From positions 65,138-129,137 of the forward strand of contig JABHWM010000005.1 in assembly GCA_018657765.1 (NCBI GenBank): a stretch of DNA of 64,000 nt, read 5' to 3'. How positions within the stretch are numbered: the first letter of the stretch is position 1; the number at the start of each line of letters is the position of its first letter. Below the pieces are notes generated by a model. That model searched no databases, was not told where the DNA came from, and saw only the letters and a list, made by a program, of their open reading frames with translations. Of this stretch, positions 1 through 64,000 are shown piece by piece. A program made the translations under genes and the position numbers. The DNA is from Minisyncoccota bacterium. GTDB lineage: Bacteria; Patescibacteriota; Microgenomatia; UBA1400; PJMF01.

Positions 1-363
1 ATGGAAACGTTTTATTTTGTGAGTTAAAGCAGCTTCCAAAAGTACTTGGGTACCGATAATATTTGTTTCTAGAAATATCTCTGGATTTTTTATTGATCTA
101 TCCACATGCGATTCTGCTGCAAAATGAACAACAGTATCTACATCATCCATAATCTTATTAACTAGTTGTTTATTTCCAATATCACCATGAATAAAGGTAT
201 AGTTAGCATTATTTTCTACAGAGGTTAAATTCTCGAGATTTCCAGCATAGGTTAGGTAATCTAGATTTATTATAGAGTCTTCTGGATGGTTTTTTAGCCA
301 GTACAAAATAAAATTAGAGCCAATGAATCCTGCTCCGCCAGTAACGAGAAGAGTTTGTGCCAT
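1..363 (-). CDS. rfbB: dTDP-glucose 4,6-dehydratase, N-terminal 121 codons (gene runs off the left edge)
   Basis: Not in the ORF track (no stop in window). My reverse-complement translation from the ATG at 363..361 reads MAQTLLVTGGAGFIGSNFILYWLKNHPEDSIINLDYLTYAGNLENL...VVHFAAESHVDRSIKNPEIFLETNIIGTQVLLEAA. This gives a Rossmann GxxGxxG plus the YAGN and AAESHVDRS blocks typical of RmlB/RfbB. A GGGAGA Shine-Dalgarno-like element lies 8 nt upstream. Confidence 0.85.
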   Translation of the reverse strand, partial: MAQTLLVTGGAGFIGSNFILYWLKNHPEDSIINLDYLTYAGNLENLTSVENNANYTFIHGDIGNKQLVNKIMDDVDTVVHFAAESHVDRSIKNPEIFLETNIIGTQVLLEAALTHKIKRFH

Positions 364-413
364 AATTTATTTCTCCCTTTTTATTTCCTTATTATATTTT
401 CAGTTTATAAATT

Positions 414-608
414 TTATTCTAATGGTAACACTTTAGATTGTAACTGCTGATTTTTTTGTACTTCAATCTGCCATGAAGAATGATAAAAGCCAGCGATATA
501 TGACAAAATTATAATTAATACTAATAATATTTTTATTACTATTTTAGAAGAAACTGGTTTTGGGAAAGATTGTTCAAATATTTTTTTCATAATTTGTTGA
601 TAATGCAT
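414..608 (-). CDS. small hypothetical membrane protein (64 aa, one hydrophobic helix)
   Basis: The ORF fills the gap between the LCP gene and rfbB on the same strand. It has one TM-like stretch (IVIKILLVLIIILSYIAGFY). No recognisable family; start uncertain. Confidence 0.35.
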   Translation of the reverse strand: MHYQQIMKKIFEQSFPKPVSSKIVIKILLVLIIILSYIAGFYHSSWQIEVQKNQQLQSKVLPLE

Positions 609-634
609 CAGTATAACTTACTATTTTTTTAAAC

Positions 635-1759
635 TTAAAAAAGAGCTTCTTTGATTTCTTGTCTAAATAAATCTTCGTTATTAATAGTGTAAACCCATTG
701 ATTCTGATAGATATAAGAAGGTCTAGGGTTATCTAGAGCTCCAGTCTGAGGATTATCTTTAGTGGTAGAGAGTTGATGACTAGAAAACATAATATTTTCA
801 CGAACAGGGATAATTGTTTTGACTGTACTAACTATTTCTTCTAGTGGAAAGACTTCAGAGAATGATGTCTCATAAAATTTATAAAGAGCCCCTGCTAGTT
901 CTGGTTCTTTTACATATTGTTTCAAATCAAGAAGTTGTGTAAATAAAGCTTTAATAACTATTTGTTGTCTTTCTCCTCTAGAAATATCTGTACCTTCATC
1001 GCCTTCACTATGTCTGCTACGAATGTATTTTAAGGCTCTTTCTCCAGATAAAGTTTGTGTTCCAGCTTTGAATTCAACTGTTTCATATAGTATGGCAGGA
1101 TCTCGTTCTACAGTAACGTCAACTCCAGATCTCGGAAACTCTGGATCTATAAATCCTTTTGGTATATCAATAGTAACCCCATTTACAGAGTCGATTAGTT
1201 CTTCAAGTTTATCCAGTGAAAGAACTATTGTGTGATGAATAGGAGTATCTGTTAATTCTTCGATAGTTTCTTGAGTGAATTTTTCTGGCTCATTAGGGTA
1301 TCTATCTAATCCATAAAAGTATAAAGCATTGATTTTTGTTTGATATTTTTCTGACCATAGATCACGAGGTAAAGGTAATGTGTTAATTTCACCTGTTTTT
1401 AAATTCAGTGAGATAAGCATAATAGTGTCTGTTAAAGGAGGGACATCTCCTCTACCAACTACAGAGTCAACTCCTAGCAGGAGAATATTTTTATGATTAT
1501 TTGTTTCTGTAGGGTTTTGTTCTAATCCTATTTGAACAGTGTTTTTAAGTTCTTTGAGAGTAATGCCAGCAGACTTCTCGAATCTTAATAATTTGCTATA
1601 TCCCCAGATTCCGATACCAATAGCTGTGATTAGTAACATAACAAAAGCTATGGACATAGCCATTAGATTTGTTTTTAAAAAAAGAAACCATAAGTTGTTT
1701 GAATACTTATCTTGAGATAATTCAGTTTTTTTTGTTTCTATTTCAATGTTTTTTTTCAT
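635..1759 (-). CDS. LytR-CpsA-Psr (LCP) family glycopolymer-to-peptidoglycan ligase
   Basis: N-terminal TM anchor (MAMSIAFVMLLITAIGIGIWGY) followed by LCP blocks ILLLGVDS...TDTIMLISLN, LPLPRDLW and GERALKYIRSRHSEGDEGTDISRGERQQ. Confidence 0.85.
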   Translation of the reverse strand: MKKNIEIETKKTELSQDKYSNNLWFLFLKTNLMAMSIAFVMLLITAIGIGIWGYSKLLRFEKSAGITLKELKNTVQIGLEQNPTETNNHKNILLLGVDSVVGRGDVPPLTDTIMLISLNLKTGEINTLPLPRDLWSEKYQTKINALYFYGLDRYPNEPEKFTQETIEELTDTPIHHTIVLSLDKLEELIDSVNGVTIDIPKGFIDPEFPRSGVDVTVERDPAILYETVEFKAGTQTLSGERALKYIRSRHSEGDEGTDISRGERQQIVIKALFTQLLDLKQYVKEPELAGALYKFYETSFSEVFPLEEIVSTVKTIIPVRENIMFSSHQLSTTKDNPQTGALDNPRPSYIYQNQWVYTINNEDLFRQEIKEALF

Positions 1760-1878
1760 ATAATTAATTTTAACTTAAATAGTTCACTAACATTTATTGT
1801 AGCCTAAATTTCGTTAAAGAGAAAAAGTATTGTAGTTAAGTTTAGTTATAGATACAGATTGTAGGAATTTATCTTAAG

Positions 1879-3678
1879 ATGGGCTACAATGAGCAGGTGC
1901 AAAAACTCAAACAGTGGTCAGTTTTATCTTTTTTATTGTTGATATTTTTTGCTGCTTCTTGGTCTTTATTGATAACTTCCAAGTTTTTTAGAGTTCATGA
2001 TTTTACTCACGCAGGTAGAATCTCTGAAATGGCTCAAGCACTTCAAGATGGTCATTTCCCAGTTAGATGGACAGAGAACTTTGGATATGGGTATGGTATG
2101 CCATTATTTGAGTTTTATGGTCCTTTACCTTTCTATATAGGTGCAGTTGTTTTTATACTTTTTGGTAATGTAATTTGGAGTATAAAATTTCTATATCTGT
2201 TATCTAACTTAGGAACGCTTCTCGGCGGATATTTTCTTGGTAAAAAGTTGTTTGGCAGAGTGGGTGGTTTATTGTTGTCAGCTTTCTTGACTTTGGCTCC
2301 TTATAGAGCAATGAATCTTTTTGCTAGAGGGGCTCTTAATGAAGTCTGGGGTATTATGTTTTTACCTTGGATATTGCTTGGTTTATTACAGATTTTTCAT
2401 CAACAGAAAAGTGGTTGGAAAACTTTCTTTTTTTCTTTGGTAGGTTTGTTTTTATCTCACAACATTACTACCATGATTTTTTTACCAATACTAATCATTT
2501 TTGCTTTGGGTTATGGAGGCTTAATGTTTTGGCAGCAAGCACCTGAATTTTTTAGGAAAGGAAGATTTAGAGCTCGCAATGTTCTGAGAATTATTTGGCA
2601 AATGTTTACGACTGGTGTTTTAGCTATTACTGCATCTAGTTTTTATTTAGTCCCTGCTTTTTTAGAAAAGAGCTTCACCCAAGTTGAAAAAATAATTTTA
2701 ACTCCATATTTTGATTATCATTTACACTTTTTATATATTAGACAGTTTTTTACTCCCAATTGGGGATATGGGGGAAGTGGCTGGGGTACAGAAGACGGTA
2801 TTTCTTTTTTCTTAGGTTGGGGACAGTTGTTAGCAGTTTTTTCTTTATTAGCTCTTTGGTTGTATCATTTTTTCCGTAAAATAATGAAAAAAGATGTAGA
2901 GAAAGTTCTTTCTAATAAAGTATTTTACTTAACATTTTTATTTGGAAGTATTTTTCTTTTAAGTAGTTTGATGAGTTTATTAAAAACACAGTTTATTTGG
3001 GATCAGATTTCTCTTTTTAAATTTATTCAATTTCCATGGAGATGGATGAGTATCTCGATTTTGTTTTTATCGATCTTACTGGCTAGCAGAGTATGGTTAT
3101 TTACAAATATAGTTACTAGATCTTGGACTGCTGGTATTTGTATAGTCATAACTGTTTTTAGTTCTGCTATATATTTTCAACCAGAAAAATATCTGGATGA
3201 TGCTAATGATTTTTATTACACAGATAAAATGAATATTCGTAAAAACTTAAGTCAAATTCTTCCTGATTATATTTCTACTGATATGAAAGAAAATCCTACA
3301 ATAATTCCTGACTCATTAATTCTTAATCAAGATTTATTAGCAGACGAATCAGTAGAGATTATTGCAGATAGAGTTCATGAAAAACTTATTAGAACTTCTT
3401 TTACAGAAACAACCAATCTAGAGTTTTCAGTAGCAACTTATCCAGGCTGGAGAGCAGAGATCGATAATCAGTGGTGGAATAAAAACAAAGGAGAAAATGG
3501 AAATATCATGATTGAAATCCCTTCAGGAGATCATCTGGTAAGTCTTCGTTTTGAAAGCACGCCTGTTAGATATTGGTCAGATTTAACTAGCTTTTTTTCT
3601 TGGATTATTTTTATATCTTTTAGTTTTCCAACAGTATCTAAAAAAATATTAAAAAAGAAAAAATTTAAAAATCTATGA
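1879..3678 (+). CDS. YfhO/PTPS-related-type integral membrane protein, probable GT-C glycosyltransferase (family B, copy 1)
   Basis: 599 aa, many hydrophobic helices. It shares three blocks with ORFs 9632..11353 and 29685..31385: an N-terminal loop HAGRISEMAQALQDGHFPVRWTENFGYGYGMPLFEFYGP, a mid FIQFPWRW block, and a C-terminal YPGWRAEIDN block. Confidence 0.6.
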   Translation: MGYNEQVQKLKQWSVLSFLLLIFFAASWSLLITSKFFRVHDFTHAGRISEMAQALQDGHFPVRWTENFGYGYGMPLFEFYGPLPFYIGAVVFILFGNVIWSIKFLYLLSNLGTLLGGYFLGKKLFGRVGGLLLSAFLTLAPYRAMNLFARGALNEVWGIMFLPWILLGLLQIFHQQKSGWKTFFFSLVGLFLSHNITTMIFLPILIIFALGYGGLMFWQQAPEFFRKGRFRARNVLRIIWQMFTTGVLAITASSFYLVPAFLEKSFTQVEKIILTPYFDYHLHFLYIRQFFTPNWGYGGSGWGTEDGISFFLGWGQLLAVFSLLALWLYHFFRKIMKKDVEKVLSNKVFYLTFLFGSIFLLSSLMSLLKTQFIWDQISLFKFIQFPWRWMSISILFLSILLASRVWLFTNIVTRSWTAGICIVITVFSSAIYFQPEKYLDDANDFYYTDKMNIRKNLSQILPDYISTDMKENPTIIPDSLILNQDLLADESVEIIADRVHEKLIRTSFTETTNLEFSVATYPGWRAEIDNQWWNKNKGENGNIMIEIPSGDHLVSLRFESTPVRYWSDLTSFFSWIIFISFSFPTVSKKILKKKKFKNL

Positions 3679-5180
3679 TTAATTCAACTGCTGTTGATAC
3701 AACTGACGAACTAGAAGAGTTAATGGATGATGATATCTCTGAGATAAAAGAGAAATCAGTTTCAGGTGTTGTTTCTTATTTTTTAAGAACAGCCTTTATG
3801 CAAGGCATTGGGTTAGTAGCAATTATTATATTGAGTGCTTTCCTTTCTCCTAGCGATTTTGGTATTTATGGATTTGTAACCCAGATCATTGGTTTACTGA
3901 TTTTCTTTTCTGATGTAGGTCTTGCTGCGGCCTTAGTTCAACAAAAGAAAAATCCAGATAATGAAGAATATAAAGTAATATTTACTTTACAGTGGATTTT
4001 ATCTTTATTAATCGTTGGTGTGATTTTATTATTAATTTGGACTGGTTTTATTCAACAAAAAGTAGGAATAGCTGGTGTCTGGGTATTATTGAGTTTAGCT
4101 GTTTCTTTTCCTTTGGCTACTTTAAAAACTGTTTCATCTATTAAATTAGAGAGGAAACTTCTTTTTCAAAAACTTGTTGTACCTCAGATTTTTGAACAAA
4201 TTATTTTTTATAGTTTATTAATAGCTCTAGCTTGGAAAGGAATGGGAGTATTGTCTTATGCTTATGCCATTATTGCTAGATCTATAGTTGGAGTGATAGT
4301 AATGTGGATTATTGAGCCATGGAAAAAGATTGGTTTTTTATGGAATACCAAAATTCTTAAATCATTATTAAATTTTGGGTTAAAGTTTCAATTTAATGAT
4401 TTTTTAGCAAGAATTAAGGATCAGCTTTTTTATCTAATCTTGGGAATATTTTTGCCTTTAGATCAATTTGGCTATATTCAATGGGCAAAAAATTGGTCTA
4501 TGTATCCATATAACCTAACAGTTCAGAATGTAATGGCTATTACTTTTCCAACTTACTCTAGATTACAGCACAGGCTGGATATCTTAAAAAGAGCTATAGA
4601 AAAATCTTTATTTTTCATTTCATTAGCCATTTTTCCTATTTTAGTAGGAATGAGCATCTTCATCTGGCCACTTACTCAAGTTTTTGAAAAATATAATAAA
4701 TGGGAACCAGCCATTTTTAGTTTTATTTTCTTTGCGCTTAGTATTGGTTGGGCAGCTATCTCTACTCCTTTGGTAAATACTCTGAATGCTATTGGTCATA
4801 TTAATCAAACTCTGAAATTAATGGGGATGTGGACAGTTCTGACTTGGGTTTTGACTCCTGTTTTTATCTGGAAGTTTGGTTTTAATGGTGTTGCACTATC
4901 TGCTTTTATTATTTCTTTCACCTCATTGTTATCTATCAGGATGGTAAAGAAGCATATTCCCGTTGTAATTATTCCTCAGATTAAGAGTGCTTTATTGGCT
5001 GCTATTTTAATGGCTATTGTTGGTTATCTAGGTATAAATTACTGGGCTAGAGACATCTATAGATTATTACTAGGAGTTGTTATTACTAGTGGAGTATATG
5101 GATTATCAATTACTTTACTTGATGGTAAAAAGATATTTGTTGAGATAAAAAGTTTGATTAATAGACCTAAAAAAAAGTAA
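3675..5180 (+). CDS. Wzx-like polysaccharide/oligosaccharide flippase (MOP superfamily)
   Basis: 501 aa, roughly 12-14 hydrophobic helices. N-terminal block VSYFLRTAFMQGIGLVAIIILSAFLSPSDFGIYGFV is typical of the polysaccharide biosynthesis protein family. The ATGA overlap with the upstream gene suggests translational coupling. Confidence 0.7.
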   Translation: MINSTAVDTTDELEELMDDDISEIKEKSVSGVVSYFLRTAFMQGIGLVAIIILSAFLSPSDFGIYGFVTQIIGLLIFFSDVGLAAALVQQKKNPDNEEYKVIFTLQWILSLLIVGVILLLIWTGFIQQKVGIAGVWVLLSLAVSFPLATLKTVSSIKLERKLLFQKLVVPQIFEQIIFYSLLIALAWKGMGVLSYAYAIIARSIVGVIVMWIIEPWKKIGFLWNTKILKSLLNFGLKFQFNDFLARIKDQLFYLILGIFLPLDQFGYIQWAKNWSMYPYNLTVQNVMAITFPTYSRLQHRLDILKRAIEKSLFFISLAIFPILVGMSIFIWPLTQVFEKYNKWEPAIFSFIFFALSIGWAAISTPLVNTLNAIGHINQTLKLMGMWTVLTWVLTPVFIWKFGFNGVALSAFIISFTSLLSIRMVKKHIPVVIIPQIKSALLAAILMAIVGYLGINYWARDIYRLLLGVVITSGVYGLSITLLDGKKIFVEIKSLINRPKKK

Positions 5181-5184
5181 GGGC

Positions 5185-6540
5185 ATGAGTAGACAAATGA
5201 ATAAAAAAATTTTAATTTTTCTGTTATTTGTTATTGGTGGCTTTTTCTTTAGAGTATCTAATTATTATCTTTTTCCTGTTTTTGGAGAAACTTCAGATGA
5301 AAGTGCTTGGACTCTTCTGGGTTCTAGTATTTTACAAGAAAAAGTTCCTGCTTCCTGGTCTTATTTTCAGGCATACGATAATTACGTATATAAAACAGGA
5401 GTTTATGATGCTCCTATAGTTAGGCCTGTTTTTGATCATCCACCGTTATTTTCCTTCTTCCCTGGGTTAGCACACACCTTGAGAGCTAACTGGATTGAGT
5501 CTCCTTCTGCTAAGGTAATTCGTTTGCCAATGGTAATTATTGGAGCAATTAATGTTGGTATTTTTTGGTTAGTAGCTAAAAAGTTTTTTAAAGAAAGAAA
5601 GTGGGCTGCTATTACAACAATTCTTTTTATGACTATTCCAGAGATTGTATTTGGGAGTAGGTTGGTAGTAGCAGAGAATTTAATTGTAACTTGGATTTTA
5701 TTGGCTTTATTGGCAATTCTTTATGAAAAAAAGAAGTGGAGTTTATCTTTATTGTTTTGGGTTAGTGTATTTTCTATTTTGACTAAAATTTCTGGAATAG
5801 TAGTTCCTGTCTCTATTTGTGCTTTAGCGGTTTTGCAAAAAGAAAAAAAATGGTTTAAAGTTGGTTTTTTTGGAGCTGTTACTGGAGTTGCAGTGTTTGC
5901 ACTGTATGGAGCATTTTATAACTGGGAGTTATTTTTGTCTGTCTTACAAGCTCAATCTACCAGAGAATTAGGTCTTGCAACCTTTCAAAACAGGTTTTTT
6001 ATACATCCAACACTAGTTCATCATCTGTTTTTTGATGGTTGGAAAATACTTGGTCTTTTTGCAACATTTTTTATTTTACAAAAGACTCAAAAGAAGTATA
6101 GACTTTTGCAGTTTTTTTCTTTGATAAATATTTTATTTATTATTTCTACAGCAGGAGAAACAACTTTCCATGGTTGGTATGATTTTGTGTTATGGCCTAG
6201 TTTTGTATTAGCTATAGGGTCTTTGTTTAAAGAGATATATGAAAAGAAGCTTTATTTACTTTCAGGATTAGTTTGGATTCTTCTCTTGCCATTATTAAGA
6301 ATGGTTAGTGTTTTTGGTGATTACAATTTATCTTTGTGGGGAGTAAGAGGAGCTGTTAGTCTTGGATTTACTCCTTTGTTTTTTGAGTCTATATCTTTCA
6401 AAAAAACTAGTCAAAGGTTTTTAGTTTTATTTTTTGGATTGTTAATAATCTTAAATATTTTTGTTGTTTTTTCTATTACTCATACTGGATACTGGAATCA
6501 AGCTGAGTTCTTTTCATCTAATATGCCGAAGGTAAGGTAG
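5185..6540 (+). CDS. PMT/ArnT-like (GT39-type) integral membrane glycosyltransferase, singleton
   Basis: 451 aa multi-pass protein. It has an acidic first-loop motif (GETSDESAW) and a VFDHPPLF block resembling the DVHPPL block of protein O-mannosyltransferases. Confidence 0.5.
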   Translation: MSRQMNKKILIFLLFVIGGFFFRVSNYYLFPVFGETSDESAWTLLGSSILQEKVPASWSYFQAYDNYVYKTGVYDAPIVRPVFDHPPLFSFFPGLAHTLRANWIESPSAKVIRLPMVIIGAINVGIFWLVAKKFFKERKWAAITTILFMTIPEIVFGSRLVVAENLIVTWILLALLAILYEKKKWSLSLLFWVSVFSILTKISGIVVPVSICALAVLQKEKKWFKVGFFGAVTGVAVFALYGAFYNWELFLSVLQAQSTRELGLATFQNRFFIHPTLVHHLFFDGWKILGLFATFFILQKTQKKYRLLQFFSLINILFIISTAGETTFHGWYDFVLWPSFVLAIGSLFKEIYEKKLYLLSGLVWILLLPLLRMVSVFGDYNLSLWGVRGAVSLGFTPLFFESISFKKTSQRFLVLFFGLLIILNIFVVFSITHTGYWNQAEFFSSNMPKVR

Positions 6541-6661
6541 TTAGATATTATTTTTTAGTTCTGGATTTATTTCTTTTAAGACCTTTATTGCAAACCATTT
6601 ATCAGATTTTTTCATATATTTTTTAATTATATCAAACATTAAATACTGATTTAATTATAAA

Positions 6662-6688
6662 AACAGGCTGATTTTTAAGCAGCCTGTT
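6662..6688. terminator. bidirectional intrinsic terminator hairpin between convergent genes
   Basis: Perfect 9-bp stem aacaggctg (6662..6670) / cagcctgtt (6680..6688) with a 9-nt loop, flanked by A/T-rich runs. It lies between the stop at 6540 (+) and the stop at 6719 (-). Confidence 0.7.
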
Positions 6689-6718
6689 CTACATTTTATT
6701 TATATTTTAGTATTCTTC

Positions 6719-7714
6719 TTATAAGAATAAGAGGAGGATTGCTCCAGCACCTAGTGCTCCAAGTCCTGCAGAAAGATATTTCAACCAATCTTCTGGACCT
6801 GTTGCTGGGAGTGTTGAAGGAAGAGGCGGTTGAGTAGGGTCTACATTTACTGTAACACTAGTTGTAGAAGTACTACTAGAACTTGAGCTAGAAGAGGTTG
6901 GTTCTGCAGTAGGTTCACTGGTTGGCTCTGTAACAGTAGTAGGCTGAGGTGTTGGCTCAGTAGTAGGCTCTGTTGTAGGTTCTGTGGTTGGAAGAGGTTC
7001 ATCAGCACAACTACAGATATCTTTTGTATCATCTCCTGCTGCTCCTGTAGAAGTACATTCACCAGTCTCAGTTCCTGTAGAACAAGTATCTCCAAAATCT
7101 TTTCCTTGGCAGCTAGCCACAGAAGTTGTGGAACAGTCTCCTAGAGAACATGCCTCAAATGGAACTGCACATAGTTCATCTTTTTCACAACCATCTGCAT
7201 AAGTAATACATTCTTCATTAGCACCAATGCATGAGCCTGTTATTTCAGTACAAACTTCTGGGGTTGGAGTAGGAGTAGCACAGGCAGTCATGTTTGTGGT
7301 CCATGCACCACCAGGTGCTGGGCAACAGTAATCTACGCCACCACATCCTTGAACTCTTCCGGCTGAGTTACAGATACTATCATCAGATGATCCATCTGAC
7401 TCTGGAGGAGTACAACTTCTTAAAACACCATCACTACCAGGACATTGTTCCACACATTGAGTAGCTTGTTGTCTAACATCTTGAGGTTTTTCAACTAAAA
7501 ATAAGCTAGCCAAGCCTCCAATAGCTAAAATAGCAAGAATTATTCCTCCAATAAGATAAGTTTTCATTGGAGATTTTTTTTCTGGAACGGGTTGTTGGGG
7601 TGCTTGTGGAGCAAGCTCTGGAGATGGCGCTGGTGCAGAACTCACAGCTGGCTGTTGGGGAATATTGCTAGCTTGTGGTTGAGGTTCAGTATTTGATCCT
7701 GTGACGTTAATCAT
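6719..7714 (-). CDS. Cys-rich secreted/surface protein with Pro/Thr/Ser repeat stalk and C-terminal LPATG sortase-type sorting signal
   Basis: 331 aa, in four parts. (1) A P/Q-rich N-terminus. (2) A TM/signal-anchor (TYLIGGIILAILAIGGLASLFLV). (3) A roughly 165-aa domain with 20 Cys by my count. (4) A TEPT-type repeat and S8 run, then LPATG (6797..6811) followed by hydrophobic LSAGLGALGAGAILLLFL. No basic tail follows the hydrophobic segment. Confidence 0.7.
   Translation of the reverse strand: MINVTGSNTEPQPQASNIPQQPAVSSAPAPSPELAPQAPQQPVPEKKSPMKTYLIGGIILAILAIGGLASLFLVEKPQDVRQQATQCVEQCPGSDGVLRSCTPPESDGSSDDSICNSAGRVQGCGGVDYCCPAPGGAWTTNMTACATPTPTPEVCTEITGSCIGANEECITYADGCEKDELCAVPFEACSLGDCSTTSVASCQGKDFGDTCSTGTETGECTSTGAAGDDTKDICSCADEPLPTTEPTTEPTTEPTPQPTTVTEPTSEPTAEPTSSSSSSSSTSTTSVTVNVDPTQPPLPSTLPATGPEDWLKYLSAGLGALGAGAILLLFL
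6857..7000 (-). repeat. imperfect tandem 12-nt (TEPT/EPTx) repeats plus poly-Ser tract inside the LPATG protein gene
   Basis: This stretch translates to EPLPTTEPTTEPTTEPTPQPTTVTEPTSEPTAEPTSSSSSSSSTSTTS. The repeat is visible on the plus strand as recurring ggttggctc/gtaggttc units. Confidence 0.8.
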
Positions 7715-7859
7715 TGTATTAGTTTTCCTAATTTCATATTCAAATTACTATATAAGGATACGTCAACATAAGGAGTCTTGTAAACAGGGGGTTTTATAAT
7801 TTTATGGCAATTTGAAGATAATAGTTTATAAATACAATTTTATGTACTACATTAGTAAT

Positions 7860-9623
7860 ATGTCTATTTTAAAAAAGTTTTTATTTTTAGCAAATAATTT
7901 CATTAACTCAGATTTTTTTAAATTAATTATTATCTTATTAATTGCTTTATTTTTAAGAACTTTCCGTTTGTCTTTTTCTCCACCCAGATTAACTCACGAT
8001 GAGATGAGTATTGGATATAATGCTTATTCTATTTTAAAAACTGGAAAAGATGAGTGGGGGCGCAGCTTTCCCCTAGATTTTGAAGCTTTTGGAGATCACA
8101 AGCTTCCTGGTTATATATATTCTTTAGTGCCGTTCCTGAGTTTTCTGCCGATGAGCATGGTTTCAATTAAAATCCCATCAATAATCGCTGGCCTCTCTAC
8201 TATTTTAGCGATGTTTTATTTGACAAAAACTATCACAAAAAATAGACATTTAAGTTTTTTAACCGCTTTTCTACTGGCCATTAGTCCTTGGCCAATTCAT
8301 ATTTCTAGAATGGCTTTGGAGTCTAATCTAGCTTTAGCTTTATTTTCTTGGGGTATTTATTTTTTGATAAAAACATTTGATTTGAATTCTGTAAAAGATG
8401 CTTCAAAAAACTTGGTTAAAGACAATAGAGCGGCTATTTTAGCTGGATTGTTTTTAGCTTTTAGCACATATTTTTATATAGCTTATAGATTGATTGTTAT
8501 TTTGGTTTTATTTTTAACACTAGTTTTAACATTCAAATATAAGCTCAGTAAAAAAAGATTACTAGCTTTATTTAGTGTTTTTATTTTAGTTTTATTACCT
8601 CTCATCGGACAGCTATTCGGTAAATCAGGAACAGCTAGATTTACCCAAGTATCTATTTTTTCTAATGATGGGGTAGAGGCAACTATTTTAGAGCAACATA
8701 ATTTTTGTTTTCTTTCACAACCAAAATTTCTACCTAGAATTTGTAGAGTTATTTACAACAAACCATTTTTCTATATAAAAACTTTTAGTAAAAATTATTT
8801 ATCATTCTTATTACCTACTTTCCTTTTTATAGAAGGAGATCAATTGGAGTATCTCAATGACCCTAGTTTTGCTGAGTTTTATATGTTTTTAATTCCTTTT
8901 TACCTAATGGGAATTAATTATTGGGTTAAGAAAAAAGGCTATAAAGCAGATATTATTAAATATAGTTTTTTGATAGCTCCCATACCATCTGCTTTAGTGG
9001 GAGATCCGCAAATAGTTAGAGGCAGTGCTTTACTGCTTTTTGTGACTTTGTTTTCTGCTACCGGTATTTATGAAGTTTTCAGATTAATTAAAAAGAAGTT
9101 TTATAAGTATTCCTTTGTAGTATTTACATTATTGTTGACATTAATATCTTTAGTTAGATTTTTTATAAGCTATAGTTATATATATCCTGGAAAATACGAA
9201 AACTCTTTTTATCAGTTATCAGACAAAATTGCTTTATTTATGTTGGAAAAAGAATCTGATTATGATTTAATTTATATAGATAAAAATTTTCCAGATGCTC
9301 ATATTTTAATTTCTTTTTATAATCAAATAGATCCTAGTTGGTATCAAGATAATATCGTTAGACCTGTGAGTCAAGATGGTTTTGGTTTTTCACATCCTAC
9401 TAAACTTGGTAAATATGAGTTTGGTGATGAGCTATTGGATGGCTTTATTTGTAATGAAGAAGATGATAAAAAAGTTCTTTATGTAAGTAATCATTTGGAG
9501 ATACCTGCTGATTGGGTATTTAAAGATTTCTCTAATGTTCATACACAAGTACAGGTTTATGATATTGATCAAACAAGAGATAAATTAAAAAAAGCCAAGT
9601 TGTTTAGAAATATTTGTCATTAA
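7860..9623 (+). CDS. ArnT/PMT-like (GT39/GT83-type) GT-C membrane glycosyltransferase, family A copy 1
   Basis: The track ORF starts at TTG 7812; I prefer ATG 7860 (MSILKKFLF...). Family A blocks present: THDEMSIGYNAYSILKTGKDEWGRSFPLDFEAFGDHKLPGYIY and SPWPIHISRMALESNLA. Many TM helices plus a soluble C-terminal domain. Confidence 0.65.
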   Translation: MSILKKFLFLANNFINSDFFKLIIILLIALFLRTFRLSFSPPRLTHDEMSIGYNAYSILKTGKDEWGRSFPLDFEAFGDHKLPGYIYSLVPFLSFLPMSMVSIKIPSIIAGLSTILAMFYLTKTITKNRHLSFLTAFLLAISPWPIHISRMALESNLALALFSWGIYFLIKTFDLNSVKDASKNLVKDNRAAILAGLFLAFSTYFYIAYRLIVILVLFLTLVLTFKYKLSKKRLLALFSVFILVLLPLIGQLFGKSGTARFTQVSIFSNDGVEATILEQHNFCFLSQPKFLPRICRVIYNKPFFYIKTFSKNYLSFLLPTFLFIEGDQLEYLNDPSFAEFYMFLIPFYLMGINYWVKKKGYKADIIKYSFLIAPIPSALVGDPQIVRGSALLLFVTLFSATGIYEVFRLIKKKFYKYSFVVFTLLLTLISLVRFFISYSYIYPGKYENSFYQLSDKIALFMLEKESDYDLIYIDKNFPDAHILISFYNQIDPSWYQDNIVRPVSQDGFGFSHPTKLGKYEFGDELLDGFICNEEDDKKVLYVSNHLEIPADWVFKDFSNVHTQVQVYDIDQTRDKLKKAKLFRNICH

Positions 9624-9631
9624 TCAAGATT

Positions 9632-11353
9632 ATGAAAACATTTTTAAAATTATTAAAAAATGAGCAAAAGAAAAAACTCTTTTTTGCAAGTTTATTTATT
9701 ATTATTTTTTCTTTATTTATATCTAGGAATCTTTTTACTGATTCTTTGCCTCGTACAGATGATTTAGAGTTACATGGCGCTCGTTTGGCTAATTACTATT
9801 TAGCAATTAAACAAAATCAATTTCCTCCGTATTGGGGGCCTAATTTGAACTATGGTTTTGGTTACCCTATTTTTCTTTTTTCTTATCAATTTCCATATAT
9901 AACGGCTGTTATTTTTTATTTTTTAGGATTGAGTATTGAGATTAGTCTTAATTTAACAATGACTATTTTTATTATTAGTGGTGGTTTAGGAATGTTCTAT
10001 CTTTCTTATATAAAAAATAAAAATATTTTATTAGCTATTACTTCAGCACTAATTTATCAAACAACTCCATATATGTTGTTAAATATTTTTGTAAGAGGTG
10101 CTCTTGGAGAAATTTCTTTTTTAGGAATTTTACCCTGGATTTTTATTTTTATAGAGCTTAGAAAAAAATCTAATCAGTGGTGGTATAAAATTTTTAGTAT
10201 TTTTATATTTTCTAGTTTAATTTTATCTCATCCAGTATCTTTAGTAGTGGCTGGGCCGCTTATTTTAATTTGGTTGTTTTTTGATGGTTTCTATTTTGAA
10301 TTAAAAAATTGGAAAAAAAATAATTATGCAATTAAATTTTTATTTAATGGTTTTTTGAGTTTAGGAATAACAGCTTTTTATTGGCTGCCTTTTATTTTTG
10401 AGAAAAAATATATTGTTATTGATGGTCACAACATAATTAATAACTTTTCTAATAGATTTTTACCAGTCAAACAATTACTATTTTCTAGATGGGGTCATGG
10501 TGGAGCTGATATAAGTATTCCTAATGATGTTTTTCCAGCTACTCTTGGTTTATCTATTTTAGTCATTTTATTTTATTCATTAATAAAATTAATTAAATTC
10601 TTGAAAAAAGAGAATTCAATAAAAAAATACAAGGATGTTATTTTTTGGTTAGTAGTTTTCTTTTTATCAGTATTTTTAATGTTACCAATCTCTAAAAAAG
10701 TTTGGAATTTTTCAAAAGTTCTTCCATATCTTCAATATCCATGGCGTTTATTATGGGTAAGCACTTTTTCTGGAATAATGATTTTAAATTCATGGAAAAA
10801 AATAAATAAATTTATTTTGTATATTATATTGGTAATAGTTTTACATCATTCTATTTTTTACACCAATCCAGTTGGTTATATTAGTAATTCAAATCATGAT
10901 TGGTTGGAGTATTTTGGAACATCTACATCAGATAATGAGCTGAAAGCAAAATGGTTTGATGAGCATAAAAACATAGGTATTACCGAGAAAATTGTATTAA
11001 ACCCTCCAAGTTCAAATCAAAAAATAGATATTAGTTCATGGAACGGCTCAGAAATGGTTTATGAAATAGAAACTGATAGTTCTACTAATGTTTTACAAAA
11101 AACTATGTATTTCCCTGGATGGGAGGCTGTTGTTGATGGTGAGAAAGTTGATATTAACTATATGAATGAAGAATTCCCAGGAAGAATTAATTTCTCTTTA
11201 GAAAAAGGAAAACATAATATAAAAGTTAACTTTACTAATAATACTCCAGCTAGAAAAACAGGTCTTTATTTAACATTGGTTAGTATAATTACTTATATTG
11301 TAGTAATTTTATTCTCTTTATTTAAAACTATAAAAAACAATAAAAATCAATGA
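9632..11353 (+). CDS. YfhO/PTPS-related-type GT-C membrane protein (family B, copy 2)
   Basis: The track ORF starts at TTG 9614; ATG 9632 lies just after the upstream stop. Blocks present: HGARLANYYLAIKQNQFPPYWGPNLNYGFGYPIFLF, LQYPWRLLW, and C-terminal YFPGWEAVVDGEKV...KGKHNIKVNF. Confidence 0.6.
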   Translation: MKTFLKLLKNEQKKKLFFASLFIIIFSLFISRNLFTDSLPRTDDLELHGARLANYYLAIKQNQFPPYWGPNLNYGFGYPIFLFSYQFPYITAVIFYFLGLSIEISLNLTMTIFIISGGLGMFYLSYIKNKNILLAITSALIYQTTPYMLLNIFVRGALGEISFLGILPWIFIFIELRKKSNQWWYKIFSIFIFSSLILSHPVSLVVAGPLILIWLFFDGFYFELKNWKKNNYAIKFLFNGFLSLGITAFYWLPFIFEKKYIVIDGHNIINNFSNRFLPVKQLLFSRWGHGGADISIPNDVFPATLGLSILVILFYSLIKLIKFLKKENSIKKYKDVIFWLVVFFLSVFLMLPISKKVWNFSKVLPYLQYPWRLLWVSTFSGIMILNSWKKINKFILYIILVIVLHHSIFYTNPVGYISNSNHDWLEYFGTSTSDNELKAKWFDEHKNIGITEKIVLNPPSSNQKIDISSWNGSEMVYEIETDSSTNVLQKTMYFPGWEAVVDGEKVDINYMNEEFPGRINFSLEKGKHNIKVNFTNNTPARKTGLYLTLVSIITYIVVILFSLFKTIKNNKNQ

Positions 11354-11377
11354 TTTAGGATCATCTAGCTTGGCTTA

Positions 11378-11406
11378 TTGTAAGCACCTTTTCTAGAGGG
11401 TACAAT
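11378..11406 (+). promoter_or_regulatory. sigma70-like promoter candidate (TTGTAA-N17-TACAAT)
   Basis: -35 TTGTAA at 11378..11383, a 17-nt spacer, and -10 TACAAT at 11401..11406. It sits 11 nt upstream of the ATG at 11418, in one of the few real intergenic gaps of the array. Confidence 0.35.
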
Positions 11407-11417
11407 GGAAAATACAT

Positions 11418-12326
11418 ATGACAAATAAGCTATCTGTTGTTATTAATACTAAAAATGTTTCCAAGACTTTAGAAACAACATTGAAATCTATTGACTTTGC
11501 TGATGACATTGTTGTTGTTGATATGGAGAGTACTGATGAAACTCTTTTGATTGCTAAAAAATACACCAAGAGAATTTTTCAACATGAAGATGTTGGCTAT
11601 GCAGATCCTGCTCGTAATTTTGCTATTTCTAAGGCAAAACATAATTGGATACTGGTGGTAGATGCAGATGAAGTTATTTCAAAAGATTTACAAACAATAA
11701 TTTTGAGCACTATTTCAGATAAAAATACTGCTGATATTTATCATTTCCCTAGAAAGAACTTTGTTTTCGGGAAATGGATTATGAAGACAGGTTGGTGGCC
11801 TGATTATCAACCCCGTCTTTTCAAAAAAGGAGCTGTTTCCTGGCAGGTAGGGGTTCATCGTTTACCAGATATGGTTGGTAAACAAGAAAAATTTCCTGCT
11901 GAAGAAAAATATGCTATAGAACATGCTAACTATAAAGACATTTCTCATTTTATAGAAAAACTGAATCACTATACTTCTATTCAAGCAAAAGAACGCTTAT
12001 TAAAGTCATCTAAAGATGATTTCTCTTCTAGTGAAATGTTCGAGATTTTTGCAAATGAATTGGCAAAGCGTTCTCTAATGATGAATGGTACAGAAGAAGG
12101 TTTGCATGGTACTTCGCTCTCATTTTTACAAGCAACTTATGAAGCAGTCATTTATTTGAAACAATGGGGAGAAATGGGATCAAAAGAAACTCAACCAGAG
12201 GACTTCGGATTAATACTGCAAAAAATGCAAAAAATATGGAGATATTGGTGGGCTGATTATAGAGTAAGAAACACTTCTGGTTTATCTAATATTTATTGGA
12301 AGATAAGAAGAAAATTCAAAATATAG
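11418..12326 (+). CDS. family 2 glycosyltransferase (WaaE-like subfamily, copy 1)
   Basis: GT-A blocks LSVVINTKNVSKTLETTLKSI...VVVDMESTDET and VVDADEV. Shares WWPDYQPRLFKKG with the paralogs at 15091 and 27859. Confidence 0.75.
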   Translation: MTNKLSVVINTKNVSKTLETTLKSIDFADDIVVVDMESTDETLLIAKKYTKRIFQHEDVGYADPARNFAISKAKHNWILVVDADEVISKDLQTIILSTISDKNTADIYHFPRKNFVFGKWIMKTGWWPDYQPRLFKKGAVSWQVGVHRLPDMVGKQEKFPAEEKYAIEHANYKDISHFIEKLNHYTSIQAKERLLKSSKDDFSSSEMFEIFANELAKRSLMMNGTEEGLHGTSLSFLQATYEAVIYLKQWGEMGSKETQPEDFGLILQKMQKIWRYWWADYRVRNTSGLSNIYWKIRRKFKI

Positions 12327-12368
12327 TATTTATTCTTTTTTATTGGAAGTTAGAAAGAAAAGTTTTTT

Positions 12369-14102
12369 ATGAAAAATCTATTTAAAAATAAATTATTTTT
12401 ATTAGGTTTAATTGTCATATTAGCTTGTTTTCTTAGGTTTTTTAAATTAGGCAGTGTTCCCCTAGAGCTAAATAGAGATGAAGCCTCTCTTGGATATACA
12501 GCTTACTCTATTTTAAAAACAGGTCGTGAAGAGCATGGTCAGTTTTGGCCTATTCAAATAGAGTCTTTTGGTGACTGGAAACTTCCTTTATATGTTTATA
12601 GCTTGATTCCATTTATAGCTGTTTTTGGTCTAGAAGCTTGGGTTGTTAGATTACCTTCTGCACTAGTCGGGATAGGAATTATTATTGTTAGTCACTTTTT
12701 AGTTTTGAGGTTATTTGACAAAACACAGAAAAAAAATTTATTAGCTATTTTAATTCCTTTATTATTAGCTGTTAGCCCATGGCAAATTCATTTTTCTCAT
12801 GTTGCTTATGAAGCGCACCTTAGTATGTTTTTATTTATTCTGGGTTTATTGGGATTTTTGATTGTTAAGGAGAAATTTTTAAAGTTAAAAATAAGAGATA
12901 TTCGGTTGTTTAGTTTATCAATGTTATCTTGGGCAGTTACTTTATTGGGTTACCATGCTTATCAGGCTTTTATTCCTTTGTTTTTTATTAGTATGATGTT
13001 TTTCTATAGAGATTTTTTGAAAAGATTTTTTACTGACAAAAATGGTAAATATTTTTTCAAAGATTTATTTATTGCTTTGTTACCTTTTATGATAATAGGG
13101 TCAGTATTGATAGCTAGTGGAGTTAGTGGAGCTAATAAAACTAAGTTTTCTGGTCTTTCTATATTTAGTCCTCAATCTTATTCTTTGGAAGTTGGTAAAG
13201 AACGACAAATGTTGCCAAGTCCTAATCACCCATTTTTTGTATTTGTAATAAATAAATATACTTCTATCGTAAATCAGATAGAAACAAATTTCTTTAATTT
13301 AATTTCTCCAGATTTTCTTTTTATTAGAGGTGGTAACAATGGGGCACACAATATTACAGGATATGGTAATTTGTACTCATTTTTATTTTTTGGTCTAGTT
13401 GTGGGAATAGTCTCTATTTTTATAAGCTCATCTGAAAGTTTATCTATCTTGGGTATTTGGTTAATAACAGCATCAGTTGCTCCAATGATTACTTTTGCGG
13501 CTAATCATACAGTTCGTTTTTCACCAGGATTTATACCTGCAGAGATATTATCTGTTTATGGCTGGTTAGTTATTTTTAATATTTTACGTAAAAAAATATC
13601 AGCTAAGTTTTTTAAGATTATATTATCTATTTTCTTTATAGTAGTTTTTTACTTAGTCTATAAATTTTTGGTTACTTATTATTTTATCTTTCCAAGGAGA
13701 GACTTAGAGCGTTGGTCATGGCAGATGAAATCAGTAGTTTTTCAGGTTGATGTTTTGAAAGATAACTATGACAAAGTTATTGTTCAAGATGAGCAGAGTT
13801 CTCCATACATTTACTTTTTATTTCATCTCAAAGTAGATCCCGAAACTCTATCAGAAAGAATAGAATACTATCCAGTAGATAATGAAGGCTTTAAACACGT
13901 AAAGCGTTTTGATAATATTTACTTTGAGAAAATAGATTGGGAAATCAGAAACTATTCTGATGAAAATAGATTATTTGTTGTTTCTAACCAAGAAATACCT
14001 GATTATAATAGATTTAATGAAAATTTTTCTTTGATAGAAGTTTTAGAAAATGATAATGTTAAGAAAGAAGTAGAGTTTTGGAGTTATCAGTCTCTTCAGT
14101 AA
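12369..14102 (+). CDS. ArnT/PMT-like GT-C membrane glycosyltransferase, family A copy 2
   Basis: Blocks LNRDEASLGYTAYSILKTGREEHGQFWPIQIESFGDWKLPLYVY, SPWQIHFSHVAYEAHL and PDFLFIRGGNNGAHN. Multi-pass with a soluble C-terminus. Confidence 0.65.
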   Translation: MKNLFKNKLFLLGLIVILACFLRFFKLGSVPLELNRDEASLGYTAYSILKTGREEHGQFWPIQIESFGDWKLPLYVYSLIPFIAVFGLEAWVVRLPSALVGIGIIIVSHFLVLRLFDKTQKKNLLAILIPLLLAVSPWQIHFSHVAYEAHLSMFLFILGLLGFLIVKEKFLKLKIRDIRLFSLSMLSWAVTLLGYHAYQAFIPLFFISMMFFYRDFLKRFFTDKNGKYFFKDLFIALLPFMIIGSVLIASGVSGANKTKFSGLSIFSPQSYSLEVGKERQMLPSPNHPFFVFVINKYTSIVNQIETNFFNLISPDFLFIRGGNNGAHNITGYGNLYSFLFFGLVVGIVSIFISSSESLSILGIWLITASVAPMITFAANHTVRFSPGFIPAEILSVYGWLVIFNILRKKISAKFFKIILSIFFIVVFYLVYKFLVTYYFIFPRRDLERWSWQMKSVVFQVDVLKDNYDKVIVQDEQSSPYIYFLFHLKVDPETLSERIEYYPVDNEGFKHVKRFDNIYFEKIDWEIRNYSDENRLFVVSNQEIPDYNRFNENFSLIEVLENDNVKKEVEFWSYQSLQ

Positions 14103-14136
14103 AATAACTCAGTAACCAGTATAATGTAAGGATACT

Positions 14137-15054
14137 ATGGAACACGTCACAACTCTTATTGTTAACTATAATACTCCTAAAGATACAGAGCTCGCTATTC
14201 GTTCTGCCGTAAACGCTAGAGCAGATGGCTTCGTACATCAAGTTATAGTGGTCGATAATGGCTCTAAGGAGCCACTTAAATTATCTAAAGATATGGAAAA
14301 AGCAGGTGTAGTTCTAATTAGAAGTGCTGCTAATCTTGGTTTTACTGGTGGTAATAATCTAGCTATGAGCCATGCAGTTAAAGAATTTCAGACTGATTAT
14401 TTTTTCTTATTAAACCCTGATGCAGAAGTAGAAAAAGATGGGGTTCAAAAATTATATGAGGCTATTAAAGATGATCCAAAAGCTGGTATAGCTGTCTCAA
14501 AGATATATTTCACTCCTGGACTTGAATATCATAGAAAAAGCTACTCTAGAGCAGAAAAAGGGAAAGTTATTTGGTATGCAGGTGGAAGTATTGATTGGCC
14601 CAATTTAGTTGCTGACCATAGAGGAGTTGATGAAGTAGATAGAAAGCAATTTGATCACCAGACAACTTGTGATTTTGCTACAGGTTGTGCTCTTTTTGTA
14701 AAAAGAGTAGTCACAGAACATATTGGTATTTTGGATAAAAAATTCTTTTTATATTCTGAAGATGTTGATTTTAGTCTACGAGCCAAAAAAGCTGGTTATA
14801 AAATTGTTTTTGTCCCAGAGTCTATTGTTTGGCACATGAATGGAGGCTCTATGCCTGGAGGAGTAGGATCAGGATTTCAACAATATTATCAAACAAGAAA
14901 TAGACTTTTAATTTCTGCTTTACACGGCAGTTGGAGAAACAAGTTAACTGCTTTGAGATTTGCTTTTAATACTTTTTTTAATGGTTCTGATGCAGAAAGA
15001 AAAGGAGTTATGGACTTCTTTTTATTGAGATTTGGAAAACAATCAGTCGTATAA
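14137..15054 (+). CDS. family 2 glycosyltransferase (rhamnosyltransferase-like)
   Basis: Blocks LIVNYNTPKDT, VVDNGSKE, NLGFTGGNN, LLNPDAEV and FLYSEDVDFSLRAKKAGYKIVFVPESIVWH. Confidence 0.75.
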   Translation: MEHVTTLIVNYNTPKDTELAIRSAVNARADGFVHQVIVVDNGSKEPLKLSKDMEKAGVVLIRSAANLGFTGGNNLAMSHAVKEFQTDYFFLLNPDAEVEKDGVQKLYEAIKDDPKAGIAVSKIYFTPGLEYHRKSYSRAEKGKVIWYAGGSIDWPNLVADHRGVDEVDRKQFDHQTTCDFATGCALFVKRVVTEHIGILDKKFFLYSEDVDFSLRAKKAGYKIVFVPESIVWHMNGGSMPGGVGSGFQQYYQTRNRLLISALHGSWRNKLTALRFAFNTFFNGSDAERKGVMDFFLLRFGKQSVV

Positions 15055-15090
15055 CTTATTAAGTTGTAACTTTAGGTTTTAGAGATAATC

Positions 15091-15921
15091 ATGGATAAGA
15101 AAAAGATGAAAATATCAGCAATTATTTTGGCAAAAGATGAATCATCAATGATAGAGGGTTGTATTAATTCTCTTGATTGGTGTGATGAGATTTTATTGGT
15201 TGATAATGGATCATCAGATGATACTGTCATTAAAGCTGAAAACCTCGGTGCCAGAGTGATTAGTTTTTCTCATCCTTCTTTTGCTAGAAAAAGAAACGAA
15301 GGTTTAAAACACGCTACTGGTGACTGGATTTTTTATATTGATGCAGATGAAAGGGTTACTCCTACTTTTGCCAAAGAAATTTTGGTTCATATAGAGACTG
15401 GTGAGGCTACTGTTTTAGAATCTCAAAGAAAAAACTATTGTTATGGCTTTCCTTTCTCTTATGGAGGCTGGCAAGATGATTTTGTAACTAGAATTTTCAA
15501 AAAAGAATCTCTCAAAGAATGGACAGGTAAAATTCATGAGAGCCCTGTTTATGAAGGAACAGTTGTAAAACTTCATTCTTCACTAATACATTTAACTCAC
15601 AGAAGTACGGAAGATAACCTTAGAAAATCTGCAGACTGGACAAAACTGGAGGCAGACCTTTTATATAAAGCTGGAGAAAAACCAGTTAATCTTTTTACAT
15701 TGGTTCGTAAAGGAGTAATGGAGTTTTTTAGAAGAGTTGTTTTGAAAAAAGGATACAAAGATGGAATGCCTGGAGTTATAGAAGGAGTTGTTCAAGGAAT
15801 AAATAGAATGATTATTTATATCCAGGTTTGGGAGTTACAACAAAAACCTTCTTTATCAGATAGATACTCTAAAAAAGAAACAGAGATTAAAAATCTTTGG
15901 AAAAAAGAGAAAAACATTTAA
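15091..15921 (+). CDS. family 2 glycosyltransferase (WaaE-like subfamily, copy 2)
   Basis: Blocks ISAIILAKDESSMIEGCINSL...LLVDNGSSDDT and YIDADERV. The C-terminal block YKDGMPGVIEGVVQGINRMIIYIQVWELQQK is shared with ORF 27859. Confidence 0.75.
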   Translation: MDKKKMKISAIILAKDESSMIEGCINSLDWCDEILLVDNGSSDDTVIKAENLGARVISFSHPSFARKRNEGLKHATGDWIFYIDADERVTPTFAKEILVHIETGEATVLESQRKNYCYGFPFSYGGWQDDFVTRIFKKESLKEWTGKIHESPVYEGTVVKLHSSLIHLTHRSTEDNLRKSADWTKLEADLLYKAGEKPVNLFTLVRKGVMEFFRRVVLKKGYKDGMPGVIEGVVQGINRMIIYIQVWELQQKPSLSDRYSKKETEIKNLWKKEKNI

Positions 15922-15925
15922 AGTT

Positions 15926-17041
15926 ATGAAAACCTGCCTTTATTCTCCATATTTTCCCAAACATGTTGGTGGTGGAGAAAAGTATTTCTTGGATGTAGCT
16001 AGAGCTCTTTCTAGATATGGAGATGTTTCATTGGCTATTCCTAATGATCAGCCAGATTCCTCTGAAAAAATTTATGATAGATATGAAAAATTTCTAGGAA
16101 AAAGCATAGAAGACTTCTCTTTAATAAAATCTCCACTTGGGTCATCTGCTTCTTTTATAAAAAAATTACTATGGACTCGTCAATTTGATTTATTATATTC
16201 ATTTACTGATGGGAGTCTTTTCCCAAGTTTTGCCAAAAAAAATATTTTACATATTCAAACTCCATTGAAAAGAGAACCAGCTTCTTTTATAGAAAAATGT
16301 AAGATTGCTTCTTGGAGTTTTATTAATACAAATTCTGAGTTTACAAAAAATGTTGTAGAAAAATTCTGGAAAATAAAAGTAAATGCGGTACACCATCCAA
16401 TGGTTGATGTTCTGGAAATAGAGAATCTACAAAAAACCATAAAAAAAGAAAAAGTTATTCTTCATGTTGGTAGATTTTTTAGGCAACTTCATAGTAAAAG
16501 ACAAGATGTTTTGGTAGATTTTTTTGCAGAACTAATTAAGAAAGATCCAGATAACTCAAAGGATTGGAAACTAGTTTTGATTGGATCTGTTGAGGATCAA
16601 GATTATGCTGCAGAAGTTCTGAAAAAAGCTCAAGGATTACCTATAGAGATTATCCATTCTGTTAGTAGGCCTGAACTCAATGAGTGGTATGCAAAAGCAA
16701 GTATTTACTGGCATGCGACTGGTTTTGGAGTTGATGAACTAGATTACCCAGAAAAAATGGAGCATTTTGGAATTTCTACAGGAGAAGCAATGGCTGGAGG
16801 AGCAGTTCCTGTAGTTATTAATGCAGGAGGACAACCAGAAGTACTAGGAAAGAATCTTGAAAAATGGCTTTGGAAGGATATGGATTCTTGTCTTGAAAAG
16901 ACTTTAGAACTTATGAATAATGAAAGTAAGAGAAATGAATGGAGCTTAAAATCAGCACAACAAGTTCATAATTTTGATCAAGAACATTTTGAAAAAAATA
17001 TAGATAAAATGATGAATCAGCTAGGTTTAAAAAAAATATAA
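15926..17041 (+). CDS. GT-B fold glycosyltransferase (GT4-like)
   Basis: E-x7-E type block EHFGISTGEAMAGGAVPVVINAGGQPEV and HVGRFFRQLHSKRQD. Confidence 0.7.
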   Translation: MKTCLYSPYFPKHVGGGEKYFLDVARALSRYGDVSLAIPNDQPDSSEKIYDRYEKFLGKSIEDFSLIKSPLGSSASFIKKLLWTRQFDLLYSFTDGSLFPSFAKKNILHIQTPLKREPASFIEKCKIASWSFINTNSEFTKNVVEKFWKIKVNAVHHPMVDVLEIENLQKTIKKEKVILHVGRFFRQLHSKRQDVLVDFFAELIKKDPDNSKDWKLVLIGSVEDQDYAAEVLKKAQGLPIEIIHSVSRPELNEWYAKASIYWHATGFGVDELDYPEKMEHFGISTGEAMAGGAVPVVINAGGQPEVLGKNLEKWLWKDMDSCLEKTLELMNNESKRNEWSLKSAQQVHNFDQEHFEKNIDKMMNQLGLKKI

Positions 17042-17069
17042 TTTGAAAAAATTTAAACAAGGAAACAAA

Positions 17070-17924
17070 ATGAAAAAAAATAGACCAGGTATTTCAGCGA
17101 TAATCCCTTCTTATAAAGGTAGACAGTTAATGGAAAAATATCTGCCTGCTTTATTTGATAATTTGGAAAATGGCGATGAACTAATTGTGGTAGAAGATAC
17201 TGGCCCAGATGATACAGTTCCTTGGATGAAAAAAGAGTTTTCTATGAAGAGTATTCAAGCACCTTTTGCAGGAGTAGATACTTACAAAGGAATATTTTCT
17301 AAAAATAATAAAAAAATAGATGTGGTTTTACTATATAACCAAAAAAATCAGCGTTTTGGTGTTACTTCCAATAGAGGAGTAGAGGCAGCAAAACATGATT
17401 TAATTTTTCTAGTTAATAATGATGTTGCTCCTCACAAAGATTGTGTGAAGTATTTAGTTCCTTATTTTGAAGATACCTCTGTTTTTGCTGTTGGGCCTTT
17501 GGAGATAGAACATGGAGAGAGGAAAGGTAAGAATAAGCTGTGGTTTGAGCGAGGAATGTTTATTCATTCTGCAGCAGACCTCAAAAGTGGACCTACTGCC
17601 TGGGTAAGTGGTGGAAGTGGTTTATTTGATAAAAAGAAATGGTTAGAAATTGGTGGTTTTGATAAATTATATTATCCAGCTTATTGGGAGGATATTGATC
17701 TTTCTTATCAAGCCAGAAAAAGAGGTTGGAAAGTATTGTTTGAAGAAAAAGCGGTAGTAGATCACAATCATGAAACAACTAATGTGAGTGTTTTTGGTAA
17801 ACGAAAAATGGATCAAATGAGTTGGAAAAATGGTTGTAAGTTTGCTTGGAAAAATAGTAATTTTTGGCAAAAGGTGTCATTCATTTTATGGAAGCCTTAT
17901 TGGTTATTAGTGCGTAACTCATGA
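17070..17924 (+). CDS. family 2 glycosyltransferase
   Basis: The track ORF starts at TTG 17043; ATG 17070 has AAGGA 9 nt upstream. Blocks ISAIIPSYKG, VVEDTGPDDT, LVNNDVAP and YWEDIDLSYQARKRGWKV. Confidence 0.75.
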   Translation: MKKNRPGISAIIPSYKGRQLMEKYLPALFDNLENGDELIVVEDTGPDDTVPWMKKEFSMKSIQAPFAGVDTYKGIFSKNNKKIDVVLLYNQKNQRFGVTSNRGVEAAKHDLIFLVNNDVAPHKDCVKYLVPYFEDTSVFAVGPLEIEHGERKGKNKLWFERGMFIHSAADLKSGPTAWVSGGSGLFDKKKWLEIGGFDKLYYPAYWEDIDLSYQARKRGWKVLFEEKAVVDHNHETTNVSVFGKRKMDQMSWKNGCKFAWKNSNFWQKVSFILWKPYWLLVRNS

Positions 17925-19588
17925 AAAAATTAAAAACCTTTAGCTGTTCATTTTCTCCACGTCAGTTTTTTTGGACGAGCTTAGGTATTTTATTATTGGC
18001 AACTTTATTAAGATTCTATCAATTGGGAAATATTCCACATGGAATGACTTGGGATGAAGCAGCTATTGGTTACAACGGATATGCTGTTTTTACTACTCGT
18101 CGGGATGAATGGTTAAAAAGACTACCTATTTCTTTTTGGTCTTTTGGTGATTACAAAGCTCCGCTAGCTATTTATATTAATGGATTTTCTACTTTTATTT
18201 TTGGGATGAATCTCTTTGCAGTAAGATTTCCTTTTGCAGTAGCTGGAGTTTTGGCAATATTAGGAATGATTCTGTTTTTAAGAAGTTTTTTGGAGGATAT
18301 AGAACAGCTGTCGCCATCAAAAGCACGGTTTTGGGCAGTTGTAGGAGGTGGTTTTTTGATGCTTTCTCCTTGGCATTTACATTACTCTAGAGCTGGATTT
18401 GAATCTGGTATGGCTTTATCTTTTGTGGTTTGGGGGTTATATTTCTGGCAAAAATTTTGGGGGAAATTCACTAATATTAGAAATTATAATGAAAATGAAA
18501 AATATGTTGGTTGGTGGTTAGTTTTTTCTGTGATTAGTTTTATAGCTTCTATTTATACTTACCACAGTGCAAAAATAATGGTGCCTATTTTGGGATTAGT
18601 TTTATTATGGCAACGAAGATTACAGTTAAAAAAAGTTATTAAAGAAATAAGTATTTCTAGTGTACTAGGTGGATTACTTTTATTGCCATTTTTATATGAT
18701 TCTTTTTTTGGTAAAGGATTAGAAAGAGCTGGAACTTTAATTTTTTCTCAGGGATTAAGTTTTGTAGAATTAATAAAAACAATAGGTTTACAAACATTAG
18801 CTCACCTAGACCCAAGATTTATATTTTTGGGAAAGACAACAACCTTGCGTCATGGAGATGGCCAGTGGGGAGTTCTATTGTTCACTACAGGTATAGTTTG
18901 TTTATATGCAATAGTTTTTTTCTTAAAAAAGAGATTAAGTAAAAGAAAAAATGATTTAGAAATCAATGGTTTTAATAAATTATTTTCTTTATCTTTACTA
19001 TTAATAGCGACTGGTTTATTACCGGCCATCATTGGAACTGAAGTACCCCATAGCAATAGAAGCTTATTAGCTCTTCCTGGATTTATTTTATTGGCAATTA
19101 CTGGATTACAATTAATTAGTAAAATATCCAGTGAAGTCATAAAGAGATCTCTACTAGGAACTTTATTGCTAATTCATCTGGTAATTTTTTCTAATTATCT
19201 TCATGACTATTATTATAATTTCTCAAGAGAAAGTGCTGCTTCTTTTCAAGATGGATATTTAGAAGCTTTTGAGTATGTTATTCCTTATGAAAAAGGTCTT
19301 AATGATAAACCTATAGTAGATAAAATTATTTTTACTAGTGATTATGGCCAGCCATATATTTATGCATTATTTGCAAGAAAAACTAACCCTATTTGGTATC
19401 AAGGTGGGTCATTAATTAAGTATGAATTTAAAGATGAAGTAACGATTGGGGACTTAGAACGAAAGAACACAATAGTCGTGGCAAGTAATGAAGATGAACT
19501 TCTTAGTAAAAATGATCAGGCAGATCATATTGTTTATGGGAGTGATGGTAGTATTAGATTTAGAATTTACTTAAACTTAGAAAGATAA
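17921..19588 (+). CDS. ArnT/PMT-like GT-C membrane glycosyltransferase, family A copy 3
   Basis: Blocks MTWDEAAIGYNGYAVFTTRRDEWLKRLPISFWSFGDYKAPLAIY, SPWHLHYSRAGFESGMA and VPHSNRSL. ATGA overlap with the upstream GT2. Confidence 0.65.
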   Translation: MKKLKTFSCSFSPRQFFWTSLGILLLATLLRFYQLGNIPHGMTWDEAAIGYNGYAVFTTRRDEWLKRLPISFWSFGDYKAPLAIYINGFSTFIFGMNLFAVRFPFAVAGVLAILGMILFLRSFLEDIEQLSPSKARFWAVVGGGFLMLSPWHLHYSRAGFESGMALSFVVWGLYFWQKFWGKFTNIRNYNENEKYVGWWLVFSVISFIASIYTYHSAKIMVPILGLVLLWQRRLQLKKVIKEISISSVLGGLLLLPFLYDSFFGKGLERAGTLIFSQGLSFVELIKTIGLQTLAHLDPRFIFLGKTTTLRHGDGQWGVLLFTTGIVCLYAIVFFLKKRLSKRKNDLEINGFNKLFSLSLLLIATGLLPAIIGTEVPHSNRSLLALPGFILLAITGLQLISKISSEVIKRSLLGTLLLIHLVIFSNYLHDYYYNFSRESAASFQDGYLEAFEYVIPYEKGLNDKPIVDKIIFTSDYGQPYIYALFARKTNPIWYQGGSLIKYEFKDEVTIGDLERKNTIVVASNEDELLSKNDQADHIVYGSDGSIRFRIYLNLER

Positions 19589-19639
19589 TCTTAAGGTGAT
19601 TTTATTTTACTAGTTTTAGTCAAAAGGTAAGTATAAATT

Positions 19640-21283
19640 ATGAAAAAATATTGGTTTAGCTTAGCTATAATTTTAATCTCTATCTTTGCTTTCTCTGTTC
19701 GTCTTTATAAGGTAACAGAATCACCACCCTCCCCATATTGGGAAGAAGTTGCCCTGGGATATGATGCTTATTCAATATTAAAGACTGGTAAAGATCATCA
19801 TGGTAATCCATGGCCTTTAGTTGCTTTTGAATCATTTGGTGATTGGAAACCTACTGGATATTTTTATGCTTTAGTTCCTTTTATTGCTTTATTTGATCTT
19901 TCTGTACTAGCTATCAGATTACCTTCTGTATTTGCTGGGACAGGAATTGTTTTTGGATTGGGTTGGATAATATGGCTTTGGACAGATAATCTAACAAAAA
20001 AACAGAGATTTTGGCTATCATTAATGGGAATGATGTTAGCAAGTATTTCTCCTTGGTTAATTCAGTTTTCTAGAGCTGGCTGGGAGGTAAATCTGGCTAC
20101 TTTCTTGATAGTGATGGGAATTGGCAGTGGATGGGCTAGTGTAAAAAGAAAAGAGAAACAAAGTTCTCTATTCTATATATTTATATCTGTTCTATTTTTT
20201 GTGGCGTCTATGTACAGCTATCACAGTGCCAGGGTTATTGCCCCTGTTTTAGGATTATTTCTGGGATTAAGGTATTTATTATTTACTTCCAAAGAAGGTT
20301 GGGATAAAACAATAAAACAATCTCTAATATTAGGTGGATTTGTGATAATTCTATTATCTCCATTTATTAAAGCTTGGGGATCTCCAGTTCTTAGTCAACG
20401 AATGGCTGAGACCACAATTTTTTCTGACATAGGTATTATTGAAGAAAGTAATACTGCAAAAGAGCTACATAATAATGCCTGGTGGACAAAGTTTGTTTAT
20501 CACCGTTTCTTCTTTTATGGAGAAGTATTAGCTTCTCAGTTTTTTGTTCATTTTAGACCAGATTTTTTGTTTGTTACTGGTGATAGTATTGCTCGTCATT
20601 CTTCTCAATATTTTGGTTTATTTTATCCATTTGAAATATTGTTTATGTTAGTTGGCTTTTTCTATGTGATAAAAAAATTCAGTAAAGAAAAACAGGCATT
20701 TTTATTGTTATGGATAATAATTGGAGTTTTACCTGCAGCTATCTCGAGACCCGCCCCACATGCCCTCAGAATTTTACCAATGGCTCCTAGCTTATTATTA
20801 CTAGTGGTTTTGGGTTTGTGGCAAAGCTATAGATTTATTGCAGAAGATTTTCCATGTCTATTTTATAAATTAAAAAACTTTAGAAAAAATGTTTTATTTA
20901 TTGGTATTATTACTTTATATATTCTAAGTTTCTGTTCTTTTTATAGACATCTATTATTTGTCTATCCACAACATTTTGCTGGAGAATGGCAAGCTGGTTA
21001 TGAAAAAATGATAAAAAAGGTAGTTGCTTTGCAAAAAGAGAATCCGGAGTTACCTGTGTATATCACTAGAGAGCAGGGAAGACCGGCTATGTATTATTGG
21101 TTTTATACAAAGACAGATCCCAAAGATGTTCAGAAGGCAAATGATTTGGTGAAAAAAGATCAGGGTGAGTATCTAGAGTTTGAGAATATTAAGTTTATTA
21201 ATACTGTTGGAGAGATAATAGAAAGTTCTTTTACTTTAGCTGATTTTGAGGAAGTGTGGCAGGTAGAGGTTTTAGAAAAATAA
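19640..21283 (+). CDS. ArnT/PMT-like GT-C membrane glycosyltransferase, family A copy 4 (EE instead of DE in loop 1)
   Basis: Blocks PYWEEVALGYDAYSILKTGKDHHGNPWPLVAFESFGDWKPTGYFY, SPWLIQFSRAGWEVNLA, PDFLFVTGDSIARH and APHALRILP. Confidence 0.65.
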   Translation: MKKYWFSLAIILISIFAFSVRLYKVTESPPSPYWEEVALGYDAYSILKTGKDHHGNPWPLVAFESFGDWKPTGYFYALVPFIALFDLSVLAIRLPSVFAGTGIVFGLGWIIWLWTDNLTKKQRFWLSLMGMMLASISPWLIQFSRAGWEVNLATFLIVMGIGSGWASVKRKEKQSSLFYIFISVLFFVASMYSYHSARVIAPVLGLFLGLRYLLFTSKEGWDKTIKQSLILGGFVIILLSPFIKAWGSPVLSQRMAETTIFSDIGIIEESNTAKELHNNAWWTKFVYHRFFFYGEVLASQFFVHFRPDFLFVTGDSIARHSSQYFGLFYPFEILFMLVGFFYVIKKFSKEKQAFLLLWIIIGVLPAAISRPAPHALRILPMAPSLLLLVVLGLWQSYRFIAEDFPCLFYKLKNFRKNVLFIGIITLYILSFCSFYRHLLFVYPQHFAGEWQAGYEKMIKKVVALQKENPELPVYITREQGRPAMYYWFYTKTDPKDVQKANDLVKKDQGEYLEFENIKFINTVGEIIESSFTLADFEEVWQVEVLEK

Positions 21284-21310
21284 TTTATTAAGTTATTGAT
21301 ATAAGTAAAA

Positions 21311-21334
21311 TGAGCGAGGTTGAAGCCTCGCTCA
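21311..21334. terminator. bidirectional intrinsic terminator hairpin
   Basis: Perfect 9-bp GC-rich stem tgagcgagg (21311..21319) / cctcgctca (21326..21334) with a 6-nt loop, between convergent stops at 21283 (+) and 21352 (-). Confidence 0.75.
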
Positions 21335-21351
21335 TTAGGGTTTATGGTTGC

Positions 21352-21756
21352 TTAGCTGGTAGCAAGACTTGTGATTGTCTGAAAATTTCTTTCTTTTTTG
21401 TTTATATCCAGAAATCCTCTCGGAAGAGCCCAGAAACAATGAATTACCTTTTTATCATCTTCTCCGGTAACACCGGAATAAGACATCTCAAATATTGTTT
21501 CAGGAACAGGTATTTCTTGGAGCTCAATCCAATCATAAAAAATGATTTTTTTGTTTCTCCAGACACCATGTCTTCCTGGCTTACTAAGATGTTTTTTTAT
21601 TTTCTCAGCAATATCTTCATCACAAACCATGAAGATAGTCTTTTTATGGGTATCAGCAAGAGCAGCAATAAATACTAGAACTTCTAGATTAGGGATTGGA
21701 TCTTCATCCATTTCCATACCCATAGCTTCAGCAACCAATTTTTTAGTTATTTCCAT
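21352..21756 (-). CDS. hypothetical cytoplasmic protein (134 aa), no family recognised
   Basis: Chosen over the overlapping plus-strand ORFs for three reasons. AGGAG lies about 8 nt upstream of its ATG. Its composition is balanced and protein-like. The terminator hairpin lies just past its stop. Confidence 0.5.
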   Translation of the reverse strand: MEITKKLVAEAMGMEMDEDPIPNLEVLVFIAALADTHKKTIFMVCDEDIAEKIKKHLSKPGRHGVWRNKKIIFYDWIELQEIPVPETIFEMSYSGVTGEDDKKVIHCFWALPRGFLDINKKERNFQTITSLATS

Positions 21757-21929
21757 TTTTTTCTCCTTTTCAGGATATCCTGCTTTAGGAAACCTGAACT
21801 AGTGGATTAAACTAAAAATCTAACATTAATTATACCACATATTATAGGATAGTTAAAGTTTTATTATTTTTTTTGATATAAAAAGATATATAATAAATAT
21901 ACTTATAATAGACAATTAGGCATAAGCTA

Positions 21930-22181
21930 ATGAAACAAATTGAGCGAAATACCAGAAATTTAGTAGAAGACCTTTTTGATAAACAAATGAAGGAAAATAT
22001 TCTTCAATATCTCTTTTGGGTAACAATGACAGAAAGTCTTCAGGCAGTTATTGATTTTATTGACTTTTTAAAAATCCCTGATGTCGAAAATATTTTAAGA
22101 GAAATGAATAACAGATTATTTACTGAAGTAATTGATATATCTCATGGTATGAAAAGAAAAGCAGAGCTTTTGGAATTATAA
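21930..22181 (+). CDS. small hypothetical helical protein (83 aa)
   Basis: ORF with an ATG start downstream of an AT-rich region containing TATAAT-like elements. No recognisable motif. Confidence 0.35.
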   Translation: MKQIERNTRNLVEDLFDKQMKENILQYLFWVTMTESLQAVIDFIDFLKIPDVENILREMNNRLFTEVIDISHGMKRKAELLEL

Positions 22182-22205
22182 GAACAATAATTAAAGAAAG
22201 AAAAT

Positions 22206-22563
22206 ATGTCTTTTGCATCAAATCTAGAATTAGCAAAAACACTTACAAAAAAAAGTTGAACCTTTTATTGAAAAACTAAAAGAGACTGGGCTAGAGAGTC
22301 AGGCAACAAAAATTTTAGAAAATATTGCAAAATTGGAATCAACTGATGAAGTAGCAGATGCTATAGTTTCACTTTATTTACTTTTACAAATGGAGATATT
22401 TAATGAAATAGATAAAGCTGAAGATGAAGCTTCTGAGGCTCTAACTTATCTATATGGCTTAATGTTCGATACACATTCAATTTTTGTTCAAGAATATTTA
22501 TCTAGTCCTGCTCATATCATTAATCATTTAATAAGAGAAGTTGTCTTAGACAATAATTCTTAA
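22206..22563 (+). pseudogene. small acidic helical protein whose frame is broken at an A8 tract (or a homopolymer sequencing error)
   Basis: ATG 22206 reads MSFASNLELAKTLTKKS then stops at 22257. The +1 frame is open from 22234 and continues VEPFIEKLKETGLESQATKILENIAKLESTDEV... into track ORF 22333..22563. Removing one A from the run at 22247..22254 gives one 118-aa ORF. Confidence 0.45.
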
Positions 22564-22589
22564 CGCTTCCCTCAAACAGATCATATCGG

Positions 22590-22595
22590 TATAAT
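22590..22595 (+). promoter_or_regulatory. TATAAT -10 box candidate immediately upstream of argS
   Basis: TATAAT at 22590..22595, with only 10 nt (caaccaacct, no Shine-Dalgarno) before the ATG at 22606. The -35 region is weak (ttccct). Confidence 0.25.
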
Positions 22596-22605
22596 CAACC
22601 AACCT

Positions 22606-24372
22606 ATGATCGCAGATAAAATTCAAAAACAATTGAAAAAAGTTCTTTTAGAACTTGGTATTGATAATCCCAAGGTTCAGTTAGAGCATCCAGCAGATGA
22701 AACTCATGGTGACTGGAGTACTAATATTGCTTTGCAATATCATAAACAGATCGATGATTTTTCTAATCCTAGAGAGTTAGCTGAAGCAGTTATAGAAAAA
22801 CTAAAACCATTTTCTGAGGAAACTCATGAAATTTATAAGCTTTCTATAGCTGGCCCTGGTTTTATTAACTTTAGATTGGCCAAAGAATACTTCAGAACCA
22901 GAATCATTAAAATGGCTGAGATGAACTCACCTGATTTTTTCGCTGAATATATTAATAAAAATAAAGACAAAAAAGTCATAGTTGAGTATTCTTCACCAAA
23001 TATTGCCAAACCATTTACAGTAGGTCATCTAAGATCCACTATTATTGGTGATGCTGTGGCCAATCTTTATGAAGTTCTTGGTTGGCAGGTTTATAGAGAT
23101 AATCATTTGGGAGACTGGGGAACACAGTTTGGTAAATTGATTTATGCAATTAAAACTTGGGGTGATAGAGAAGAAATTTCTGAATCAAAAAACCCTATTA
23201 AAGATCTTGTAAAACTATATATAAAATTTCATGAAGAAGCAGAAGAAAAACCAGAGATAGAAGATATTGGTAGATCATGGTTCAGGAAACTAGAAGAAGG
23301 TGATGATGAAGCTAGAAGCTTATGGAATTGGTGTATAGAGCTTTCCTGGAAAGAATTCAGAGGTATTTATGGTGAACTAGGAATTTCTTTTACAGAGAAT
23401 AACGGTAGAGGATATGGTGAATCTTTTTTTGAAGATAAGATGAGTGAAGTAGTAAGTCTTTTGGAAGAAAAATTAACCCCAGAAGATGCTGTTAAAAATG
23501 GGGCTCATTATGCAGAAGGAGATAATGGGGCCAAATTAATCTTTTTTGAAGATGAAAAATATCCGCCAATGATGCTTATGAAGAAAGATGGGGCTACTTT
23601 GTACTCCACCAGAGATTTTGCAACAGATTATTTTAGATTGGCTCAATATGATAATCCAGATCTGATAGTTAATGAAGTTGGAGCAGAACAAAGCTTGTAT
23701 TTTGAACAACTTTATAAAGTAGAACAAATAATGGGTTGGTATAAACCAGGGCAAAGAGTTCATGTAAAACATGGTTTATATCGTTTTAAAGATAAAAAAA
23801 TGTCTACTAGAAGAGGTAATGTAATTTGGTTGGAAGATGTTATTGCAGAAGCAAAAAAACGAGCAGAGGCTCTTTCCCCAGATAAAAAACATATTGCTCA
23901 TGTAGTGGCCATAGGTGCCTTGAAATGGAATGATCTAAAAAGTGAAACTACTAGAGATATTATTTTTGATTGGGATGATCTTCTTAGTATGAAGGGAAAT
24001 TCTGGGCCATATATTCAATATGCTACTGTCAGGGCAAAAAGTGTCTTGAGAAAAGCAGCTTTAGAAGAATTTTACCCAGGATTTGGAGATGATTCCTGGA
24101 AACTAGATAAAGATGAAATGAGTTTGGTAAGACATTTGGATCGTTTTACAGAGGTTGTAGAACAAGCTGCTAAAGAGTTTGCCCCTCATCATCTAGCAAC
24201 TTATTTATTTGAGTTAGCTCAACGATTTAATGGTTTTTATAATACTCATCCTATTATTAATGCAGAAAACTCTGATGCCAGAGAAAGACGTTGTACTTTA
24301 ACTCAAGTTGCGGCCAAGGTATTAGAGTATGGTCTTTCTTTACTTGGAATTCAAACACCAGAGGAAATGTAG
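22606..24372 (+). CDS. argS: arginine--tRNA ligase
   Basis: 588 aa. Class I HIGH-region variant SSPNIAKPFTVGHLRSTIIGD, ArgRS-specific HLGDWGTQFGKLI, KMSKS-like KMSTRRG, and a C-terminal anticodon-binding region ending ...TPEEM. Confidence 0.95.
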   Translation: MIADKIQKQLKKVLLELGIDNPKVQLEHPADETHGDWSTNIALQYHKQIDDFSNPRELAEAVIEKLKPFSEETHEIYKLSIAGPGFINFRLAKEYFRTRIIKMAEMNSPDFFAEYINKNKDKKVIVEYSSPNIAKPFTVGHLRSTIIGDAVANLYEVLGWQVYRDNHLGDWGTQFGKLIYAIKTWGDREEISESKNPIKDLVKLYIKFHEEAEEKPEIEDIGRSWFRKLEEGDDEARSLWNWCIELSWKEFRGIYGELGISFTENNGRGYGESFFEDKMSEVVSLLEEKLTPEDAVKNGAHYAEGDNGAKLIFFEDEKYPPMMLMKKDGATLYSTRDFATDYFRLAQYDNPDLIVNEVGAEQSLYFEQLYKVEQIMGWYKPGQRVHVKHGLYRFKDKKMSTRRGNVIWLEDVIAEAKKRAEALSPDKKHIAHVVAIGALKWNDLKSETTRDIIFDWDDLLSMKGNSGPYIQYATVRAKSVLRKAALEEFYPGFGDDSWKLDKDEMSLVRHLDRFTEVVEQAAKEFAPHHLATYLFELAQRFNGFYNTHPIINAENSDARERRCTLTQVAAKVLEYGLSLLGIQTPEEM

Positions 24373-24396
24373 CTCAATTTTTGTTATTATAGAGTC

Positions 24397-26145
24397 ATGA
24401 AGAAATGGCTTGTTTTTCTAAGTATTTTAATTGTTAGTGTAGCTGTATTTCTTCGTTTTTTTCGTCTAGGAGAAGTTCCTGTTTCACTTTATTGGGATGA
24501 GATAGCAATGTTGGTTGATGCTAGATCTGTAGCAGAAACGGCTCTCGATATGCATGGCAACTCTATGTGGCAAGCTATTTTCCCTTCTTATGGTGACTAC
24601 AAGTTGCCTGTTTATATTTGGTTTGCGAGTCTTAGTGTGAAATTATTTGGAGCTAGTGAGTGGTCTTTGAGATTGCCTAGTGCTATTGCTGGAGTAAGTA
24701 CTGTAATCATGGGATTTTTACTGGCAAAAGAGCTATTTAATTCTTCTTTTATTAATTTAAATCTTGGCTTAAAAAAATCTGAAACTAAAAAAACAGCTAA
24801 TCTTCAAAAAATATTTTTTGCTCTTTTAGTTGCTGGAGTGATTGCTATTTCTCCATGGTCTGTAATGTTTTCTAGAACGGCTTTTGAAGGTCATCTAGCT
24901 CAATTCTTTGTTTCTCTCAGTGTTTTATTTATTCTGAAGCAAAAAAAACATTGGAGTTGGGGATTACTGGCTACATTTTTTGGTAGTCTGGCAACTTATA
25001 CCTATTTTTCTGTTCGTTTTCTCTGGCCTGTATTGTTTGTAATGACAACTTTATTATTTGTTTGGCAAAATCGCAAAGAATCTATCTTTAAGAAAATTAT
25101 TTTATTATTAATTTTACCTTTGAGTTTATATTTTATTAGTTTACAACCAATGTTAAAATCTCCTCTTTATGCAGCTAGTAATCAGTTTCGTCTAAGCACT
25201 GTTTCTATCTTGAACATGGAGAATTGGCCGGTAGTAGCTAATAAATACAAACTTCAGGCTGGAAATAACCTTTTGGATAAAGTTACTTATCATCCTTATG
25301 TATTAATGGGACGAGAGTTAGTAAAAAATTACTCTGACAATATGTCTTTTGATTTCTTATTTTTTAGTGGTGATGACAACCTTCGTCATGGAACAGGAAA
25401 TCATGGTTTATTCTTATGGATTTTTATACCAAGTTTTATTTATGGTTGGTACACACTTTTTCAGAAACATTGGAAACAAGGTTTGTTATTATTAGTGTGG
25501 TGGATATTTGCTTTATTACCAGCTTCAGTACCAGAAACAACTCCGCATGCTCTCAGATCACTTAATGCTTTGATGCCTTTATCTTTGTTAATAGGATGGG
25601 GAAGTTACAGGTTGTTTTTTGATTTAAATAAAATAAATATTTTTAAGAAAAAAATAAACGGAAAATTAAATAAATTATATTTAATATTTTTGGCTGGAAT
25701 AATTATTGTAATAGGAGCAGTTGTTTATGACTTTTCTTTTTACTTATTTAATAAGTGTCCAGCTACTTCTGCCTCGAGTTGGCAGGATGGCTATAAAGAA
25801 GTAGCTAGTATTATTTGGCAAGAGAAAGAGGGGAGAGATACCGTTTTTGTACAACCTTTTGATAGTAGATTTCATTTATGGGTGATGGGCTATCAAATGC
25901 CTGTCTCAGAATTTTCAGAAACCAAATTCGAGAACTGGGTACCTAGTAAACTGAGTAAAAACATTGTTTTTGAACCATTTGATTGGGCCAAAGTACTGAC
26001 TATGGAACCAAAAGTAGTTTTAGCAGGAAAAAAAGAAGAAATTGATCTTCAACTAGAACTATCACCAGTTCAACCAACTTGGTATAAAGAGGTGAAAACT
26101 GCGGATGGAGATACTCCTTTTGTAGTTATTTATTTTGAAAAATAG
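24397..26145 (+). CDS. ArnT/PMT-like GT-C membrane glycosyltransferase, family A copy 5
   Basis: Blocks LYWDEIAMLVDARSVAETALDMHGNSMWQAIFPSYGDYKLPVYIW, SPWSVMFSRTAFEGHLA, FDFLFFSGDDNLRHG and TPHALRSL. Confidence 0.65.
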   Translation: MKKWLVFLSILIVSVAVFLRFFRLGEVPVSLYWDEIAMLVDARSVAETALDMHGNSMWQAIFPSYGDYKLPVYIWFASLSVKLFGASEWSLRLPSAIAGVSTVIMGFLLAKELFNSSFINLNLGLKKSETKKTANLQKIFFALLVAGVIAISPWSVMFSRTAFEGHLAQFFVSLSVLFILKQKKHWSWGLLATFFGSLATYTYFSVRFLWPVLFVMTTLLFVWQNRKESIFKKIILLLILPLSLYFISLQPMLKSPLYAASNQFRLSTVSILNMENWPVVANKYKLQAGNNLLDKVTYHPYVLMGRELVKNYSDNMSFDFLFFSGDDNLRHGTGNHGLFLWIFIPSFIYGWYTLFQKHWKQGLLLLVWWIFALLPASVPETTPHALRSLNALMPLSLLIGWGSYRLFFDLNKINIFKKKINGKLNKLYLIFLAGIIIVIGAVVYDFSFYLFNKCPATSASSWQDGYKEVASIIWQEKEGRDTVFVQPFDSRFHLWVMGYQMPVSEFSETKFENWVPSKLSKNIVFEPFDWAKVLTMEPKVVLAGKKEEIDLQLELSPVQPTWYKEVKTADGDTPFVVIYFEK

Positions 26146-26236
26146 AAGATCACTTAGAGATTACTTTAAGATAATCTTTGAAGAAAAATTTTAAAAACTA
26201 ATATATGAAAATAATTAAAGTAAAATAAAAAATAAA

Positions 26237-27832
26237 ATGCGAAAAAATTTAAAAAATCATTGGTTACTAATATTAGCTATTTTACTAGGATTTTTATTGA
26301 GATTCTGGAGAGTGGGATCTTTACCAGTTATCCTTAATCGTGATGAAGCAGCCTTGGCTTACAATGCTTATTTACTTAGTGAAACAGGCAAAGATGAATG
26401 GGGAAGAAGTTGGCCTATCTCACTAGAATCATTTGGAGATTATAAACTCCCAGGATATGTCTGGGTTTTAGTTTCTTTATTTGAGGTTTTTACACCAACA
26501 GATACTATTGTCAGATTACCGTCTGTTATATCCGGAACATTATTAATTTTAGTTACTTTTCTTTGGATAAGGTCACTCAAAATTCCCAAAAAGTTTGCAA
26601 TACTTGGTGCTTGGTTAGTAGCTTTATTACCAGTTTCTATTTTCTATTCTAGAATGGCCTATGAAGCCAATGTTGGTTTGACATTAATGGTGGCTGCTTT
26701 GTGGCTTATTACAGATTTAAAAAGCAAATGGAACTTCAAAAGAATATCTTTATTATTTTTAATATTGTTGTTTGGTATTTTTACTTATAATACTCCTTGG
26801 CTTCTATTACCTTTTTTTGCTGGATATACATTTTTACTTTTTCCTTATAAAAAAAGAAAGAAATCTTTACTTTTAATAGGCATGATGGGAGTTATTTTTC
26901 TTGTAGGAGTTAAAGTATTTTTATCACTGACTGCCCAGAAAAGTGGTATTACTATTTTTAGTGATGAGACTATCTGGAGCGAATGGATTAATTATAGAGA
27001 AAATCTTGATCCTCGTTGGTTATGGTTATTGGGAAGTAAATATGCTTATTGGTTGGGTTTGATTTGGCAACGGTTTTGGCAATCTTTTACACCAGATTTT
27101 TTAGTAACTCATGGAGACAATCATTCTTGGCACAGTTTGCCTACCTGGGGGCATCTCAGTTGGTTAGTTTATGGGGCAGGTTGGATTGGTTTGGTTAACT
27201 CGTTAAAGAGAATTATAGTCTCATTAAAATTACTAAAAAAATCTGCAAAGAAAAAATTAGAATTCAAGCAAGAGATTGCTTTAGTATTTTTACTTTTCAC
27301 AAGTATCTCAGCCTCGGTTATTACAGTAGATTCTCCTCATGCAACTAGAAGTTTATTGTTCTTTATAATTTGGGTAGTTTTTGCAGTCAAAGGACTAGAG
27401 TGGTTATATAAGTTAAAAATTTGGCAAACAAAAAAAGTATTTTGGTTTGTAGTAATTTCAATAATGTTTTTGGAAACTATTTGGCATAGTCATCAACTTT
27501 TTAATACCTATCCTAAAAATCAGGAAATGTTTCAGCCAGGATATGATTCAATGATTCAGTTTATAGATAAAAAAAGCTCTGGAAAGCCAGTGGCTATTGT
27601 TGATCCGTCTGGATATAGCTATATTTTAACTGCTTGGTACTTAAAGATGTCTCCAGAGACTTATTTTTCAACTAATGTTAGACAGTTGCCAGATAAAATT
27701 GGTTTTAGGTATGGAGAACAAGTAGCTAACTTCCATTTTATAGCTTCTCCTGACGATGCCTCCGAAACAGAGGAAATTTTGTTACAATGGAGATCAGATA
27801 ATAATGGTTGGCGAATTTACGGATTAAATTAA
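26237..27832 (+). CDS. ArnT/PMT-like GT-C membrane glycosyltransferase, family A copy 6
   Basis: Blocks LNRDEAALAYNAYLLSETGKDEWGRSWPISLESFGDYKLPGYVW, FYSRMAYEANVG, PDFLVTHGDNHSWH and SPHATRSL. Confidence 0.65.
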   Translation: MRKNLKNHWLLILAILLGFLLRFWRVGSLPVILNRDEAALAYNAYLLSETGKDEWGRSWPISLESFGDYKLPGYVWVLVSLFEVFTPTDTIVRLPSVISGTLLILVTFLWIRSLKIPKKFAILGAWLVALLPVSIFYSRMAYEANVGLTLMVAALWLITDLKSKWNFKRISLLFLILLFGIFTYNTPWLLLPFFAGYTFLLFPYKKRKKSLLLIGMMGVIFLVGVKVFLSLTAQKSGITIFSDETIWSEWINYRENLDPRWLWLLGSKYAYWLGLIWQRFWQSFTPDFLVTHGDNHSWHSLPTWGHLSWLVYGAGWIGLVNSLKRIIVSLKLLKKSAKKKLEFKQEIALVFLLFTSISASVITVDSPHATRSLLFFIIWVVFAVKGLEWLYKLKIWQTKKVFWFVVISIMFLETIWHSHQLFNTYPKNQEMFQPGYDSMIQFIDKKSSGKPVAIVDPSGYSYILTAWYLKMSPETYFSTNVRQLPDKIGFRYGEQVANFHFIASPDDASETEEILLQWRSDNNGWRIYGLN

Positions 27833-27858
27833 AAAATTAGTTTATTTAAATAATAAAT

Positions 27859-28638
27859 ATGAAAAAAATATCGATAGCTTTGGCTACATACAATGAAGAA
27901 AAAAATCTAGCAATGTGTCTAGGTTCTGTAGTTGATTGGAGTGATGAAATCATTATTGCTGATGGTAGTTCTACAGATAAAACTGTAAAAATAGCCAAAG
28001 ACTACAAAGCTAAAATCATAAAAACTACCAATAAGCCTAATTTCCATATTAATAAACAAATGGCTATGGATGCAGCTACTGGTGACATAGTTTTACAACT
28101 AGATGCAGATGAAGTGGTGGATGAAGATCTAAAAAAGTTTATTTTGAAACTAACAAAGTTCTCTGACTTAACACATTTAGAAGAATCAGCTTGGTGGGTT
28201 CCACGTAAAAATTTATTTCTTGGTAAATGGCTCAAAAAAGGAGGACAGTACCCTGATCCAGTAATCAGACTATATCTGGCTGGAAAGGCACATTTACCTC
28301 AAAAAGACGTTCATGAACAGATGGAAGTAGATGGAAAAGTAGGGTGGGCTGGAGGTCATTTACTGCATTACTCTAATCCTTCTTTTGCTGATTACATGCG
28401 TAAATTCAATACTTATACTTCTTTTAAAGCTCAGCAATGGTTTGATCAAAATAAGAAGGTTAGTTTCTTTGGGGCTTTAAATAATCTAATAATTTTACCT
28501 TTCTGGACTTTTATAAAACTTTATCTAAGACATAGAGGATATGTAGATGGTTATCCAGGATTTGTGTTTGCTCTAATGAGTGGTATGCACTTTACCGTTT
28601 CATATCTCAAACTGTGGGAGCTCCAGCAAAAATCATGA
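27859..28638 (+). CDS. family 2 glycosyltransferase (WaaE-like subfamily, copy 3)
   Basis: Blocks ISIALATYNEEKNLAMCLGSV...IIADGSSTDKT, QLDADEVV, GGQYPDPVIRLYLAG, and a C-terminal YVDGYPGFVFALMSGMHFTVSYLKLWELQQK. Confidence 0.75.
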   Translation: MKKISIALATYNEEKNLAMCLGSVVDWSDEIIIADGSSTDKTVKIAKDYKAKIIKTTNKPNFHINKQMAMDAATGDIVLQLDADEVVDEDLKKFILKLTKFSDLTHLEESAWWVPRKNLFLGKWLKKGGQYPDPVIRLYLAGKAHLPQKDVHEQMEVDGKVGWAGGHLLHYSNPSFADYMRKFNTYTSFKAQQWFDQNKKVSFFGALNNLIILPFWTFIKLYLRHRGYVDGYPGFVFALMSGMHFTVSYLKLWELQQKS

Positions 28639-29678
28639 AAGTATTAATAGATGTTAGACCTCTTTCTTCTGGACATGCTGTCCGGGGAGTAGGGATGTAT
28701 ACCAGATTTTTGACTGAAGCTTTAGAAAAGAAAAAGAAAGTAGGGGAGTTTGAGATTTATCGTTCTGGTCTGGAGGATCTTCCTAAAGCAGATATTATTC
28801 ATTATCCATTTTTTGATTTATTTTTTACAACACTCCCCTTCCGTAGAAAGGGGAGAACAGTGGTTACTATTCATGATGTGATTCCACTTCTTTTTCCAAA
28901 ACAATATCCTTCAGGTAAAAAAGGTAAATTATCCTTTATTAGACAAAAACTAGCTCTGAAAACAGTTGATGTAATTTTGACTGATTCTGAAGCTTCCAAG
29001 AAAGATATTATCTTTTACTTGGGTGTACCAGCAGAGAAAGTAAAAGTAGTTTATCTAGCTGCCAATCCTTTTCTGCATCCAGTTAATGATCATAAGGCAG
29101 AAACAATTCGTAAGAAGTTAAATCTACCCAAAACATATGTCTTGTATGTGGGGGACATTAATTATAATAAAAATGTTCCACAATTAATCAAAGCACTCAA
29201 GTATTTACCAAGACATGTTAATCTTGTTTGTGTAGGTAGAAATTTTATGCCGCAGGAAATTCCAGAATGGAAAGCTATTGAAGCACAACTGGCTCTTTCT
29301 AATGTAGAAAATAGAGTTACTTTTATGCCTAATATCTTATCTGATGATTATGAAACTCTAGCTGCTGTTTATTCTGGGTCACTCACTTATTTACAACCAT
29401 CTTTATATGAAGGTTTTGGATTGCCACTACTAGAAGCTATGCGATGTAATACTCCTGTAATTAGTGCCAAGAATTCTTCTCTAAAAGAAGTTGGGGGAGA
29501 TGTTGTTATATATTCTGGTACTACTGCAGAAGAATTTGCAGAAAAAATAGAAATGATTTTGGAAATGCCTGCAAGTAAAAGAAAAGAAATGATAGAAAAA
29601 GCGAATAAATGGGAGAAGAAGTTCTCTTGGGATAAAACAGCTAAAGAAACATTAGAAGTTTATAAATCACTGGTTTAA
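28635..29678 (+). CDS. GT-B fold glycosyltransferase (GT4)
   Basis: The track ORF starts at GTG 28614. The in-frame ATG at 28635 forms an ATGA overlap with the upstream stop (MKVLIDVRPL...). Blocks YVLYVGDINYNKN and LQPSLYEGFGLPLLEAMRCNTPVISAKNSSLKEVGGD. Confidence 0.8.
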   Translation: MKVLIDVRPLSSGHAVRGVGMYTRFLTEALEKKKKVGEFEIYRSGLEDLPKADIIHYPFFDLFFTTLPFRRKGRTVVTIHDVIPLLFPKQYPSGKKGKLSFIRQKLALKTVDVILTDSEASKKDIIFYLGVPAEKVKVVYLAANPFLHPVNDHKAETIRKKLNLPKTYVLYVGDINYNKNVPQLIKALKYLPRHVNLVCVGRNFMPQEIPEWKAIEAQLALSNVENRVTFMPNILSDDYETLAAVYSGSLTYLQPSLYEGFGLPLLEAMRCNTPVISAKNSSLKEVGGDVVIYSGTTAEEFAEKIEMILEMPASKRKEMIEKANKWEKKFSWDKTAKETLEVYKSLV

Positions 29679-29684
29679 AAGAAT

Positions 29685-31385
29685 ATGAATTTAATAAAAA
29701 ATTATCTTTGTAAAAAAATACCTTTTGTTAATAGGTCACTTAAGATCTTGAGGTTATTTATTTTTTTAATTTTGGTAGGACTTCCCTTTTTTGCTTTAAT
29801 AAAACCTTACTTTCATAGTGGAGTGCCATATACTCATGATGGAGAAAACCATTTGGCTAGATTTGCCAACTATAAAGTTGCTCTAAAAGAAGGCCAATTC
29901 CCACCACGCTTTGCACCTAATCTTAATAATCATTATGGCTATCCTGTTTTTAACTATAACTATCCACTAGCTAATATTTTATCTGTGCCGATGAGTGCTG
30001 TGGGAATTTCTTATGAAATAACCTTCAAGCTGTTAATGATTACGGCATTAGTAATAGGAGCCTTTGGCGTGTCAGCTTGGTTAAAAGCCTTGAATTTTAA
30101 AAACAGATCTATTCGTTTCCTGAGTATAGCGAGTTTACTATTAGCTCCATTTACAGTGAATCTTGTTTATGTCAGAGGAAGTATCGGAGAGATCTGGGCT
30201 TTGGCTTTATTCCCATGGCTATTATGGTTATCTCACGAGATTAAAGAAAAGAAGAAAGTAAGTTGGTTAGCAAGTATAACTATTTTAACGTCATTTCTAT
30301 TAGCTCATAATGTCTCTGTTTTATTTGGTGGAATAGTCTGGGGTATTTATACTTTAATTATCTTCCAAAAAGAAAAATCAGCTTGGAAATTATTACTTCA
30401 GAGAGGATCCATTTCTTTGGGAATGAGTTTATGGTTCTGGTTACCAGCAATGATGGAAAAAAACCAAATAATTCTAGATAATTCTGGTCTTTCCAATCAG
30501 TTTTCAAATCATTTTGTGGGACTTCTACAGCTCATTACAGCTCCTCTGAAGTTTGGTTATTCTTATACATCTCCAGTAGATACAATCAGTATGGCTGTTG
30601 GCCTAAGTGGATTTATAGCTTTGATTTTGGGAACAGTTATTCTTCTAAAAAGAAAAGTTGTTGTTTTAAAATCAAAACAAGCTTGGGTTTTATTAATTCT
30701 TTCTTGGATAATGTTTATTTTTCAAACCCAAATTACTGGGAATATTTGGCGAATAATTCCGTTAGTTCAATTTATTCAGTTTCCTTGGAGATTGAGTCTT
30801 TATTTTACTATCTTGATTTTACCGGTACTGGCAATGGTGATGAATTATCATTCTAGTTTCAAAAAAATATTAACAGCAGTCTTAATCATGCAGTTAATAG
30901 CGGTAATGAGATTTTCTCCGGCAGATTATTTCCATCGCAACACAATTGATTACGATTTATTTACTCAAAGCACTAGTACTGCTAATGAGAATCTACCAAA
31001 GACTTTTACATATAAAAACATTGCTGATTGGGCTCCAGAGCCTAGTGTTTTACAAGGTCAGGCTTCAATATCAGTGACTAGCTGGACTGGGAGTAAAAGA
31101 GCTTATTCTGTAGATGCTAGTGAACAAACACTGTTAGTAGAACCAACCATGTATTTCCTGGGTTGGGAGACATTAGCAAACCATAGCGAGGTTATCTATG
31201 CAGATATGAAAGAGACTGACGGTAGAATTGGATATTGGCTAGAACCTGGTGAGTATGAAATTGTTTCCCAATTTACTCAAAAAACTTGGCCTAGATTAGT
31301 GGGTAACAGTATTAGTGTGATCAGTGCAGCTATTGCTTCTTGGTTTATTGTTCATGAAATAGCAAAATTCAAGATAAAAAAATAA
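29685..31385 (+). CDS. YfhO/PTPS-related-type GT-C membrane protein (family B, copy 3)
   Basis: Blocks HLARFANYKVALKEGQFPPRFAPNLNNHYGYPVFNYNYP, FIQFPWRLS, and a C-terminal YFLGWETLANHSEV...PGEYEIVSQF. Confidence 0.6.
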   Translation: MNLIKNYLCKKIPFVNRSLKILRLFIFLILVGLPFFALIKPYFHSGVPYTHDGENHLARFANYKVALKEGQFPPRFAPNLNNHYGYPVFNYNYPLANILSVPMSAVGISYEITFKLLMITALVIGAFGVSAWLKALNFKNRSIRFLSIASLLLAPFTVNLVYVRGSIGEIWALALFPWLLWLSHEIKEKKKVSWLASITILTSFLLAHNVSVLFGGIVWGIYTLIIFQKEKSAWKLLLQRGSISLGMSLWFWLPAMMEKNQIILDNSGLSNQFSNHFVGLLQLITAPLKFGYSYTSPVDTISMAVGLSGFIALILGTVILLKRKVVVLKSKQAWVLLILSWIMFIFQTQITGNIWRIIPLVQFIQFPWRLSLYFTILILPVLAMVMNYHSSFKKILTAVLIMQLIAVMRFSPADYFHRNTIDYDLFTQSTSTANENLPKTFTYKNIADWAPEPSVLQGQASISVTSWTGSKRAYSVDASEQTLLVEPTMYFLGWETLANHSEVIYADMKETDGRIGYWLEPGEYEIVSQFTQKTWPRLVGNSISVISAAIASWFIVHEIAKFKIKK

Positions 31386-31387
31386 AA

Positions 31388-32614
31388 GTGAAAAATACTC
31401 CTTATAAAAAACTATTTTTTGTTACAGTAATTTGGCGATTTATTCTTTTATTAGTGGGGTATCTAGCTGATTCTTTTATTGTTTATGCCCCAAGCTTTCC
31501 TCATTACACAATAATGCTTGCCTCGATGAATTTACCTCGTTGGCTATATTCTTGGGGTAATTTTGATGGAGTTCATTACTTAACGATAGTTTCTGAAGGA
31601 TATTTTGGAACTGGTCTGATCCAAGCTTTCTTTCCTGTTTTTCCTGGATTAATAACTATTTTCAAGAAATTTTTTCAGATCACTGGTTTATCTTCAGTAA
31701 TACCAGGATTGTTTTTAGTAATGTTTTTTATATTCCAGCTAATAGTTGCTTATGGAGTAGTTTTATTATTATTTACTTTTGTCAAAGATTTATTAAGAAA
31801 AACTAATAAACAAGCTTGGTGGACAGTGATTGCATTTTTAAGTTTTCCTACAAGTTTATTTTTTGGAGCTTTATATAATGAAGGCCTTTTTCTATTACTA
31901 GTGCTAGGAAGTTTCTGGGCAGCACATCATAAAAAATGGTGGTTAGCTGGGGTACTAGGGATGATAATTTCTGCTACTAGAGTAGTTGGTCTGGCTATCT
32001 GGCCGGCTTTATTACTGGAGCTATGGCTTTCTGTAAATAAAATAAAAAAACTGACTGATCTACAAAAGAACATAAAAATTAAAAAACTTTTAGAATTTAT
32101 CAAAAAAGAATCGAGAAACATAACTGTAGTAAGTCTGACTTTACTAGGTCTTGGAAGTTATATGTTTTATCTGTGGAGAGTCTTTGGTGATCCATTGTAC
32201 TTCTTTCATCTTCAAAGTGAGTTCGGGGCGGGGAGACAAGAAGGAATTATTTTACTTCCTCAAGTTATTTGGAGATACATAAAAATCTTTATGACAGTCC
32301 CCCATGATTGGAAGTTTTTTAGCTTTATTCAAGAGTTTATATTTTCATTAGTTACTTTGGGATCATTATTAATTTTTTGGAAAAAAATAAGACCATCTCA
32401 CTTATTATTTTCTTTATTGGTTTTTATTCTACCTACTTTGACAGGAACCTTATCTAGTATGCCTAGATACATCTTGGTTTGTTTTCCTATATATTTTTTA
32501 CTAGGTGAGTTTTTGGAAAAAAATAAAATAATAAGGGGTTTTGCTCTCGCTTTGAGCTGGTTGTTGCTTATAATAAATACACTCTTGTTTATACAAGGTT
32601 ATTGGGTGGCTTAG
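31388..32614 (+). CDS. PIG-V-like (GT76-type) GT-C membrane mannosyltransferase-like protein
   Basis: GTG start. 408 aa multi-pass protein. The first-loop block WGNFDGVHYLTIVSEGY matches the W-x-x-W/F-D-x-x-H/W-Y-L-x-I-A-x-x-G-Y signature of the PIG-V mannosyltransferase family. Confidence 0.5.
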   Translation: MKNTPYKKLFFVTVIWRFILLLVGYLADSFIVYAPSFPHYTIMLASMNLPRWLYSWGNFDGVHYLTIVSEGYFGTGLIQAFFPVFPGLITIFKKFFQITGLSSVIPGLFLVMFFIFQLIVAYGVVLLLFTFVKDLLRKTNKQAWWTVIAFLSFPTSLFFGALYNEGLFLLLVLGSFWAAHHKKWWLAGVLGMIISATRVVGLAIWPALLLELWLSVNKIKKLTDLQKNIKIKKLLEFIKKESRNITVVSLTLLGLGSYMFYLWRVFGDPLYFFHLQSEFGAGRQEGIILLPQVIWRYIKIFMTVPHDWKFFSFIQEFIFSLVTLGSLLIFWKKIRPSHLLFSLLVFILPTLTGTLSSMPRYILVCFPIYFLLGEFLEKNKIIRGFALALSWLLLIINTLLFIQGYWVA

Positions 32615-32659
32615 TTTCTTTGATGATAAAAGCTCAATAAAAAAAATGAAAGGTTACTT

Positions 32660-33577
32660 ATGAAGATTTTAATTACTGGAGGTGCAGGATTTATTGCTTC
32701 TCATGTAGCAGACGCTTATGTTGCAAATGGTCATGAGGTAGTTATCGTAGATAATCTTTCTACTGGTAAAACAAAATTTGTTCCAGAAAAAGCTAAGTTT
32801 ATCGAGGCAGATATTACAGACAAAGAAACTATCCAAAGAATCATCCGTGAAGAAAAACCAGAGGTAATTAATCACCATGCTGCTCATATTCAGGTAGGTT
32901 ACTCTGTAGAAAATCCTCAATTTGATGCAGAAAACAATATTATTGGTATCTTGAATATCATGGAAGCTGCCAAAGATATCGGTGTAAAAAAAGTAATCAT
33001 GGCCGCTACTGGTGGGGCTATGTATGGTAATAAACAAACGCCTTTTGATGAGACTATGAAAGAACAACCTTTGTCTCCTTATGGTATCTCCAAGAGAGCT
33101 GGAGAGTTATATCTCAATTATTATCATGAACTATATAATATTCCTTTTGTTTCTCTGAGATACTCTAATGTCTATGGCCCACGTCAAAATGCTCATGGAG
33201 AATCTGGAGTAGTAGCTATTTTTTCTGAAATGATCATGGCTGGTAAAACACCACTAATTAATGGTGATGGTACTCATACTAGAGATTATGTTTATGTCGG
33301 TGATGTGGTAAAAGCTAATTTATTAGCTTTAGAGACAGAATTTGTTGGAGAACTGAATATCGGTACAACTACAGAGATAAGTACTAATGAAGTCTTCGAT
33401 ATAGTAGTGACAGAACTTGGATCAGATATAAAGAAAGAATATGGCCCAGCAAGACCTGGAGAACAAGTTACTAGCTCTTTGAGTTACCAAAAAGCCAAAG
33501 AAGTCTTGGGATGGGAACCAGAGATGAGTTTTCCTGAAGGCGTTAAAAAAGTAGCTGCCTGGTATAAGGAGCAGTAA
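32660..33577 (+). CDS. NAD-dependent sugar-nucleotide epimerase (UDP-glucose 4-epimerase-like extended SDR)
   Basis: Blocks ILITGGAGFIASHV, catalytic YGISK, and RYSNVYGPRQ. Substrate cannot be assigned from sequence alone. Confidence 0.75.
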   Translation: MKILITGGAGFIASHVADAYVANGHEVVIVDNLSTGKTKFVPEKAKFIEADITDKETIQRIIREEKPEVINHHAAHIQVGYSVENPQFDAENNIIGILNIMEAAKDIGVKKVIMAATGGAMYGNKQTPFDETMKEQPLSPYGISKRAGELYLNYYHELYNIPFVSLRYSNVYGPRQNAHGESGVVAIFSEMIMAGKTPLINGDGTHTRDYVYVGDVVKANLLALETEFVGELNIGTTTEISTNEVFDIVVTELGSDIKKEYGPARPGEQVTSSLSYQKAKEVLGWEPEMSFPEGVKKVAAWYKEQ

Positions 33578-33580
33578 AGC

Positions 33581-34276
33581 TTGAAAAAAAAGCACTCTCA
33601 AGTTAAAGATATTTTTTCAGAGACCTGGATTGTTATACCTGGATATAACGAGGCCAAATATATCTCTTCTGTGCTCAAAAAAGTCACCAAGAAAACAAAA
33701 AATATTATTTATGTAGATGATGGATCTGCAGATAACTCTACTGAGATTGCCAAGAAATTCCCGATTCATGTCTTGAGACATGAGATAAATCTCGGTAAAG
33801 GTGCCGCTCTACAAACAGGCTGTGATTATGCTTTTTATAATATGAAGGCCAAGGCCGTGATTATGATGGATGGAGATGATCAACATGATGCAGAAGAGAT
33901 TCCTCTTTTCCGTAAGCGACTCGAAGAAGGAAGCTCCTTAGTTTTGGGGGCCAGATCTCTTTTTAGCTCTATGCCTTTGGTAAGAAAAATAGGTAATGGA
34001 TTTGTCTCTGGGGTAGTAATGCTGCTTTTTGGAAGATATATTCCAGATATTTTATCTGGATATAAGGCTTTTACTGCAGAAGTTTATGAAAAAATAAAAT
34101 GGTCAGCTAATGACTATAGTGTAGAGCTGGAAATTGCAGCTAATATAGCCAAGAAAAGGCTAGGATTTTCTCTTGTTTCTATAGAGACTATTTACCATGA
34201 TATGGATCGCGGAATGAATGTGTTAGACTCTGTTAAAGTAGTAGGGAAGATTTTATCTTTAAGATTGGGAATATGA
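33581..34276 (+). CDS. polyprenyl-phosphate glycosyltransferase (DPM1/GT2-like, soluble type)
   Basis: TTG start with GGAG 10 nt upstream. Blocks WIVIPGYNEAKYI, YVDDGSADNSTEIA, LGKGAALQTG and MMDGDDQHD. Confidence 0.65.
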   Translation: MKKKHSQVKDIFSETWIVIPGYNEAKYISSVLKKVTKKTKNIIYVDDGSADNSTEIAKKFPIHVLRHEINLGKGAALQTGCDYAFYNMKAKAVIMMDGDDQHDAEEIPLFRKRLEEGSSLVLGARSLFSSMPLVRKIGNGFVSGVVMLLFGRYIPDILSGYKAFTAEVYEKIKWSANDYSVELEIAANIAKKRLGFSLVSIETIYHDMDRGMNVLDSVKVVGKILSLRLGI

Positions 34277-34611
34277 GTATTTTTCAGATTATAGCTACGT
34301 TTTTTGCTTTGTTCATGCTTTATGTAACAAGAATTCATAAAAAACAATTAAATTTTTCTCTCAGTGAAACATTTTTCTGGTATTCTTTATGGACTTTATT
34401 TATTGTAATAGCTTTATTTCCAGATCTATTAATAGGTTTTACTCAGTTATTGCATTTTTCTAGAGTATTTGATTTATTAACTGTTGGAGCTCTGATGGTC
34501 ATCACTGTAATCGTGATTCTGAATAACTTCAATCAACGTAGAGATAGTCAAAGAATAGAAAAATTTGTTCGTGAGCATGCTATAAAAAATGCTAGTAAGA
34601 AATCTCGTTAA
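34273..34611 (+). CDS. small 3-TM membrane protein, DUF2304-like, translationally coupled to the upstream GT2
   Basis: 112 aa. ATGA overlap with ORF 33581..34276. Three hydrophobic helices then a basic C-terminal tail. The size, topology and GT2 adjacency recall DUF2304 from memory; this is unverified. Confidence 0.45.
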   Translation: MSIFQIIATFFALFMLYVTRIHKKQLNFSLSETFFWYSLWTLFIVIALFPDLLIGFTQLLHFSRVFDLLTVGALMVITVIVILNNFNQRRDSQRIEKFVREHAIKNASKKSR

Positions 34612-34632
34612 ATTTTATAAGGATTTTATCCA

Positions 34633-35427
34633 ATGGAGTTTGTGATTGTTACCCCATCATACAATCAGAAGAAGTTTCTAAAACAAACTTTACAAAGTAT
34701 TGTTGATCAAAAAAACGTGATAGTTCATCACTGGGTTTTTGATGGTGGTTCTGATGATGGTAGTAAGCAACTTTTACAAAATCATAAAAAAAATATTTAT
34801 TTTGAATCAAAAAAAGACAATGGACAGTCTGATGCTATAAACAAGGGTATTAGAAAACTTAAAAACTGGATCAAAAAAGAAAATAAAAATCCTAACGAAA
34901 TAATTTTTGCTTATCTCAATTCTGATGATTATTATTTACCCAATGCTCTAAGTACTCTTCAAAAGACATTTCAAGAAAACAAAAATACAAAATGGGTGGT
35001 TGGTGACTGCATGATAGTGAATGAAGAAAATAAAGAAATTCAAAAACCAATTAGAATTTATAAGCAATTTTGGCGATTTTTTCTTTCCAAAAGAGTTTTG
35101 GGTGTCTTAAACCCAGTTCCCCAGCCTGGTGTTTTTATCAAAGCTTCTGAAATCCTCAAAATCGGTTTTTTCAATGAGGGTCTGAACTATGTTATGGATT
35201 ATGAGTACTGGTTTAGAATTATTAATAAAATAGGTGCCCCAGAAATTATTTCTGATACTGTAGCTGCTTTTAGAATTCATAAACAATCCAAAGGGACTGG
35301 TGGGTTTGAAGATCAATTTGAAGAACAATTAAAAATAGCAAAGAAGTTTATAAAAAATCCTTTGATTCTCAAACTTCATAAGTTACATAATGCTTTGATT
35401 GTCAATTGTTATAGAATAGTAAAATAG
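34633..35427 (+). CDS. family 2 glycosyltransferase
   Basis: Blocks FVIVTPSYNQKKFLKQTLQSIVDQ, VFDGGSDDGS, QSDAINKG and LNSDDYY. Confidence 0.75.
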   Translation: MEFVIVTPSYNQKKFLKQTLQSIVDQKNVIVHHWVFDGGSDDGSKQLLQNHKKNIYFESKKDNGQSDAINKGIRKLKNWIKKENKNPNEIIFAYLNSDDYYLPNALSTLQKTFQENKNTKWVVGDCMIVNEENKEIQKPIRIYKQFWRFFLSKRVLGVLNPVPQPGVFIKASEILKIGFFNEGLNYVMDYEYWFRIINKIGAPEIISDTVAAFRIHKQSKGTGGFEDQFEEQLKIAKKFIKNPLILKLHKLHNALIVNCYRIVK

Positions 35428-36375
35428 ATGAATAAAACTACCCAACAAAAAGCTGAGCTTTCACTTGTTTTTCCAATTTTCAATGAAGAAAAGATCATTC
35501 CACTATTAAATAAAGAAATAAATAAATTTGTAAAAAAATTACCATCAAAAACAGAACTTATTTTTGTTAATGATGGTAGTACTGATAAAACTCATGATCA
35601 ATTGAAAAAAATAAAAACTAAGTATCCATTCAAAATAATTAATTTTTCAAGAAATTTTGGTCATCAGGCAGCTTTGCTTGCAGGGCTACAAGAAAGTAGT
35701 GGTGAATATGTTGTTACCCTAGATGCAGATTTACAACACCCTTTGAATATAATTCCCGAGATGCTGAAGCTTCATAAGCAAGGATACGATGTTGTTCTTA
35801 CTCAGAGGATAGATGAAAAAACTATTAATAAAAGCAAACAGTTTTTTACTAAATTATTCTACAAATTTATAAATATTCTTTCTGATACAAAAGTATTAGA
35901 GAATGGATCTGATTTTCGTTCTCTGAATAGAAAAGCTCTTACAGCTCTTCTTTCTTTACCAGAACAAAGAAAATTTCTAAGGGGCATGATTCAATGGATT
36001 GGTTACAAAACGATTATTATTCCTTTTCAAGCTAAGAAAAGAGTTGAAGGAGTAAGTAAATATAGTCTGAGCAAGATGACTAATCTAGCTTTACATGGTC
36101 TTACTTCCTCTAGTACTAAGCCACTTTATTTATCTGGAATATTTAGCATAATCTTATTTATACTGGCTTTAATATATGCGATATATGTTCTTTATGTGCG
36201 TTTTTGGGGTACTGGGATAGTGGATGGCTGGGCTAGTGTTTTGTTTGTAGTGTTGATTATAGGTGGGTTTCTTTCTCTTTTCTTGGGATTGATCGGTGCT
36301 TATATTGCAGCTATTTATGATGAGACAAAGAATAGACCTGGGTTTTTTGTTAGCTCAACTTGGAATTCAAAATGA
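35428..36375 (+). CDS. GtrB/ArnC-like polyprenyl-phosphate sugar synthase (GT2 with two C-terminal TM helices)
   Basis: Blocks LSLVFPIFNEEKIIPLL, FVNDGSTDKT, FSRNFGHQAALLAGL and LDADLQHP, plus the C-terminal TM pair LYLSGIFSIILFILALIYAIYVLYV / SVLFVVLIIGGFLSLFLGLIGAYIAAIY. Confidence 0.85.
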   Translation: MNKTTQQKAELSLVFPIFNEEKIIPLLNKEINKFVKKLPSKTELIFVNDGSTDKTHDQLKKIKTKYPFKIINFSRNFGHQAALLAGLQESSGEYVVTLDADLQHPLNIIPEMLKLHKQGYDVVLTQRIDEKTINKSKQFFTKLFYKFINILSDTKVLENGSDFRSLNRKALTALLSLPEQRKFLRGMIQWIGYKTIIIPFQAKKRVEGVSKYSLSKMTNLALHGLTSSSTKPLYLSGIFSIILFILALIYAIYVLYVRFWGTGIVDGWASVLFVVLIIGGFLSLFLGLIGAYIAAIYDETKNRPGFFVSSTWNSK

Positions 36376-37853
36376 GTTGGTTAAAAAAGTTTTTTTCTAA
36401 ACCAATAGTTTGGTTTTTAATAATATCTTTTTTCTATTTATCTCCCAATTTATTAAGCCCTCATTTTTCTTACATAGATGATGGGCAAAGTTTACTAAAT
36501 GCAAAAACCGCTTTGGCTAGCAATAACCTTAATCTTTGGAAAAATATTTTATTTGAATCAAATATCGGAAGAATAAGACCATTTTATCAACTTTATTTTA
36601 TTGTTTTATATCTAATTGGAGGAGTTAATCCTCTTGTCTTTTGGCTTGGGCAAATGACTATTTTGGCTTTTACTCTCTATGGAATATGGATATTTTTAAC
36701 TAGTTTTACAGAATTAAAGAAAAAACTTAGTTTTATATTACTTACTCTATTTTTATTTTTTCCTGCAACCATTGATAATTTTTATAGATTGGGAACAGCA
36801 GAACCAAGGCAAATCCTAGGGATAATTTGGTTTTTAGTTTGGCTAAAAAAATTAAAACTTAATAAATTGAAGATTAAAGATTATTTCTTGGGTCATTTAT
36901 TATTAGCTTTTACTCTAGGAACTAAAGAAACATCACTTCTTTTATTTCCTATGATTGGATTTTTTTTTCTTATTAGTTTTTTAGTTGAAAATAAAAAGAA
37001 AATCAAGAGAAATATATTATTTTTAAGTTCATCTTTATTTTTACAAGGGATTATTTTTTATTTACTGATGCCCAAAAATCAAGGATATGGATCATCTATG
37101 ACTATCTCTATTCCAAGGTTATGGAATAGTTTATTAGTGACACGTTTGGAGCTAGCTGAGTTCTACTTACCATTATTAGCTGTTATTTTACTAACTATCG
37201 TTCGATTAAGTTCTATTTTTAATATTAAAAAATTATTTTCAATTTTAAAGAAGTTCCTCTGGCCAGGTGTATTATTACTTGGCTTTACTGAATCTTTATT
37301 TTTTGTTTGGAGTTGGCAATATCAGCTAGAGAGATATCATTATTTACCATTATTTTTTGGATTGCTCTATAGCTGTTATGAAATTAGTCAGTGGGATAAA
37401 CAGCTATTTAATAAACTAAAAAAACAATTATTTATTTTTGTTTTTATTCCTCTTTTATTACTATTTATTAGTTTTTTTCAAATGAGAGGTCTTAATTGGA
37501 AAGCTGTTTTTGAAAGATCTTATAAATACTATTCTTTTCACTACACTACATACCAAACAGCAGGGAAATTAATTGATTTTCTATATAAAGAGTTACCAGA
37601 AAATACAAGTGTCTATATAGATCATGGTGATTATGAAAAAATAGCTGATTTGGGATATTTTGCCTCTGATTTTGGTGATAGAAAAATCACTATTTTTAGT
37701 AATAACAAAAAAATAAATAATAAGTATCCCAAAATGCATTTTTATAGATCAAATTTACAGGATGCTTATAATCAAGATGAAGACAGAAAAGTTATAATCT
37801 TATTTGATTCATCTCCAGATAGATATTTTGAGAAAACAATCAAGAATTTCTGA
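36372..37853 (+). CDS. multi-pass membrane protein, probable GT-C partner of the upstream GtrB-like enzyme
   Basis: The track ORF starts at TTG 36360. ATG 36372 forms an ATGA overlap with the GtrB-like stop. The first loop has an acidic pair (FSYIDDGQSLL). About 11 hydrophobic helices then a soluble C-terminus. Confidence 0.45.
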   Translation: MSWLKKFFSKPIVWFLIISFFYLSPNLLSPHFSYIDDGQSLLNAKTALASNNLNLWKNILFESNIGRIRPFYQLYFIVLYLIGGVNPLVFWLGQMTILAFTLYGIWIFLTSFTELKKKLSFILLTLFLFFPATIDNFYRLGTAEPRQILGIIWFLVWLKKLKLNKLKIKDYFLGHLLLAFTLGTKETSLLLFPMIGFFFLISFLVENKKKIKRNILFLSSSLFLQGIIFYLLMPKNQGYGSSMTISIPRLWNSLLVTRLELAEFYLPLLAVILLTIVRLSSIFNIKKLFSILKKFLWPGVLLLGFTESLFFVWSWQYQLERYHYLPLFFGLLYSCYEISQWDKQLFNKLKKQLFIFVFIPLLLLFISFFQMRGLNWKAVFERSYKYYSFHYTTYQTAGKLIDFLYKELPENTSVYIDHGDYEKIADLGYFASDFGDRKITIFSNNKKINNKYPKMHFYRSNLQDAYNQDEDRKVIILFDSSPDRYFEKTIKNF

Positions 37854-37877
37854 GTAAAATAAGGTATAAAGGGGTAT

Positions 37878-38813
37878 ATGAAAAAGGCCTTTTGGAAAAA
37901 TAAAACAGTGCTCGTTACTGGAGGGGCTGGGTTTTTGGGTTCTCACTTAGTAGACCTAATTAAAACAATGAATCCTAAAAAAATAATAGTTCCTCGATCT
38001 AAGGATTATGATCTAAGAGAAAAAGCTGTCTGTGCCAAGTTAGTAAAGAATATAGATGTAGTAATTCATCTAGCTGCTAATGTCGGAGGTATTGGTTATA
38101 ACCAAGAATATCCAGGTACGCTTTTCTATGACAACTTGATGATGGGTATTCATCTAATGGAAGAAGCTAGAAAAGCCAAAGTCAAGAAATTTGTGGGTAT
38201 AGGAACAATTTGTGCTTATCCCAAATTCACCCCAATCCCATTCAAAGAAGAGAATTTATGGAATGGTTATCCAGAAGAAACCAATGCTCCTTATGGTCTG
38301 GCCAAGAAAATGCTATTAGTTCAAGCACAAGCGTATAGAGATGAATATAATTTTAATGCTATTTATTTATTACCAGTCAATCTTTATGGCCCAGGTGATA
38401 ATTTTGACCCAAAGTCTTCTCATGTAATCCCAGCTTTGATAAAAAAGTTTGTAGATGCAAAAAATAAAAAGAAGCCTAGCGTAGAGATCTGGGGGACTGG
38501 TAAACCCACTAGAGAGTTTTTATACGTAGAGGATGCTGCTAAGGCCATTATTTTGGCTACAGAGAGCTATAACTCTACAGAACCAGTTAATTTAGGATCT
38601 AGCTTTGAAATATCTATCAGAGACCTTGCTCAGACTATTAAGAAAGTAGTGGGATATAAAGGCAAAGTAGTCTTTAATACAGATAAGCCAGATGGTCAGC
38701 CAAGAAGGAAGCTAAGTGTTTCTAGAGCAAAGAAAGAGTTTGGGTTTGAATCAGAGACTTCTTTTGAAGATGGTTTGAAAAAGACTGCAGAGTGGTATCA
38801 AGCACAAAAATAA
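37878..38813 (+). CDS. fcl: GDP-L-fucose synthase (GDP-4-keto-6-deoxymannose 3,5-epimerase/4-reductase)
   Basis: Blocks VLVTGGAGFLGSHL, catalytic YGLAKK, and LPVNLYGPGDNFDPKSSHVIPALIKKF. The last closely matches the Fcl signature NLYGPxDNFxxxxSHVIPAL. Confidence 0.85.
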   Translation: MKKAFWKNKTVLVTGGAGFLGSHLVDLIKTMNPKKIIVPRSKDYDLREKAVCAKLVKNIDVVIHLAANVGGIGYNQEYPGTLFYDNLMMGIHLMEEARKAKVKKFVGIGTICAYPKFTPIPFKEENLWNGYPEETNAPYGLAKKMLLVQAQAYRDEYNFNAIYLLPVNLYGPGDNFDPKSSHVIPALIKKFVDAKNKKKPSVEIWGTGKPTREFLYVEDAAKAIILATESYNSTEPVNLGSSFEISIRDLAQTIKKVVGYKGKVVFNTDKPDGQPRRKLSVSRAKKEFGFESETSFEDGLKKTAEWYQAQK

Positions 38814-38822
38814 GTTTACTCC

Positions 38823-39611
38823 ATGGTAAAAAAAGCTAAACCGTTTTTCTCTATTATTACTTGTACTAGAAATAGTGAGAAATTTATTTCACAAAACTTA
38901 TCTTCTATGAAGAATCAGACATTTAATGATTTTGAACATGTTTTTGTTGATGGAGAATCAACTGATGACACCGTTAAATTACTCAAAGAATATAAGAAAG
39001 ATAATCCTAAATTAAACATAAGAATATTATCCAAAAAACCTCAGGGTATTTCTAATGCTATGAATGAAGGAATTAAAAAATCCCGAGGGAAGTACATCTT
39101 TATTCTTCATAGTGATGATAGTTTTTATAATAATAGTATTTTAGAGAATAGTGCTAAATATCTTTTGAAAAATTTAGATTTGGATTGGATTTATGGAAAA
39201 ATCAGAGTGATCGATGAAAAAAGTAATGAGGTTGGTCATTTTCCAACTAAACGAATATTTCAAAAATCATGGAAATATTTATTGAAATTTATTAACTACA
39301 TTCCTCATCAGGCTGTTTTTACGAAGAAAGAAGTATTTGATGAGCATGGATTATTTGAAGAAAAATACAAATCGGCCATGGATCAAGAGCTGTGGTTGAG
39401 AATAAACTATAAAACAAAGTGGTCTTTTATTGATGCAACTATAGCTAATTATCGCATACACAAAAATGCACAGTCATCTGGTAAAGCTAATTATAAAAAG
39501 AATTTAGAAGAATATTATGGAATTCAAAGAAAATACTTAGTACTTTGGGAAAAACCGATATCTTTGTTGATAAATTATGTGGTTGAAAAAATGAATAAGA
39601 CAGTTAGATAA
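38823..39611 (+). CDS. family 2 glycosyltransferase
   Basis: Blocks FSIITCTRNSEKFISQNLSSMKNQ, FVDGESTDDT and ILHSDDSF. Confidence 0.75.
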   Translation: MVKKAKPFFSIITCTRNSEKFISQNLSSMKNQTFNDFEHVFVDGESTDDTVKLLKEYKKDNPKLNIRILSKKPQGISNAMNEGIKKSRGKYIFILHSDDSFYNNSILENSAKYLLKNLDLDWIYGKIRVIDEKSNEVGHFPTKRIFQKSWKYLLKFINYIPHQAVFTKKEVFDEHGLFEEKYKSAMDQELWLRINYKTKWSFIDATIANYRIHKNAQSSGKANYKKNLEEYYGIQRKYLVLWEKPISLLINYVVEKMNKTVR

Positions 39612-39652
39612 AAGCAAAATAAAAGATATAATAGAAAAACAATTTTCAACTT

Positions 39653-40480
39653 ATGAATAATAAAATTACAGTAATCAGACCAAGACCTAAATGGCAACTA
39701 ATTAATATTCGTGAGATTTTAGAATTTTCAGAGCTTTTTTATATATTTTCTTGGAGAGATATTAAGGTTAGATATAAGCAAACTATTCTAGGTATATTGT
39801 GGGCTATTTTGCAACCCTTGTTGTCGATGATAATATTTACTATTTTCTTTGGAAATTTTGCAAAAATTCCATCAGACGGGCTTCCTTATCCTGTCTTTGT
39901 ATTATTAGGTCTTATTTTTTGGGGGTATTTTTCCAGCTCTCTTTCAAGAGCATCTACTGTGTTTATAGATAATGAAAACCTTATAAAAAAAGTATATTTC
40001 CCAAGAGAGATATTGCTATTTTCAACAGTTATAACTGCCTTCATTGATTTTTTAATTAGCTTTTTCTTATTTATAATAGTAGCTCTTTTTTATAACATTC
40101 CATTTAATTTTCTATTTTTAAGTATGGTTTTTTTATCAATTTTAATTTCTGCATTGGCTAGTACTGGACTAGGGTTACTGGTTGCTTCAATAAATATTAA
40201 ATATAGAGATGTTAGGTATATTATTCCTTTTTTTCTTCAACTAATGATTTTTATTACACCAGTTATCTACCCTTTAAGCATTGTTAGACCATCTTTTCAA
40301 TTTGTTTTGTCAATGAATCCAATGGCTGGAGTTATAAATTCTCTTAGATCTTCCCTTGCCACAAATTCAATTTCTGATAAAAATAGTTTATTTATATCAA
40401 TATTATCTTCCCTAATTATATTTCTAATTGGAATGATCTATTTTAGAAAAACAGAACGTTATTTTGCGGATTTAATATGA
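39653..40480 (+). CDS. wzm: ABC-2 type polysaccharide/teichoic acid export permease
   Basis: 275 aa, six hydrophobic helices. N-terminal block WRDIKVRYKQTILGILWAILQPLLSMIIFTIFFG is typical of Wzm/TagG/KpsM permeases. Confidence 0.85.
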   Translation: MNNKITVIRPRPKWQLINIREILEFSELFYIFSWRDIKVRYKQTILGILWAILQPLLSMIIFTIFFGNFAKIPSDGLPYPVFVLLGLIFWGYFSSSLSRASTVFIDNENLIKKVYFPREILLFSTVITAFIDFLISFFLFIIVALFYNIPFNFLFLSMVFLSILISALASTGLGLLVASINIKYRDVRYIIPFFLQLMIFITPVIYPLSIVRPSFQFVLSMNPMAGVINSLRSSLATNSISDKNSLFISILSSLIIFLIGMIYFRKTERYFADLI

Positions 40481-41697
40481 AAAAAATTATTGAAGTAAAG
40501 AACATTTCAAAAAAATATAAAATTGGTGAAAATAAGCCATATTTAACATTACGTGATTCAATATCAAGCTTTTTTACAAATTTTTTTAATAAAAACAAAG
40601 AAGATAAATTACAAAAAGATGAATTTTGGGCATTAAAAGATATTAGTTTTACGGTAAATCAGGGTGATGTTGTTGGAATAATTGGAAAAAATGGTGCTGG
40701 AAAAAGCACATTACTAAAAATTTTATCAAGAATTACAACTCCTACTTCTGGAGAAATTAAAATGAGAGGAAGAGTTGGTAGTCTCTTGGAGGTTGGAACC
40801 GGTTTTCAACAAGAATTAACTGGAAGAGAAAACATTTTTTTAAATGGATCTATTTTAGGAATGAAACAAAAAGAAATAAGTAAAAAATTTGCTGAAATAG
40901 TTGATTTTGCTGAAATAAGCAAGTTTATAGATACCCCAGTAAAACATTATAGCTCTGGAATGTATATGAGATTAGCATTTTCAATAGCTGCTCACTTGGA
41001 ACCAGAAATATTAATCATTGATGAAGTTTTAGCAGTTGGAGATCAACAATTTCAAAAAAAATGTCTTGGAAAAATAGAAGACATATCTTCCAAGGAAGGA
41101 AGAACTGTTTTATTTGTAAGTCATAATATGACAGCTATTGAATCACTATGTAAGTCAATTATTCTGCTTGAAAATGGTAAAATAATTAAAAATAAAAATA
41201 AAAATAAACAAATTTATGATTATTCGAGGATTGCAAGAAATAGCTATAAGAAAGATTTGAAAATCAAAAATTCTTTAAAAATAGAAAATGTGAAACTATC
41301 ACCCAAAAAAATAAGCTGTGGAGATAGTACTTCTTTTTTTCTTAAAATATCTTCTCTAAAAAAAACAAAAATAAATGATATTTGTTTGATAATTTCAAAT
41401 AGTCTTGGATCTAGGGTTGGAATTGTAGACCTAAGAAATGTAAATAATTACCCACTGAATGTAGGTGAAAAAATATCTTTTAATGGAGAAATTAATAATG
41501 TAAACTTAATAGAAGGAAATTATGATGTTTCATTATATATAAAATACGACAATATTAATGAAGAACATTTGTTTAATTTAGATAAGTTTTTTGTGGAATA
41601 CAAAAAAAAACGACCAGGGTTATCCCAATATCAAGCAAGTGTCAGAGGCATCATTAATTTCAATGAAAAATTTAATTATAAAATAAATAAAAAATGA
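40477..41697 (+). CDS. wzt: polysaccharide export ABC ATPase with about 150-aa C-terminal extension (Wzt-like)
   Basis: Walker A GKNGAGKST, signature YSSGMYMRLAF, Walker B ILIIDEVLAVGD, H-loop VSHNM. A KNKNKNKQ linker follows, then a non-ATPase C-terminal domain (about 41224..41694) without TM helices. Confidence 0.85.
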   Translation: MKKIIEVKNISKKYKIGENKPYLTLRDSISSFFTNFFNKNKEDKLQKDEFWALKDISFTVNQGDVVGIIGKNGAGKSTLLKILSRITTPTSGEIKMRGRVGSLLEVGTGFQQELTGRENIFLNGSILGMKQKEISKKFAEIVDFAEISKFIDTPVKHYSSGMYMRLAFSIAAHLEPEILIIDEVLAVGDQQFQKKCLGKIEDISSKEGRTVLFVSHNMTAIESLCKSIILLENGKIIKNKNKNKQIYDYSRIARNSYKKDLKIKNSLKIENVKLSPKKISCGDSTSFFLKISSLKKTKINDICLIISNSLGSRVGIVDLRNVNNYPLNVGEKISFNGEINNVNLIEGNYDVSLYIKYDNINEEHLFNLDKFFVEYKKKRPGLSQYQASVRGIINFNEKFNYKINKK

Positions 41698-42566
41698 TAA
41701 AAAAAATTCTCTCACCACTTCATTATTCTTTTGTTTTTGTAAAAAATAATTTTTTACAAAAATATAAAACAATAATATATTTTTTTATTAAAAAAACTAA
41801 TAGAATAATAAATATAAAAATTAATTTTAAAAAAATAAAACTTTATTCAAGTGGTCAAATTGCAGAACTCCTATACACATCTGAGTTTGAAAAAGATATT
41901 TTAAGCATATATTCAAAGTATTTGAAAAAAGGAGATATTATAATAGATGTTGGCGCCAATATAGGTCTTTATTCAATTATTGCAGAAAAGTTTATTGGTA
42001 AAAATGGAAAAATTTATGCCTTTGAACCTTCTGAAGAAGTTTTTTTAAAGTTCAAAAAAAATATTAAATTAAATAATTCAAAAATAATAAACTTAAATAA
42101 AAAAGCTGTTTCAAAAAAAAATGGGAAAGTTGCACTAGTAGTAGATAAATTACTTGGAGATGGATATTCATATATTTCTAAAAATAAATTATTTTTAGAT
42201 ACATACAGTCATGTAGAGTCGATAACATTAGATTATTTCTTTAAAAGAAATAATCTTAAAAAAGTAAATTTCATTAAAATAGATGTAGAGGGTGGAGAAC
42301 TATCTGTTTTAGAGGGAGCCAAAAATATCTTATTAAGCAATAAAAAGCTTGTTATTCTTCTAGAAAACTCAAATGAGGGATTAAAAAGATTCGGTAATAA
42401 TCAAAAAGATCTATACTTATTTTTAAAAAATATGGGTTTTAAAATAGCAGCATGGGATAATAATTCAAAAAAATGGACTAATAAAATTTCTCAAACTAAA
42501 AAAATAGGAAATATTTGGGCTTATAAAGGAAATATGAAAGAAAGTATTTTTGATTTAAAACCCTAG
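41694..42566 (+). CDS. FkbM-family SAM-dependent methyltransferase
   Basis: Blocks IIDVGANIGLYSIIAEK, YAFEPSEEVF and IKIDVEGGELSVLEGA. Confidence 0.75.
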   Translation: MIKKILSPLHYSFVFVKNNFLQKYKTIIYFFIKKTNRIINIKINFKKIKLYSSGQIAELLYTSEFEKDILSIYSKYLKKGDIIIDVGANIGLYSIIAEKFIGKNGKIYAFEPSEEVFLKFKKNIKLNNSKIINLNKKAVSKKNGKVALVVDKLLGDGYSYISKNKLFLDTYSHVESITLDYFFKRNNLKKVNFIKIDVEGGELSVLEGAKNILLSNKKLVILLENSNEGLKRFGNNQKDLYLFLKNMGFKIAAWDNNSKKWTNKISQTKKIGNIWAYKGNMKESIFDLKP

Positions 42567-42569
42567 ACT

Positions 42570-44207
42570 ATGAAAAAAATAAAAGCAATAGTTCTATGTG
42601 CTGGTAAAGCAAATAGAGAAATACAATCCACAATTTCTACCTCTATTAACTCTTTAGCACCAATTAATGGCAAACCAGTCATTGGTTGGATAATTGATGA
42701 TTTGCTATCAAAAAAAATAGAAACAATTACCATTGTTATAAACAAAAATCAAAATAAAATAAAAAGATATATCACTAGTGCTTATAAAATGGAATCTATT
42801 TCAGTTGAAACTACTCATGGTTCTAATATAAATCAATCAATTAAAGATGGCTTAAAAAAAGATCTAAAAAAAGACAGAGTTTTAGTAATATTAGGTGATA
42901 CTTTAATTAATGAAAAAACTCTAAATTTAAAAGAAAGTTGTGCCTTTATATCGTTAGTTGATAACCCAAAAAAATGGTGTGTTATAGAAACAGATAATTT
43001 AGGTTATATAGTTAAATATACAAATAAAATAAACTCACTTTCTATAAAAAAAAGTAAAGCGCTTGCTGGTTATTATTATTTTTCTAGCAGTAAAGATTTA
43101 AATTTAGCTGTTAATAAAACCATTAGCAATAAACTGGAAAATATTAGCGATGTTTTAATGGAATATAGTAAAAAGAATAAAATAAAGGCAATATCAACTA
43201 AGAATTGGTTTGACTTTGGAAATATTGAAAACTTTTTAAAAGCAAAGAGAGAATTATTTTTACCTAGATTTTTTAATTCAATAAGAGTTAATAGTAATTT
43301 AAATATTCTTTATAAAAAAAGCTCCAATATCAAAAAATTAGAAGATGAATACAACTGGTATAAAAAAATACCAAAAAACCTACAACCATTCACTCCAAGA
43401 ATCATTTCTTTTGTGAAGAAGATAAAAAGTGCAGAAATAACTCAAGAGTACTATGGATATCCAACTCTTTCAGAATTATTTATATTTAGTGATTTTGATG
43501 CTGAAATGTGGAAAATTATTATTAAAAAAATATTAATGGTTCATGAAGAATTCAGAAAAAACAAAAATAAAATAAATAAAAATCAAATAAATAAAATGTA
43601 TTATTTGAAAACAATTAATAGATTAGAAAAATCAAAAATAAATAAAGATAACAAAAAAATAATAGAAGAAAAAACACTAATTTTAAATAATAAAAAGTTA
43701 AGGGGATATTTGGAGTTAAAAAAGGATATTTATAAATATTCTAATAAATTGTCAGAAAATTTAGAAAGCAGCATTATTCATGGTGATTTTTGTTTTTCAA
43801 ATATTTTATTTGATTTTTCAAGTCAAATAGTAAAATTAATAGATCCTAGAGGTAGTTTTGGAAATAAATCTATATTTGGCGACCCACGGTATGACATAGC
43901 AAAATTAAGACATAGCTTGTCTGGAGGATATGATTATATAAAATCAAACATGTTTGTTTTAAAAAAGCTAGGTGATAGTTTTTCATTAAAAATTGATAAA
44001 AATAAAAAACTAGATGACTTATCAAGTTACTTTGATATGCAAATATCAAAAAACGGATATAATAAAAGGGAAATAAAATTCATTGAAGGAATATTATTTT
44101 TATCAATGGTTCCACTACATGATGATAAACCAGACCATCAGTTAGCCTTTTATTTAATTGGAGTTGAAATATTAAATGAAGTATTTAGTTATGGAAAGTC
44201 TATATGA
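42570..44207 (+). CDS. fusion protein: N-terminal nucleotidyltransferase plus C-terminal APH/choline-kinase-type kinase (LicC-LicA-like architecture)
   Basis: N-terminus: AIVLCAGKANRE...LAPINGKPVIGWIIDDL and NWFDFGNIENF (sugar/phospho-alcohol nucleotidyltransferase fold). C-terminus: Brenner-type kinase motif IIHGDFCFSNILFD followed by KLIDPRG (43779..43855). Confidence 0.6.
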   Translation: MKKIKAIVLCAGKANREIQSTISTSINSLAPINGKPVIGWIIDDLLSKKIETITIVINKNQNKIKRYITSAYKMESISVETTHGSNINQSIKDGLKKDLKKDRVLVILGDTLINEKTLNLKESCAFISLVDNPKKWCVIETDNLGYIVKYTNKINSLSIKKSKALAGYYYFSSSKDLNLAVNKTISNKLENISDVLMEYSKKNKIKAISTKNWFDFGNIENFLKAKRELFLPRFFNSIRVNSNLNILYKKSSNIKKLEDEYNWYKKIPKNLQPFTPRIISFVKKIKSAEITQEYYGYPTLSELFIFSDFDAEMWKIIIKKILMVHEEFRKNKNKINKNQINKMYYLKTINRLEKSKINKDNKKIIEEKTLILNNKKLRGYLELKKDIYKYSNKLSENLESSIIHGDFCFSNILFDFSSQIVKLIDPRGSFGNKSIFGDPRYDIAKLRHSLSGGYDYIKSNMFVLKKLGDSFSLKIDKNKKLDDLSSYFDMQISKNGYNKREIKFIEGILFLSMVPLHDDKPDHQLAFYLIGVEILNEVFSYGKSI

Positions 44208-44563
44208 GAATAATTATTGATCTAGACGGAGTAATTTGTCCAATAAAGCTCCCTAATCAGACTTATGGAGAACTGAAACCAATCTATGGCTCAATTAAAA
44301 AAATTAAGAAATTAAAAAAAGAAGGTCATCATATAATAATTAATACTGCCAGAAATATGGCAACGCAAAAAAGCAATATTGGATTAGTTAATAAAAATAT
44401 CACTCTAATAACTTTAAAATGGCTGGAAAAATATAAGGTAGAATTTGATGAAATATTTTTTGGAAAACCTAATGGAGATGTTTACATTGACGACAGAGCA
44501 CTAAAATTTGATGGTTGGGAAACCATAACCACTAGAAATTTAGAAAAAGAATTTAAGAAATAA
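44204..44563 (+). CDS. small HAD-superfamily phosphatase
   Basis: 119 aa. Motif I IIIDLDGVI, motif II INTAR, motif III/IV K...GDVYIDDRA. ATGA overlap with the upstream gene. Confidence 0.65.
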   Translation: MRIIIDLDGVICPIKLPNQTYGELKPIYGSIKKIKKLKKEGHHIIINTARNMATQKSNIGLVNKNITLITLKWLEKYKVEFDEIFFGKPNGDVYIDDRALKFDGWETITTRNLEKEFKK

Positions 44564-45277
44564 ATGAAAATAATAATGCCAATGGCTGGGCTGGGATCTA
44601 GGTTTAAAAATAGTGACTATTCATTGCCAAAACCACTAATAATGGTTGAAGATAAGCCGATGTTTTTAAAATCATTAGAAAGCATAGATGGAATTAACTA
44701 TTCAGACATATATTTTATTGTTAAAAGGGAACATGACCTAAAACATGCTATTTCAGATATAATTAAAAAAAATGTTCCTAATTCTCATGTTTTTTTAGTA
44801 GATGATACTCCAAATGGACAGTTGATGTCTATTTTATCAATTGAAGAAAAAATTAATAAAGATGAAGACTTATTAATTATTAGCTCGGATACATTAGTTG
44901 TATCTAATTTAAAAAAGAAAGTTTTAAGTTTACCAGAAAGTTATAAGGGATTAATATCGCTCATAAACAAAAAAGGTGATCAGTGGAGCTTTGCAAAAAT
45001 AAATAGTTCTGGAGATGTAACTGAAGTTGCAGAAAAGAAGAGAATATCTAGTTTAGCCAGTACTGGAATATATTATTTTAAAAATGGGAAAGAATTTGTA
45101 AAATTATCTAAAAAAATAATAAAGAAAAAAATAAAAGTAAATGATGAATATTATGTAATGCCAGTATACCAAGAATATATAAATGCTAAATTTAAAATTA
45201 GCTCATCAATTGCCAAAGAAATGTGGGATATGGGAACTCCAAAATCATTAAAAGAATTTTTAAATAAAAAACAATGA
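44564..45277 (+). CDS. sugar-phosphate nucleotidyltransferase (GT-A-like NTP transferase fold)
   Basis: Blocks IIMPMAGLGSRF, LPKPLIMVEDKPM and a C-terminal MWDMGTPKSL. Confidence 0.65.
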   Translation: MKIIMPMAGLGSRFKNSDYSLPKPLIMVEDKPMFLKSLESIDGINYSDIYFIVKREHDLKHAISDIIKKNVPNSHVFLVDDTPNGQLMSILSIEEKINKDEDLLIISSDTLVVSNLKKKVLSLPESYKGLISLINKKGDQWSFAKINSSGDVTEVAEKKRISSLASTGIYYFKNGKEFVKLSKKIIKKKIKVNDEYYVMPVYQEYINAKFKISSSIAKEMWDMGTPKSLKEFLNKKQ

Positions 45278-46362
45278 TTAAAATAGCTATTCAAAACATC
45301 CACTTGGCTCCAAATATTTTTGACATAGGAATTCATGATTATATTTTAGAATTTATAAAAAATGGATATGCTCCATATATTTATTTTGAAGGTCTTTCTT
45401 TTAGAGAAAAAATATCAATTACTAACTCTCTAATAAGAGGAAATCACTCTAAAATTAGTTTAAAAAAAATAGAACCAATCTTCAATATTAATGAATTAAA
45501 TAGTAAGTGTGATGTTTTATTAAATTTTAATACTTATACAAAAGACCATGATTTTACTAAAAATATAAAAAAATTCAATGGGTTGAAAATTTGGCATGTA
45601 GGAGATTACTTTTGGAATGAGCCAGCAAGTGATATAAATAAAAGATTTGAAAAATTTGGAATAGATTATTTATTTGGATATTCATCTCATGATAAGTATT
45701 GCAAATATTTTCAAAAAACTTTTCCTAAATACATAGATAAAGTTTTACCAATTCCATTTGGATATCAAAAAAGATTTAAAGAAGTAAACTCCTTTAAAAA
45801 TAGAATAAATAAGTGTATTGCTCTTGGGAGTGTGAATCCACTTCGTCCACTAAATTACCCTGTGAATAACTATATAGAGTCAGCAGATTTTTTCCCAGAC
45901 GATCAATGGTTTCATAAGTTCCGAAGAAAAATAGTACTGAATAAAAATTATTTGGGAGGTGAAATTGATTCTATGCTTCCAGAATTTCCAAAAATAAAAA
46001 ACTTTGATTACGACTTAGTTGAAAAACTAAATAATTACAAGATGTTTACTTCATGTGAAAGCATATTTAATTTTCCTCCAGCAAAAACTTTTGAAGGAAT
46101 TGCTTCTGGCTCTGTTTTAATTTGCAGTGATCATGAGTGCAATAAAGAATATGGTTTTGTTGATGGCATTAACTGTGTAATGTATAAAAAACATAATATT
46201 ACTGATTTTAGAAAAAAAATAAGATATTATCAAAGTCATGAAAAAGAACTAATAAATATTAAAATAAATGGAAAAAAGCATGTAACAAAAAACTATAACC
46301 ATGTTTCAATATCAAAAAATATGTATAAGCAAATAAAAAATACTTGGAATAAAAAAAGTTAA
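45274..46362 (+). CDS. CgeB-like GT-B half-domain glycosyltransferase (Glyco_trans_1_2-like C-terminus)
   Basis: The C-terminal block FEGIASGSVLICSDHECNKEYGFVDGINCVMYK...RKKIRYYQSHEKEL resembles the CgeB/DUF3880-type GT family. The N-terminus has no recognisable motif. Confidence 0.4.
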   Translation: MIKIAIQNIHLAPNIFDIGIHDYILEFIKNGYAPYIYFEGLSFREKISITNSLIRGNHSKISLKKIEPIFNINELNSKCDVLLNFNTYTKDHDFTKNIKKFNGLKIWHVGDYFWNEPASDINKRFEKFGIDYLFGYSSHDKYCKYFQKTFPKYIDKVLPIPFGYQKRFKEVNSFKNRINKCIALGSVNPLRPLNYPVNNYIESADFFPDDQWFHKFRRKIVLNKNYLGGEIDSMLPEFPKIKNFDYDLVEKLNNYKMFTSCESIFNFPPAKTFEGIASGSVLICSDHECNKEYGFVDGINCVMYKKHNITDFRKKIRYYQSHEKELINIKINGKKHVTKNYNHVSISKNMYKQIKNTWNKKS

Positions 46363-46365
46363 ACA

Positions 46366-48129
46366 ATGATCAAATTATTTTTTTACAAAATCACAGAATT
46401 TATAAAAATAGAAAATAAAAAATATTTTCTCTATCATTTTTTTATTAGAAATCTATCAATGGAGCCTTGGCAACATTTTTATAAAACATTAAAAAAATCA
46501 AGATTGAATAAAATTGAAATTACAAATTTAAATAACAAAAAAAAACCAATAATTGTATTTTCAGCATGCCAAAATAAAAAGAACAAGGGAGATTCTAAGT
46601 TTAATGGTGGTATTAAATTACAAAATCTATGGGTTAAAATTCTCAGAGATCATGGATATGATGCTTATATAATGACATATGATGGGAAACATGCTAATTG
46701 GTTGATAGATCACCAACCACACATATCTTATAAAAGATTATCTAATTTAAAAAATAATCATGAAAATATTCACTATGTAACAACTTGGTTAAATGCTGAT
46801 TCATTCATTAACTTAGCTGATAAAATTTATTATTTTGATGCAGAGATCTCACACACTTTATCATCACAAAGGGAAGTACTTAGAAAACTTTTTAAAAAAA
46901 ATAAAATTATCAAGGTTGGTACTCATTCAAAAACTCAAGTTGGATGGTATTTACAAAACCAAAATTTATCACCAAACTTTATAAATGAGTGGTCTGATAT
47001 AAAAATTTGGAAACAAAATAGCAATAAGAGGGTTTTGGGTAAAATTGGATACATGAACGAAGAAAAGAACACTAAAACTGAAATTAACGAGATAAAACAA
47101 GTTTGTGAATTACACGGAATTGACGTAGATTTTATTGAAATAAATGGAGATGAAAAAAAAGTTATTTCCCAAATGCAATCATGTGATATTTTCTTGGGAA
47201 TGAATCAAGGAAAAAACATACTGTGGGGAGAAGGTTGCCCAAGATCTCAGCAAGAAGCCATGCATACTGGTTGTGCTGTTATAGCCTATGATGTAATTGG
47301 AAATAGAGAATACATCTTTGATGACATAACTGGATGTATGATTGAAAATAAAAGATCAGACTTAATGGCTTTAAAAATAATTGAGATAATAAATAATAAA
47401 AAATTTAAAGAAAAAATTAGAAAAAATGGCTACGAATTTATAAAGAATGTATTTTCTGAAAATGGTAAAATTAAATTATTGGAGAAATTTTTAGATTTAG
47501 AAAAAGAAGAAGAGGATAAATATGTTGCAAATCTAGATGAGTTGAAATTTGTTTTCAAATCAGCTATTTTTCTAACAGATTCAGAAGTTAGAAGTCTTCA
47601 AAAATATGCAAAAAAAACAAAAGGTAGTATCCTAGAAATAGGAGCAGCCTATGGAGCTTCATCTTCATTGCTTCTTGCGCATTCATCTGAAAATAAGAAA
47701 GTATTTTCAATTGATCCATTCATTAAAGACTCAGAAGGCCTATTCAAAGCAACTGCTAATAAATGTAAAAAAAACGTGAATAGATTCTTAAAAAATGTTA
47801 ATCTTGAAAAAAAATATAAAAATTGGCAATTAATTGAAAAATACAGTGATGATGCTGTTAAAAATTGGAAAAGGAAGATTGGATTATTATTTATAGATGG
47901 TAATCATAAATATGATTTTGTCAAAAATGATTTTGAAAATTGGATAAAATTTATCCCAAAGGATGGATATATACTAATACATGATTCTTGTAATAAAAAC
48001 TTAATAAATAAAAATAAATATAAGTTTGGTTGGTATGGACCATCAAAACTAGCTAAAGAACTTAGAAGTGATAAAAGAGTTAAATTAATTGAGGAATCAT
48101 CATCTCTATCAATTTGGAAAAAGAAATAA
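46366..48129 (+). CDS. fusion protein: GT-B-like glycosyltransferase domain plus C-terminal class I SAM methyltransferase
   Basis: Middle block QQEAMHTGCAVIAYDVIGNREYIFDDITGCMIEN (GT1-type C-terminal half). C-terminus (about 47518..48129) has GSILEIGAAYGASSS, LFIDGNHKYDFVKNDFENW and GYILIHD, a CmcI/Methyltransf_24-like pattern. Start uncertain. Confidence 0.55.
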   Translation: MIKLFFYKITEFIKIENKKYFLYHFFIRNLSMEPWQHFYKTLKKSRLNKIEITNLNNKKKPIIVFSACQNKKNKGDSKFNGGIKLQNLWVKILRDHGYDAYIMTYDGKHANWLIDHQPHISYKRLSNLKNNHENIHYVTTWLNADSFINLADKIYYFDAEISHTLSSQREVLRKLFKKNKIIKVGTHSKTQVGWYLQNQNLSPNFINEWSDIKIWKQNSNKRVLGKIGYMNEEKNTKTEINEIKQVCELHGIDVDFIEINGDEKKVISQMQSCDIFLGMNQGKNILWGEGCPRSQQEAMHTGCAVIAYDVIGNREYIFDDITGCMIENKRSDLMALKIIEIINNKKFKEKIRKNGYEFIKNVFSENGKIKLLEKFLDLEKEEEDKYVANLDELKFVFKSAIFLTDSEVRSLQKYAKKTKGSILEIGAAYGASSSLLLAHSSENKKVFSIDPFIKDSEGLFKATANKCKKNVNRFLKNVNLEKKYKNWQLIEKYSDDAVKNWKRKIGLLFIDGNHKYDFVKNDFENWIKFIPKDGYILIHDSCNKNLINKNKYKFGWYGPSKLAKELRSDKRVKLIEESSSLSIWKKK

Positions 48130-48869
48130 TGAGTAAAAATTTATCGATAATAACACTATCTAAAAATAATCATAAGCAGCTAAAAAAAACAATTGAAAGT
48201 ACTTTTTGTCTAAGAGAAAACGGAACAAAACAAATAGTAATTGATAGTAGCTCTAAAGAAACTTTTAAAAAAAATAAAATATATGTCTCGAATAAAAAAA
48301 ACTGTCTAATATTTTATCAAAAACCAAGTGGAATTTCTTCAGGATTCAACTATGGGATATCAAAAGTTAAAAAAGGATGGATATGGATACTCAATAGTGG
48401 TGATGATTCAATAATTGATTTAAAAACTAAACCCTTTTTAGAGATTCTTTTATCAAAAACAAAAGCAGGAGCAATTTTATTTGAAATTTTAATAGAGAAT
48501 AAAAGATATGTTAGGCCTCCTTTTTTTTCTCTTTGGCCACCAAATTTTAACTGGATTCCCCACCCAGGAAGTATTATTAATAAAAAAACTTATGATAAAG
48601 TTGGCAACTATGATAAAAAATATAAAATAGCCATGGATGGAGAATTCTGGTTTAGATTGCTTGGAAGCGATAAATTAACTATTGATATGATTTCTTTTCC
48701 AATTGCAAATTTTAAATTAGATGGAACTTCTTCAAAAAATCTAAAATTAAAAAATAAAGAAATACTTAGAATAAATTTTAAATATTTGCCTTTAATAATT
48801 AAGAGGTTTTTAAACCAGGTACTTCTTTTTATAAGAGTAAGTATTCAAAATATTAAATTATTTTTATGA
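48129..48869 (+). CDS. family 2 glycosyltransferase (divergent)
   Basis: The track ORF starts at 48114; ATG 48129 overlaps the upstream TAA (TAATG). Blocks LSIITLSKNNHKQLKKTIES, VIDSSSKE and ILNSGDDS. Confidence 0.55.
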   Translation: MSKNLSIITLSKNNHKQLKKTIESTFCLRENGTKQIVIDSSSKETFKKNKIYVSNKKNCLIFYQKPSGISSGFNYGISKVKKGWIWILNSGDDSIIDLKTKPFLEILLSKTKAGAILFEILIENKRYVRPPFFSLWPPNFNWIPHPGSIINKKTYDKVGNYDKKYKIAMDGEFWFRLLGSDKLTIDMISFPIANFKLDGTSSKNLKLKNKEILRINFKYLPLIIKRFLNQVLLFIRVSIQNIKLFL

Positions 48870-49963
48870 CAAAAATATTACTATTTGCAAACATAGGAAC
48901 TTTTGGTGGGACAAAAACACACCTAAAAAACTTATTAAATTATTATACTAATAAAAAGACTGATATTTGGATTGCATCTGACACATATGAAAATGTTTTA
49001 AAAGTACTAGATCAATTAAAGTTAAAAAAAATTAAAGTAATAAGAATTCCAAAAAAACCAAAAATTTTAGTATTTTTTTTTAATTACCTGATTCCCATTA
49101 ATATCTTATTTGATTTAATTATTGTAAAATTATTGATTATAAAAATAAAACCAAATTTTTTTATTGTAACTCCAGCATCATTAACTTGGTATATTTCATC
49201 CTCTATTATTGACTTAAGAAAAATATTTATAATACATTCATATCCAGAAAAAAAAATTTCTTCTATTTTTAAATTCTTATTAAAAATAAATAAACAAAAA
49301 ACAAAGATAATAACTGTATCTAAAGAATCTAAAAATAAAATAGTAAGGAATTGGGGAGTTAATTCTGATTATGTCTATAACCCTCCTGAAAAATATGTCT
49401 TAAAAAAATTAAAAAAAACCATAATCCTAACTTCAGGACATCTTGAATGGTATAAAGATCCAATGAGCTGGTTGGAGGTTGTAAAAAAGATATCTTTAGT
49501 TAAACCTGATATTAAATATAAATTTATTTGGATTGGATCTGGAAGCCTGAAAGATAAAGTAAAAAACTTAATAAAAAACCATAAATTACAAAAATACTGT
49601 GAAATCATTGATCCTAAGAAAGATCTTTCTTCACTTATTTCTAAAACTTACATATATTTTCAACCAAGTATAATTGAAAGTCAGGGAATAGTCGTTACAT
49701 CTGTTCAATATAATAAAATACCTGTTGTTTCAACAACAGCAGGAGGATTAAGTGAAATGGTAATTAATAATAAAACAGGACTTACTGTTAACCCCAAAGA
49801 TACTACAGCTATGGCTGAATCAATCATAAAAATGATAAATAACCCAAAAAAAGTGATTAAAATGGGTTTAGAAGGAAAAAAGCATATTGAAAAAATAGCA
49901 AGTGAACAAAATTGGAAGAATAGAATGGACTCCTTCCATAAATCAATGGATTTGGAAATATGA
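48866..49963 (+). CDS. GT-B fold glycosyltransferase (GT4)
   Basis: Block FQPSIIESQGIVVTSVQYNKIPVVSTTAGGLSEMV (E-x7-E-like) and a typical GT4 length. Confidence 0.65.
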   Translation: MTKILLFANIGTFGGTKTHLKNLLNYYTNKKTDIWIASDTYENVLKVLDQLKLKKIKVIRIPKKPKILVFFFNYLIPINILFDLIIVKLLIIKIKPNFFIVTPASLTWYISSSIIDLRKIFIIHSYPEKKISSIFKFLLKINKQKTKIITVSKESKNKIVRNWGVNSDYVYNPPEKYVLKKLKKTIILTSGHLEWYKDPMSWLEVVKKISLVKPDIKYKFIWIGSGSLKDKVKNLIKNHKLQKYCEIIDPKKDLSSLISKTYIYFQPSIIESQGIVVTSVQYNKIPVVSTTAGGLSEMVINNKTGLTVNPKDTTAMAESIIKMINNPKKVIKMGLEGKKHIEKIASEQNWKNRMDSFHKSMDLEI

Positions 49964-50856
49964 ACACACCAATAGTTTTAATAATTTTCAAACGGAGTCA
50001 ATCTGTTAAAAAAATAATAGATATTCTCAGGATATTTAAACCAACAAACATATATGTTATTGCTGACGGCCCAAGAGAAATCAATGAGAAAAGTGATTGT
50101 AAAAAAGCTAGAGAAGAAATTGATAAAATTGATTGGAATTGTTCTATAAGTAAAAATTACTCTTTAAAAAATCTTGGTTTAAAAAAAAGATTCAAATCTG
50201 GCCTTGATTGGGTTTTTGAAAATGAAAGTAAGGCAGTTATCTTAGAAGATGATTGTATTCCAGATCCATCATTCTTCAAATACTGTGATGAATTGCTCAC
50301 TAAGTATAAAAATAATAAAAAAATACTAACCATATCTGGAAATAACTTTAATTTTACTGAGGAAAGTGAGCTAAAAAATAGTTACTTTTTTTCAAAATAC
50401 CCACTAATCTGGGGATGGGCTACTTGGAAAAGAACTTGGGATTTGTATGATGAAGATATTAGTGACTGGAACATAAATAAAACTAAATGGCTTGACAAAA
50501 TATATAAATCTAAAATAATTAAAAAATATTGGAAATTAATATTTAACAAACTATCCAAAGAAGAAATAAATACATGGGATTACCAATTAACTTATCTTTC
50601 TTTAAAAGAAAATGGGTTAAACATTATTCCTTCAATAAATTTAGTTAAAAATATTGGAGTCGATTCAAAATCAACCAATATTAACAAAAAATCTAGAAAT
50701 ACAAATTTAAGAGCAAATAAAATTAAATTTCCGTTAAATCATCCAAAAAAAATATCTACCCAAGAAAATATTGAATCAAAAATAGAAGAAAGATGTTACC
50801 TTAACTCTAGAATTAAGGTTTCCTTATTTATTAAATCTATTCTTGGAATTATTTAA
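49960..50856 (+). CDS. GT-A fold glycosyltransferase of the HlpA-like/GnT-I-like type (copy 1)
   Basis: Blocks PIVLIIFKRSQSVKKII, IYVIADGPRE, VILEDDCIPDPSFF and YPLIWGWATWKRTWDLYD. Clear paralog of ORF 53582..54475. Confidence 0.55.
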   Translation: MNTPIVLIIFKRSQSVKKIIDILRIFKPTNIYVIADGPREINEKSDCKKAREEIDKIDWNCSISKNYSLKNLGLKKRFKSGLDWVFENESKAVILEDDCIPDPSFFKYCDELLTKYKNNKKILTISGNNFNFTEESELKNSYFFSKYPLIWGWATWKRTWDLYDEDISDWNINKTKWLDKIYKSKIIKKYWKLIFNKLSKEEINTWDYQLTYLSLKENGLNIIPSINLVKNIGVDSKSTNINKKSRNTNLRANKIKFPLNHPKKISTQENIESKIEERCYLNSRIKVSLFIKSILGII

Positions 50857-50860
50857 TTAA

Positions 50861-51709
50861 ATGAAAAATAAATACTTAAAGCAAGAAAAACACCATAATA
50901 AAATTTTAGGGAGAAAATACCCATGGGATAATGCTGATAGCGTTGATTCTTGGAGACACAAGAGAATGCATCAACTAATTAACCCCTTTTTGGAAAAAAA
51001 AGGAAAGAAGTGGCTTACAGTAGGTGATGGTGGATTTGGAAGAGAAGCTCACTATATAGAGAAAATGGGAGGAGATGCGGTTGCCTCAGATATAGCAGCA
51101 AAGCCCCTTATTATTGCAAAAAAAAGAAGATATATAAAGAAGTATAAAAAGGTTAATGCCGAAAAAATGCCCTTTAAAAACGGCTCTTTTAACTATGTCC
51201 TCTGTAAAGAATCCTATCATCACTTTCCTAGGCCCATTATATCTTTATACGAGATGATAAGGGTTTCTAGAGATGCATCTATTTTGATAGAACCAAACGA
51301 TGTGATGAAAAGAAAAATCTCTTTAAAAAACTTCCTTTCAATAGAAAATATAAATAATTATATCGACAGATTTGAAATCTCTGGAAACTATGTTTACCAA
51401 ATTAGTAGAAGAGAAATGATTAAGGTTGCTTATGGACTAGAATTACCATTAATTGCTTTTAAAGGGATAGATGATCACTATATAGAAGGAGTTGAAAGTG
51501 AGATTTTTGATAAAAAAGGTAAAAAATATAAAAAAATAAAATTTGTTTTAAAAATATTAAATATTTTGTATAAGCTAAGACTTAGAGATAGAAGTATCCT
51601 AGCTATTATTTTCTTTAAAAGAACACCTAACAAAGATGTTCTCAATAAATTAATGAAAGATAACTATAATTTACATTTTTTGAAAAATAACCCATACTCC
51701 TATAAATGA
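50861..51709 (+). CDS. class I SAM-dependent methyltransferase
   Basis: Blocks WLTVGDGGFGREAHYI, AVASDI and NAEKMPFKNGSFNYVLCKESYHHFPRP. Confidence 0.65.
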   Translation: MKNKYLKQEKHHNKILGRKYPWDNADSVDSWRHKRMHQLINPFLEKKGKKWLTVGDGGFGREAHYIEKMGGDAVASDIAAKPLIIAKKRRYIKKYKKVNAEKMPFKNGSFNYVLCKESYHHFPRPIISLYEMIRVSRDASILIEPNDVMKRKISLKNFLSIENINNYIDRFEISGNYVYQISRREMIKVAYGLELPLIAFKGIDDHYIEGVESEIFDKKGKKYKKIKFVLKILNILYKLRLRDRSILAIIFFKRTPNKDVLNKLMKDNYNLHFLKNNPYSYK

Positions 51710-52497
51710 TTAATAAAAAAATAAAACAACCATGTAAGCTTTGTAAAAACAATGCTGGCTTTATATTTGATAAAAAAATAATGAATAAGTATCTATCTTC
51801 ATATTATGAATGTAAAAAATGCAAATTTATTCAAACAGAAAAACCTTATTGGCTGAAAGAAGCCTACGAAAATCCAATAAATGACGAAGATACTGGATTA
51901 ATTAGAAGAAATTTTGGAATGTCTAAAATTTCTTCTATAGTAATTTTCTTTTGGTTTAATAAAAGGGGGCTATTTTTAGACTATGCTGGAGGATATGGAC
52001 TCTTGACCAGACTAATGAGAGACATTGGTTTTAATTATTATTGGACTGATCCATTCTGTTTAAACATTTTCTCTCCAGGATTTGAGTTAACTAAAAAAAA
52101 TAAAAAAATTGAACTAGTAACTGCATTTGAATTATTTGAACACATGGAAAATCCAATAAAAGATCTTGAAAAAATATTGAAACACTCCAAAAATATTCTA
52201 TTTTCAACAAAACTAATCCCAAAAAATACGATAAATATCTCAAAATGGGATTACCTTTATCCTGAACATGGTCAACACATTTCATTTTATTCCCAGGAAT
52301 CTTTGGAAAATTTAGCAAAAAAATATAAACTCAATTATTATACTGATGGAGTCATGATTCATCTTTTTACTGAGAAAAAAATATCTAAAATACTATTTTC
52401 TAATATACCTAGGTTTAAAGATATTTTATATTTTTTTTCAAAAATAGGTTTATCATCAAAAACTCATGAAGATAATATTCGTATAGGAAAAAAATGA
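51706..52497 (+). CDS. SAM-dependent methyltransferase with N-terminal Cys4 zinc-ribbon
   Basis: CKLCKNN...CKKCKF, then FLDYAGGYGLLTRLM and IELVTAFELFEHMENP. This architecture is seen in sugar C-/O-methyltransferases. Confidence 0.6.
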   Translation: MINKKIKQPCKLCKNNAGFIFDKKIMNKYLSSYYECKKCKFIQTEKPYWLKEAYENPINDEDTGLIRRNFGMSKISSIVIFFWFNKRGLFLDYAGGYGLLTRLMRDIGFNYYWTDPFCLNIFSPGFELTKKNKKIELVTAFELFEHMENPIKDLEKILKHSKNILFSTKLIPKNTINISKWDYLYPEHGQHISFYSQESLENLAKKYKLNYYTDGVMIHLFTEKKISKILFSNIPRFKDILYFFSKIGLSSKTHEDNIRIGKK

Positions 52498-53579
52498 AAG
52501 TATTATTTGATCATCAGGTTTTTTCTTGGCAAAAGACAGGAGGTGTCTCTAGATATTTTACTGAATTAATGACAAAGATGATTCAGAAAAAAATAAACAT
52601 TTTTTTAAGTGGTATTTTTACTGAAAATATATACATTAAAAAAATAAATAATTCATTAAAAAAAGTAAGTAATTATTATATTCCTGGAAAAACAATTTTA
52701 ATAAAAAAAATAAATAAGATCTCTACAATAAATACTCTTAATAAAAACAACTTTGATATTATTCATCCAACAGGATATGACCCTTATGTGTTTAAGTATT
52801 TAAAAAAATCAAAATTAGTAATAACAATTCATGACATGATTTATGAAAAGTTTCCAGAATACTTTCCGAAAAGTGGGGCTGAAAATAAAAAGAAAATGAT
52901 TTTATCTGCTGATGCAATAATAGCCGTTTCAAATAAAACCAAAGAAGACATTATTAGTTTGTTAAAAGTAAACCCAAAAAATATATACGTTGTACATCAA
53001 GGAGGGTTGATGGGTGTAAAAAACGAAGTAAAAAATAGTGAAAACCCCTTAAAATATTTTTTGTATGTGGGGGATAGAGATAAATATAAAAATTTTTCTC
53101 TATTGATTGAGGAGATTAAATATATTTTAAAAAAGAATAAAAAAATAAAGATTCTTTGTGTTGGAGGTGGAAAATTTAAAACCAAAGAACTTGATCTAAT
53201 GGGAGAATTTAAAAATAGATTTATTCAATTAAACTTAACTGACAAGGAACTTATCTGGGCATATAGGCATGCCTTAGCCTTAATTATTACATCTTTATAC
53301 GAAGGCTTTGGTATACCTGTAATTGAAGCAATGTCACTAGAATGTCCAGTAATACTAAATAAAACATCATCTTTACCAGAAGTTGCCGGAGATGCTGGCC
53401 TTTATTATGATTCAAACAAAAAGAATGATTTAAAAAATAAAATTAATTATCTTTTAAATAACCCTAAACAAAAAAAGGAATTAATTAGAAAAGGGTATCT
53501 TAGAGCAAAGAAGTTCTCATGGGAAAAGTGTGTAAAAGAAACTATCTCTGTTTACAAAAAAGTTTTGAAAGAGAAATAG
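52494..53579 (+). CDS. GT-B fold glycosyltransferase (GT4)
   Basis: Blocks FLYVGDRDKYKNF and IITSLYEGFGIPVIEAMSLECPVILNKTSSLPEVAGD. Confidence 0.8.
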   Translation: MKVLFDHQVFSWQKTGGVSRYFTELMTKMIQKKINIFLSGIFTENIYIKKINNSLKKVSNYYIPGKTILIKKINKISTINTLNKNNFDIIHPTGYDPYVFKYLKKSKLVITIHDMIYEKFPEYFPKSGAENKKKMILSADAIIAVSNKTKEDIISLLKVNPKNIYVVHQGGLMGVKNEVKNSENPLKYFLYVGDRDKYKNFSLLIEEIKYILKKNKKIKILCVGGGKFKTKELDLMGEFKNRFIQLNLTDKELIWAYRHALALIITSLYEGFGIPVIEAMSLECPVILNKTSSLPEVAGDAGLYYDSNKKNDLKNKINYLLNNPKQKKELIRKGYLRAKKFSWEKCVKETISVYKKVLKEK

Positions 53580-53581
53580 TA

Positions 53582-54475
53582 ATGAATAAAACAGAACCTT
53601 TTTCTACACCGATCATTTTTATATTTTTTAACCGTTCAGAACATATTGTAGAGACACTATCTGTCTTGCAAAAACTAAAACCATCCAAACTATACCTAGT
53701 AGCTGATGGCCCACGAAATAATAAAGAGAGAAAACAAATTCAAAAGGTAAGAAAACTAGTAGAAAAAAATATTATCTGGAAAACAAAAGTTACTAAAATA
53801 TATGCTCATAAAAACATGGGCCTCAGAAACAGGATAGTCTCTGGACTAAATAATGTCTTTGAAAAAGAAGAGACAGCAATAATAATGGAAGATGACTGTA
53901 TTGCAGATCAATCTTTTTTCAAATTCTGTGATGTTTTACTAAAAAAATATAAAAATAATAAAAAAATTGGAAGTATTACTGGAGATAACTTTTTATTCAA
54001 TCAAGAAAAACAAAAGAATAGTTACTATTTTTCTCAGTATCCTCACTCATGGGGTTGGGCTACCTGGAAAAGAGCTTGGAATTTATTTGATAACGAAATG
54101 AGTGACTGGAAAACTGTTTGGAGTAAAAAACAATTTACTTCACCTCTAGTAAAATGGTATTGGTATCTTGTTTTTACACTTGTTACTAAATTAAAAATAG
54201 ATTCTTGGGCCTATCGTTGGACATATAGTTGCTTCAAAAATAATTTATTGACTATTATTCCAAGAGAAAATCTGGTACAAAATAAGGGTGTTGGTAAAAC
54301 AGCTACTAATACAAAGCTAAAGAACTCTGTTCTAGATATGAAGGCATATGAGCTTTCTTTTCCTCTAAAACATCCCGCCCGTGTTCTACAAAATAAAAAT
54401 TATGATGCTCTGACTGAAAAAAACTTATATATAAAGTTTAGAACCATTGTTGGAGCCATACTGAAATTTATATAA
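53582..54475 (+). CDS. GT-A fold glycosyltransferase of the HlpA-like/GnT-I-like type (copy 2)
   Basis: The track ORF starts at 53519 inside the upstream gene; ATG 53582 follows the upstream stop. Blocks PIIFIFFNRSEHIVETL, LYLVADGPRN, IIMEDDCIADQSFF and YPHSWGWATWKRAWNLFD. Confidence 0.55.
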   Translation: MNKTEPFSTPIIFIFFNRSEHIVETLSVLQKLKPSKLYLVADGPRNNKERKQIQKVRKLVEKNIIWKTKVTKIYAHKNMGLRNRIVSGLNNVFEKEETAIIMEDDCIADQSFFKFCDVLLKKYKNNKKIGSITGDNFLFNQEKQKNSYYFSQYPHSWGWATWKRAWNLFDNEMSDWKTVWSKKQFTSPLVKWYWYLVFTLVTKLKIDSWAYRWTYSCFKNNLLTIIPRENLVQNKGVGKTATNTKLKNSVLDMKAYELSFPLKHPARVLQNKNYDALTEKNLYIKFRTIVGAILKFI

Positions 54476-55218
54476 TGAATACTGGTCTCACATCAAAATC
54501 ATTTTGGTTAAAATACTGGCAAACTAAAGATCTTGTAATTCCTATCAAAAAAAACTATCCATTCTCAGATCTTTTTCAAAAATATTGTTCACCAAGACAA
54601 CTAAAAACTTTCTTGGAAATTGGTGGTTTTCCTGGATATTTTGCTATTTATCTAAAAAAACATCTTGGATATGAAGTTAGTTTGCTAGACTATGTTGTTC
54701 AACGAAAAACTATTCATAAACTATTAAAAAAGAATGGCTTAAAGAAAAAAGATCTAATAGTTCATGAAAAAGATTTTTTTAATTTTTCTACTAAGAAAAA
54801 ATATGATGTAGTATTTTCTTCTGGATTTATAGAACACTTTGAAAATTATGATGAAATAATAAAAAAGCATTGGCAACTTACTAACAAAGGTGGTGTAATG
54901 CTAATTATCTTACCCAATCTACTAGGCCTCAATGGTCACTTTCAGTTAATGTTTGACCCAGATAATCTCAATATCCATAACTTATCTTCAATGAATATTA
55001 AAAGTTTAAAAAAGATAATTAAAAATTTAAATCCCAGTAAATTTGAAGTAAGATACTACGGAGGATTAAGTATTTGGCTAGAGAATCTCAATCAAAAATC
55101 TCTTTTTCAAAAACTACTTGTTTATGGAGTATATGCTATTGGAAAAATATTTAAATTATTTAGAATAAATAGTAAATTTACTTCACCATTTATTTATCTT
55201 GTTGCTCACAAAAAATGA
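54475..55218 (+). CDS. class I SAM-dependent methyltransferase
   Basis: Blocks FLEIGGFPGYFAIYL, VSLLDYV and YDVVFSSGFIEHFENYDEI...GGVMLIILPN. Confidence 0.6.
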   Translation: MNTGLTSKSFWLKYWQTKDLVIPIKKNYPFSDLFQKYCSPRQLKTFLEIGGFPGYFAIYLKKHLGYEVSLLDYVVQRKTIHKLLKKNGLKKKDLIVHEKDFFNFSTKKKYDVVFSSGFIEHFENYDEIIKKHWQLTNKGGVMLIILPNLLGLNGHFQLMFDPDNLNIHNLSSMNIKSLKKIIKNLNPSKFEVRYYGGLSIWLENLNQKSLFQKLLVYGVYAIGKIFKLFRINSKFTSPFIYLVAHKK

Positions 55219-56363
55219 AAAAACCTTCCATACTTATGATCGGCACAGCAGACACTATGGGTGGGGCAGCCCGTCAAAGTTGGATCCTGGGTCATGAATT
55301 AAAATCTAAAGGATATAAAGTTAGATGGTTAGTTCGCACCAAAAAATCAAATAAGAGCTATGTTCATGGTTTTTTTAATCACTGGCAAACAAACTTTGCT
55401 CATTTGAGAAATTTTTTATTATCTAATGACCTTGATTCTGGATTAGAAAAAGAAATTTTTGATCACTCTTGGTACAAACAAGCAGATATTATTCATTTAC
55501 AAAACCTACATGGAAACTACTTTAGACTAAAATCTATTATCAGGATTTCTAAAGAAAAAAAACTAATTTGGACTCTACATGACATGTGGGCTATTACTGG
55601 AAAATCACCATATATCATCACTAACAAAGAGAATAATTGGCTTTATCCACCAATGTTGATAGATACTCATAAAAAATTAAAAATAAAAAAACAAAAAATC
55701 TATAAACAACTAAAAAACATCCAGCTAATAACACCATCAGTTTGGCTAAATAATTTAGTTAAAAAATCGTCTCTCAAAAAGTTTGCTAACACTACTATTT
55801 ACAACGGAGTAGATACTAATAAATATAAACCAAAAAAAATAAATCAACAAAAAATAATTATAACAACAGTAATTAGCGGTGGTTTTCAAAGTCCATTTAA
55901 AGGTGGGGAATTAATCAAAAATCTAATTCCATTAATAAAAAATCTAGATTTAGAACTTCATTTTGTTGGAGGAAAGAAAAAGCATAGAGATAGCAATATT
56001 ATTTATCATGGAAAATTAGATCAAAAACAACTCATAAATCAGTATCAACAATCAACTGCTATTTTAGTTCCGTCACTAGCAGATAATTGCCCAATGGTAA
56101 TTATTGAATCATTATCTTGTGGAATACCAGTTATTGCCACCAAAGTAGGAGGAATTCCAGAGCTTATTACTCATAAAAAAAATGGTTATTTAGCAGATCC
56201 AAATCTAAATAGTCTTTTAAATGGAATAAATTGGCTTATGAAATTAAATAATAAAGAAATCAACAAAATTAAAAAAAATAATCGTCAGAAAACTCTTAAG
56301 AATTTCTCACTTTCAACAATGGTCAATAAATACGAAAAACTCTATCATTCCCTCTCTTCATAA
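55215..56363 (+). CDS. GT-B fold glycosyltransferase (GT4)
   Basis: Blocks ILMIGTADTMGGAARQ and ILVPSLADNCPMVIIESLSCGIPVIATKVGGIPELI. Confidence 0.7.
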   Translation: MKKPSILMIGTADTMGGAARQSWILGHELKSKGYKVRWLVRTKKSNKSYVHGFFNHWQTNFAHLRNFLLSNDLDSGLEKEIFDHSWYKQADIIHLQNLHGNYFRLKSIIRISKEKKLIWTLHDMWAITGKSPYIITNKENNWLYPPMLIDTHKKLKIKKQKIYKQLKNIQLITPSVWLNNLVKKSSLKKFANTTIYNGVDTNKYKPKKINQQKIIITTVISGGFQSPFKGGELIKNLIPLIKNLDLELHFVGGKKKHRDSNIIYHGKLDQKQLINQYQQSTAILVPSLADNCPMVIIESLSCGIPVIATKVGGIPELITHKKNGYLADPNLNSLLNGINWLMKLNNKEINKIKKNNRQKTLKNFSLSTMVNKYEKLYHSLSS

Positions 56364-56393
56364 TTACCCCAAAAGATGTCATAATTTCCAGAC

Positions 56394-57656
56394 ATGAAAC
56401 TTCTCAAATCTACCGGCATAAGACAATCTGTCTTTACTGTAATTGGAAACCTAATGGGCACTGGTATAGCTGCAATAGCTGTAATTTTACTTATTCGTAT
56501 TCTAGGGCCAGAGAAATATGCAGAGTTTAGTGTTGGATTTGCTATTGTCTTGATGCTCACTAGACTTAATGATCTGGGTCTCAACCCAACAATCGTAAAG
56601 TTTGCTTCAGAGTTAAAAACAAACTCAGAAAAAAACTTTATTTATAACTATGCCTTGAAATACAAGCTCTTAGTTTCCACGATAATAATATTACTAGGAG
56701 TTTTCTTCTATAAACCAATAGCAGAGATATTGAAACTAAATGAGCCACTTATTATTTTACTGAGTTTTTCTTTCGGTCTAGCCACTGTTTATTACGAATA
56801 TTTATTATCAATTTTCCAGTCACTCCATTCTTTTGGAAAAACAGTTCTTATTAACACTATCCAGGCTATAGTAAAACTACTAGCTGTTGGCACATTGTTT
56901 TTTATTGGTTCACAAAATATTCTCCCAGCATATTTTTGGTATATCTTTGCCACTTTTATCCCAGTTTTCTTTGCAAGAAAGCTACTTCCAGATTGGTTCA
57001 AAATAGATTTTAATAGAAGTAATAAGAAACTTCAGAAAAAAATTCTTTCTTTAGCTAGTCATGCCAGCATTGGTCTTATTGCCGCAGGAATAATAGAAAA
57101 CATTGATATTCTTTTTGTCCAAAAATACCTCACAGCCTACGAAACAGGTCTTTATGGAGGAATCTCTAGAATTGCTTTATTCTTTGCCATTGTGGCTTAT
57201 TCACTGGGAAATGTTCTAAATGCTAGAGCCTCAAAATATAAATCTAAAGAACATATTAGTGCTTTTCTAAAAAAATCTTTTATTTTATCTGCGCTGATTA
57301 TCCTCAGCTTTGCTTTGTTTGTACCACTAGCTAACCCTTTGATTTTTTACTCTATAGGAGCAGAATTTCTTTCTGGTAATTTGATCTTGATTATCCTCAC
57401 AGCAGGCTCTTTCTTTGCTCTAGCAGCCATTCCTTTTATTGCTATTTTCTTTGCCTTAGAAGCAAACTGGTATTTTTCTGTTAGTGGGATATTACAACTA
57501 ATTATTGTTCTGACAGGTAACTTTATGTTTGTGCCAGAGCATGGCCTGATAGCTGCTGCTTGGACTCGCTTTGCTACCAGATTATTTTTACTGTTATTTA
57601 CTGTTATTAGTAGCATTGTGGTATACAAGAAACAATATGGCAAAGTGGCTGCGTAA
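56394..57656 (+). CDS. Wzx-like polysaccharide flippase (MOP superfamily), second copy
   Basis: 420 aa, about 12 helices. N-terminal block SVFTVIGNLMGTGIAAIAVILLIRILGPEKYAEFSVGFAI. Confidence 0.65.
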   Translation: MKLLKSTGIRQSVFTVIGNLMGTGIAAIAVILLIRILGPEKYAEFSVGFAIVLMLTRLNDLGLNPTIVKFASELKTNSEKNFIYNYALKYKLLVSTIIILLGVFFYKPIAEILKLNEPLIILLSFSFGLATVYYEYLLSIFQSLHSFGKTVLINTIQAIVKLLAVGTLFFIGSQNILPAYFWYIFATFIPVFFARKLLPDWFKIDFNRSNKKLQKKILSLASHASIGLIAAGIIENIDILFVQKYLTAYETGLYGGISRIALFFAIVAYSLGNVLNARASKYKSKEHISAFLKKSFILSALIILSFALFVPLANPLIFYSIGAEFLSGNLILIILTAGSFFALAAIPFIAIFFALEANWYFSVSGILQLIIVLTGNFMFVPEHGLIAAAWTRFATRLFLLLFTVISSIVVYKKQYGKVAA

Positions 57657-59190
57657 AACATTCCAATTTATAGATAAATATTTTTTATTCCTGATTTTAG
57701 GAATTTATCTTTTATTTACTCTTCCAGCTCTTCTAGATTCCAATCATTTTCTATATAACCTAGAGCCATATCCAGATGGTCTTTTGTATGCCCTTAGTGG
57801 TAAGAACTTTTGGTTGGGGAGGGGACTAAAACTAATCTTTCCTTTTGGAGAACTTACTAATTGGGTACCACCAGTTTATTCATTGGCCTTAGGTCTTGGA
57901 GCTTTTATTTTTTCTATCCCTGCTTCGTTTTATGTAACAAATGTAATTATTAATTTACTCACTATCACTGTTTTTTTCTGGATCTTAAATACAACCACAA
58001 AAAAATCTACTACCAGAGACATTGGCATGATTGCTTTGTTATCTCACTTTATTTTTTTCTGGTTACCCAGTAGCCCTTTGACAGAAAATATATCTTTGTT
58101 ATTTTTTGTCACAATGATCGCTAGTTTTTTTATAAAAGACTGGAAGAAATATTTACTACTTAGTTTTAGTATCTTGGGATTATTATTTACTAGATACTCT
58201 ATCTTTCCTTTAATTATTGGCGGGATAATAGTGCCATTATTTATTTTCTTCAAAAAACTTTCTCCTAAGAAAAAAATCATTATTAGCTTATTAAGCTTAG
58301 GATTATTCATTTTGGCTTTGTGGTTTTTATCTCTAAAAAATATTTATTTACTAGGTTTTTCTAAAGTAATACTCAGTAATACTAGCCCTTGGTTTGGAAC
58401 CAGATTTATTACTTCTCATTTAATGATTTATCTCAAAATGATTTTATTTTCCAAAGGATTGTTTTTATGGATGAATATTGGTCTTACTAATTTTATTTTT
58501 TTTGGACTTTTCCTAACTAGTTTATTTGTCTTGTTCAAAAAAAGAATGTGGCAAAAATTCTGGATCTTATCTATTTTATTTATTGCTCAACTTCCATTAC
58601 AACTAGTTTTTTATGTAGCTGATGCTCGTTACCTTATTTACAGCATTCCTTTAATTATTTTGGGAGTTAGCTGGCTGATAGATGCTTTACCAAAAAAGAA
58701 AAAGCTTCTTATTGCTCTCACTATTCTTGGAATAATTCTCCAACTTTTTTTACAAAGAACTTTTGTTAGACAAGTACTGGCAGATAACCTGTTAGGAAGA
58801 TCAACCGCTTGGCAATACGAAGCAGTAGAACACTTCAATTCCGTGTTGAAAGATGAAGATCTATTAGTTACAGCTCTGCCACCTTTCTTGGTCGATATCT
58901 ACCAAACATCTGAATATAGAGTAGCTCCTCTTTCTTACAATCAGGAGTTTATGAACAAAAAACAATATCTCTGGGGGAATGATCTAAATTATGAACAGCT
59001 TACTGATACTTATACTCAATGGTTGGTAGAAGGGAAAAAAGTTTATATTTCCAATGCCTACATTACTCATCATAAAGATGTCATTAAAGACTATGAAACC
59101 ATAAAAGAAGTATTTTCATTAGAACTAGTCAGTGAAGGTTGTAGTAATGCCTGTGATATATATAAGTTGGAGTTACTGAAAAATGAATAA
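57637..59190 (+). CDS. large multi-pass membrane protein, possible GT-C glycosyltransferase or polymerase (singleton)
   Basis: The track ORF starts at 57571, deep inside the flippase gene; the in-frame ATG 57637 (MAKWLRKTF...) is more plausible. More than 10 hydrophobic helices and a soluble C-terminal domain. No diagnostic motif recognised. Confidence 0.4.
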   Translation: MAKWLRKTFQFIDKYFLFLILGIYLLFTLPALLDSNHFLYNLEPYPDGLLYALSGKNFWLGRGLKLIFPFGELTNWVPPVYSLALGLGAFIFSIPASFYVTNVIINLLTITVFFWILNTTTKKSTTRDIGMIALLSHFIFFWLPSSPLTENISLLFFVTMIASFFIKDWKKYLLLSFSILGLLFTRYSIFPLIIGGIIVPLFIFFKKLSPKKKIIISLLSLGLFILALWFLSLKNIYLLGFSKVILSNTSPWFGTRFITSHLMIYLKMILFSKGLFLWMNIGLTNFIFFGLFLTSLFVLFKKRMWQKFWILSILFIAQLPLQLVFYVADARYLIYSIPLIILGVSWLIDALPKKKKLLIALTILGIILQLFLQRTFVRQVLADNLLGRSTAWQYEAVEHFNSVLKDEDLLVTALPPFLVDIYQTSEYRVAPLSYNQEFMNKKQYLWGNDLNYEQLTDTYTQWLVEGKKVYISNAYITHHKDVIKDYETIKEVFSLELVSEGCSNACDIYKLELLKNE

Positions 59191-60874
59191 ACAGATATTT
59201 GAAAAATTACAAAAAACTATCCAAAGTAAAATCCCACTTTTTATAAAAATAACTGCTTTTATATTTTCTTTGACTTTAATTATCTTAGAAAGTAACTATC
59301 AATTAATAAAAACTACTAGATTAGGTGTTGATTTTGTTTCTTGGGGCTTATCTGCCATGGCTCCAATATTTGGGATTGGATTTCCATATATTAACTACTG
59401 GGGTATAAATCCACCTGGTTTACTTCTTTTCACGGCTTTGTGGGGACTATTAGCTGGCTCATCAATTCAATCATTTCATGTTTTATATGTTGTTCTATTA
59501 GCAAGCATTGTTTTTTTGACCTGGAAAATATTAAGAAGATTTTTTAGTTCATTAGAGAGTTTGGTTCTTTTTATAATATTTAATATTTTCTTTTTATCTA
59601 GTACTACTCAAAGCATGTTTTTTCCATCAGAAATAAATGGCTTAGTTTTTGCTTTGATCGGCCTTTATTTTGCTTTGAAAAAGAAAGTCTCTAAAAAAGA
59701 TATTTTTTGGGCTAGTTTCTTTTTTATTCTAGCGGGACAAATGAAAGAAGTTTTTGCTTTTACAGGTTTAACACTTTTTCCTCATTTATTAAAAGCTATT
59801 CACCTTGGAAAAAAAGACACTAAAAAGATTATTCTTTATGCTTCTTTAGGAATATTAACTAGTTTATTAGTCTTAGTAGGCTATTTAGCCATTAATTATT
59901 CTCTTGGAGAATATAGAGATATCTTGCAATATAAATCTGGACAATTTTCTTTAAGTGATTCTGGTAGATTTGAAAAGAATTTATTTCACAGTATTCATTA
60001 CCCAAAAGAAAGATTCATTTATCCCAAATATGAGATGGCAGTACTTTTATTTACTAGTTTTATTTCTTTTTTGATTTACTTGAGCCTAACTATTAAAAGT
60101 AAAAAAGCCTCCAAAAAAAACAACATTGCTGTGAGTTTTAAATTACCCTCACAAACAATAAATTACTCAATTCTTTTATTTTTTTGGATTGGCTCAACAA
60201 TGGGGTATATGGCTCAAGGTAGGTATGGATATAAATATGAAATTCCAGTAATTTTACCCATGATCTTAATTATTTCTTTGTCTATAAAAATTATTTTTAG
60301 ATCAATATTACAGTTTCTTAATATCAAACTTTCTAGAAATCTATATTTATTTATTAGCGCTATTTTATTTACTATCTTTTTACTTCCCAAGAAATTCTTT
60401 TTTATAGAACATTACCAAGATATTTCTAGTTATAGTTTTCAAACTCATAGAGATAAATGGCTCAACCTAGAAAATACAGGATCTATTGGGATGGAGACAC
60501 ATATAAAAAATAATACTAAAAGTTCAGATTGTATAACCTCTATTTATGGTTGGTCTGTGGGTAGTCAATATTATTATAGTCAACGAAAATCTTGCTCTAA
60601 ATATTTCTTGGTTAATATATTACCTGGAGGTAAATATAAAGACTACCAAAATGAGTTAATTAACAATCCGCCCAAAGCAATTGTTTATATTACTGGTAGT
60701 ACAGATATGAATATAGAAGAATTTGAACAAACAGCTTTTGATTTTTCTACAGTCCTAGAAAACTGCTATAAGCAAGACAATCAATTTTCATCGCTGTATT
60801 GGAGTAATTTCAATAAAGAAGAGTTGTCAGAGTGTTTGCTGTCTGGTATTCCAGAAAATAAAACCACTAATTAG
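59183..60874 (+). CDS. large multi-pass membrane protein, possible GT-C glycosyltransferase (singleton)
   Basis: 563 aa. It overlaps the upstream gene by 8 nt. The first loop has YWGINPPGLLLF, weakly like the HPPL block of PMT_2-type enzymes. The soluble C-terminal domain contains Cys residues. Confidence 0.4.
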   Translation: MNKQIFEKLQKTIQSKIPLFIKITAFIFSLTLIILESNYQLIKTTRLGVDFVSWGLSAMAPIFGIGFPYINYWGINPPGLLLFTALWGLLAGSSIQSFHVLYVVLLASIVFLTWKILRRFFSSLESLVLFIIFNIFFLSSTTQSMFFPSEINGLVFALIGLYFALKKKVSKKDIFWASFFFILAGQMKEVFAFTGLTLFPHLLKAIHLGKKDTKKIILYASLGILTSLLVLVGYLAINYSLGEYRDILQYKSGQFSLSDSGRFEKNLFHSIHYPKERFIYPKYEMAVLLFTSFISFLIYLSLTIKSKKASKKNNIAVSFKLPSQTINYSILLFFWIGSTMGYMAQGRYGYKYEIPVILPMILIISLSIKIIFRSILQFLNIKLSRNLYLFISAILFTIFLLPKKFFFIEHYQDISSYSFQTHRDKWLNLENTGSIGMETHIKNNTKSSDCITSIYGWSVGSQYYYSQRKSCSKYFLVNILPGGKYKDYQNELINNPPKAIVYITGSTDMNIEEFEQTAFDFSTVLENCYKQDNQFSSLYWSNFNKEELSECLLSGIPENKTTN

Positions 60875-60890
60875 TCCTTGCTAGCACTCA

Positions 60891-61376
60891 TTGGATGTGT
60901 TTATATTAAACAATATTGCCCAATCAGAAAGCCCTCCTTTGACAGAAAAAGTACTGATTCCACAAGGAACAAAACTGGATATTCAATATGGTGAAGACCA
61001 AGGATCCAACTTAATACATGCCTTTCTGAAAATAACTGACTATTCTGACAACTTTTTACTTGCAATGTTTAATGGATATGAAAGTACCGATAGAACTTCT
61101 TTTACAGTTCAAGACATCCAAAAAATTATTTTAATGGCAATTGTTCATCCTAGCTTTAGTAAAAACTCTACTCTGATCCTGAGGATTGTGGGTGATACTG
61201 AATTTAGTAATTTAGAGATAGAAGAAAGTAGCCGTGTTAAAGTTCCTAATAGAAAAACAAAAAAGAAAATAGATCAAGCTGAAATATTACCACTTACTAA
61301 AAAAAACTCATCAAAAAGCCAAAGAAAACAAGCTAGGAAAAAAAGAAATAAAAAAATAAAAAAGAAGAAAAAATAG
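60891..61376 (+). CDS. hypothetical protein with polybasic C-terminal tail
   Basis: 161 aa ORF with a TTG start (uncertain, no Shine-Dalgarno). The C-terminus is ...KSQRKQARKKRNKKIKKKKK. No family recognised. Confidence 0.35.
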   Translation: MDVFILNNIAQSESPPLTEKVLIPQGTKLDIQYGEDQGSNLIHAFLKITDYSDNFLLAMFNGYESTDRTSFTVQDIQKIILMAIVHPSFSKNSTLILRIVGDTEFSNLEIEESSRVKVPNRKTKKKIDQAEILPLTKKNSSKSQRKQARKKRNKKIKKKKK

Positions 61377-61384
61377 GAGAAATA

Positions 61385-61786
61385 TTGTCTATAAATAGAA
61401 GTAGTTATGTTTTTTCTAAAGATAGAAGATTCGAAAGAGAGCGCAGAGTTCATTATAAATGTGAAGAATGCGGAACTAAAACTGATTTATTAGGACATCA
61501 TATAATCTCTTGTTACATGGCTCGCAGAAACCCTGTTCTGATCCCCAGACTTATCAAAAAAGCCGAAAACCTCATGATGCTTTGTGAAGACTGTCATGAA
61601 AAAGCAGATGCTGATCAAAAAGAGTGGACTAGAGATGAAATAGGAATAATGGCTTGGGCTTTATTTGGCCTAGATCCAAAAAGAGTAGCAGATGCTCAAT
61701 GGACTACTGCAGATGAAGATAAAAGGAAAAGGCAGGCAGATAGAAAGAGACGGAAACGAAAAAAGAAAAAAGCTAGAAAAAAATAG
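61385..61786 (+). CDS. HNH endonuclease with polybasic C-terminal tail
   Basis: TTG start with AGGAGA 5 nt upstream. HNH/beta-beta-alpha-Me pattern CEECG...LLGHHII...N...LCEDCHEKAD. The tail is DRKRRKRKKKKARKK. Confidence 0.65.
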   Translation: MSINRSSYVFSKDRRFERERRVHYKCEECGTKTDLLGHHIISCYMARRNPVLIPRLIKKAENLMMLCEDCHEKADADQKEWTRDEIGIMAWALFGLDPKRVADAQWTTADEDKRKRQADRKRRKRKKKKARKK

Positions 61787-61876
61787 AACTTAGAGCAAAA
61801 ATTTCATAAGTGTCAGAAATTAGTAATAAAATAAAGTTATATTATTGACAGATGTGATATTTATGACACACTATTT

Positions 61877-62207
61877 ATGGTTAAAAAATCAATTATTTTA
61901 TATAAAAAAATAGAAAAAGAACTGTCCAAATTACCAAAAACAGTTCAATTAAAACTCAAAGGATTATTAGAAATTCTAGAGTCAGAAGGGAAACTAGAAA
62001 TACCTTTTGCAAAAAAGTTATCAAAACAAGAGGGTTTATTTGAAATAAGAATAAAACATAAAGGACAGTGGAGAGTTATTTACGCATAATACTATAAATA
62101 GATCAATAATAATACTTAGTGTATTTCTTAAAAAAACTAAAAAAACACCACTAAAAGAATTAAATAAATCACATAAAAGACTAAAAGCATATTTAAGAAA
62201 GAAATAA
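61877..62207 (+). pseudogene. HigB/RelE-type (Gp49-like) toxin gene disrupted by a frameshift
   Basis: Frame 2 reads ...LFEIRIKHKGQWRVIYA then TAA at 62087. Frame 0 is open from 62055 and reads ...NRSIIILSVFLKKTKKTPLKELNKSHKRLKAYLRKK. It ends in a TAATG overlap with the antitoxin start. Together they rebuild the usual toxin layout (yRiiY...iillhgF-KKTqKTP). Confidence 0.6.
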
Positions 62208-62485
62208 TGAAAAATATTACAATTCCACTCAAAGATTTTTTACCAAATATTACTAAAAAAGAACGAGAGTTTATTAATCAAGAAAAAAAATATTACCAAA
62301 TAGTTGTTTCTTTAAAGAAAAAAAGAAAAGAACTTGGACTAACCCAAAAAAAACTTTCAGATCTATCAAATATTCCTAGAACAACTATTACCAGGGTAGA
62401 ATCTGGATCTAGAAATGCAACTTTACAAACATTGATGTCACTAGCTCATGCTATGGGTAGTACTTTTGAACTAAAACTTACCTAG
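62207..62485 (+). CDS. XRE-family helix-turn-helix antitoxin (HigA-like)
   Basis: HTH block LGLTQKKLSDLSNIPRTTITRVESGSRNATLQTLMSLAHAMG. Positioned directly downstream of, and overlapping, the toxin remnant. Confidence 0.7.
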   Translation: MKNITIPLKDFLPNITKKEREFINQEKKYYQIVVSLKKKRKELGLTQKKLSDLSNIPRTTITRVESGSRNATLQTLMSLAHAMGSTFELKLT

Positions 62486-63449
62486 AAAACCACTCCACAG
62501 TCTTTTTAAGACCTTCTTCAAAACTTACAGTTGGCTCCCAGTCTAATAACTCCTTGGCTTTGCTAATATCTGGCTTACGACGAGTAGGATCATCTCCTGG
62601 AAGATCTTTATGCTCGATCATTGGCTCTGAAGACTCTTCATAAACTTCTCGCCAAATAATGTTAGCAGTCTGACTAACGGTATATTCTTCTGGATTACCA
62701 ATATTAACAGTCTCACCTTTGGCTCTTGGTTCTAAAGAAAGGCGTAAAATTCCCTCTACCAAATCACTTACATAACAATAAGATCTTGTTTGTGAACCAC
62801 TCCCGAAAATAGTCATTGGCCTTTTATGCAAAGCAGAATTAATGAAACTAGGAATAACTCGGCCGTCTTCTGCACCGATTCTAGGGCCATAGGTATTAAA
62901 AATTCTTACAATTCTAGTATCTATCTCAAAATCTCTATTAAAAACCCCACAAATAGTCTCTCCTAGACGCTTGCTTTCGTCATAACAAGAACGAATCCCA
63001 TTAGGATTCACATTGCCCCAATAGGTTTCTTTTTGTGGATGCTCCAAAGGATCTCCATAAGCTTCTGATGTTCCAGCAAAGATAAAGGTTCCTTCTGGAT
63101 TTGTAGCTTGTAGATACTGTAAAAGAGCATCTGTAGCTACTGTATTAACCAGGTAAGTCTCTCTAGGGTATTTTTGGTAAAAGGGTGGAGAAGCGGGAGA
63201 AGCAAAATGAAAGATATAGTCAAAAACTTCACCTTGGAGATAATTACCAGCTGGTTGAGTTACATCTGCTTCAATAAATCTGAGATTTTCTGATTCTACC
63301 TCTGAGAGATTATCTGCATTACCAGTGATAAAATTATCTATACCCATCACCATCGCGCCTTCTTCTAGCATTGTTTCCACCAAGTGAGAACCAAGAAAGC
63401 CAGCTGCTCCGGTTACCAAGACTTTTTTACCTGCAAAACGATTTAACAT
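62478..63449 (-). CDS. uxs: UDP-glucuronate decarboxylase (UDP-xylose synthase)
   Basis: Blocks KVLVTGAAGFLGSHLVE, GIDNFITG, HFASPASPPFY, GTSEAYGDPLEHPQKETYWGNVNPNGIRSCYDESKR, IVRIFNTYGPR and GSGSQTRSYCYVSDLVEG. These are the characteristic UXS/ArnA-decarboxylase-type SDR blocks. Confidence 0.85.
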   Translation of the reverse strand: MLNRFAGKKVLVTGAAGFLGSHLVETMLEEGAMVMGIDNFITGNADNLSEVESENLRFIEADVTQPAGNYLQGEVFDYIFHFASPASPPFYQKYPRETYLVNTVATDALLQYLQATNPEGTFIFAGTSEAYGDPLEHPQKETYWGNVNPNGIRSCYDESKRLGETICGVFNRDFEIDTRIVRIFNTYGPRIGAEDGRVIPSFINSALHKRPMTIFGSGSQTRSYCYVSDLVEGILRLSLEPRAKGETVNIGNPEEYTVSQTANIIWREVYEESSEPMIEHKDLPGDDPTRRKPDISKAKELLDWEPTVSFEEGLKKTVEWFSR

Positions 63450-63458
63450 AAGAGTTTT

Positions 63459-63467
63459 ATTGTAACA
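63459..63467 (-). promoter_or_regulatory. extended -10 promoter candidate (TGTTACAAT) directly upstream of uxs
   Basis: On the minus strand, TGT-TACAAT is followed by 9 nt (aaaactctt, no Shine-Dalgarno) and then the ATG at 63449. Confidence 0.3.
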
Positions 63468-63515
63468 AATCTGGGAAAAGAAACATACTGGGGGTTAAAA
63501 AATAGTCCTATAGTT

Positions 63516-63544
63516 TTGACATAAGTGATATATTTTGATATACT
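63516..63544 (+). promoter_or_regulatory. near-consensus sigma70-like promoter (TTGACA-N17-TATACT with TG extension)
   Basis: -35 TTGACA at 63516..63521, a 17-nt spacer, and -10 TATACT at 63539..63544 preceded by TGa. Direct TGATATA repeats (63527..63533, 63536..63542) overlap the spacer and -10. Confidence 0.45.
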
Positions 63545-63717
63545 ATATCAAGTATTTTAGGTAGACTAAATCAATTTTTCAATGCGAAAGATAGTGATAA
63601 AGTCAGCTCTTTTACAAAAGAACATTGCTAAATCTATTTTTTTAGAATATGAATCTATTCATTCCACCTTATGTGAAGTAAATAGAAAATATTCTAAAAA
63701 AGGAGGTGAATCATCAT

Positions 63718-64000
63718 ATGGTTTTCCATATAATATCTTATGCAGCAATAGCAGGATTAACAATTCAGTCTATGCTGGAAGTGGATAGCTCGGTCTCTGA
63801 AAGAAGCCTACCAACAGGACATAAAGTTGGAATCTGGATAACAGGCATTGCATGGACTGCAACTCTTGTTGCAGGATTTTGGTTAAGCGGGCCAGAAACG
63901 TTCGTACTTTGGATCGTTTCATCAATATTGCTTATAGCTCTAATTATTACTGCAGAGTCATTTACATATAGTAAATGGCAAACAGTATTTTTAGTTCCAA
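63718..64000 (+). CDS. membrane protein, N-terminal 94 codons (runs off the right edge)
   Basis: Not in the ORF track. AGGAGGTG at 63701..63708 lies 9 nt before the ATG at 63718. My translation reads MVFHIISYAAIAGLTIQSMLEVDSSVSERSLPTGHKVGIWITGIAWTATLVAGFWLSGPETFVLWIVSSILLIALIITAESF..., giving at least three hydrophobic helices. Confidence 0.6.
   Translation, partial: MVFHIISYAAIAGLTIQSMLEVDSSVSERSLPTGHKVGIWITGIAWTATLVAGFWLSGPETFVLWIVSSILLIALIITAESFTYSKWQTVFLVP

Follow-up and report, generated by a model that had tools for sequence, protein, structure and literature searches.

The 64,000-nt stretch of DNA analysed here (the window) covers, with a probability of about 0.65, the greater part of a conserved glycopolymer locus of the cell envelope, at least 65-83 kb in length, which encodes 14 GT-C glycosyltransferases predicted to use polyprenyl-phosphate sugars, a mechanism that we infer. 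By analogy, the locus is best read as known glycan assembly outside the cytoplasm on an enlarged scale, as represented by the streptococcal GacI/J/K/L system and the mycobacterial arabinogalactan (AG) and LAM pathways. The source is an uncultured Pacebacteria/Microgenomates (CPR/Patescibacteria) bacterium; the named homologues found in searches with the array proteins belong to Pacebacteria or Patescibacteria.

All 14 ORFs that a sequence-only reading had listed as membrane glycosyltransferase candidates were recovered (Table 1). They are situated on the + strand and account for 22.7 kb or approximately 38% of a 59-kb span; among the 50 ORFs with 150 aa or more they make up 14. Stop and start codons overlap between several of these genes, and the clustering of 14 multi-pass ORFs is far from chance. 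In our ORF list the genes 7860, 9632, 36372, and 57637 begin at upstream TTG codons (7812, 9614, 36360, and 57571), but the starts used here match public gene calls (587, 573, 517 aa); 5185 is 4 aa shorter in the public gene calls (447 aa). The array extends beyond the window, which that reading had missed, and amounts to approximately 17 GT-Cs when the flanks are included. Furthermore, two multi-pass proteins were overlooked in that inventory (3675-5180 and 56394-57656), which by Pfam are Wzx flippases and not GT-Cs. Each multi-pass protein of the window could be assigned to one of four types, namely GT-C, Wzx, ABC-2, or GT2-TM.

Table 1. Features of the glycopolymer locus (window positions).
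Position	Strand	Feature	Basis
635..1759	-	LCP (LytR-CpsA-Psr) ligase candidate	Pfam LytR_cpsA_psr 103.7 bits
1879..3678	+	GT-C group B	Pfam PMT_2 27.8 bits (cut-off 26.1)
3675..5180	+	Wzx-type flippase between two GT-C genes	Pfam Polysacc_synt_3 153 bits
5185..6540	+	GT-C singleton, GT39/PMT_2-like, without C-terminal soluble domain	homologues' Pfam, hhalign
7860..9623	+	GT-C group A	Pfam PMT 22.5 bits (just under cut-off 22.7); DE47 motif
9632..11353	+	GT-C group B	Pfam PTPS_related 42.6 bits (cut-off 26.4)
11418..12326	+	cytoplasmic GT2	Pfam Glycos_transf_2
12369..14102	+	GT-C group A, modelled representative	AF2 + Foldseek
14137..17924	+	four cytoplasmic GTs (GT2, GT2, GT4, GT2)	Pfam
17921..19588	+	GT-C group A	BLASTP 1e-21 to 1e-36 to group A; WDE motif
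19640..21283	+	GT-C group A	BLASTP 3e-45 to 12369; EE35 motif
24397..26145	+	GT-C group A	Pfam PMT_2 35 bits (above cut-off); BLASTP to group A
26237..27832	+	GT-C group A	Pfam PMT_2 24 bits (under cut-off); BLASTP 6e-41 to 12369
27859..29678	+	cytoplasmic GT2 + GT4	Pfam
29685..31385	+	GT-C group B	BLASTP 3e-65 to 9632 (listed as 9614)
31388..32614	+	GT-C singleton, PIG-V (GT76)-like, large family	Pfam Mannosyl_trans2 19.1 bits (under cut-off 22.4)
32660..33577	+	NAD-dependent sugar-nucleotide epimerase/dehydratase	Pfam Epimerase 206.8 bits
33581..34276	+	GT2, candidate polyprenyl-phosphate-sugar synthase (PpgS/GacI/Dpm1-like)	NCBIfam PpgS 104 bits, AglJ, DPhHxTase
34273..34611	+	DUF2304 small membrane protein, GacJ/Rv3632-like	Pfam DUF2304 52.5 bits (cut-off 25.5)
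34633..35427	+	cytoplasmic GT2	Pfam
35428..36375	+	GT2, candidate polyprenyl-phosphate-sugar synthase (ArnC/PgfS/GtrB-like)	NCBIfam PgfS 256 bits, ArnC 153 bits
36372..37853	+	GT-C, rare 'dark' family	AF2/Foldseek, hhalign; IDDG invariant beyond TM1
37878..39611	+	epimerase + GT2	Pfam
39653..41697	+	ABC-2 permease + ATPase, Wzm/Wzt- or TagG/H-type exporter	Pfam ABC2_membrane 71.9, ABC_tran 85.8 bits
41694..56363	+	methyltransferases, nucleotidyltransferases, GT2/GT4 enzymes, lower-GC block	Pfam
56394..57656	+	second Wzx-type flippase, directly 5' of two GT-C genes	Pfam Polysacc_synt 76.5 bits
57637..59190	+	GT-C singleton, Patescibacteria-restricted family	homologues, hhalign; invariant N-L-E-P-Y-P-D
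59183..60874	+	GT-C singleton, GT87 (MptA/MptB/PimE-type)	Pfam GT87 29.8 bits (cut-off 25), weak PMT_2

In line with their description as multi-pass proteins, 7-13 hydrophobic segments were detected in each of the 14 by a Kyte-Doolittle scan. A short N-tail with 2-6 K/R precedes TM1 in all 13 proteins for which the scan detected this segment; in case of 17921 TM1 escaped the scan, but the same layout of K/R N-tail and TM1 is evident from its sequence. According to the positive-inside rule, such K/R-rich N-tails predict an N-in topology and thus place the acidic first loop outside, as had been proposed. The acidic pair ascribed to this loop in most of the proteins (DE, DD, or EE) is strictly present in 9 out of 14 (5185, 7860, 9632, 12369, 17921, 19640, 24397, 26237, and 36372); in the other five the acidic motif is single or spaced. 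These motifs are kept in the aligned families of 1879 (HD), 29685 (HDGE), 31388 (FDG), and 57637 (ExxxD), while VD of 59183 is taken from a single sequence. In the alignment of 1879, D44/H48/R51 beyond TM1 are invariant. Among the group A homologues (n=293, 80 genomes), R23, E38, and R383 are kept wherever they are aligned, only D or E occurs at position 37 (D37/E38 kept in 287 of 287 aligned homologues), and 289 of 293 retain E148. A soluble C-terminal domain had likewise been noted for most of the proteins: a tail of more than 110 aa extends beyond the last TM in 10 of the 14, and in two group B proteins one last TM comes after the soluble domain, while 5185 and 31388 occur without such a tail.

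All 14 ORFs are GT-C-fold glycosyltransferases, on evidence of varying strength. The GT-C layout proposed for them is supported by Pfam, profile-profile comparison, paralogy, and two structure models, but they do not form a single family and divide into six or more sequence groups, namely group A with six paralogs, group B with three, and five singletons. Pfam GT-C matches exceed the curated cut-off for 1879, 9632, 24397, and 59183 and stay under it for 7860, 26237, and 31388. 19640 has a weak YphA match only, and the remaining six, among them 5185 and 29685, are without a direct Pfam match and were linked via paralogy, Pfam families seen in homologues, or hhalign. By BLASTP, 12369, 17921, and 19640 are tied to group A, with values of 1e-18 to 1e-44 between 7860 and the other members, and 29685 is tied to group B, in which 1879 matches 9632 (listed as 9614) with 2e-31 and 29685 with 3e-20.

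Profile comparison by hhalign connected group A with 5185 (98.4%) and 57637 (97.5%), and 57637 with 5185 (98.4%) and 36372 (93.2%), compared to less than 1% for Wzx controls. Between groups B and A the link is weak (24%, local mode), and the GT-C status of group B is thus read from its Pfam PTPS_related and PMT_2 matches; an orthologue of 29685 in a relative shows a weak GT-C_AftD match. YfhO, one of the families suggested beforehand, was matched by no ORF of the window. PF13231/PF02366 is found in most of the 63 homologues of 5185, among which several bear the name GT39. The family of 31388 comprises 6,368 representatives at E<=1e-3; among 35 members analysed, 11 match Mannosyl_trans2 (best 4.4e-10), four PMT_2, and one ALG10. 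Homologues of 57637 (85) are mostly without Pfam match, except for two with PMT_2 and one with Glyco_transf_22, and the search with 36372 yielded just seven homologues, none with a Pfam match. Only 59183 among the 14 is assigned to GT87 by Pfam. Taken together, the HMM and profile-profile searches place the ORFs in GT-C families and none in transporter families, as do the structure comparisons below. The refuting outcomes named in the sequence-only reading (transporters or other non-GT families for most ORFs, or a cytoplasmic acidic loop) were thus looked for and not obtained.

AlphaFold (AF2) models of two of the 14 proteins, 36372 (pLDDT 80, pTM 0.83) and 12369 (moderate quality, pLDDT 65.5, pTM 0.70), are both helical bundles. 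For 36372, the top 23 Foldseek matches are all GT-C enzymes, including STT3 (1.9e-4), ArnT (2.7e-4), DPY19, and AftB, with TM values of 0.44-0.49, and for 12369 the top 20 are again all GT-C, including AglB (3.5e-7), STT3, ArnT (3.6e-5), and PglB (3.6e-5). The top ~20 PDB matches of the two models include OST, ArnT, PglB, Pmt4, and Aft/Emb. GT-C enzymes are the sole high-probability matches; transporters reached a probability of ~0.1 and a TM value of ~0.1.

Since the best matches of group A (AglB, STT3, PglB) are oligosaccharyltransferases and the Pfam matches are named after protein mannosyltransferases (PMT, PMT_2), some members may use protein acceptors. It is unlikely, however, that most of the GT-Cs are PMT/GT39-like protein O-glycosyltransferases which decorate S-layer, pilins, or other surface proteins instead of a wall polysaccharide. 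Surface proteins, pili, and sortase substrates are indeed enriched in CPR (PMC6744442), and one GT39 enzyme is reported to do all protein glycosylation in Caldicellulosiruptor (PMC6151902). On the other hand, the WWDxG oligosaccharyltransferase motif was found by regex search in none of the 14, although the folds of 12369 and 36372 resemble STT3/PglB/AglB (GT66), MIR domains were detected by Pfam in none of the proteins, and no PMT match exceeds the cut-off, the best being that of 7860. The DE motif is present but common to other GT-Cs, and the PMT_2 model is also matched by ArnT-like, non-protein transferases. Moreover, the neighbours of the GT-C genes are an LCP ligase, an ABC-2 polymer exporter, Wzx proteins, and approximately 20 polymer-type GT2/GT4 genes.

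In the preferred reading as a glycopolymer locus, the approximately 20 cytoplasmic GT-A/GT-B enzymes would make lipid-linked glycan chains, which would leave the cell via the ABC-2 transporter. A block of four of these genes (14137..17924) is kept between group A genes in relatives. Wzt_C was not found in the exporter of the window, but an orthologue in a relative shows a weak Wzt_C match. Polyprenyl-phosphate-monosaccharides would be provided by two or three GT2 synthases, in agreement with the few lipid-linked donors anticipated earlier: 33581 with its DUF2304 partner, 35428 with two C-terminal TMs (at about 237 and 271), and a GT2-GtrA fusion encoded upstream, just outside the window. The start codon of the DUF2304 gene overlaps the stop of the 33581 gene, and by analogy its product is a candidate GacJ/Rv3632-like activator of this GT2. 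The lipid-linked sugars would be flipped outward by the two Wzx proteins, for which a GacK-like role is proposed by analogy, or by the GtrA domain. At the outer face each GT-C would add its own sugar or linkage as side chain, branch, or extension, and the product would be ligated to peptidoglycan by the LCP enzyme. The block 41694..56363 (GC 0.23-0.29 versus ~0.31 elsewhere), with a different gene content in the relative Betzabe_MAG183, represents the serotype-like variable part. The Wzy polymerase of a Wzx/Wzy-dependent polysaccharide pathway was not found, as no Wzy_C, EpsG, or O-antigen-ligase match was obtained among the ORFs with 150 aa or more.

Membrane-anchored lipoglycans on scavenged host lipids (PIM/LM/LAM-like or like glycosylated lipoteichoic acid) instead of wall-linked products are a quite improbable alternative. 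It could explain the GT87 (MptA/MptB/PimE-type) and PIG-V-like enzymes of the array and an additional MptA_B-family gene upstream of the window, as mycobacterial members of such families act on lipid-anchored mannans (PMC3485146). However, merely two or three of the approximately 17 GT-Cs belong to these families, LtaS-type and PimA/PimB-type genes were not seen in the window by Pfam, and the LCP ligase at the locus head argues for peptidoglycan attachment.

The gene-order skeleton is common to five relatives, and a 652-kb contig of a relative carries the same ~65-kb skeleton with approximately 13 GT-Cs. The GT-C ORFs near group A homologues amount to a median of 6 and a maximum of 11 per 21.6 kb (44 related loci of full length). 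As to whether the density is exceptional, dense GT-C arrays are thus a trait of the Pacebacteria/Microgenomates and not special to this window; no report of such arrays in CPR was found in the literature searched. The conservation also bears on whether the array is largely redundant, with few functional enzymes among recent tandem duplicates, decaying paralogs, or products of an assembly or binning artefact. Many paralogs do lie side by side in a sequence from a metagenome assembly, but with only 23-33% identity they are old, every ORF is intact, and orthologues of 41-65% identity are kept in the same order in independent assemblies. Furthermore, the same proteins recur in several samples, on 22 contigs or more, and the catalytic-type residues are essentially invariant across the 293 homologues, and thus redundancy is largely refuted and very improbable.

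The view that the locus goes beyond classic systems holds for its scale but not for its principle, for which the streptococcal GacI/J/K/L system and mycobacterial AG/LM/LAM assembly are precedents. The part types of the streptococcal group A carbohydrate side-chain pathway (GacI/J/K/L with GacD/E and LCP) recur in the locus, with functions assigned by analogy: a GT2 with a DUF2304 partner for the polyprenyl-phosphate-sugar (for the Gac model and GacJ/Rv3632 as GT2 partner, see 10.1101/180810), a Wzx-family protein adjoining a GT-C, sugar transfer by GT-C that would occur outside the membrane onto an ABC-exported polymer, and LCP for final attachment, with RmlB/RmlD-type genes near by. Gac and the rhamnose-polysaccharide decoration of Lactobacillales employ one or two GT-Cs, compared to 14 (approximately 17 with flanks) of different, lineage-specific families in this CPR bacterium. 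Two Wzx proteins and up to three lipid-sugar synthases are present, while a priming phosphoglycosyltransferase (WecA/TagO, WbaP, or GacO type) was not found in the window.

The Gtr, CsbB-GtcA-YfhO, and ArnC-ArnT systems share a GtrB/ArnC-like GT2 that ends in two TMs (35428), the GtrA-type domain of the upstream fusion, and GT-Cs with a periplasmic-type C-terminal domain. They differ in that Pfam YfhO is matched by none of the 14, the sequence match of the group A profile to ArnT is weak (5ezm, E=0.11 over 64 residues), and GT-Cs and donor synthases occur at ~5:1 here as opposed to 1:1.

In the AG and LM/LAM pathways of Corynebacteriales (Emb, Aft, MptA/B/C, PimE, with DPA and PPM), many linkage-specific GT-Cs likewise rely on very few donors, and their Wzm/Wzt, Lcp1, and PpgS/Rv3632/Rv3779 components recur here as an ABC-2 exporter, LCP, and PpgS-like GT2 with DUF2304, in addition to GT87; for the use of PPM by mycobacterial GT-Cs, see PMC3485146. 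In contrast, no match to Emb/Aft arabinosyltransferases above threshold was obtained, and most GT-Cs of the locus belong to PMT_2-like, PTPS_related, or unannotated families. Mycobacteria have their AG/LAM genes dispersed across 4.4 Mb of genome; the genes of the present locus are joined in a single array, in a genome that is presumably ~1 Mb or less. A combinatorial function of many GT-Cs with few donors would follow the same logic as Gac and mycobacterial AG/LAM assembly, with the GT-C step multiplied.

All 14 ORFs for which the sequence-only reading had proposed a membrane glycosyltransferase (GT-C) identity were found in the window at the start positions by which they are named here (see table). 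In case of 7860, 9632, 36372, and 57637, the ATG starts chosen there are nested inside longer mechanical TTG ORFs and are also the starts assigned in the public annotation of this contig. The multi-pass character claimed for these proteins holds, with 7-13 hydrophobic segments in each of the 14 according to a Kyte-Doolittle scan. Stop and start codons often overlap. Fifty ORFs reach 150 aa or more, and 14 of these are the candidates, which, with a total length of 22.7 kb, occupy approximately 38% of the 59-kb span. Two further multi-pass proteins, absent from the original list, are Wzx-type flippases. The sole minus-strand gene inside the array among ORFs of at least 150 aa (331 aa, two predicted TMs) has no match in Pfam, NCBIfam, or PADLOC and also occurs in the NCBI MAG GCA_018694315.1.

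Features of the GT-C array and its surroundings (numbers refer to the window except where indicated)
Feature	Position	Strand	Remarks
LCP ligase	635-1759	-	
1879	start 1879	+	Pfam PMT_2, above curated cut-off
Wzx-type flippase	3675-5180		
5185	start 5185	+	no direct Pfam match
331-aa gene	6719-7714	-	
7860	start 7860	+	Pfam PMT, just under cut-off
9632	start 9632	+	Pfam PTPS_related, above curated cut-off
12369	start 12369	+	no direct Pfam match
17921	start 17921	+	no direct Pfam match
19640	start 19640	+	Pfam YphA, weak, no other match
Small-ORF stretch	21283-22606		upstream of ArgRS
Arginyl-tRNA synthetase (ArgRS)	22606-24372	+	
24397	start 24397	+	Pfam PMT_2, above curated cut-off
26237	start 26237	+	Pfam PMT_2, just under cut-off
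29685	start 29685	+	no direct Pfam match
31388	start 31388	+	Pfam PIG-V, just under cut-off
PpgS/GacI-like GT2	33581		stop codon overlaps DUF2304 gene
DUF2304 gene	34273-34611		52.5 bits
ArnC/PgfS-like GT2	35428		two C-terminal TMs
36372	start 36372	+	no direct Pfam match
ABC-2 exporter pair	39653-41697		
Low-GC block	41694-56363		
GT4-methyltransferase fusion	46366-48129		
Wzx-type flippase	56394-57656		
57637	start 57637	+	no direct Pfam match
59183	start 59183	+	Pfam GT87, above curated cut-off
Mobile-looking insert	60891-62485		contains 161-aa lysine-rich ORF
HNH endonuclease	61385-61786		K/R-rich tail
Gp49-like toxin + HTH antitoxin pair	61877-62485		
Sugar-nucleotide block, upstream of window	11397-21125 of L085 (parent contig)		RmlB/RmlD-like enzymes, UDP-glucose dehydrogenase, GDP-mannose 4,6-dehydratase (457 bits), further epimerase
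Genes following sugar-nucleotide enzymes, upstream of window			GT2-GtrA fusion, PMT_2 protein (41.6 bits), GT2, MptA_B-family protein
518-aa ORF, downstream of window			weakly PMT_2-like

NCBIfam provided no useful name for any of the 14. In an all-versus-all BLASTP comparison, two old paralog sets were recognized, namely group A (7860, 12369, 17921, 19640, 24397, and 26237; identity 24-30%, E 1e-18 to 1e-45) and group B (1879, 9632, and 29685; E 1e-20 to 1e-65), the remaining five being singletons. The majority of the 63 homologues of 5185 carry PMT_2 or PMT, and several are named GT39. By hhalign in local mode, the 57637 family, whose 85 members all belong to the Patescibacteria, scores 98.4% against the 5185 family and 97.5% against group A, and the 36372 family, with only seven known relatives and without Pfam match, is linked to the 57637 family (93.2%); Wzx proteins, used as negative controls, remained below 1%. 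An assignment of 5185 and 57637, each of which follows a Wzx, as Wzy polymerases is ruled out by the domains of the 5185 homologues and by the 98.4% link. The family of 31388 is very large (6,368 representatives at E<=1e-3), and among 35 sampled members PIG-V was found in 11, PMT_2 in four, and ALG10 in one. Single-sequence hhalign was uninformative for 31388 and 59183; even two Wzx proteins missed each other. PDB-chain sequences, searched with profiles A1 (group A), A2, and A6, yielded very little: A1 retrieved ArnT at E=0.11, and any other matches were irrelevant. Judged from profiles, group B is the weakest link in the GT-C assignment, since local-mode hhalign relates it to group A at only 24%. 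The metagenomic proteins P0158, P0169, P0184, P0222, and P0248 (930-1030 aa) carry a 31388-type, PIG-V-like domain in their C-terminal ~400 aa and may represent fused GT-C pairs.

The AlphaFold model of 36372 (pLDDT 80, pTM 0.83) retrieved exclusively GT-C enzymes at the top of the PDB Foldseek matches (STT3, ArnT, DPY19, AglB, AftB, ALG12, and Pmt4). For the moderate model of 12369, representing group A (pLDDT 65.5, pTM 0.70), AglB, STT3, ArnT, PglB, Pmt4, DPY19, AftD, and AftA were matched. A transporter fold, the outcome that the sequence-only reading had named as speaking against its proposal, is ruled out for the two models by Foldseek, where transporters scored a probability of ~0.1 and a TM of ~0.1; HMM, profile, and structure data, the latter from two models, agree on GT-C.

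The tail preceding TM1 is short and contains 2-6 K/R in all 13 proteins with a scan-detected TM1; TM1 of 17921 was missed by the scan, the same layout being visible in its sequence. Thus, loop 1 is predicted to lie outside according to the positive-inside rule, as had been proposed for the acidic loop. A strict DE, DD, or EE pair, noted there for most ORFs, is indeed present in nine proteins, and single or spaced acidic motifs occur in the remaining five; these motifs are conserved in the aligned families of 1879, 29685, 31388, and 57637. Among 293 group A homologues from 80 related genomes, R23 and E38 are found in 287/287 aligned sequences, R383 in 290/290, D or E at position 37 in 287/287 (D 273, E 14), and E at position 148 in 289/293. 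The near-invariance of R23, D37, E38, E148, and R383 argues for active enzymes that are maintained by purifying selection. Due to the absence of the WWDxG motif (0/14) and of MIR domains and YfhO matches in Pfam, the 14 ORFs are placed outside the OST, true PMT, and YfhO families.

With the group A profile as query, 80 loci were recovered from 185,579 representative genomes, and all of these as well as the named homologues belong to Pacebacteria, Microgenomates, or Patescibacteria, except for some MAG labels. Patescibacteria-type GT-C arrays in the same gene order are carried by numerous TPA MAGs recorded as "uncultured Pseudomonadales" or "Gammaproteobacteria" (L007, L013, L016, L018-L020, L022, and others); the taxonomy in these records is probably a placeholder or an error. 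The window sequence is matched by metagenome contigs and one NCBI MAG. The representative genomes recovered do not include the window's species, their best match being 65% identical. A common gene-order skeleton in five closer relatives consists of group B, Wzx, 5185-type gene, variable stretch, group A, four cytoplasmic glycosyltransferases, and two group A genes, with no 5185-type ORF detected in L010. In Betzabe_MAG183, the homologous locus covers ~65 kb of a 652-kb contig with ~13 GT-Cs and shows an ArgRS-sized gap at the mid-array position where the window has this gene, and gene content downstream of the ABC transporter is unlike that of the window. Full-length loci of ~21.6 kb contain a median of 6 and a maximum of 11 GT-C-like ORFs (n=44). 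With ~5 per 21.6 kb, the window is therefore typical of its lineage: the density remains far above that known for well-studied bacteria but is not peculiar to this window. Redundancy or an assembly artefact as origin of the array is essentially excluded, given that the ORFs are present, the paralogs old, the gene order common to relatives, and the group A residues near-invariant.

The housekeeping ArgRS gene is situated in the middle of the array. In a relative (L006, ~18920-21083), a gap matching its size occurs at the same array position, so that the array either grew around ArgRS or is very old. The 1.3 kb upstream of ArgRS contain only small ORFs (134 aa on the minus strand, 83 aa, 76 aa) without family matches, which are called as genes in other assemblies; this stretch has no Rfam match, and Rfam and tRNA scans found nothing. 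At the array end, PADLOC detected generic HNH and HTH matches and nothing else. The low-GC block (GC 0.23-0.29 versus ~0.31 elsewhere, positive AT skew) encodes numerous methyltransferases (FkbM, Methyltransf_11/23/24) and GT4/GT2 enzymes, and its equivalent in Betzabe_MAG183 holds other genes (DegT aminotransferase, ATP-grasp). It may be a serotype-like variable region for methylated sugars or methyl caps.

Although ~30% GC and Gram-positive-type genes might suggest the Firmicutes, this origin is rejected because the named homologues belong to Pacebacteria or Patescibacteria. The window encodes ~20 GT2/GT4 enzymes and several methyltransferases, nucleotidyltransferases, and epimerases. Neither Wzy nor a priming transferase was found in it by Pfam, and its ABC ATPase has no Wzt_C match, while a relative's ATPase matches weakly. 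The array runs past both window ends on the 183-kb parent contig, amounting to ~17 GT-C genes in ~83 kb including flanks. The upstream block, in which TrmD is interposed, suggests rhamnose, 6-deoxyhexose, and uronic-acid-derived sugars.

In the streptococcal group A carbohydrate model, GT2 and DUF2304 proteins produce a polyprenyl-P-sugar, a Wzx-family protein is its proposed flippase, a GT-C adds the sugar to a polymer presumably exported by an ABC transporter, and LCP proteins presumably mediate wall attachment (10.1101/180810). The parts of the locus correspond to it point by point: GT2 and DUF2304 would synthesize the polyprenyl-P-sugar, Wzx would flip it, a GT-C would attach the sugar to the ABC-exported polymer, and LCP would link the product to the wall. 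Mycobacterial LM/LAM/AG assembly likewise employs many GT-Cs with few lipid-linked donors (PMC3485146), resembling the locus in this respect. The earlier interpretation as extracytoplasmic glycosylation is supported, and we read the locus as a putative, enlarged system for glycan assembly outside the cytoplasm, in which the 41.7-56.4 kb segment would be a variable, serotype-like block. A subset of the enzymes may serve protein O-glycosylation or lipoglycan synthesis.

No description of a GT-C expansion in CPR was found in the searchable literature; 14 of 35 Microgenomates-enriched families, which are mostly hypothetical, are predicted membrane proteins (Méheust et al. 2019, PMC6744442). This kind of system is already known; new are its scale, its lineage, its genomic economy, and several GT-C families that lack annotation. 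Families with little or no annotation, e.g., group A and the 36372 family, broaden the range of sequences known for a superfamily whose members are difficult to recognize from sequence.

Attachment to host cells is the presumed lifestyle of CPR/Patescibacteria, and as most biosynthetic pathways have been shed, whatever is kept is informative. A conserved locus that spans no less than 65-83 kb and is dominated by extracytoplasmic glycosyltransferases, on relatives' contigs of only 570-650 kb, implies that the surface glycan coat is a major investment, one that probably plays a key part in host recognition, envelope integrity, or phage resistance. It is tempting to speculate, at odds of roughly three in ten, that Pacebacteria/Microgenomates independently evolved a mycobacteria-like strategy, in which a complex surface glycan that varies between strains would for the most part be built outside the membrane by a large lineage-specific GT-C battery, some families of which lack annotated relatives, at a cost in the order of one tenth of an ultra-small genome, and that this coat would be one of the main factors determining how these episymbionts attach to hosts or evade phages.

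Follow-up and report, generated by a model that had tools for sequence, protein, structure and literature searches.

A cysteine-rich modular protein, probably displayed at the cell surface, with two conserved sorting signals in a glycosyltransferase-rich island of a Microgenomates bacterium

INTRODUCTION

What is the role of a gene that encodes a cysteine-rich protein with a Pro/Thr/Ser stalk and an LPATG motif, and that lies against the direction of its neighbours in a long array of glycosyltransferase genes? The question arises in the window studied here (that is, the whole stretch of 64,000 nucleotides that was analysed), where an earlier note had proposed the product as a candidate acceptor for the O-glycosylation machinery. 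Bacteria of the candidate phyla radiation (CPR, or Patescibacteria) are thought to live attached to other cells, and to our knowledge almost nothing is known of their surface proteins beyond type IV pili. In actinobacteria, Pmt (GT39) O-mannosylates Pro/Thr-rich secreted proteins. We know of no case in which protein O-glycosylation has so far been shown in the CPR, and a literature search found no report of it. The gene described below probably encodes a lineage-specific surface display protein of a marine, Pacebacteria-like Microgenomates bacterium. As judged from sequence comparisons, it belongs to a modular and apparently undescribed family, seen here only in Microgenomates, with two conserved sorting signals that appear to differ from the textbook forms.

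RESULTS

A genuine gene, native to its genome

The complete coding sequence occupies 6719..7714 on the minus strand, including the stop codon (6719..6721), and encodes 331 aa from an ATG start. The ORF is not a product of chance, since the 331-aa protein has 46 homologs (closest E 1e-161) and at least 21 contigs, among them one of NCBI assembly GCA_018694315.1, carry an identical copy. The description of the gene as one of two on the minus strand inside a plus-strand array was roughly right: within 1879..60874 it is the sole convincing minus-strand gene, and the array is flanked by minus-strand genes for a LytR-CpsA-Psr (LCP) protein just before it (635..1759) and for an epimerase just after it (62478..63449). 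A Shine-Dalgarno-like AGGA can be read from the sequence at 7726..7729 (minus strand), 11 nt upstream of the ATG. Thirty nt past the stop codon there is a terminator-like hairpin (6655..6689, minus strand; 10-bp stem, 9-nt loop, then UUUUUAU) with a folding energy of -16.4 kcal/mol (z = -3.3). A scan for consensus terminators found none, but direct folding does show this hairpin, which the scan missed because the 9-nt loop is over its 8-nt limit. The locus was absent from three metatranscriptomes of the same study as the DNA, a result that is uninformative on expression.

The gene is indeed GC-richer than its surroundings (43.8% versus 30.1% for the window), and a count made by hand for 6901..6960, 31 G/C per 60, proved exact. 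It is the first two codon positions that carry the excess (0.55 and 0.60), and GC3 is 0.169 versus 0.215 +/- 0.024 in 22 neighbouring genes. The high GC therefore comes from an amino-acid composition rich in P, T, A, G and C and not from foreign DNA, and a GC3 at or below that of the neighbours rules out a foreign origin and marks the gene as native. A spurious antisense ORF or a recent foreign acquisition might be argued from the strand, opposite to that of the array, and from a GC content 14 points over the window mean; this explanation, to which we give practically no weight, is already refuted by the 46 homologs that keep the Cys positions and the signals, by the gene's own RBS-like element and terminator-like hairpin, by a GC3 typical of the genome and by a genomic position that is conserved among relatives. 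The ORF is a genuine gene, native to its genome.

N-terminal extension, transmembrane helix and junction motif

Residues 1-49 (7568..7714, minus strand) make up an N-terminal extension that begins with MINV and continues as the Pro/Gln-rich segment noticed earlier ahead of the transmembrane (TM) helix, with KK at its end. The single TM helix, residues 50-73 (7496..7567, minus strand; hydrophobic core 54-72), has a mean Kyte-Doolittle value of 2.49 over 19 residues, is conserved in 169 of the 178 family proteins that begin with M, and may act as an export signal or signal anchor. Basic residues sit just before the helix, and the extension is predicted by the positive-inside rule to be cytoplasmic. 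A start at M50 had been held to be possible. That alternative was rejected and is refuted by the conservation of the MIN[VTI] start with its extension and by the position of the AGGA, which is found before M1 and not ahead of M50. Conservation of MIN[VTI], of the TM helix and of a post-TM QDxRxxA across the homologs indicates that M1 is the true start.

The post-TM junction motif itself, QDVRQQA (residues 78-84; 7463..7483, minus strand), stands two residues before the first cysteine-rich module and is a candidate processing site. In a logo of 116 unique junctions D reaches 79% and R 81%, the Q and A being fixed by the search pattern itself. Cleavage may take place at this junction; the residue at position -3 to the junction Ala is E, Q, N or R (Q in QDVRQQA), which is unfit for type I signal peptidase, so that N-terminal processing is proposed as a candidate only. 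The N-terminal and C-terminal signals of the family co-occur (odds ratio 30, p = 7e-18). The MIN[VTI] start accompanies a PEDW-type C-terminal signal in 23 of 39 proteins versus 2 of 1267, and both signals are common to proteins with unrelated passengers (P0026, P0038, P0039, P0040, P0045 and P0046). A search of the literature found no described signal motif of Microgenomates.

Three shuffled cysteine-rich modules

The 20 cysteines counted in the earlier note are all there, but they lie within residues 87-236 and thus span 150 residues rather than about 165. They fall into three separate modules, A, B and C, with even numbers of cysteines (8, 6 and 6, respectively) whose positions are invariant or nearly so in the alignments. 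Module A (residues 87-145, 59 aa; 7280..7456, minus strand; alignment A1) has the consensus C.E.CPG.DGVLR.CTPPE.DGS..DS.CN.AGRVE.CGG..YCCP..GG.WTT.MTAC. The HMM search for homologs that had been suggested for the cysteine-rich domain was run exhaustively over 1.84e9 proteins and gave 198 cluster representatives of module A, with one to three copies per protein. In a word-indexed database of 5.8 billion proteins, the module A query obtained two matches and a query with the C-terminal signal three, because such queries are too short for its index; the exhaustive HMM search was used instead. Where module A forms part of a larger protein, all of its partner domains are of surface or structural kinds (DUF11, dockerin, fn3, Ig-like).

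Module B (residues 155-189, 35 aa, 6 Cys; 7148..7252, minus strand) was delimited with jackhmmer, which recovered it as a unit of its own in P0001, P0007 and P0009-P0011; it directly follows module A in proteins where module C sits elsewhere. Module C (residues 194-236, 43 aa, 6 Cys; 7007..7135, minus strand) recurs independently in about 13 proteins, sometimes N-terminal to module A and sometimes in proteins without module A. Modules B and C were aligned singly (A5), and an alignment of the whole ectodomain made with MAFFT (A4), in which the shuffled modules were misplaced, was left unused. Across proteins the modules recur alone, repeated or reordered, and these arrangements show that A, B and C are shuffled independently among surface proteins, which were seen here in Microgenomates-type genomes only.

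AlphaFold2 (AF2) modelled module A with a pLDDT of 86 and module C, rich in beta-hairpins, with about 86; the model of module B was not confident (about 40). The cysteine-rich modules matched no Pfam family, and a PDB profile search with module A gave no match. Foldseek searches of the PDB with the models of A and C had best E values of 5.5 and 3.3 and gave no fold match, although Foldseek performs poorly on domains shorter than 60 aa and could miss remote fold kinship. The modules thus appear to form an undescribed family with no known family, PDB or fold counterpart among the searches made. The earlier suggestion of a disulfide-knotted adhesin or wall-anchored lectin accordingly finds no support in any family or fold match, and the searches gave no lead to the function of the head.

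The stalk and the C-terminal sorting signal

Behind module C lies a Pro/Thr/Ser stalk (residues 237-293, 57 aa; 6836..7006, minus strand) with 28 S/T and 11 P, made up of TTEP repeats, an S8 run and then VTVNVD. The TEPT/TTEP-type repeats are real, and correspond to a tandem repeat at 6934..6985 with a period of 12 nt and about 3.8 copies (Tandem Repeats Finder). The length of the stalk is variable, P0001 having one that is about 23 aa shorter. The S8 run, the LPATG and a hydrophobic end without a basic tail are all present, as had been noticed. The C-terminal sorting signal (residues 294-331; 6722..6835, minus strand) reads TQPPLPST-LPATG-PEDWLKYLSAG-LGALGAGAILLLFL. Its LPATG (residues 302-306; 6797..6811, minus strand) is part of the stretch ...PLPSTLPATGPEDW..., in which a sortase is predicted to cut between T and G. 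Eleven residues, some of them charged, separate LPATG from the hydrophobic segment, that is, the 18 residues LSAGLGALGAGAILLLFL with the charged spacer PEDWLKY ahead of them. The protein ends in ...GAILLLFL without K or R, and hence, with LLLFL last, lacks the positively charged C-terminal tail of LPXTG signals.

Across 19 aligned tails the invariant residues are P8, L11, P12, G15, G26, L27, G31, G33 and L40; in terms of the sortase motif, L, P and G never vary, and T or S fills the fourth position. Of the 85 signals in the family, 78 have the tail-less xPx[TS]G form. The other seven, in sister proteins, have K-rich tails, and the sister subfamilies with such tails and a shorter spacer (LPESGS...KNKS, LPNAGS...KYKN) grade into classical signals. 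Checking the sortase motif gave a divided answer: LPATG and its invariant L, P and G stood, whereas the score against NCBIfam TIGR01167 was under the cut-off (9.2 versus 15.9 bits). Neither the 64-kb window nor the flanks of 65 related loci yielded a sortase gene in searches with phmmer (query S. aureus SrtA) and a TLxTC/His/Arg pattern, a result that speaks only to adjacency; sortase is reported to be nearly ubiquitous in Microgenomates (PMC6744442).

The C-terminal segment could be a plain membrane anchor or be processed by an enzyme other than sortase, with the protein staying tethered to the membrane at one or both ends. The TIGR01167 score, the missing basic tail, the charged PEDWLK spacer that parts the motif from the hydrophobic segment and the lack of a sortase gene nearby would all fit such an anchor, as would conservation that extends well past LPXTG (QP.LP..LP.[TS]GPEDWL) and suggests recognition by something more specific. 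On the other hand, the residues that never vary are exactly the L, P and G of the motif, whose fourth residue is T or S, the sister subfamilies lead over to classical signals, JGI labels two fragments 'LPXTG-motif cell wall-anchored protein', and sortases are reported as nearly ubiquitous in the lineage, as cited above; we regard the plain anchor as rather improbable. What the earlier note had described, a secreted Cys-rich surface protein with a PT/S stalk and a sortase-type C-terminal signal, is supported by the conservation of L, P and G in the 19 tails, by the prevalence of tail-less ends in the family and by the reported near-ubiquity of sortase in the lineage.

The glycosyltransferase-rich island and its conservation

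The gene is surrounded by an island of 60 kb with two Wzx genes, ABC-2, LCP, many GT2, GT4, methyltransferase and nucleotidyltransferase genes and about 13 GT-C genes, which also has candidate polyprenyl-phosphate-sugar synthase genes (a GT2 at 33581..34276 and a DUF2304 at 34273..34611). By its gene content the island looks like one for wall-glycopolymer synthesis, so that wall glycopolymer would be the default substrate of the GT-C neighbours. The convergent neighbour (5185..6540, plus strand) encodes a GT-C-fold membrane glycosyltransferase of 451 aa, which has no Pfam match itself but whose orthologs carry PF13231 (PMT_2); T36, D38, E39, A41 and W42 of loop 1 are invariant. The neighbours had been called PMT-like. 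Their GT-C fold holds, but the PMT/PMT_2 scores are weak and of clan level only: 1879..3678 scores 27.8 bits against PMT_2 (cut-off 26.1), 7812..9623 stays under the cut-off of PF02366 (PMT; 22.4 versus 22.7 bits), and 5185..6540 has none. Sequence searches of the PDB with two GT-C neighbours gave no meaningful match, matches of MerF entries to a TM stretch (E about 0.03) being dismissed. The LCP phosphotransferase gene (635..1759, minus strand; PF03816, E 1e-29) lies some 5 kb and four genes from the target; it is kept in five of six syntenic ortholog loci (L001, L005, L012, L013 and L023) and is also found with the target in metagenome loci L066-L068.

Orthologs of 47-57% identity still show synteny with the GT-C/Wzx/LCP block, in which other genes are exchanged. 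In all syntenic loci but L082 the target has diverged more than any other gene of the block, as expected for an exposed surface protein. In L082 the target is 78% identical versus 92-94% for the flank with GT-C 1879, Wzx and GT-C 5185, and GT-C 7812 and a poorly matched GT-C 12369 are as low as the target or lower. In L010 and L030, a homolog of GT-C 5185 (33-35% identity) adjoins a protein with module A, a PT linker and LPxSG, the pair lying between UvrB and a GDP-mannose-pyrophosphorylase-like gene, and no LCP gene is nearby. The GT-C 5185 subfamily thus stands beside a module-A CWSS gene in two unrelated genomic contexts, of which the second comprises L010, L030 and L079. For 31 of the 39 module-A genes, phmmer (1e-5) found no GT-C gene within 8 kb. 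At least 9 of the 16 metagenome loci that carry GT-C 5185 homologs are without an adjacent module-A gene, some contigs being too short to judge, and L078 appears by gene sizes and order to match the L010 arrangement with the module-A gene absent. In Collierbacteria loci, genes of the GT-C clan (DUF2298) and LCP genes are found near Cys-rich CWSS genes, the LCP genes at a distance of 2-4 kb in the Collierbacteria-type loci L019, L025, L026 and L040.

DISCUSSION

A pathway for display

In the reading that we prefer, the protein would be exported through Sec with its N-terminus staying in the cytoplasm, and its modules would be oxidised outside the membrane to about 10 disulfides by MdbA/VKOR-type machinery; sortase, an MdbA-like oxidoreductase and VKOR are enriched in the CPR (PMC6744442). 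The N-terminal anchor would probably be cleaved off at the junction motif, at its invariant Ala or close by, and a sortase would cut LPATG after its T and attach the protein to the wall by its stalk. Carried by this PT/S stalk, the disulfide-knotted head would be exposed on the cell, and its most likely role is to bind a ligand or a component of the host surface. A more far-reaching version, which we judge unlikely to hold as a whole, is a lineage-specific display pathway with two signals, combined with O-glycosylation of the stalk by the convergent GT-C 5185..6540 and with new disulfide-knot folds for binding of host or ligand. The first of the two signals would consist of MIN[VTI] with the Pro-rich extension, the TM helix and a QDxRxxA processed with non-canonical peptidase specificity, and the second would be the tail-less LPx[TS]G-PEDWL read by the near-universal sortase. 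If true, this would be the first defined enzyme-acceptor pair of protein O-glycosylation in the CPR.

The protein is a compact and well-delimited example of a family with three apparently undescribed disulfide-rich modules, flanked by two sorting signals. These signals could serve as a simple rule for listing the surface proteome of such uncultivated bacteria: N-terminally a TM helix followed by Q[DN]x[RSNQ]xxA, and C-terminally xPx[TS]G with a tail-less hydrophobic end. Furthermore, the recurrent pairing with one GT-C subfamily gives protein O-glycosylation in the CPR a concrete candidate that can be tested. If the link to the glycosyltransferase is not real, the work would still usefully annotate a hypothetical protein, though one unsurprising in kind.

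Is the stalk glycosylated?

The stalk (residues 237-293) offers a Ser/Thr-rich extracytoplasmic region and is a plausible site of O-glycosylation, for which GT-C 5185..6540 would be the best candidate enzyme; that the protein is such an acceptor, as proposed in the earlier note, we regard only tentatively, as a possibility on the doubtful side and as the weakest link in the proposed pathway. The case is circumstantial and consists of the PT/S stalk, the conserved synteny and the second GT-C pairing, against which stand the 31 unpaired module-A genes. These 31 of 39 also argue for there being no specific link at all, in which case the gene would be a fast-evolving surface cassette, subject to gain and loss, in a wall-glycopolymer island, with its synteny among orthologs due to shared descent and its stalk bare or modified by enzymes encoded elsewhere. 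This would agree with the absence of the gene from at least 9 of the 16 GT-C 5185 loci and from the seemingly L010-like L078, with an island that holds everything needed for polymer synthesis and export, and with the gene being alone on the opposite strand within the array and having a terminator-like hairpin to itself, which implies that it is not co-transcribed with the array. It is harder to reconcile with the return of the GT-C subfamily beside a module-A CWSS protein in L010, L030 and L079, with synteny persisting down to 47% identity while other block genes swap, and with the GT-C-clan and LCP genes near Cys-rich CWSS genes in Collierbacteria. We give the absence of a link a probability not far short of even.

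The other minus-strand gene of the block suggests a different route to a glycoprotein, in which the LCP enzyme (635..1759) would load the lipid-linked glycopolymer of the island onto the protein and a sortase would then anchor the product. The conservation of the LCP gene in five of six ortholog loci and in L066-L068, its proximity to Cys-rich CWSS genes in L019, L025, L026 and L040, and the presence of Wzx flippases and an undecaprenyl-type pathway in the island are consistent with such a transfer. LCP enzymes, though, normally attach polymers to peptidoglycan, and this usual role is enough to account for an LCP gene bordering the island; moreover, this gene stands some 5 kb and four genes from the target, and L010 and L030 keep the GT-C pairing with no LCP nearby. 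There is a precedent in Actinomyces oris, where lcpA and gspA are adjacent and GspA, a sortase substrate, is glycosylated in an LcpA-dependent manner (PMC6381275). The target resembles GspA in that the gene for a sortase-type substrate shares a block with LCP and glycan-synthesis genes, but it differs in that LCP is four genes away and it is the GT-C pairing, not one with LCP, that turns up again in a second context; in a comparison by family models only, GspA and the target have no Pfam or NCBIfam family in common. Glycosylation of this kind seems improbable to us here.

Comparison with other sorting and glycosylation systems

With the LPXTG-type substrates of sortase A in monoderms the protein shares the order of an export signal, a passenger, a Pro/Thr/Ser stalk, LPXTG and a hydrophobic C-terminal segment. 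It deviates from them in having no basic tail, in the 11-residue, partly charged spacer PEDWLKYLSAG before a Gly-rich hydrophobic end, in a second LP upstream (LPSTLPATG), in a TIGR01167 score below the cut-off, and in a conserved extension of 49 aa with a post-TM QDxRxxA in place of an AxA site. The locus is reminiscent of the actinobacterial Pmt (GT39) system in its Thr/Ser/Pro-rich extracytoplasmic linker beside GT-C-fold enzymes with PMT/PMT_2 similarity and in its candidate polyprenyl-phosphate-sugar synthase genes within the same island, but the similarity of the GT-C neighbours is of clan level only, and about 13 GT-C genes are present in a polymer island. The streptococcal serine-rich repeat glycoproteins GspB and Fap1 have a long N-terminal signal region, a Ser/Thr-rich stalk and an LPXTG anchor. 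The target is like them in its unusually long N-terminal signal region, its Ser/Thr-rich repetitive stalk and its C-terminal LPXTG, and unlike them in that the window has no accessory SecA2/Y2 or GtfA/B genes and the stalk is short (57 aa). Its head, in contrast to theirs, consists of disulfide-rich modules, which would fit extracytoplasmic rather than cytoplasmic modification.

Coding properties of the Cys-rich LPATG gene

The gene at 6719..7714 on the minus strand encodes a protein of 331 aa and is the sole convincing minus-strand gene inside the plus-strand array at 1879..60874, directly upstream of which lies a LytR-CpsA-Psr (LCP) gene (635..1759, minus strand). On its own strand, an AGGA motif is located 11 nt upstream of the start codon (M1), and a 10-bp hairpin followed by UUUUUAU is found 30 nt past the stop codon. 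The features that an earlier note had read from the sequence were recovered. That is, the product contains 20 Cys, all within residues 87-236, a Pro/Thr/Ser (PT/S) stalk with TTEP-type repeats (including a 12-nt tandem repeat at 6934..6985) and a run of eight Ser, and an LPATG motif at residues 302-306, and it terminates in ...GAILLLFL without any basic residue. The high GC content noted for this gene also held (43.8% versus 30.1% for the window), and the hand count of 31 G/C in one 60-nt line was exact. The excess resides in codon positions 1 and 2 (0.55 and 0.60), whereas GC3 (0.169) is at or below that of 22 neighbouring genes (0.215 +/- 0.024). Codon usage is therefore the genome's own, and the high GC content reflects the Pro/Thr/Ala/Gly/Cys-rich composition of the product.

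Three Cys-rich modules

Comparison with 46 homologs, and then with 150 further representatives, revealed that what had been taken as a single Cys-rich domain consists of three separate modules: A (residues 87-145; 59 aa, 8 Cys), which is highly conserved in the alignment, B (residues 155-189; 35 aa, 6 Cys) and C (residues 194-236; 43 aa, 6 Cys). Modules B and C recur independently, in another order or without the other modules. The order is C-A-B in P0007 and P0009-P0011 and A-C in P0002-P0005, and module C stands alone in P0018 and P0038. Module A is present in one to three copies per protein (three in homolog P0006, two in P0008 and P0013), and matched 198 cluster representatives among 1.84 billion (E <= 0.001). 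In larger proteins it is found next to DUF11, dockerin, fn3 and Ig-like domains; an enzyme domain is never its neighbour. Module A behaves as a surface-protein building block. Adjacent arrays of module-A paralogs also occur, with three genes in locus L008 (9950-13533) and two in L009 (10001-11848); the former adjoins a lasso-peptide-like or PqqD/ScmC-type cluster together with GT2/GT4 genes.

The number of Cys is even in every module, a pattern that would fit complete disulfide pairing. AlphaFold2 gave confident, small, beta-rich models for modules A (pLDDT 86) and C (~86), and a model without confidence for module B (pLDDT ~40), for which the input comprised only six sequences. No Pfam or NCBIfam family and no sequence relative in the PDB was found for any of the modules, and Foldseek returned no match (best E-values 5.5 and 3.3).

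N- and C-terminal signals

A motif of the form xPx[TS]G followed by a hydrophobic segment terminates 85 of the 190 family proteins, and 78 of these 85 lack a basic tail. The missing tail, which the earlier note had pointed out, is the usual form of the family. The target belongs to a subtype with the consensus QP.LP..LP.[TS]G-PEDWL.YL..GLGALG.GALLLLFL, whose sortase motif does not vary at L, P and G. A gradation towards the classical signal is seen in sister subtypes, which have a K-rich tail and a shorter spacer (LPESGS...KNKS). Since the target, at 9.2 bits, falls short of the cut-off of the curated LPXTG-anchor HMM (15.9 bits), we call its C-terminal signal sortase-type without counting it as canonical.

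At the other end, a transmembrane (TM) helix is present in 169 of the 178 family proteins that begin with M, often preceded by an extension of 20-60 residues. The earlier note had raised M50 as an alternative start, which was not borne out: an N-terminal 'MIN[VTI]' accompanies the PEDW-type tail in 23 of 39 proteins, against 2 of 1267 others, and the association spans unrelated passengers. This linkage settles the start codon as M1, and shows the Pro/Gln-rich extension to be conserved rather than an artefact of annotation. Directly after the helix, 116 unique junctions from related proteins and loci share the motif G..AG..LV-[QRK]-Q-[NQS]-Q-[DN]-[ITLV]-R-[EQ]-[QK]-A-[AS], with the first Cys of the passenger 1-4 residues beyond it; in the target the junction is QDVRQQA (residues 78-84, nt 7463-7483, minus strand). 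The Ala does not vary and the distance to the passenger is fixed, which suggests that the motif may be a processing site. Its -3 residue (E/Q/N/R), though, is at odds with the -3/-1 rule for type I signal peptidase, so that cleavage at the junction is something we infer. The N- and C-terminal signals co-occur strongly (odds ratio 30, p = 7e-18) among 1175 ORFs of related loci, these loci having been chosen for the family of the target.

Neither the window nor the flanking regions of 65 related loci yielded a sortase gene. A sortase family has been reported in more than half of the genomes of the candidate phyla radiation (CPR) and as 'near ubiquitous in Microgenomates', and an MdbA-like thiol-disulfide oxidoreductase, whose gene is often adjoined by a VKOR gene, is enriched in CPR (Meheust et al. 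2019, PMC6744442). In principle, an anchoring enzyme and an extracytoplasmic oxidation system are thereby supplied. The protein would be exported by Sec with its N-terminus in the cytoplasm, and oxidative folding of the modules would yield ~10 disulfides. The N-terminal anchor would be removed near the junction Ala, and a sortase would cleave LPATG between Thr and Gly and attach the protein to peptidoglycan. The stalk, possibly O-glycosylated, would then span the wall, and the head would bind a putative ligand or host surface.

Surface proteins that bear a PT/S stalk and a sortase-type anchor are well known in kind. New here are the three Cys-rich modules, which match no described family or fold, the extended C-terminal signal that lacks a tail, and the conserved extension at the N-terminus together with the QDxRxxA junction after the TM helix. 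No description of the modules, the C-terminal signal, the extension or the junction motif was found in the literature searched.

Linkage to glycosyltransferase and LCP genes

The comparisons establish, besides the architecture of domains and signals and its conservation, a partial linkage to one GT-C glycosyltransferase subfamily and to LCP. Seven loci carry orthologs of 47-78% identity. The position of the gene is retained in them: it lies on the opposite strand, between a GT-C gene of the 5185..6540 type and the next genes, with Wzx and a GT-C of the 1879..3678 type alongside and LCP present wherever the locus extends that far, while other genes of the block are replaced. In a second context (L010, L030, L079), a 449-aa homolog of GT-C 5185..6540 (33-35% identity, E ~1e-66 by phmmer; the only GT-C subfamily recovered by jackhmmer) lies immediately upstream of a protein that combines module A with a PT linker and LPxSG. 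In L010, UvrB and a GDP-mannose-pyrophosphorylase-like gene flank the pair, and no polysaccharide cluster surrounds it. Viewed from the GT-C side, among 16 metagenome loci with this GT-C subfamily, a module-A gene is adjacent in 5 (L066, L067, L068, L077, L079) and missing from at least 9, some of these contigs being too short to judge; L078, by gene sizes and order with flanking genes unannotated, shows the apparent L010 arrangement minus the module-A gene. Taken together, the pairing is real in two or three lineages and far from obligatory.

The earlier note had proposed the protein as a candidate acceptor for the O-glycosylation machinery. The GT-C synteny and the pairing in the second context speak for this, but 31 of 39 module-A genes have no GT-C within 8 kb (phmmer 1e-5), and adjacency to a GT-C alone says little in an island that is expected to make wall glycopolymers. 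The proposal is an attractive and testable hypothesis with circumstantial support, and we regard glycosylation of the stalk by the neighbouring GT-C as possible though rather doubtful. An alternative with precedent is LCP-dependent glycosylation of the target as a sortase substrate, as in Actinomyces oris, where the genes for GspA and LcpA are adjacent (PMC6381275). The LCP gene within the conserved block is consistent with this, as are the LCP genes near genes for Cys-rich proteins with a cell-wall sorting signal (CWSS) in Collierbacteria-type loci; the L010 context, however, contains no LCP.

In four Collierbacteria-type loci (L019, L025, L026, L040), CWSS proteins very rich in Cys (17-51 Cys) form tandem clusters of 2-3 between PilN/PilO type IV pilus assembly genes and amine-oxidase-like, DUF2298 and LCP genes. 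This arrangement is conserved across all four, and the DUF2298 membrane protein is taken to be of the GT-C clan.

Divergence and distribution

In 6 of 7 syntenic loci, no gene of the block has diverged more than the target (47-57% identity versus 53-84% for orthologous neighbours). In the closest strain (L082, Logan SRR31655985 contig) it is 78% identical, against 92-94% for three genes on one side; on the other side, the ortholog of GT-C 7812..9623 is 79% identical over a partial alignment. The stalks of these two strains differ by ~23 residues. This is how a surface protein that is exposed and evolves fast, with a stalk prone to slippage, would be expected to behave. In L082 the GT-C 7812..9623 ortholog was called as three pieces (277, 65 and 136 aa; 1149-2778), which could reflect loss of function as a pseudogene, a recombination breakpoint or faulty assembly.

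At least 21 public contigs encode an identical protein, among them NCBI assembly GCA_018694315.1 and a 183-kb contig in ENA, and the DNA is present in marine and seawater metagenomes. Relatives of module A, the best-conserved module, were found in 55 loci of GTDB species genomes, of which every one with an informative name falls within the Microgenomates (OP11) group (Collierbacteria, Shapirobacteria, Woesebacteria, Pacebacteria, 'Microgenomatus'), the nearest named syntenic genome being Candidatus Pacebacteria CG2_30_36_39 (L023). Within these searches, the target architecture is restricted to Microgenomates-type genomes. Many GTDB representative MAGs with the module family (L013, L014, L016, L020, L026 and others) are titled 'uncultured Pseudomonadales' or 'uncultured Gammaproteobacteria', in conflict with gene content and synteny shared with Pacebacteria and Collierbacteria; because the loci have the same gene content, these titles are probably placeholders or wrong taxonomy.

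The surrounding envelope-glycan island

The window is essentially one 60-kb plus-strand envelope-glycan island (1879-60874). It encodes ~13 membrane proteins of the GT-C fold, whose similarity to PMT, PMT_2, PTPS_related, GT87 or PIG-V is weak or absent; the large multi-TM proteins that matched no Pfam family were placed in GT-C by judgement. Two Wzx-type flippases (3675-5180 and 56394-57656) and an ABC-2 permease/ATPase pair (39653-41697) are accompanied by an LCP ligase, numerous GT2 and GT4 genes, methyltransferases, nucleotidyltransferases and epimerases, with an arginyl-tRNA synthetase gene (22606-24372) in mid-island. Between the latter and the GT-C gene at 19640-21283, the region 21283-22606 contains only overlapping small ORFs (21310-21678, plus strand; 21352-21756, minus strand) with no family match, and no tRNA.

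The sub-region 41000-56000 stands out by a markedly lower GC content (22-28% versus ~31%) and a positive AT skew. It corresponds to that part of the island which depends on the ABC transporter, with methyltransferase, GT4 and nucleotidyltransferase genes, and has the look of a variable O-antigen-like cassette that may have been exchanged. At 33581-34611, a 231-aa GT2 followed by an overlapping 112-aa DUF2304 membrane protein looks like a polyprenyl-phosphate-sugar synthase with its small partner, and the pair could supply lipid-linked donors to many GT-C enzymes. At the end of the island, before the epimerase gene at 62478-63449 (minus strand), lies a small HNH endonuclease ORF (61385-61786, plus strand; 133 aa, PF01844, E 7e-5).

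Follow-up and report, generated by a model that had tools for sequence, protein, structure and literature searches.

An AT-rich, probably replacement-type glycan slot in the envelope-glycan locus of a marine, Pacebacteria-like Patescibacterium

The window, that is, the whole 64-kb stretch of DNA that was analysed, belongs to an uncultured marine, Pacebacteria-like Patescibacterium; the best genome matches of the anchor gene were Patescibacteria and Pacebacteria MAGs. A conserved envelope-glycan locus of about 54 kb, with all genes on one strand, embeds a glycan cassette of 17.5 kb (about 38.82-56.36 kb; Table 1). Besides Wzm and Wzt, the block codes for five methyltransferase domains, nine glycosyltransferase-type genes and a sugar-activation module of three genes. 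Its genes run in the same direction as those of the flanks and are closely spaced with them (gaps of 10-42 bp). As the preliminary description had it, the left end holds Wzm/Wzt, a Wzx-like flippase follows just past the right end, and every methyltransferase domain and kinase/nucleotidyltransferase gene found by Pfam sits inside the island. No initiating phosphoglycosyltransferase (WecA-type) was recognisable within the 64-kb window, and Pfam found no Wzy domain in the island. The three activation genes also occur side by side in unrelated polysaccharide loci (L101 and L102, 44-56% GC) at 40-59% identity, and the best non-self homolog of the nucleotidyltransferase-kinase fusion is 44% identical. 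The FkbM-family enzyme that adjoins wzt is a candidate chain-capping O-methyltransferase.

Table 1. Features of the variable block, its anchors and its locus (positions in the window)
Feature	Position	Strand	Evidence and remarks
LCP-family ligase gene	635-1759		same locus
LPXTG protein	6719-7714		same locus
Left anchor, GDP-L-fucose-synthase-like SDR epimerase/reductase	37878-38813	+	NCBIfam GDPFucSynFcl, 296 bits (below the 500-bit cutoff); conserved, outside the variable block
GT2 glycosyltransferase	38823-39611	+	Pfam Glycos_transf_2; GC 0.275; first gene of the variable block
Wzm, ABC-2 permease of glycan exporter	39653-40480	+	Pfam ABC2_membrane, 7e-20
Wzt, ATPase domain (aa 1-~249) and C-terminal carbohydrate-binding-type domain (aa ~270-406), the latter putative	40477-41697	+
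FkbM-family methyltransferase	41694-42566	+	Pfam Methyltransf_21, 7.5e-22; NCBIfam fkbM_fam, 108 bits (above cutoff)
Nucleotidyltransferase-kinase fusion, 545 aa	42570-44207	+	Pfam NTP_transferase and weak APH match
Small HAD phosphatase	44204-44563	+	weak Pfam HAD-like matches; NCBIfam EcbF-BcbF capsule phosphatase family, below cutoff
Second nucleotidyltransferase	44564-45277	+	Pfam NTP_transferase
Glycosyltransferase-like protein, GT1-type C-terminal domain	45274-46362	+	Pfam Glyco_trans_1_2, 1e-8
GT1/GT4 glycosyltransferase-Methyltransf_24 fusion	46366-48129	+	Pfam Glycos_transf_1 (aa 245-357), Methyltransf_24 (aa 423-540)
GT2	48114-48869	+	Pfam; variable core
GT4	48866-49963	+	Pfam; variable core
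GT-A-like	49960-50856	+	Pfam; variable core
MT11	50861-51709	+	Pfam; variable core
MT23	51706-52497	+	Pfam; variable core
GT4	52494-53579	+	Pfam; variable core
GT-A-like protein, paralog of 49960-50856	53519-54475	+	right-hand trio
MT23	54475-55218	+	right-hand trio
GT4	55215-56363	+	right-hand trio
Right anchor, Wzx-like flippase	56394-57656	+	Pfam Polysacc_synt, 3e-21; conserved flank

The AT-rich island first noticed by eye is borne out by measurement. GC is 0.258 in 39653-56363 and 0.316 in the remainder of the window; in sliding windows it falls from about 0.31-0.35 to 0.23-0.27 across about 40-53 kb, where the AT skew turns to about +0.15. A two-change-point maximum-likelihood fit placed the low-GC segment at 38843-55223 (GC 0.257 against 0.316, log-likelihood gain 103), and in 100,000 permutations of 500-bp blocks no 17-kb run was equally AT-rich (p<1e-5). 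The earlier hand counts were exact (6 G+C of 60 at 42061-42120, 27 of 60 at 24541-24600), and the peptide quoted with them forms the N-terminus of the protein whose ORF begins at 41694. All ORFs between 38823 and 56363 have a GC of 0.22-0.30 and a Lys+Asn+Ile fraction of 0.24-0.39, whereas flank ORFs mostly have 0.31-0.36 and 0.17-0.25; the three residues are 1.5-1.8 times higher in the block proteins, in keeping with the earlier remark that these are loaded with them. The shift is mainly one of protein composition, since GC1 (0.327 in the block, 0.446 in soluble flank proteins) and GC2 (0.268 and 0.349) fall strongly and GC3 drops little (0.183 and 0.215). Synonymous codon usage of the block is also distinct (chi-square p=4e-18). 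Two equally AT-rich ORFs lie outside the block, at 9614-11353 (GC 0.251) and 36360-37853 (GC 0.260). Of the edges proposed earlier, 39653 and 56363, the right one stands, since homology with the closest relative begins at 56341. The left one has moved: by composition and comparison the block begins immediately downstream of the GDP-fucose-synthase-like gene, at about 38.82 kb, and so includes the first GT2 gene, which is missing from the corresponding position in the related contig L015.

The exporter is well recognisable. The best NCBIfam match of Wzm is the galactan export permease Wzm/RfbD. The nucleotide-binding domain (NBD) of Wzt matched the Aquifex aeolicus Wzt structure 6AMX (same sequence as 6AN5 and 6OIH) at 4.9e-63 and the full-length Wzt 7K2T at 4.4e-62, and it also scored high against NCBIfam TagH models and TarH/TagH structures. 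Wzt is 59% identical to its L015 counterpart up to aa 249 and unalignable thereafter, so that conservation is confined to the ATPase half and the C-terminal half is cassette-specific. Neither a Pfam Wzt_C match to this Wzt nor a PDB relative by sequence profile of its C-terminal domain was found. The structural model of the C-terminal half (pLDDT 85.9) resembles a Wzt-type carbohydrate-binding domain, and its best Foldseek matches are such domains (8DL0, 8DKY, 6O14, 2R5O and 5HNO) at a moderate TM of 0.5-0.64; 8DKY holds bound 3-O-methyl-mannose. The domain had 137 remote homologs, and of those 390-435 aa long nearly all were matched C-terminally; 10 of 10 scanned from this group were ABC ATPases.

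Seven related genomes retain one or both flanks, and in all of them the slot genes are different and also AT-rich; slot GC is below flank GC in 8/8 genomes (0.24-0.39 against 0.32-0.46). The slot is bounded by the conserved GDP-fucose-synthase-like gene and the conserved Wzx-like flippase, and each relative, keeping one or both anchors and their neighbours, fills it with glycosyltransferase, methyltransferase and sugar-nucleotide genes of its own. No gene of the locus is more conserved than the left anchor (91% identical in L015); its homologs often precede wzm-wzt in MAGs labelled as other phyla. L015, L016, L017 and L019 share synteny with the left flank (27859-38813), and the last three diverge downstream of the anchor. 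Orthologs of the flippase are 91% (L111), 74% (L103), 69% (Betzabe_MAG183) and 67% (L097, L098 and L104) identical.

The full slot of Betzabe_MAG183, the nearest species with a long contig, was obtained from the exactly overlapping L015 and L095. Both flanks are syntenic, at 52-91% amino-acid identity, and the slot is near the window's in length (17.06 kb), with unrelated genes inside. It runs from Wzm (only 47% identical) and Wzt (62% in the NBD) through about 12.8 kb of unrelated genes, including DegT, ATP-grasp, GT2-methyltransferase fusions and GT11, to orthologs of the right-hand trio, 66% (53519), 72% (54475) and 72% (55215) identical, and then Wzx. L103 has the 54475 and 55215 proteins at 71% and 69%, and the trio is replaced in L111, L097, L098 and L104. 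In L111, the closest relative, the right flank is 84-95% identical in nucleotides, with other glycosyltransferases upstream of it; L111 has a GT11 and a GT2 that match the Betzabe_MAG183 cassette at 69% and 61%. L097, L098 and L104 have yet other gene contents upstream of Wzx, which in L097 lie on the minus strand and include CapK_C, DUF362 and LPG_synthase_TM. In none of the three does wzm/wzt occur within 10 kb of Wzx, so an ABC-type cassette does not always occupy the slot. For the core genes 48114-53579, no counterpart in the slots of the relatives examined exceeded 33% identity. Replacement is piecemeal, with breakpoints that differ by lineage and sub-blocks common to different lineages.

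Betzabe_MAG183, L111 and the other relatives therefore uphold the core of the preliminary description, a compositionally deviant, ABC-exported glycan cassette replaced between conserved flanks. The idea of a single swapped unit has to be given up, since the trio is common to two relatives. No second genome carrying the same cassette and no donor was found (best non-self homolog of a tested core gene 44%), so that we infer exchange from non-homology at a fixed position. The segment of about 38.82-56.36 kb is probably a hypervariable replacement-type slot of a conserved envelope-glycan super-locus, in which replacement would most likely proceed by homologous recombination, both in the flanks, which are conserved, and in those genes within the slot that are conserved too. 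AT-richness, which had been read as a sign of acquisition, is no evidence of foreign origin: the vertically shared trio, at flank-like identity, is likewise AT-rich in both genomes (GC 0.26-0.30 in the window), and per-gene GC correlates between orthologs (r=0.80) and with protein conservation (identity against GC, rho=0.66, p=0.002). It is probably a long-term trait of slot genes rather than the mark of a recent foreign donor, produced by AT-biased mutation acting on weakly constrained, fast-turnover proteins, and the pool of cassette genes may be shared.

An unlikely alternative is that nothing was exchanged and that a vertically inherited, weakly constrained block diverged past recognition under AT-biased drift. 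It draws on the AT-richness being mostly at the amino-acid level, on per-gene GC being inherited and lower in less conserved genes, on the AT-richness of the vertically shared trio and on the lack of a close donor. Drift alone does not fit slots that differ in domain families, gene number, order and even strand, with DegT, ATP-grasp and GT11 in Betzabe_MAG183 against the nucleotidyltransferase-kinase/HAD/nucleotidyltransferase module and FkbM in the window and the minus-strand set in L097. The end of L111 homology is too sharp for drift given so similar a flank, and Wzm and Wzt resemble those of the nearest relative no more than those of MAGs labelled as other phyla, whereas the adjacent anchor gene is 91% identical to the former and 58-65% to the latter.

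An integrative mobile element from a lower-GC donor, such as an integrase island, prophage remnant or transposon-borne cluster, would suit the abrupt GC step and the distinct codon usage. It is very improbable: the island edges are free of tRNAs, Rfam elements and meaningful repeats, direct or inverted, Pfam found no integrase, transposase or phage domain in any island ORF, a search for a viral relative of the glycosyltransferase-methyltransferase fusion found none, the genes are continuous with the flanks in direction and spacing, and glycan genes fill the same slot in every relative. Compositional jumps in metagenome assemblies, from which the window comes, can signal chimeras, and an assembly or binning error joining two organisms of different GC might be suspected; identical junctions (99.95-100%) in 22 independently assembled contigs spanning both edges, and the same architecture in relatives, make this hardly credible.

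The slot adds a new case, from a phylum that has received little study, to the already well-known variable glycan islands. Like the SAR11/Pelagibacterales O-chain, Alteromonas glycotype and enterobacterial O-antigen/K loci, it has a fixed position and conserved flanks, and lineages hold non-homologous sets of one functional class (glycosyltransferases, sugar-nucleotide genes and methyltransferases). Replacement flexible genomic islands provide the precedent, and as in these the edges of the slot are free of integrases and IS elements (PMC4033161). Pelagibacterales O-chain clusters are similarly low in GC (23.8% vs 29.4%; PMC11898729), the slot having 25.7% vs 31.6% in an already AT-rich genome. 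Unlike O-chain islands, the slot belongs to a monoderm-like host, so its product is not an LPS O-chain. Unlike whole-cluster swaps, replacement here is piecemeal with nested breakpoints.

In the window's genome the cassette is probably an ABC-transporter-dependent pathway. Cytoplasmic glycosyltransferases would assemble a polymer on a lipid carrier, the activation module would supply an unusual NDP-sugar, and the five methyltransferase domains would add O-methyl groups to the polymer, perhaps also as a terminal cap. The finished chain would be recognised by the cassette-specific domain of Wzt, exported by Wzm/Wzt and joined to the wall of this monoderm-like cell; genes for an LCP-family ligase and an LPXTG protein lie nearby. 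Resemblances to the ABC-dependent O-antigen systems (E. coli O9a/O8 WbdD-Wzt, A. aeolicus WzmWzt and Raoultella terrigena O12) include a Wzm permease with a Wzt ATPase, an NBD homologous to that of A. aeolicus (E 5e-63), an additional beta-sandwich domain at the C-terminus of Wzt that comes structurally closest to their carbohydrate-binding domains, a methyltransferase gene directly 3' of wzt and the lack of Wzy. In O8/O9a Wzt the NBD alone is conserved between types and the C-terminal domain is type-specific, as it is here. Unlike those systems, the window has no Wzt_C match, WecA-type initiator, outer membrane or O-antigen ligase context, and a search of its genes for a kinase-methyltransferase like WbdD, with its coiled-coil ruler, identified none. 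Gram-positive Wzm/Wzt-type systems include teichoic-acid TagGH, streptococcal rhamnose polysaccharide RgpCD and Geobacillus S-layer glycan clusters with a methyl-capped rhamnan. The window shares with them a monoderm envelope context, the high TagH/TarH scores, the LCP-family ligase and LPXTG genes and fused glycosyltransferase-methyltransferase enzymes, and differs in lacking teichoic-acid synthesis genes (TagF/TarL type) and rml genes.

Variation was found between species only, and the preliminary description's term strain-variable is not supported. The 22 population contigs compared, which come from many samples (ENA, JGI, NCBI and Logan), all agree to 99.95-100% over island and flanks alike, with no cassette variant among them, and prevalence was equal (33 index blocks for island proteins, 27 and 30 for flank proteins). 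SNP peaks at island boundaries are the hallmark used for replacement islands (PMC4033161); unlike these, the population here is clonal (at least 99.95% in all samples compared). In one contig of the population (L109), the A8 run at 47807 has lost 1 nt, which truncates the methyltransferase domain of the glycosyltransferase-Methyltransf_24 fusion.

The block of glycan genes between a GDP-fucose-synthase-like (Fcl-like) anchor gene and a Wzx-like flippase is an AT-rich island, as the preliminary description had claimed. GC is 0.258 in 39653-56363 vs 0.316 in the remaining window, and a 2-kb sliding profile falls from ~0.31-0.35 to 0.23-0.27 across roughly 40-53 kb, where the AT skew becomes positive. 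A two-change-point likelihood fit placed the low-GC segment at 38843-55223 (GC 0.257 vs 0.316), and a comparable 17-kb run occurred in 0 of 100,000 block permutations (p < 1e-5). Two hand counts of G/C made earlier (6/60 and 27/60) were both exact, and the peptide quoted with them is encoded at the very start of the ORF at 41694. The loading with Lys, Asn and Ile extends to each ORF in 38823-56363, with a Lys+Asn+Ile fraction of 0.24-0.39 at a GC of 0.22-0.30. The island proteins were set against soluble flank proteins to avoid confounding by membrane-protein bias; K, N and I were 1.5-1.8 times higher in the island and Ala was halved. GC1 was 0.327 vs 0.446 in the soluble flank and GC2 0.268 vs 0.349, and GC3 showed only a small drop (0.183 vs 0.215). 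The compositional shift is mainly at codon positions 1 and 2. Synonymous codon usage of the island was also distinct (chi-square p = 4e-18). GC skew in 54000-59000 is slightly negative (to -0.095) despite plus-strand genes, and the cumulative skew flattens beyond ~54 kb.

Genes of the island and selected genes of its surroundings (window positions; a single number is the gene start)
Feature	Position	Strand	Basis
LCP-family ligase	635-1759	minus	
First Wzx	3675		
LPXTG-type wall protein	6719-7714	minus	
ArgRS	22606		
Fcl-like gene (left anchor)	37878-38813		
GT2	38823		Pfam/NCBIfam
Wzm	39653		Pfam ABC2_membrane; NCBIfam Wzm/Wzt models
Wzt, 406 aa with C-terminal extension	40477		Pfam ABC_tran; NCBIfam Wzm/Wzt, TagH models
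FkbM methyltransferase	41694		Pfam/NCBIfam
545-aa nucleotidyltransferase-kinase fusion, 119-aa HAD phosphatase ("capsule biosynthesis phosphatase" family), second nucleotidyltransferase	42570-45277		Pfam/NCBIfam
GT1-like protein	45274		Pfam/NCBIfam
GT1-Methyltransf_24 fusion	46366		Pfam/NCBIfam
GT2	48114		Pfam/NCBIfam
GT4	48866		Pfam/NCBIfam
GT-A-like protein	49960		Pfam/NCBIfam
Two methyltransferases	50861, 51706		Pfam/NCBIfam
GT4	52494		Pfam/NCBIfam
GT-A-like protein, paralog of 49960	53519		Pfam/NCBIfam
Methyltransferase	54475		Pfam/NCBIfam
GT4	55215		Pfam/NCBIfam
Wzx-like flippase, just beyond the island (right anchor)	56394-57656		Pfam/NCBIfam

Genes were assigned from Pfam and NCBIfam. 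All Pfam matches to methyltransferases, kinases and nucleotidyltransferases in the window lie inside the island, as had been noticed before. The surroundings form a ~54-kb co-directional gene run (7812-61786) that is rich in GT2, GT4 and GT-C-type (PMT_2/GT87-like) membrane proteins, and two further SDR sugar-nucleotide enzymes are encoded there. The product of 6719-7714 (331 aa, Cys-/Pro-/Thr-rich, without a Pfam match) has the highest GC in the window (0.438). A TM segment lies at its N-terminus, and at its C-terminal end a hydrophobic tail comes after an LPATG motif. It resembles a sortase-anchored wall protein and in this respect supports a Gram-positive-like envelope. The GT-A-like paralogs 49960-50856, in the variable core, and 53519-54475, in the conserved right-hand trio (53519, 54475 and 55215), share 75% nucleotide identity over ~260 nt and the motifs ADGPR, EDDC and WGWATWKRxW. 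Their Pfam matches are weak only and GNT-I-like, and similar proteins occur in the slots of three relatives (L017, L098 and L111). Loci L020, L029, L034, L035, L041, L064, L067-L071, L083 and others, from MAGs labelled Chloroflexota, Nitrospinota, Thermodesulfobacteriota, Saccharibacteria and others, likewise have wzm-wzt right after the Fcl-like gene or within ~2 kb of it; Fcl-like + wzm + wzt is a widely recurring three-gene association.

Related genomes carry the same slot beside one or both syntenic flanks and fill it differently, in agreement with the earlier proposal of a compositionally deviant cassette between conserved flanks. Both flanks are syntenic with the window in Betzabe_MAG183, the right flank in L111, L103, L097, L098 and L104, and the left flank in L016, L017 and L019. 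By Pfam content, the relatives' slots hold non-homologous genes of the same functional class, and for window 41.2-53.5 kb tblastn detected no orthologs there. The Betzabe_MAG183 contig is 652 kb long, and two loci retrieved from it (L015 and L095) overlap exactly and span the whole slot. Its left flank matches window 27859-38813 gene for gene at 52-91% amino acid identity, and right-flank genes are kept (Wzx 69%, 57571 63%, epimerase 62478 79%). Its slot has nearly the same length (17.06 kb vs 17.6 kb), lacks the GT2 gene 38823, and encodes a Wzm 47% identical to that of the window and a Wzt 59-62% identical only up to residue ~249. After Wzt follow ~12.8 kb of unrelated genes (DegT aminotransferase, ATP-grasp protein, methyltransferases, GT2-MT fusions, GT2s, GT4 and GT11), and the last three slot genes match 53519, 54475 and 55215 at 66-72%.

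A closer relative, L111 (SRR31655985), was reached via a protein in the 90% cluster of Wzx. In the right flank, L111 and the window are 84-95% identical at the nucleotide level (by amino acids, Wzx 91%, 57571 88%, 59183 86% and epimerase 95%). Nucleotide homology with the window starts at 56341, where the last island gene still has 22 nt to run to its stop, and upstream of that point L111 encodes a GT4, a GT11, a GT2, a 535-aa protein whose C-terminal half resembles 53519 (57%), and another GT4. Identity to the Betzabe cassette is 69% for the GT11 and 61% for the GT2, a level like that of the flanks. Because window and Betzabe share the right-hand trio, L111 and Betzabe share the central GT11-GT2 block, and the window core (~41.2-53.5 kb) was found in neither, the slot is read as a mosaic that is replaced piecemeal. 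Among the other relatives, L103 (Wzx 74% identical) has retained 54475 and 55215. L097, L098 and L104 (Wzx orthologs 67% identical) each have yet another gene set upstream, on the opposite strand in L097 and including a 713-aa flippase-like protein in L098. The more distant Pacebacteria loci L016, L017 and L019 have kept the left module and differ in contents after the anchor.

The transporter genes appear to be among the exchanged material. Wzm and the Wzt NBD are 47% and 62% identical to those of Betzabe and up to 52% and 68% identical to those of MAGs labelled as other phyla, whereas the adjacent anchor gene is 91% identical in Betzabe and 58-65% in such MAGs. This contrast places the left breakpoint directly after 38813, in agreement with the change-point at 38843. 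The abrupt start of homology with L111 at 56341 is no more than suggestive of a recombination boundary. No two genomes were found that share a cassette and differ in background.

The AT-richness had also been tied to acquisition or to faster diversification, and as a sign of acquisition it was not borne out. The slot lies 6-13 GC points under its own flanks in 8 of 8 genomes compared, with slot GC 0.24-0.28 and flank GC 0.32-0.40 in the five closest. Per-gene GC is correlated between window and Betzabe (r = 0.80, 19 ortholog pairs), GC of the window genes is correlated with protein identity (rho = 0.66, p = 0.002), and the shared right-hand trio is AT-rich in both genomes. Since orthologs share their GC, the slot is AT-rich in all eight genomes, the trio is AT-rich, and the one core gene searched, that of the 545-aa fusion, has its best non-self homolog at just 44% identity, low GC is considered a lasting attribute of slot genes and not a signature of recent import. 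Its cause is likely weak constraint under AT-biased mutation, with a common AT-rich gene pool perhaps contributing. AT-richness here is mostly a matter of protein composition, passed on to orthologs and present in every slot version, and the island is a clean counter-example to equating low GC with foreign origin, separating "AT-rich" from "foreign". An integrative mobile island was rejected because tRNA, Rfam and repeat scans were negative: the island edges showed no tRNA, no Rfam match and no recombinase domain, and their repeats were low-complexity A/T only. A phage origin was dropped after a scan of viral contigs with the GT-MT fusion came back empty. Two membrane-protein genes outside the island, 9614-11353 (GC 0.251) and 36360-37853 (GC 0.260), are equally AT-rich. 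The latter is the least conserved gene of the left flank (52% identical to Betzabe), which fits a link between low conservation and low GC.

The further claim that the glycan varies between strains found no support in the population compared. The window's ArgRS, anchor gene, island-centre GT4 and a Wzx variant (1 residue off the window's) were found on many contigs from Saanich Inlet, from other marine metagenomes and from one NCBI MAG (GCA_018694315.1), with 33 index blocks for the island GT4, 27 for ArgRS and 30 for the anchor gene. Among genomes, the anchor gene is best matched by MAGs of Patescibacteria and Pacebacteria. The 22 contigs of the population that were compared were all 99.95-100% identical to the window, island and flanks alike, which rules out a chimera and indicates a clonal population with a fixed cassette; short-read assemblies such as these may miss rare variants. 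Some short assemblies have contigs that end by the island (e.g., L010, at 39674); such ends might have hinted at strain heterogeneity but were discounted, the breaks being scattered in low-coverage samples. The nearest genome with a different cassette is L111, at just 84-95% nucleotide identity in the flank. One contig of the window's own population (L109, ERZ4200951, 4x coverage) has a single-A deletion in an A8 run (window 47799-47821, at the equivalent of 47807) that shortens the GT-MT fusion from 587 to 488 aa and truncates its Methyltransf_24 domain; either phase variation or an error from low coverage could account for it.

The ABC exporter that the preliminary description placed in the cassette is present, with the Wzm ABC-2 permease and the Wzt ATPase encoded together. 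A PDB search showed the Wzt NBD to be homologous to TagH/TarH and to A. aeolicus Wzt (E 5e-63), a protein of characterised structure. The C-terminal 160 residues of Wzt gave no match in a word-indexed homolog search, and an exhaustive HMMER search found 137 remote relatives (identity <=32%) among 1.84 billion representatives. In remote relatives of 390-435 aa the match lies at the C-terminus in nearly all, and 10 of 10 scanned were ABC ATPases. A single-sequence AF2 model of the domain (pLDDT 54.7, meaningless Foldseek matches) was superseded by an alignment-based AlphaFold (AF2) model, a beta-sandwich with pLDDT 85.9. The top Foldseek matches of this model were the Wzt carbohydrate-binding domains 8DL0, 8DKY, 6O14, 2R5O and 5HNO (E 2e-5 to 2e-3, with moderate TM of 0.43-0.64). 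Of these, 2R5O is from E. coli O9a Wzt and 5HNO from R. terrigena Wzt; the A. aeolicus Wzt structures include 8DKY, which has 3-O-methyl-mannose bound. Pfam Wzt_C did not match the window's Wzt and was found in only 2 of 10 remote homologs of the domain, below threshold, and a profile of the domain (A1) matched no PDB sequence. By predicted fold only, the domain would be a carbohydrate-binding domain; the sequence tests fail.

Pfam gives five methyltransferase domains in the cassette, including the FkbM gene right after wzt and a GT-MT fusion. In known systems, dedicated chain-terminating enzymes such as WbdD methyltransferase/kinase or WbbB Kdo transferase add the cap; from sequence, none of the five domains was recognisable as a terminator. 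No Wzy_C or O-antigen ligase domain was found in 38.8-56.4 kb, which fits a Wzy-free pathway. Glycos_transf_4 (MraY/WecA) and Bac_transf were absent from window ORFs of at least 100 aa, so that no initiating transferase was seen; the initiating polyprenyl-phosphate glycosyl-1-phosphate transferase may be encoded elsewhere. In the proposed pathway, the island glycosyltransferases would build a polymer in the cytoplasm, with the NTase-kinase/HAD/NTase module (42570-45277) feeding its synthesis. The polymer would be O-methylated, possibly with a terminal cap added by the FkbM enzyme, and recognition by the Wzt C-terminal domain would lead to export and fixation to the wall.

The same sugar-activation module was found at 40-59% identity in polysaccharide loci of unrelated organisms with higher GC (44-56%), at L101 7904-10631 and L102 10001-12706, and one of these loci also holds Wzt_C, FkbM and other methyltransferases. 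To judge from gene order and homology, the three conserved genes seem to travel as a unit. The family of the 545-aa fusion has hundreds of members in many phyla, including Chlorobi-like, Anaerolineae, Acidobacteriota and Saprospiraceae MAGs. A PDB search gave no close solved structure, only weak matches to sugar-1-phosphate nucleotidyltransferases, and a LicC/LicA or AmgK/MurU assignment was not adopted. A metagenome contig scan with the fusion returned the window's own sequence and one 24% match only, the back-translated patterns being of low complexity.

Hypervariable AT-rich glycan slots drive serotype and phage-receptor diversity in well-studied bacteria. Patescibacteria rely on attachment to other cells and are under heavy phage predation; to our knowledge, almost nothing has been established by experiment about the cell surface of these (CPR) bacteria. 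The island's behaviour is that of replacement flexible genomic islands or serotype cassettes (PMC4033161, PMC11898729), and differs in that this family as usually defined has strain-level variation, whereas none was seen here. The block would also work like an ABC-transporter-dependent O-antigen or secondary-wall-polymer pathway with a modelled type-specific Wzt recognition domain, and departs from that family in having no recognisable initiator and terminator. A literature search of limited coverage gave no description of such an island in Patescibacteria. The island is a well-supported further case of a known island type, notable for a phylum with unexplored surface biology: a marine member is shown to carry the same kind of hypervariable AT-rich glycan slot, and the locus appears to follow ABC-transporter pathway logic, including a predicted type-specific recognition domain on the exporter. 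In practical terms the gain is modest: with the Fcl-like and Wzx anchors, the clade's glycan types can be retrieved from metagenomes and catalogued. A wider scheme, which we consider unlikely as a whole, is that Patescibacteria of this clade have in common a reservoir of very AT-rich glycan sub-cassettes that spans lineages. In this scheme, sub-cassettes would be recombined piece by piece into a single fixed slot, and the Wzt recognition domain would be swapped together with the chemistry it reads. Phage and/or host-cell recognition of an epibiotic, host-dependent bacterium would then depend mainly on this slot, and the widespread module would make a new activated sugar.

Two minor observations concern the right flank. 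The gene 59183-60874, for a GT87/PMT_2-like membrane glycosyltransferase, is present in L103 (70%) and L111 (86%) and absent from Betzabe_MAG183, L097, L098 and L104, so that the right flank too has presence/absence variation. Between an HNH gene and the minus-strand epimerase, 61790-62489 contains small ORFs 94-97% identical to a Gp49 (HigB-like)/HTH pair of L111, which at the equivalent spot (L111 11526-13630) also has a 471-aa SLFN_AlbA_2/HATPase_c_4 gene; this is a second small variable spot, with a defence or toxin-antitoxin flavour.
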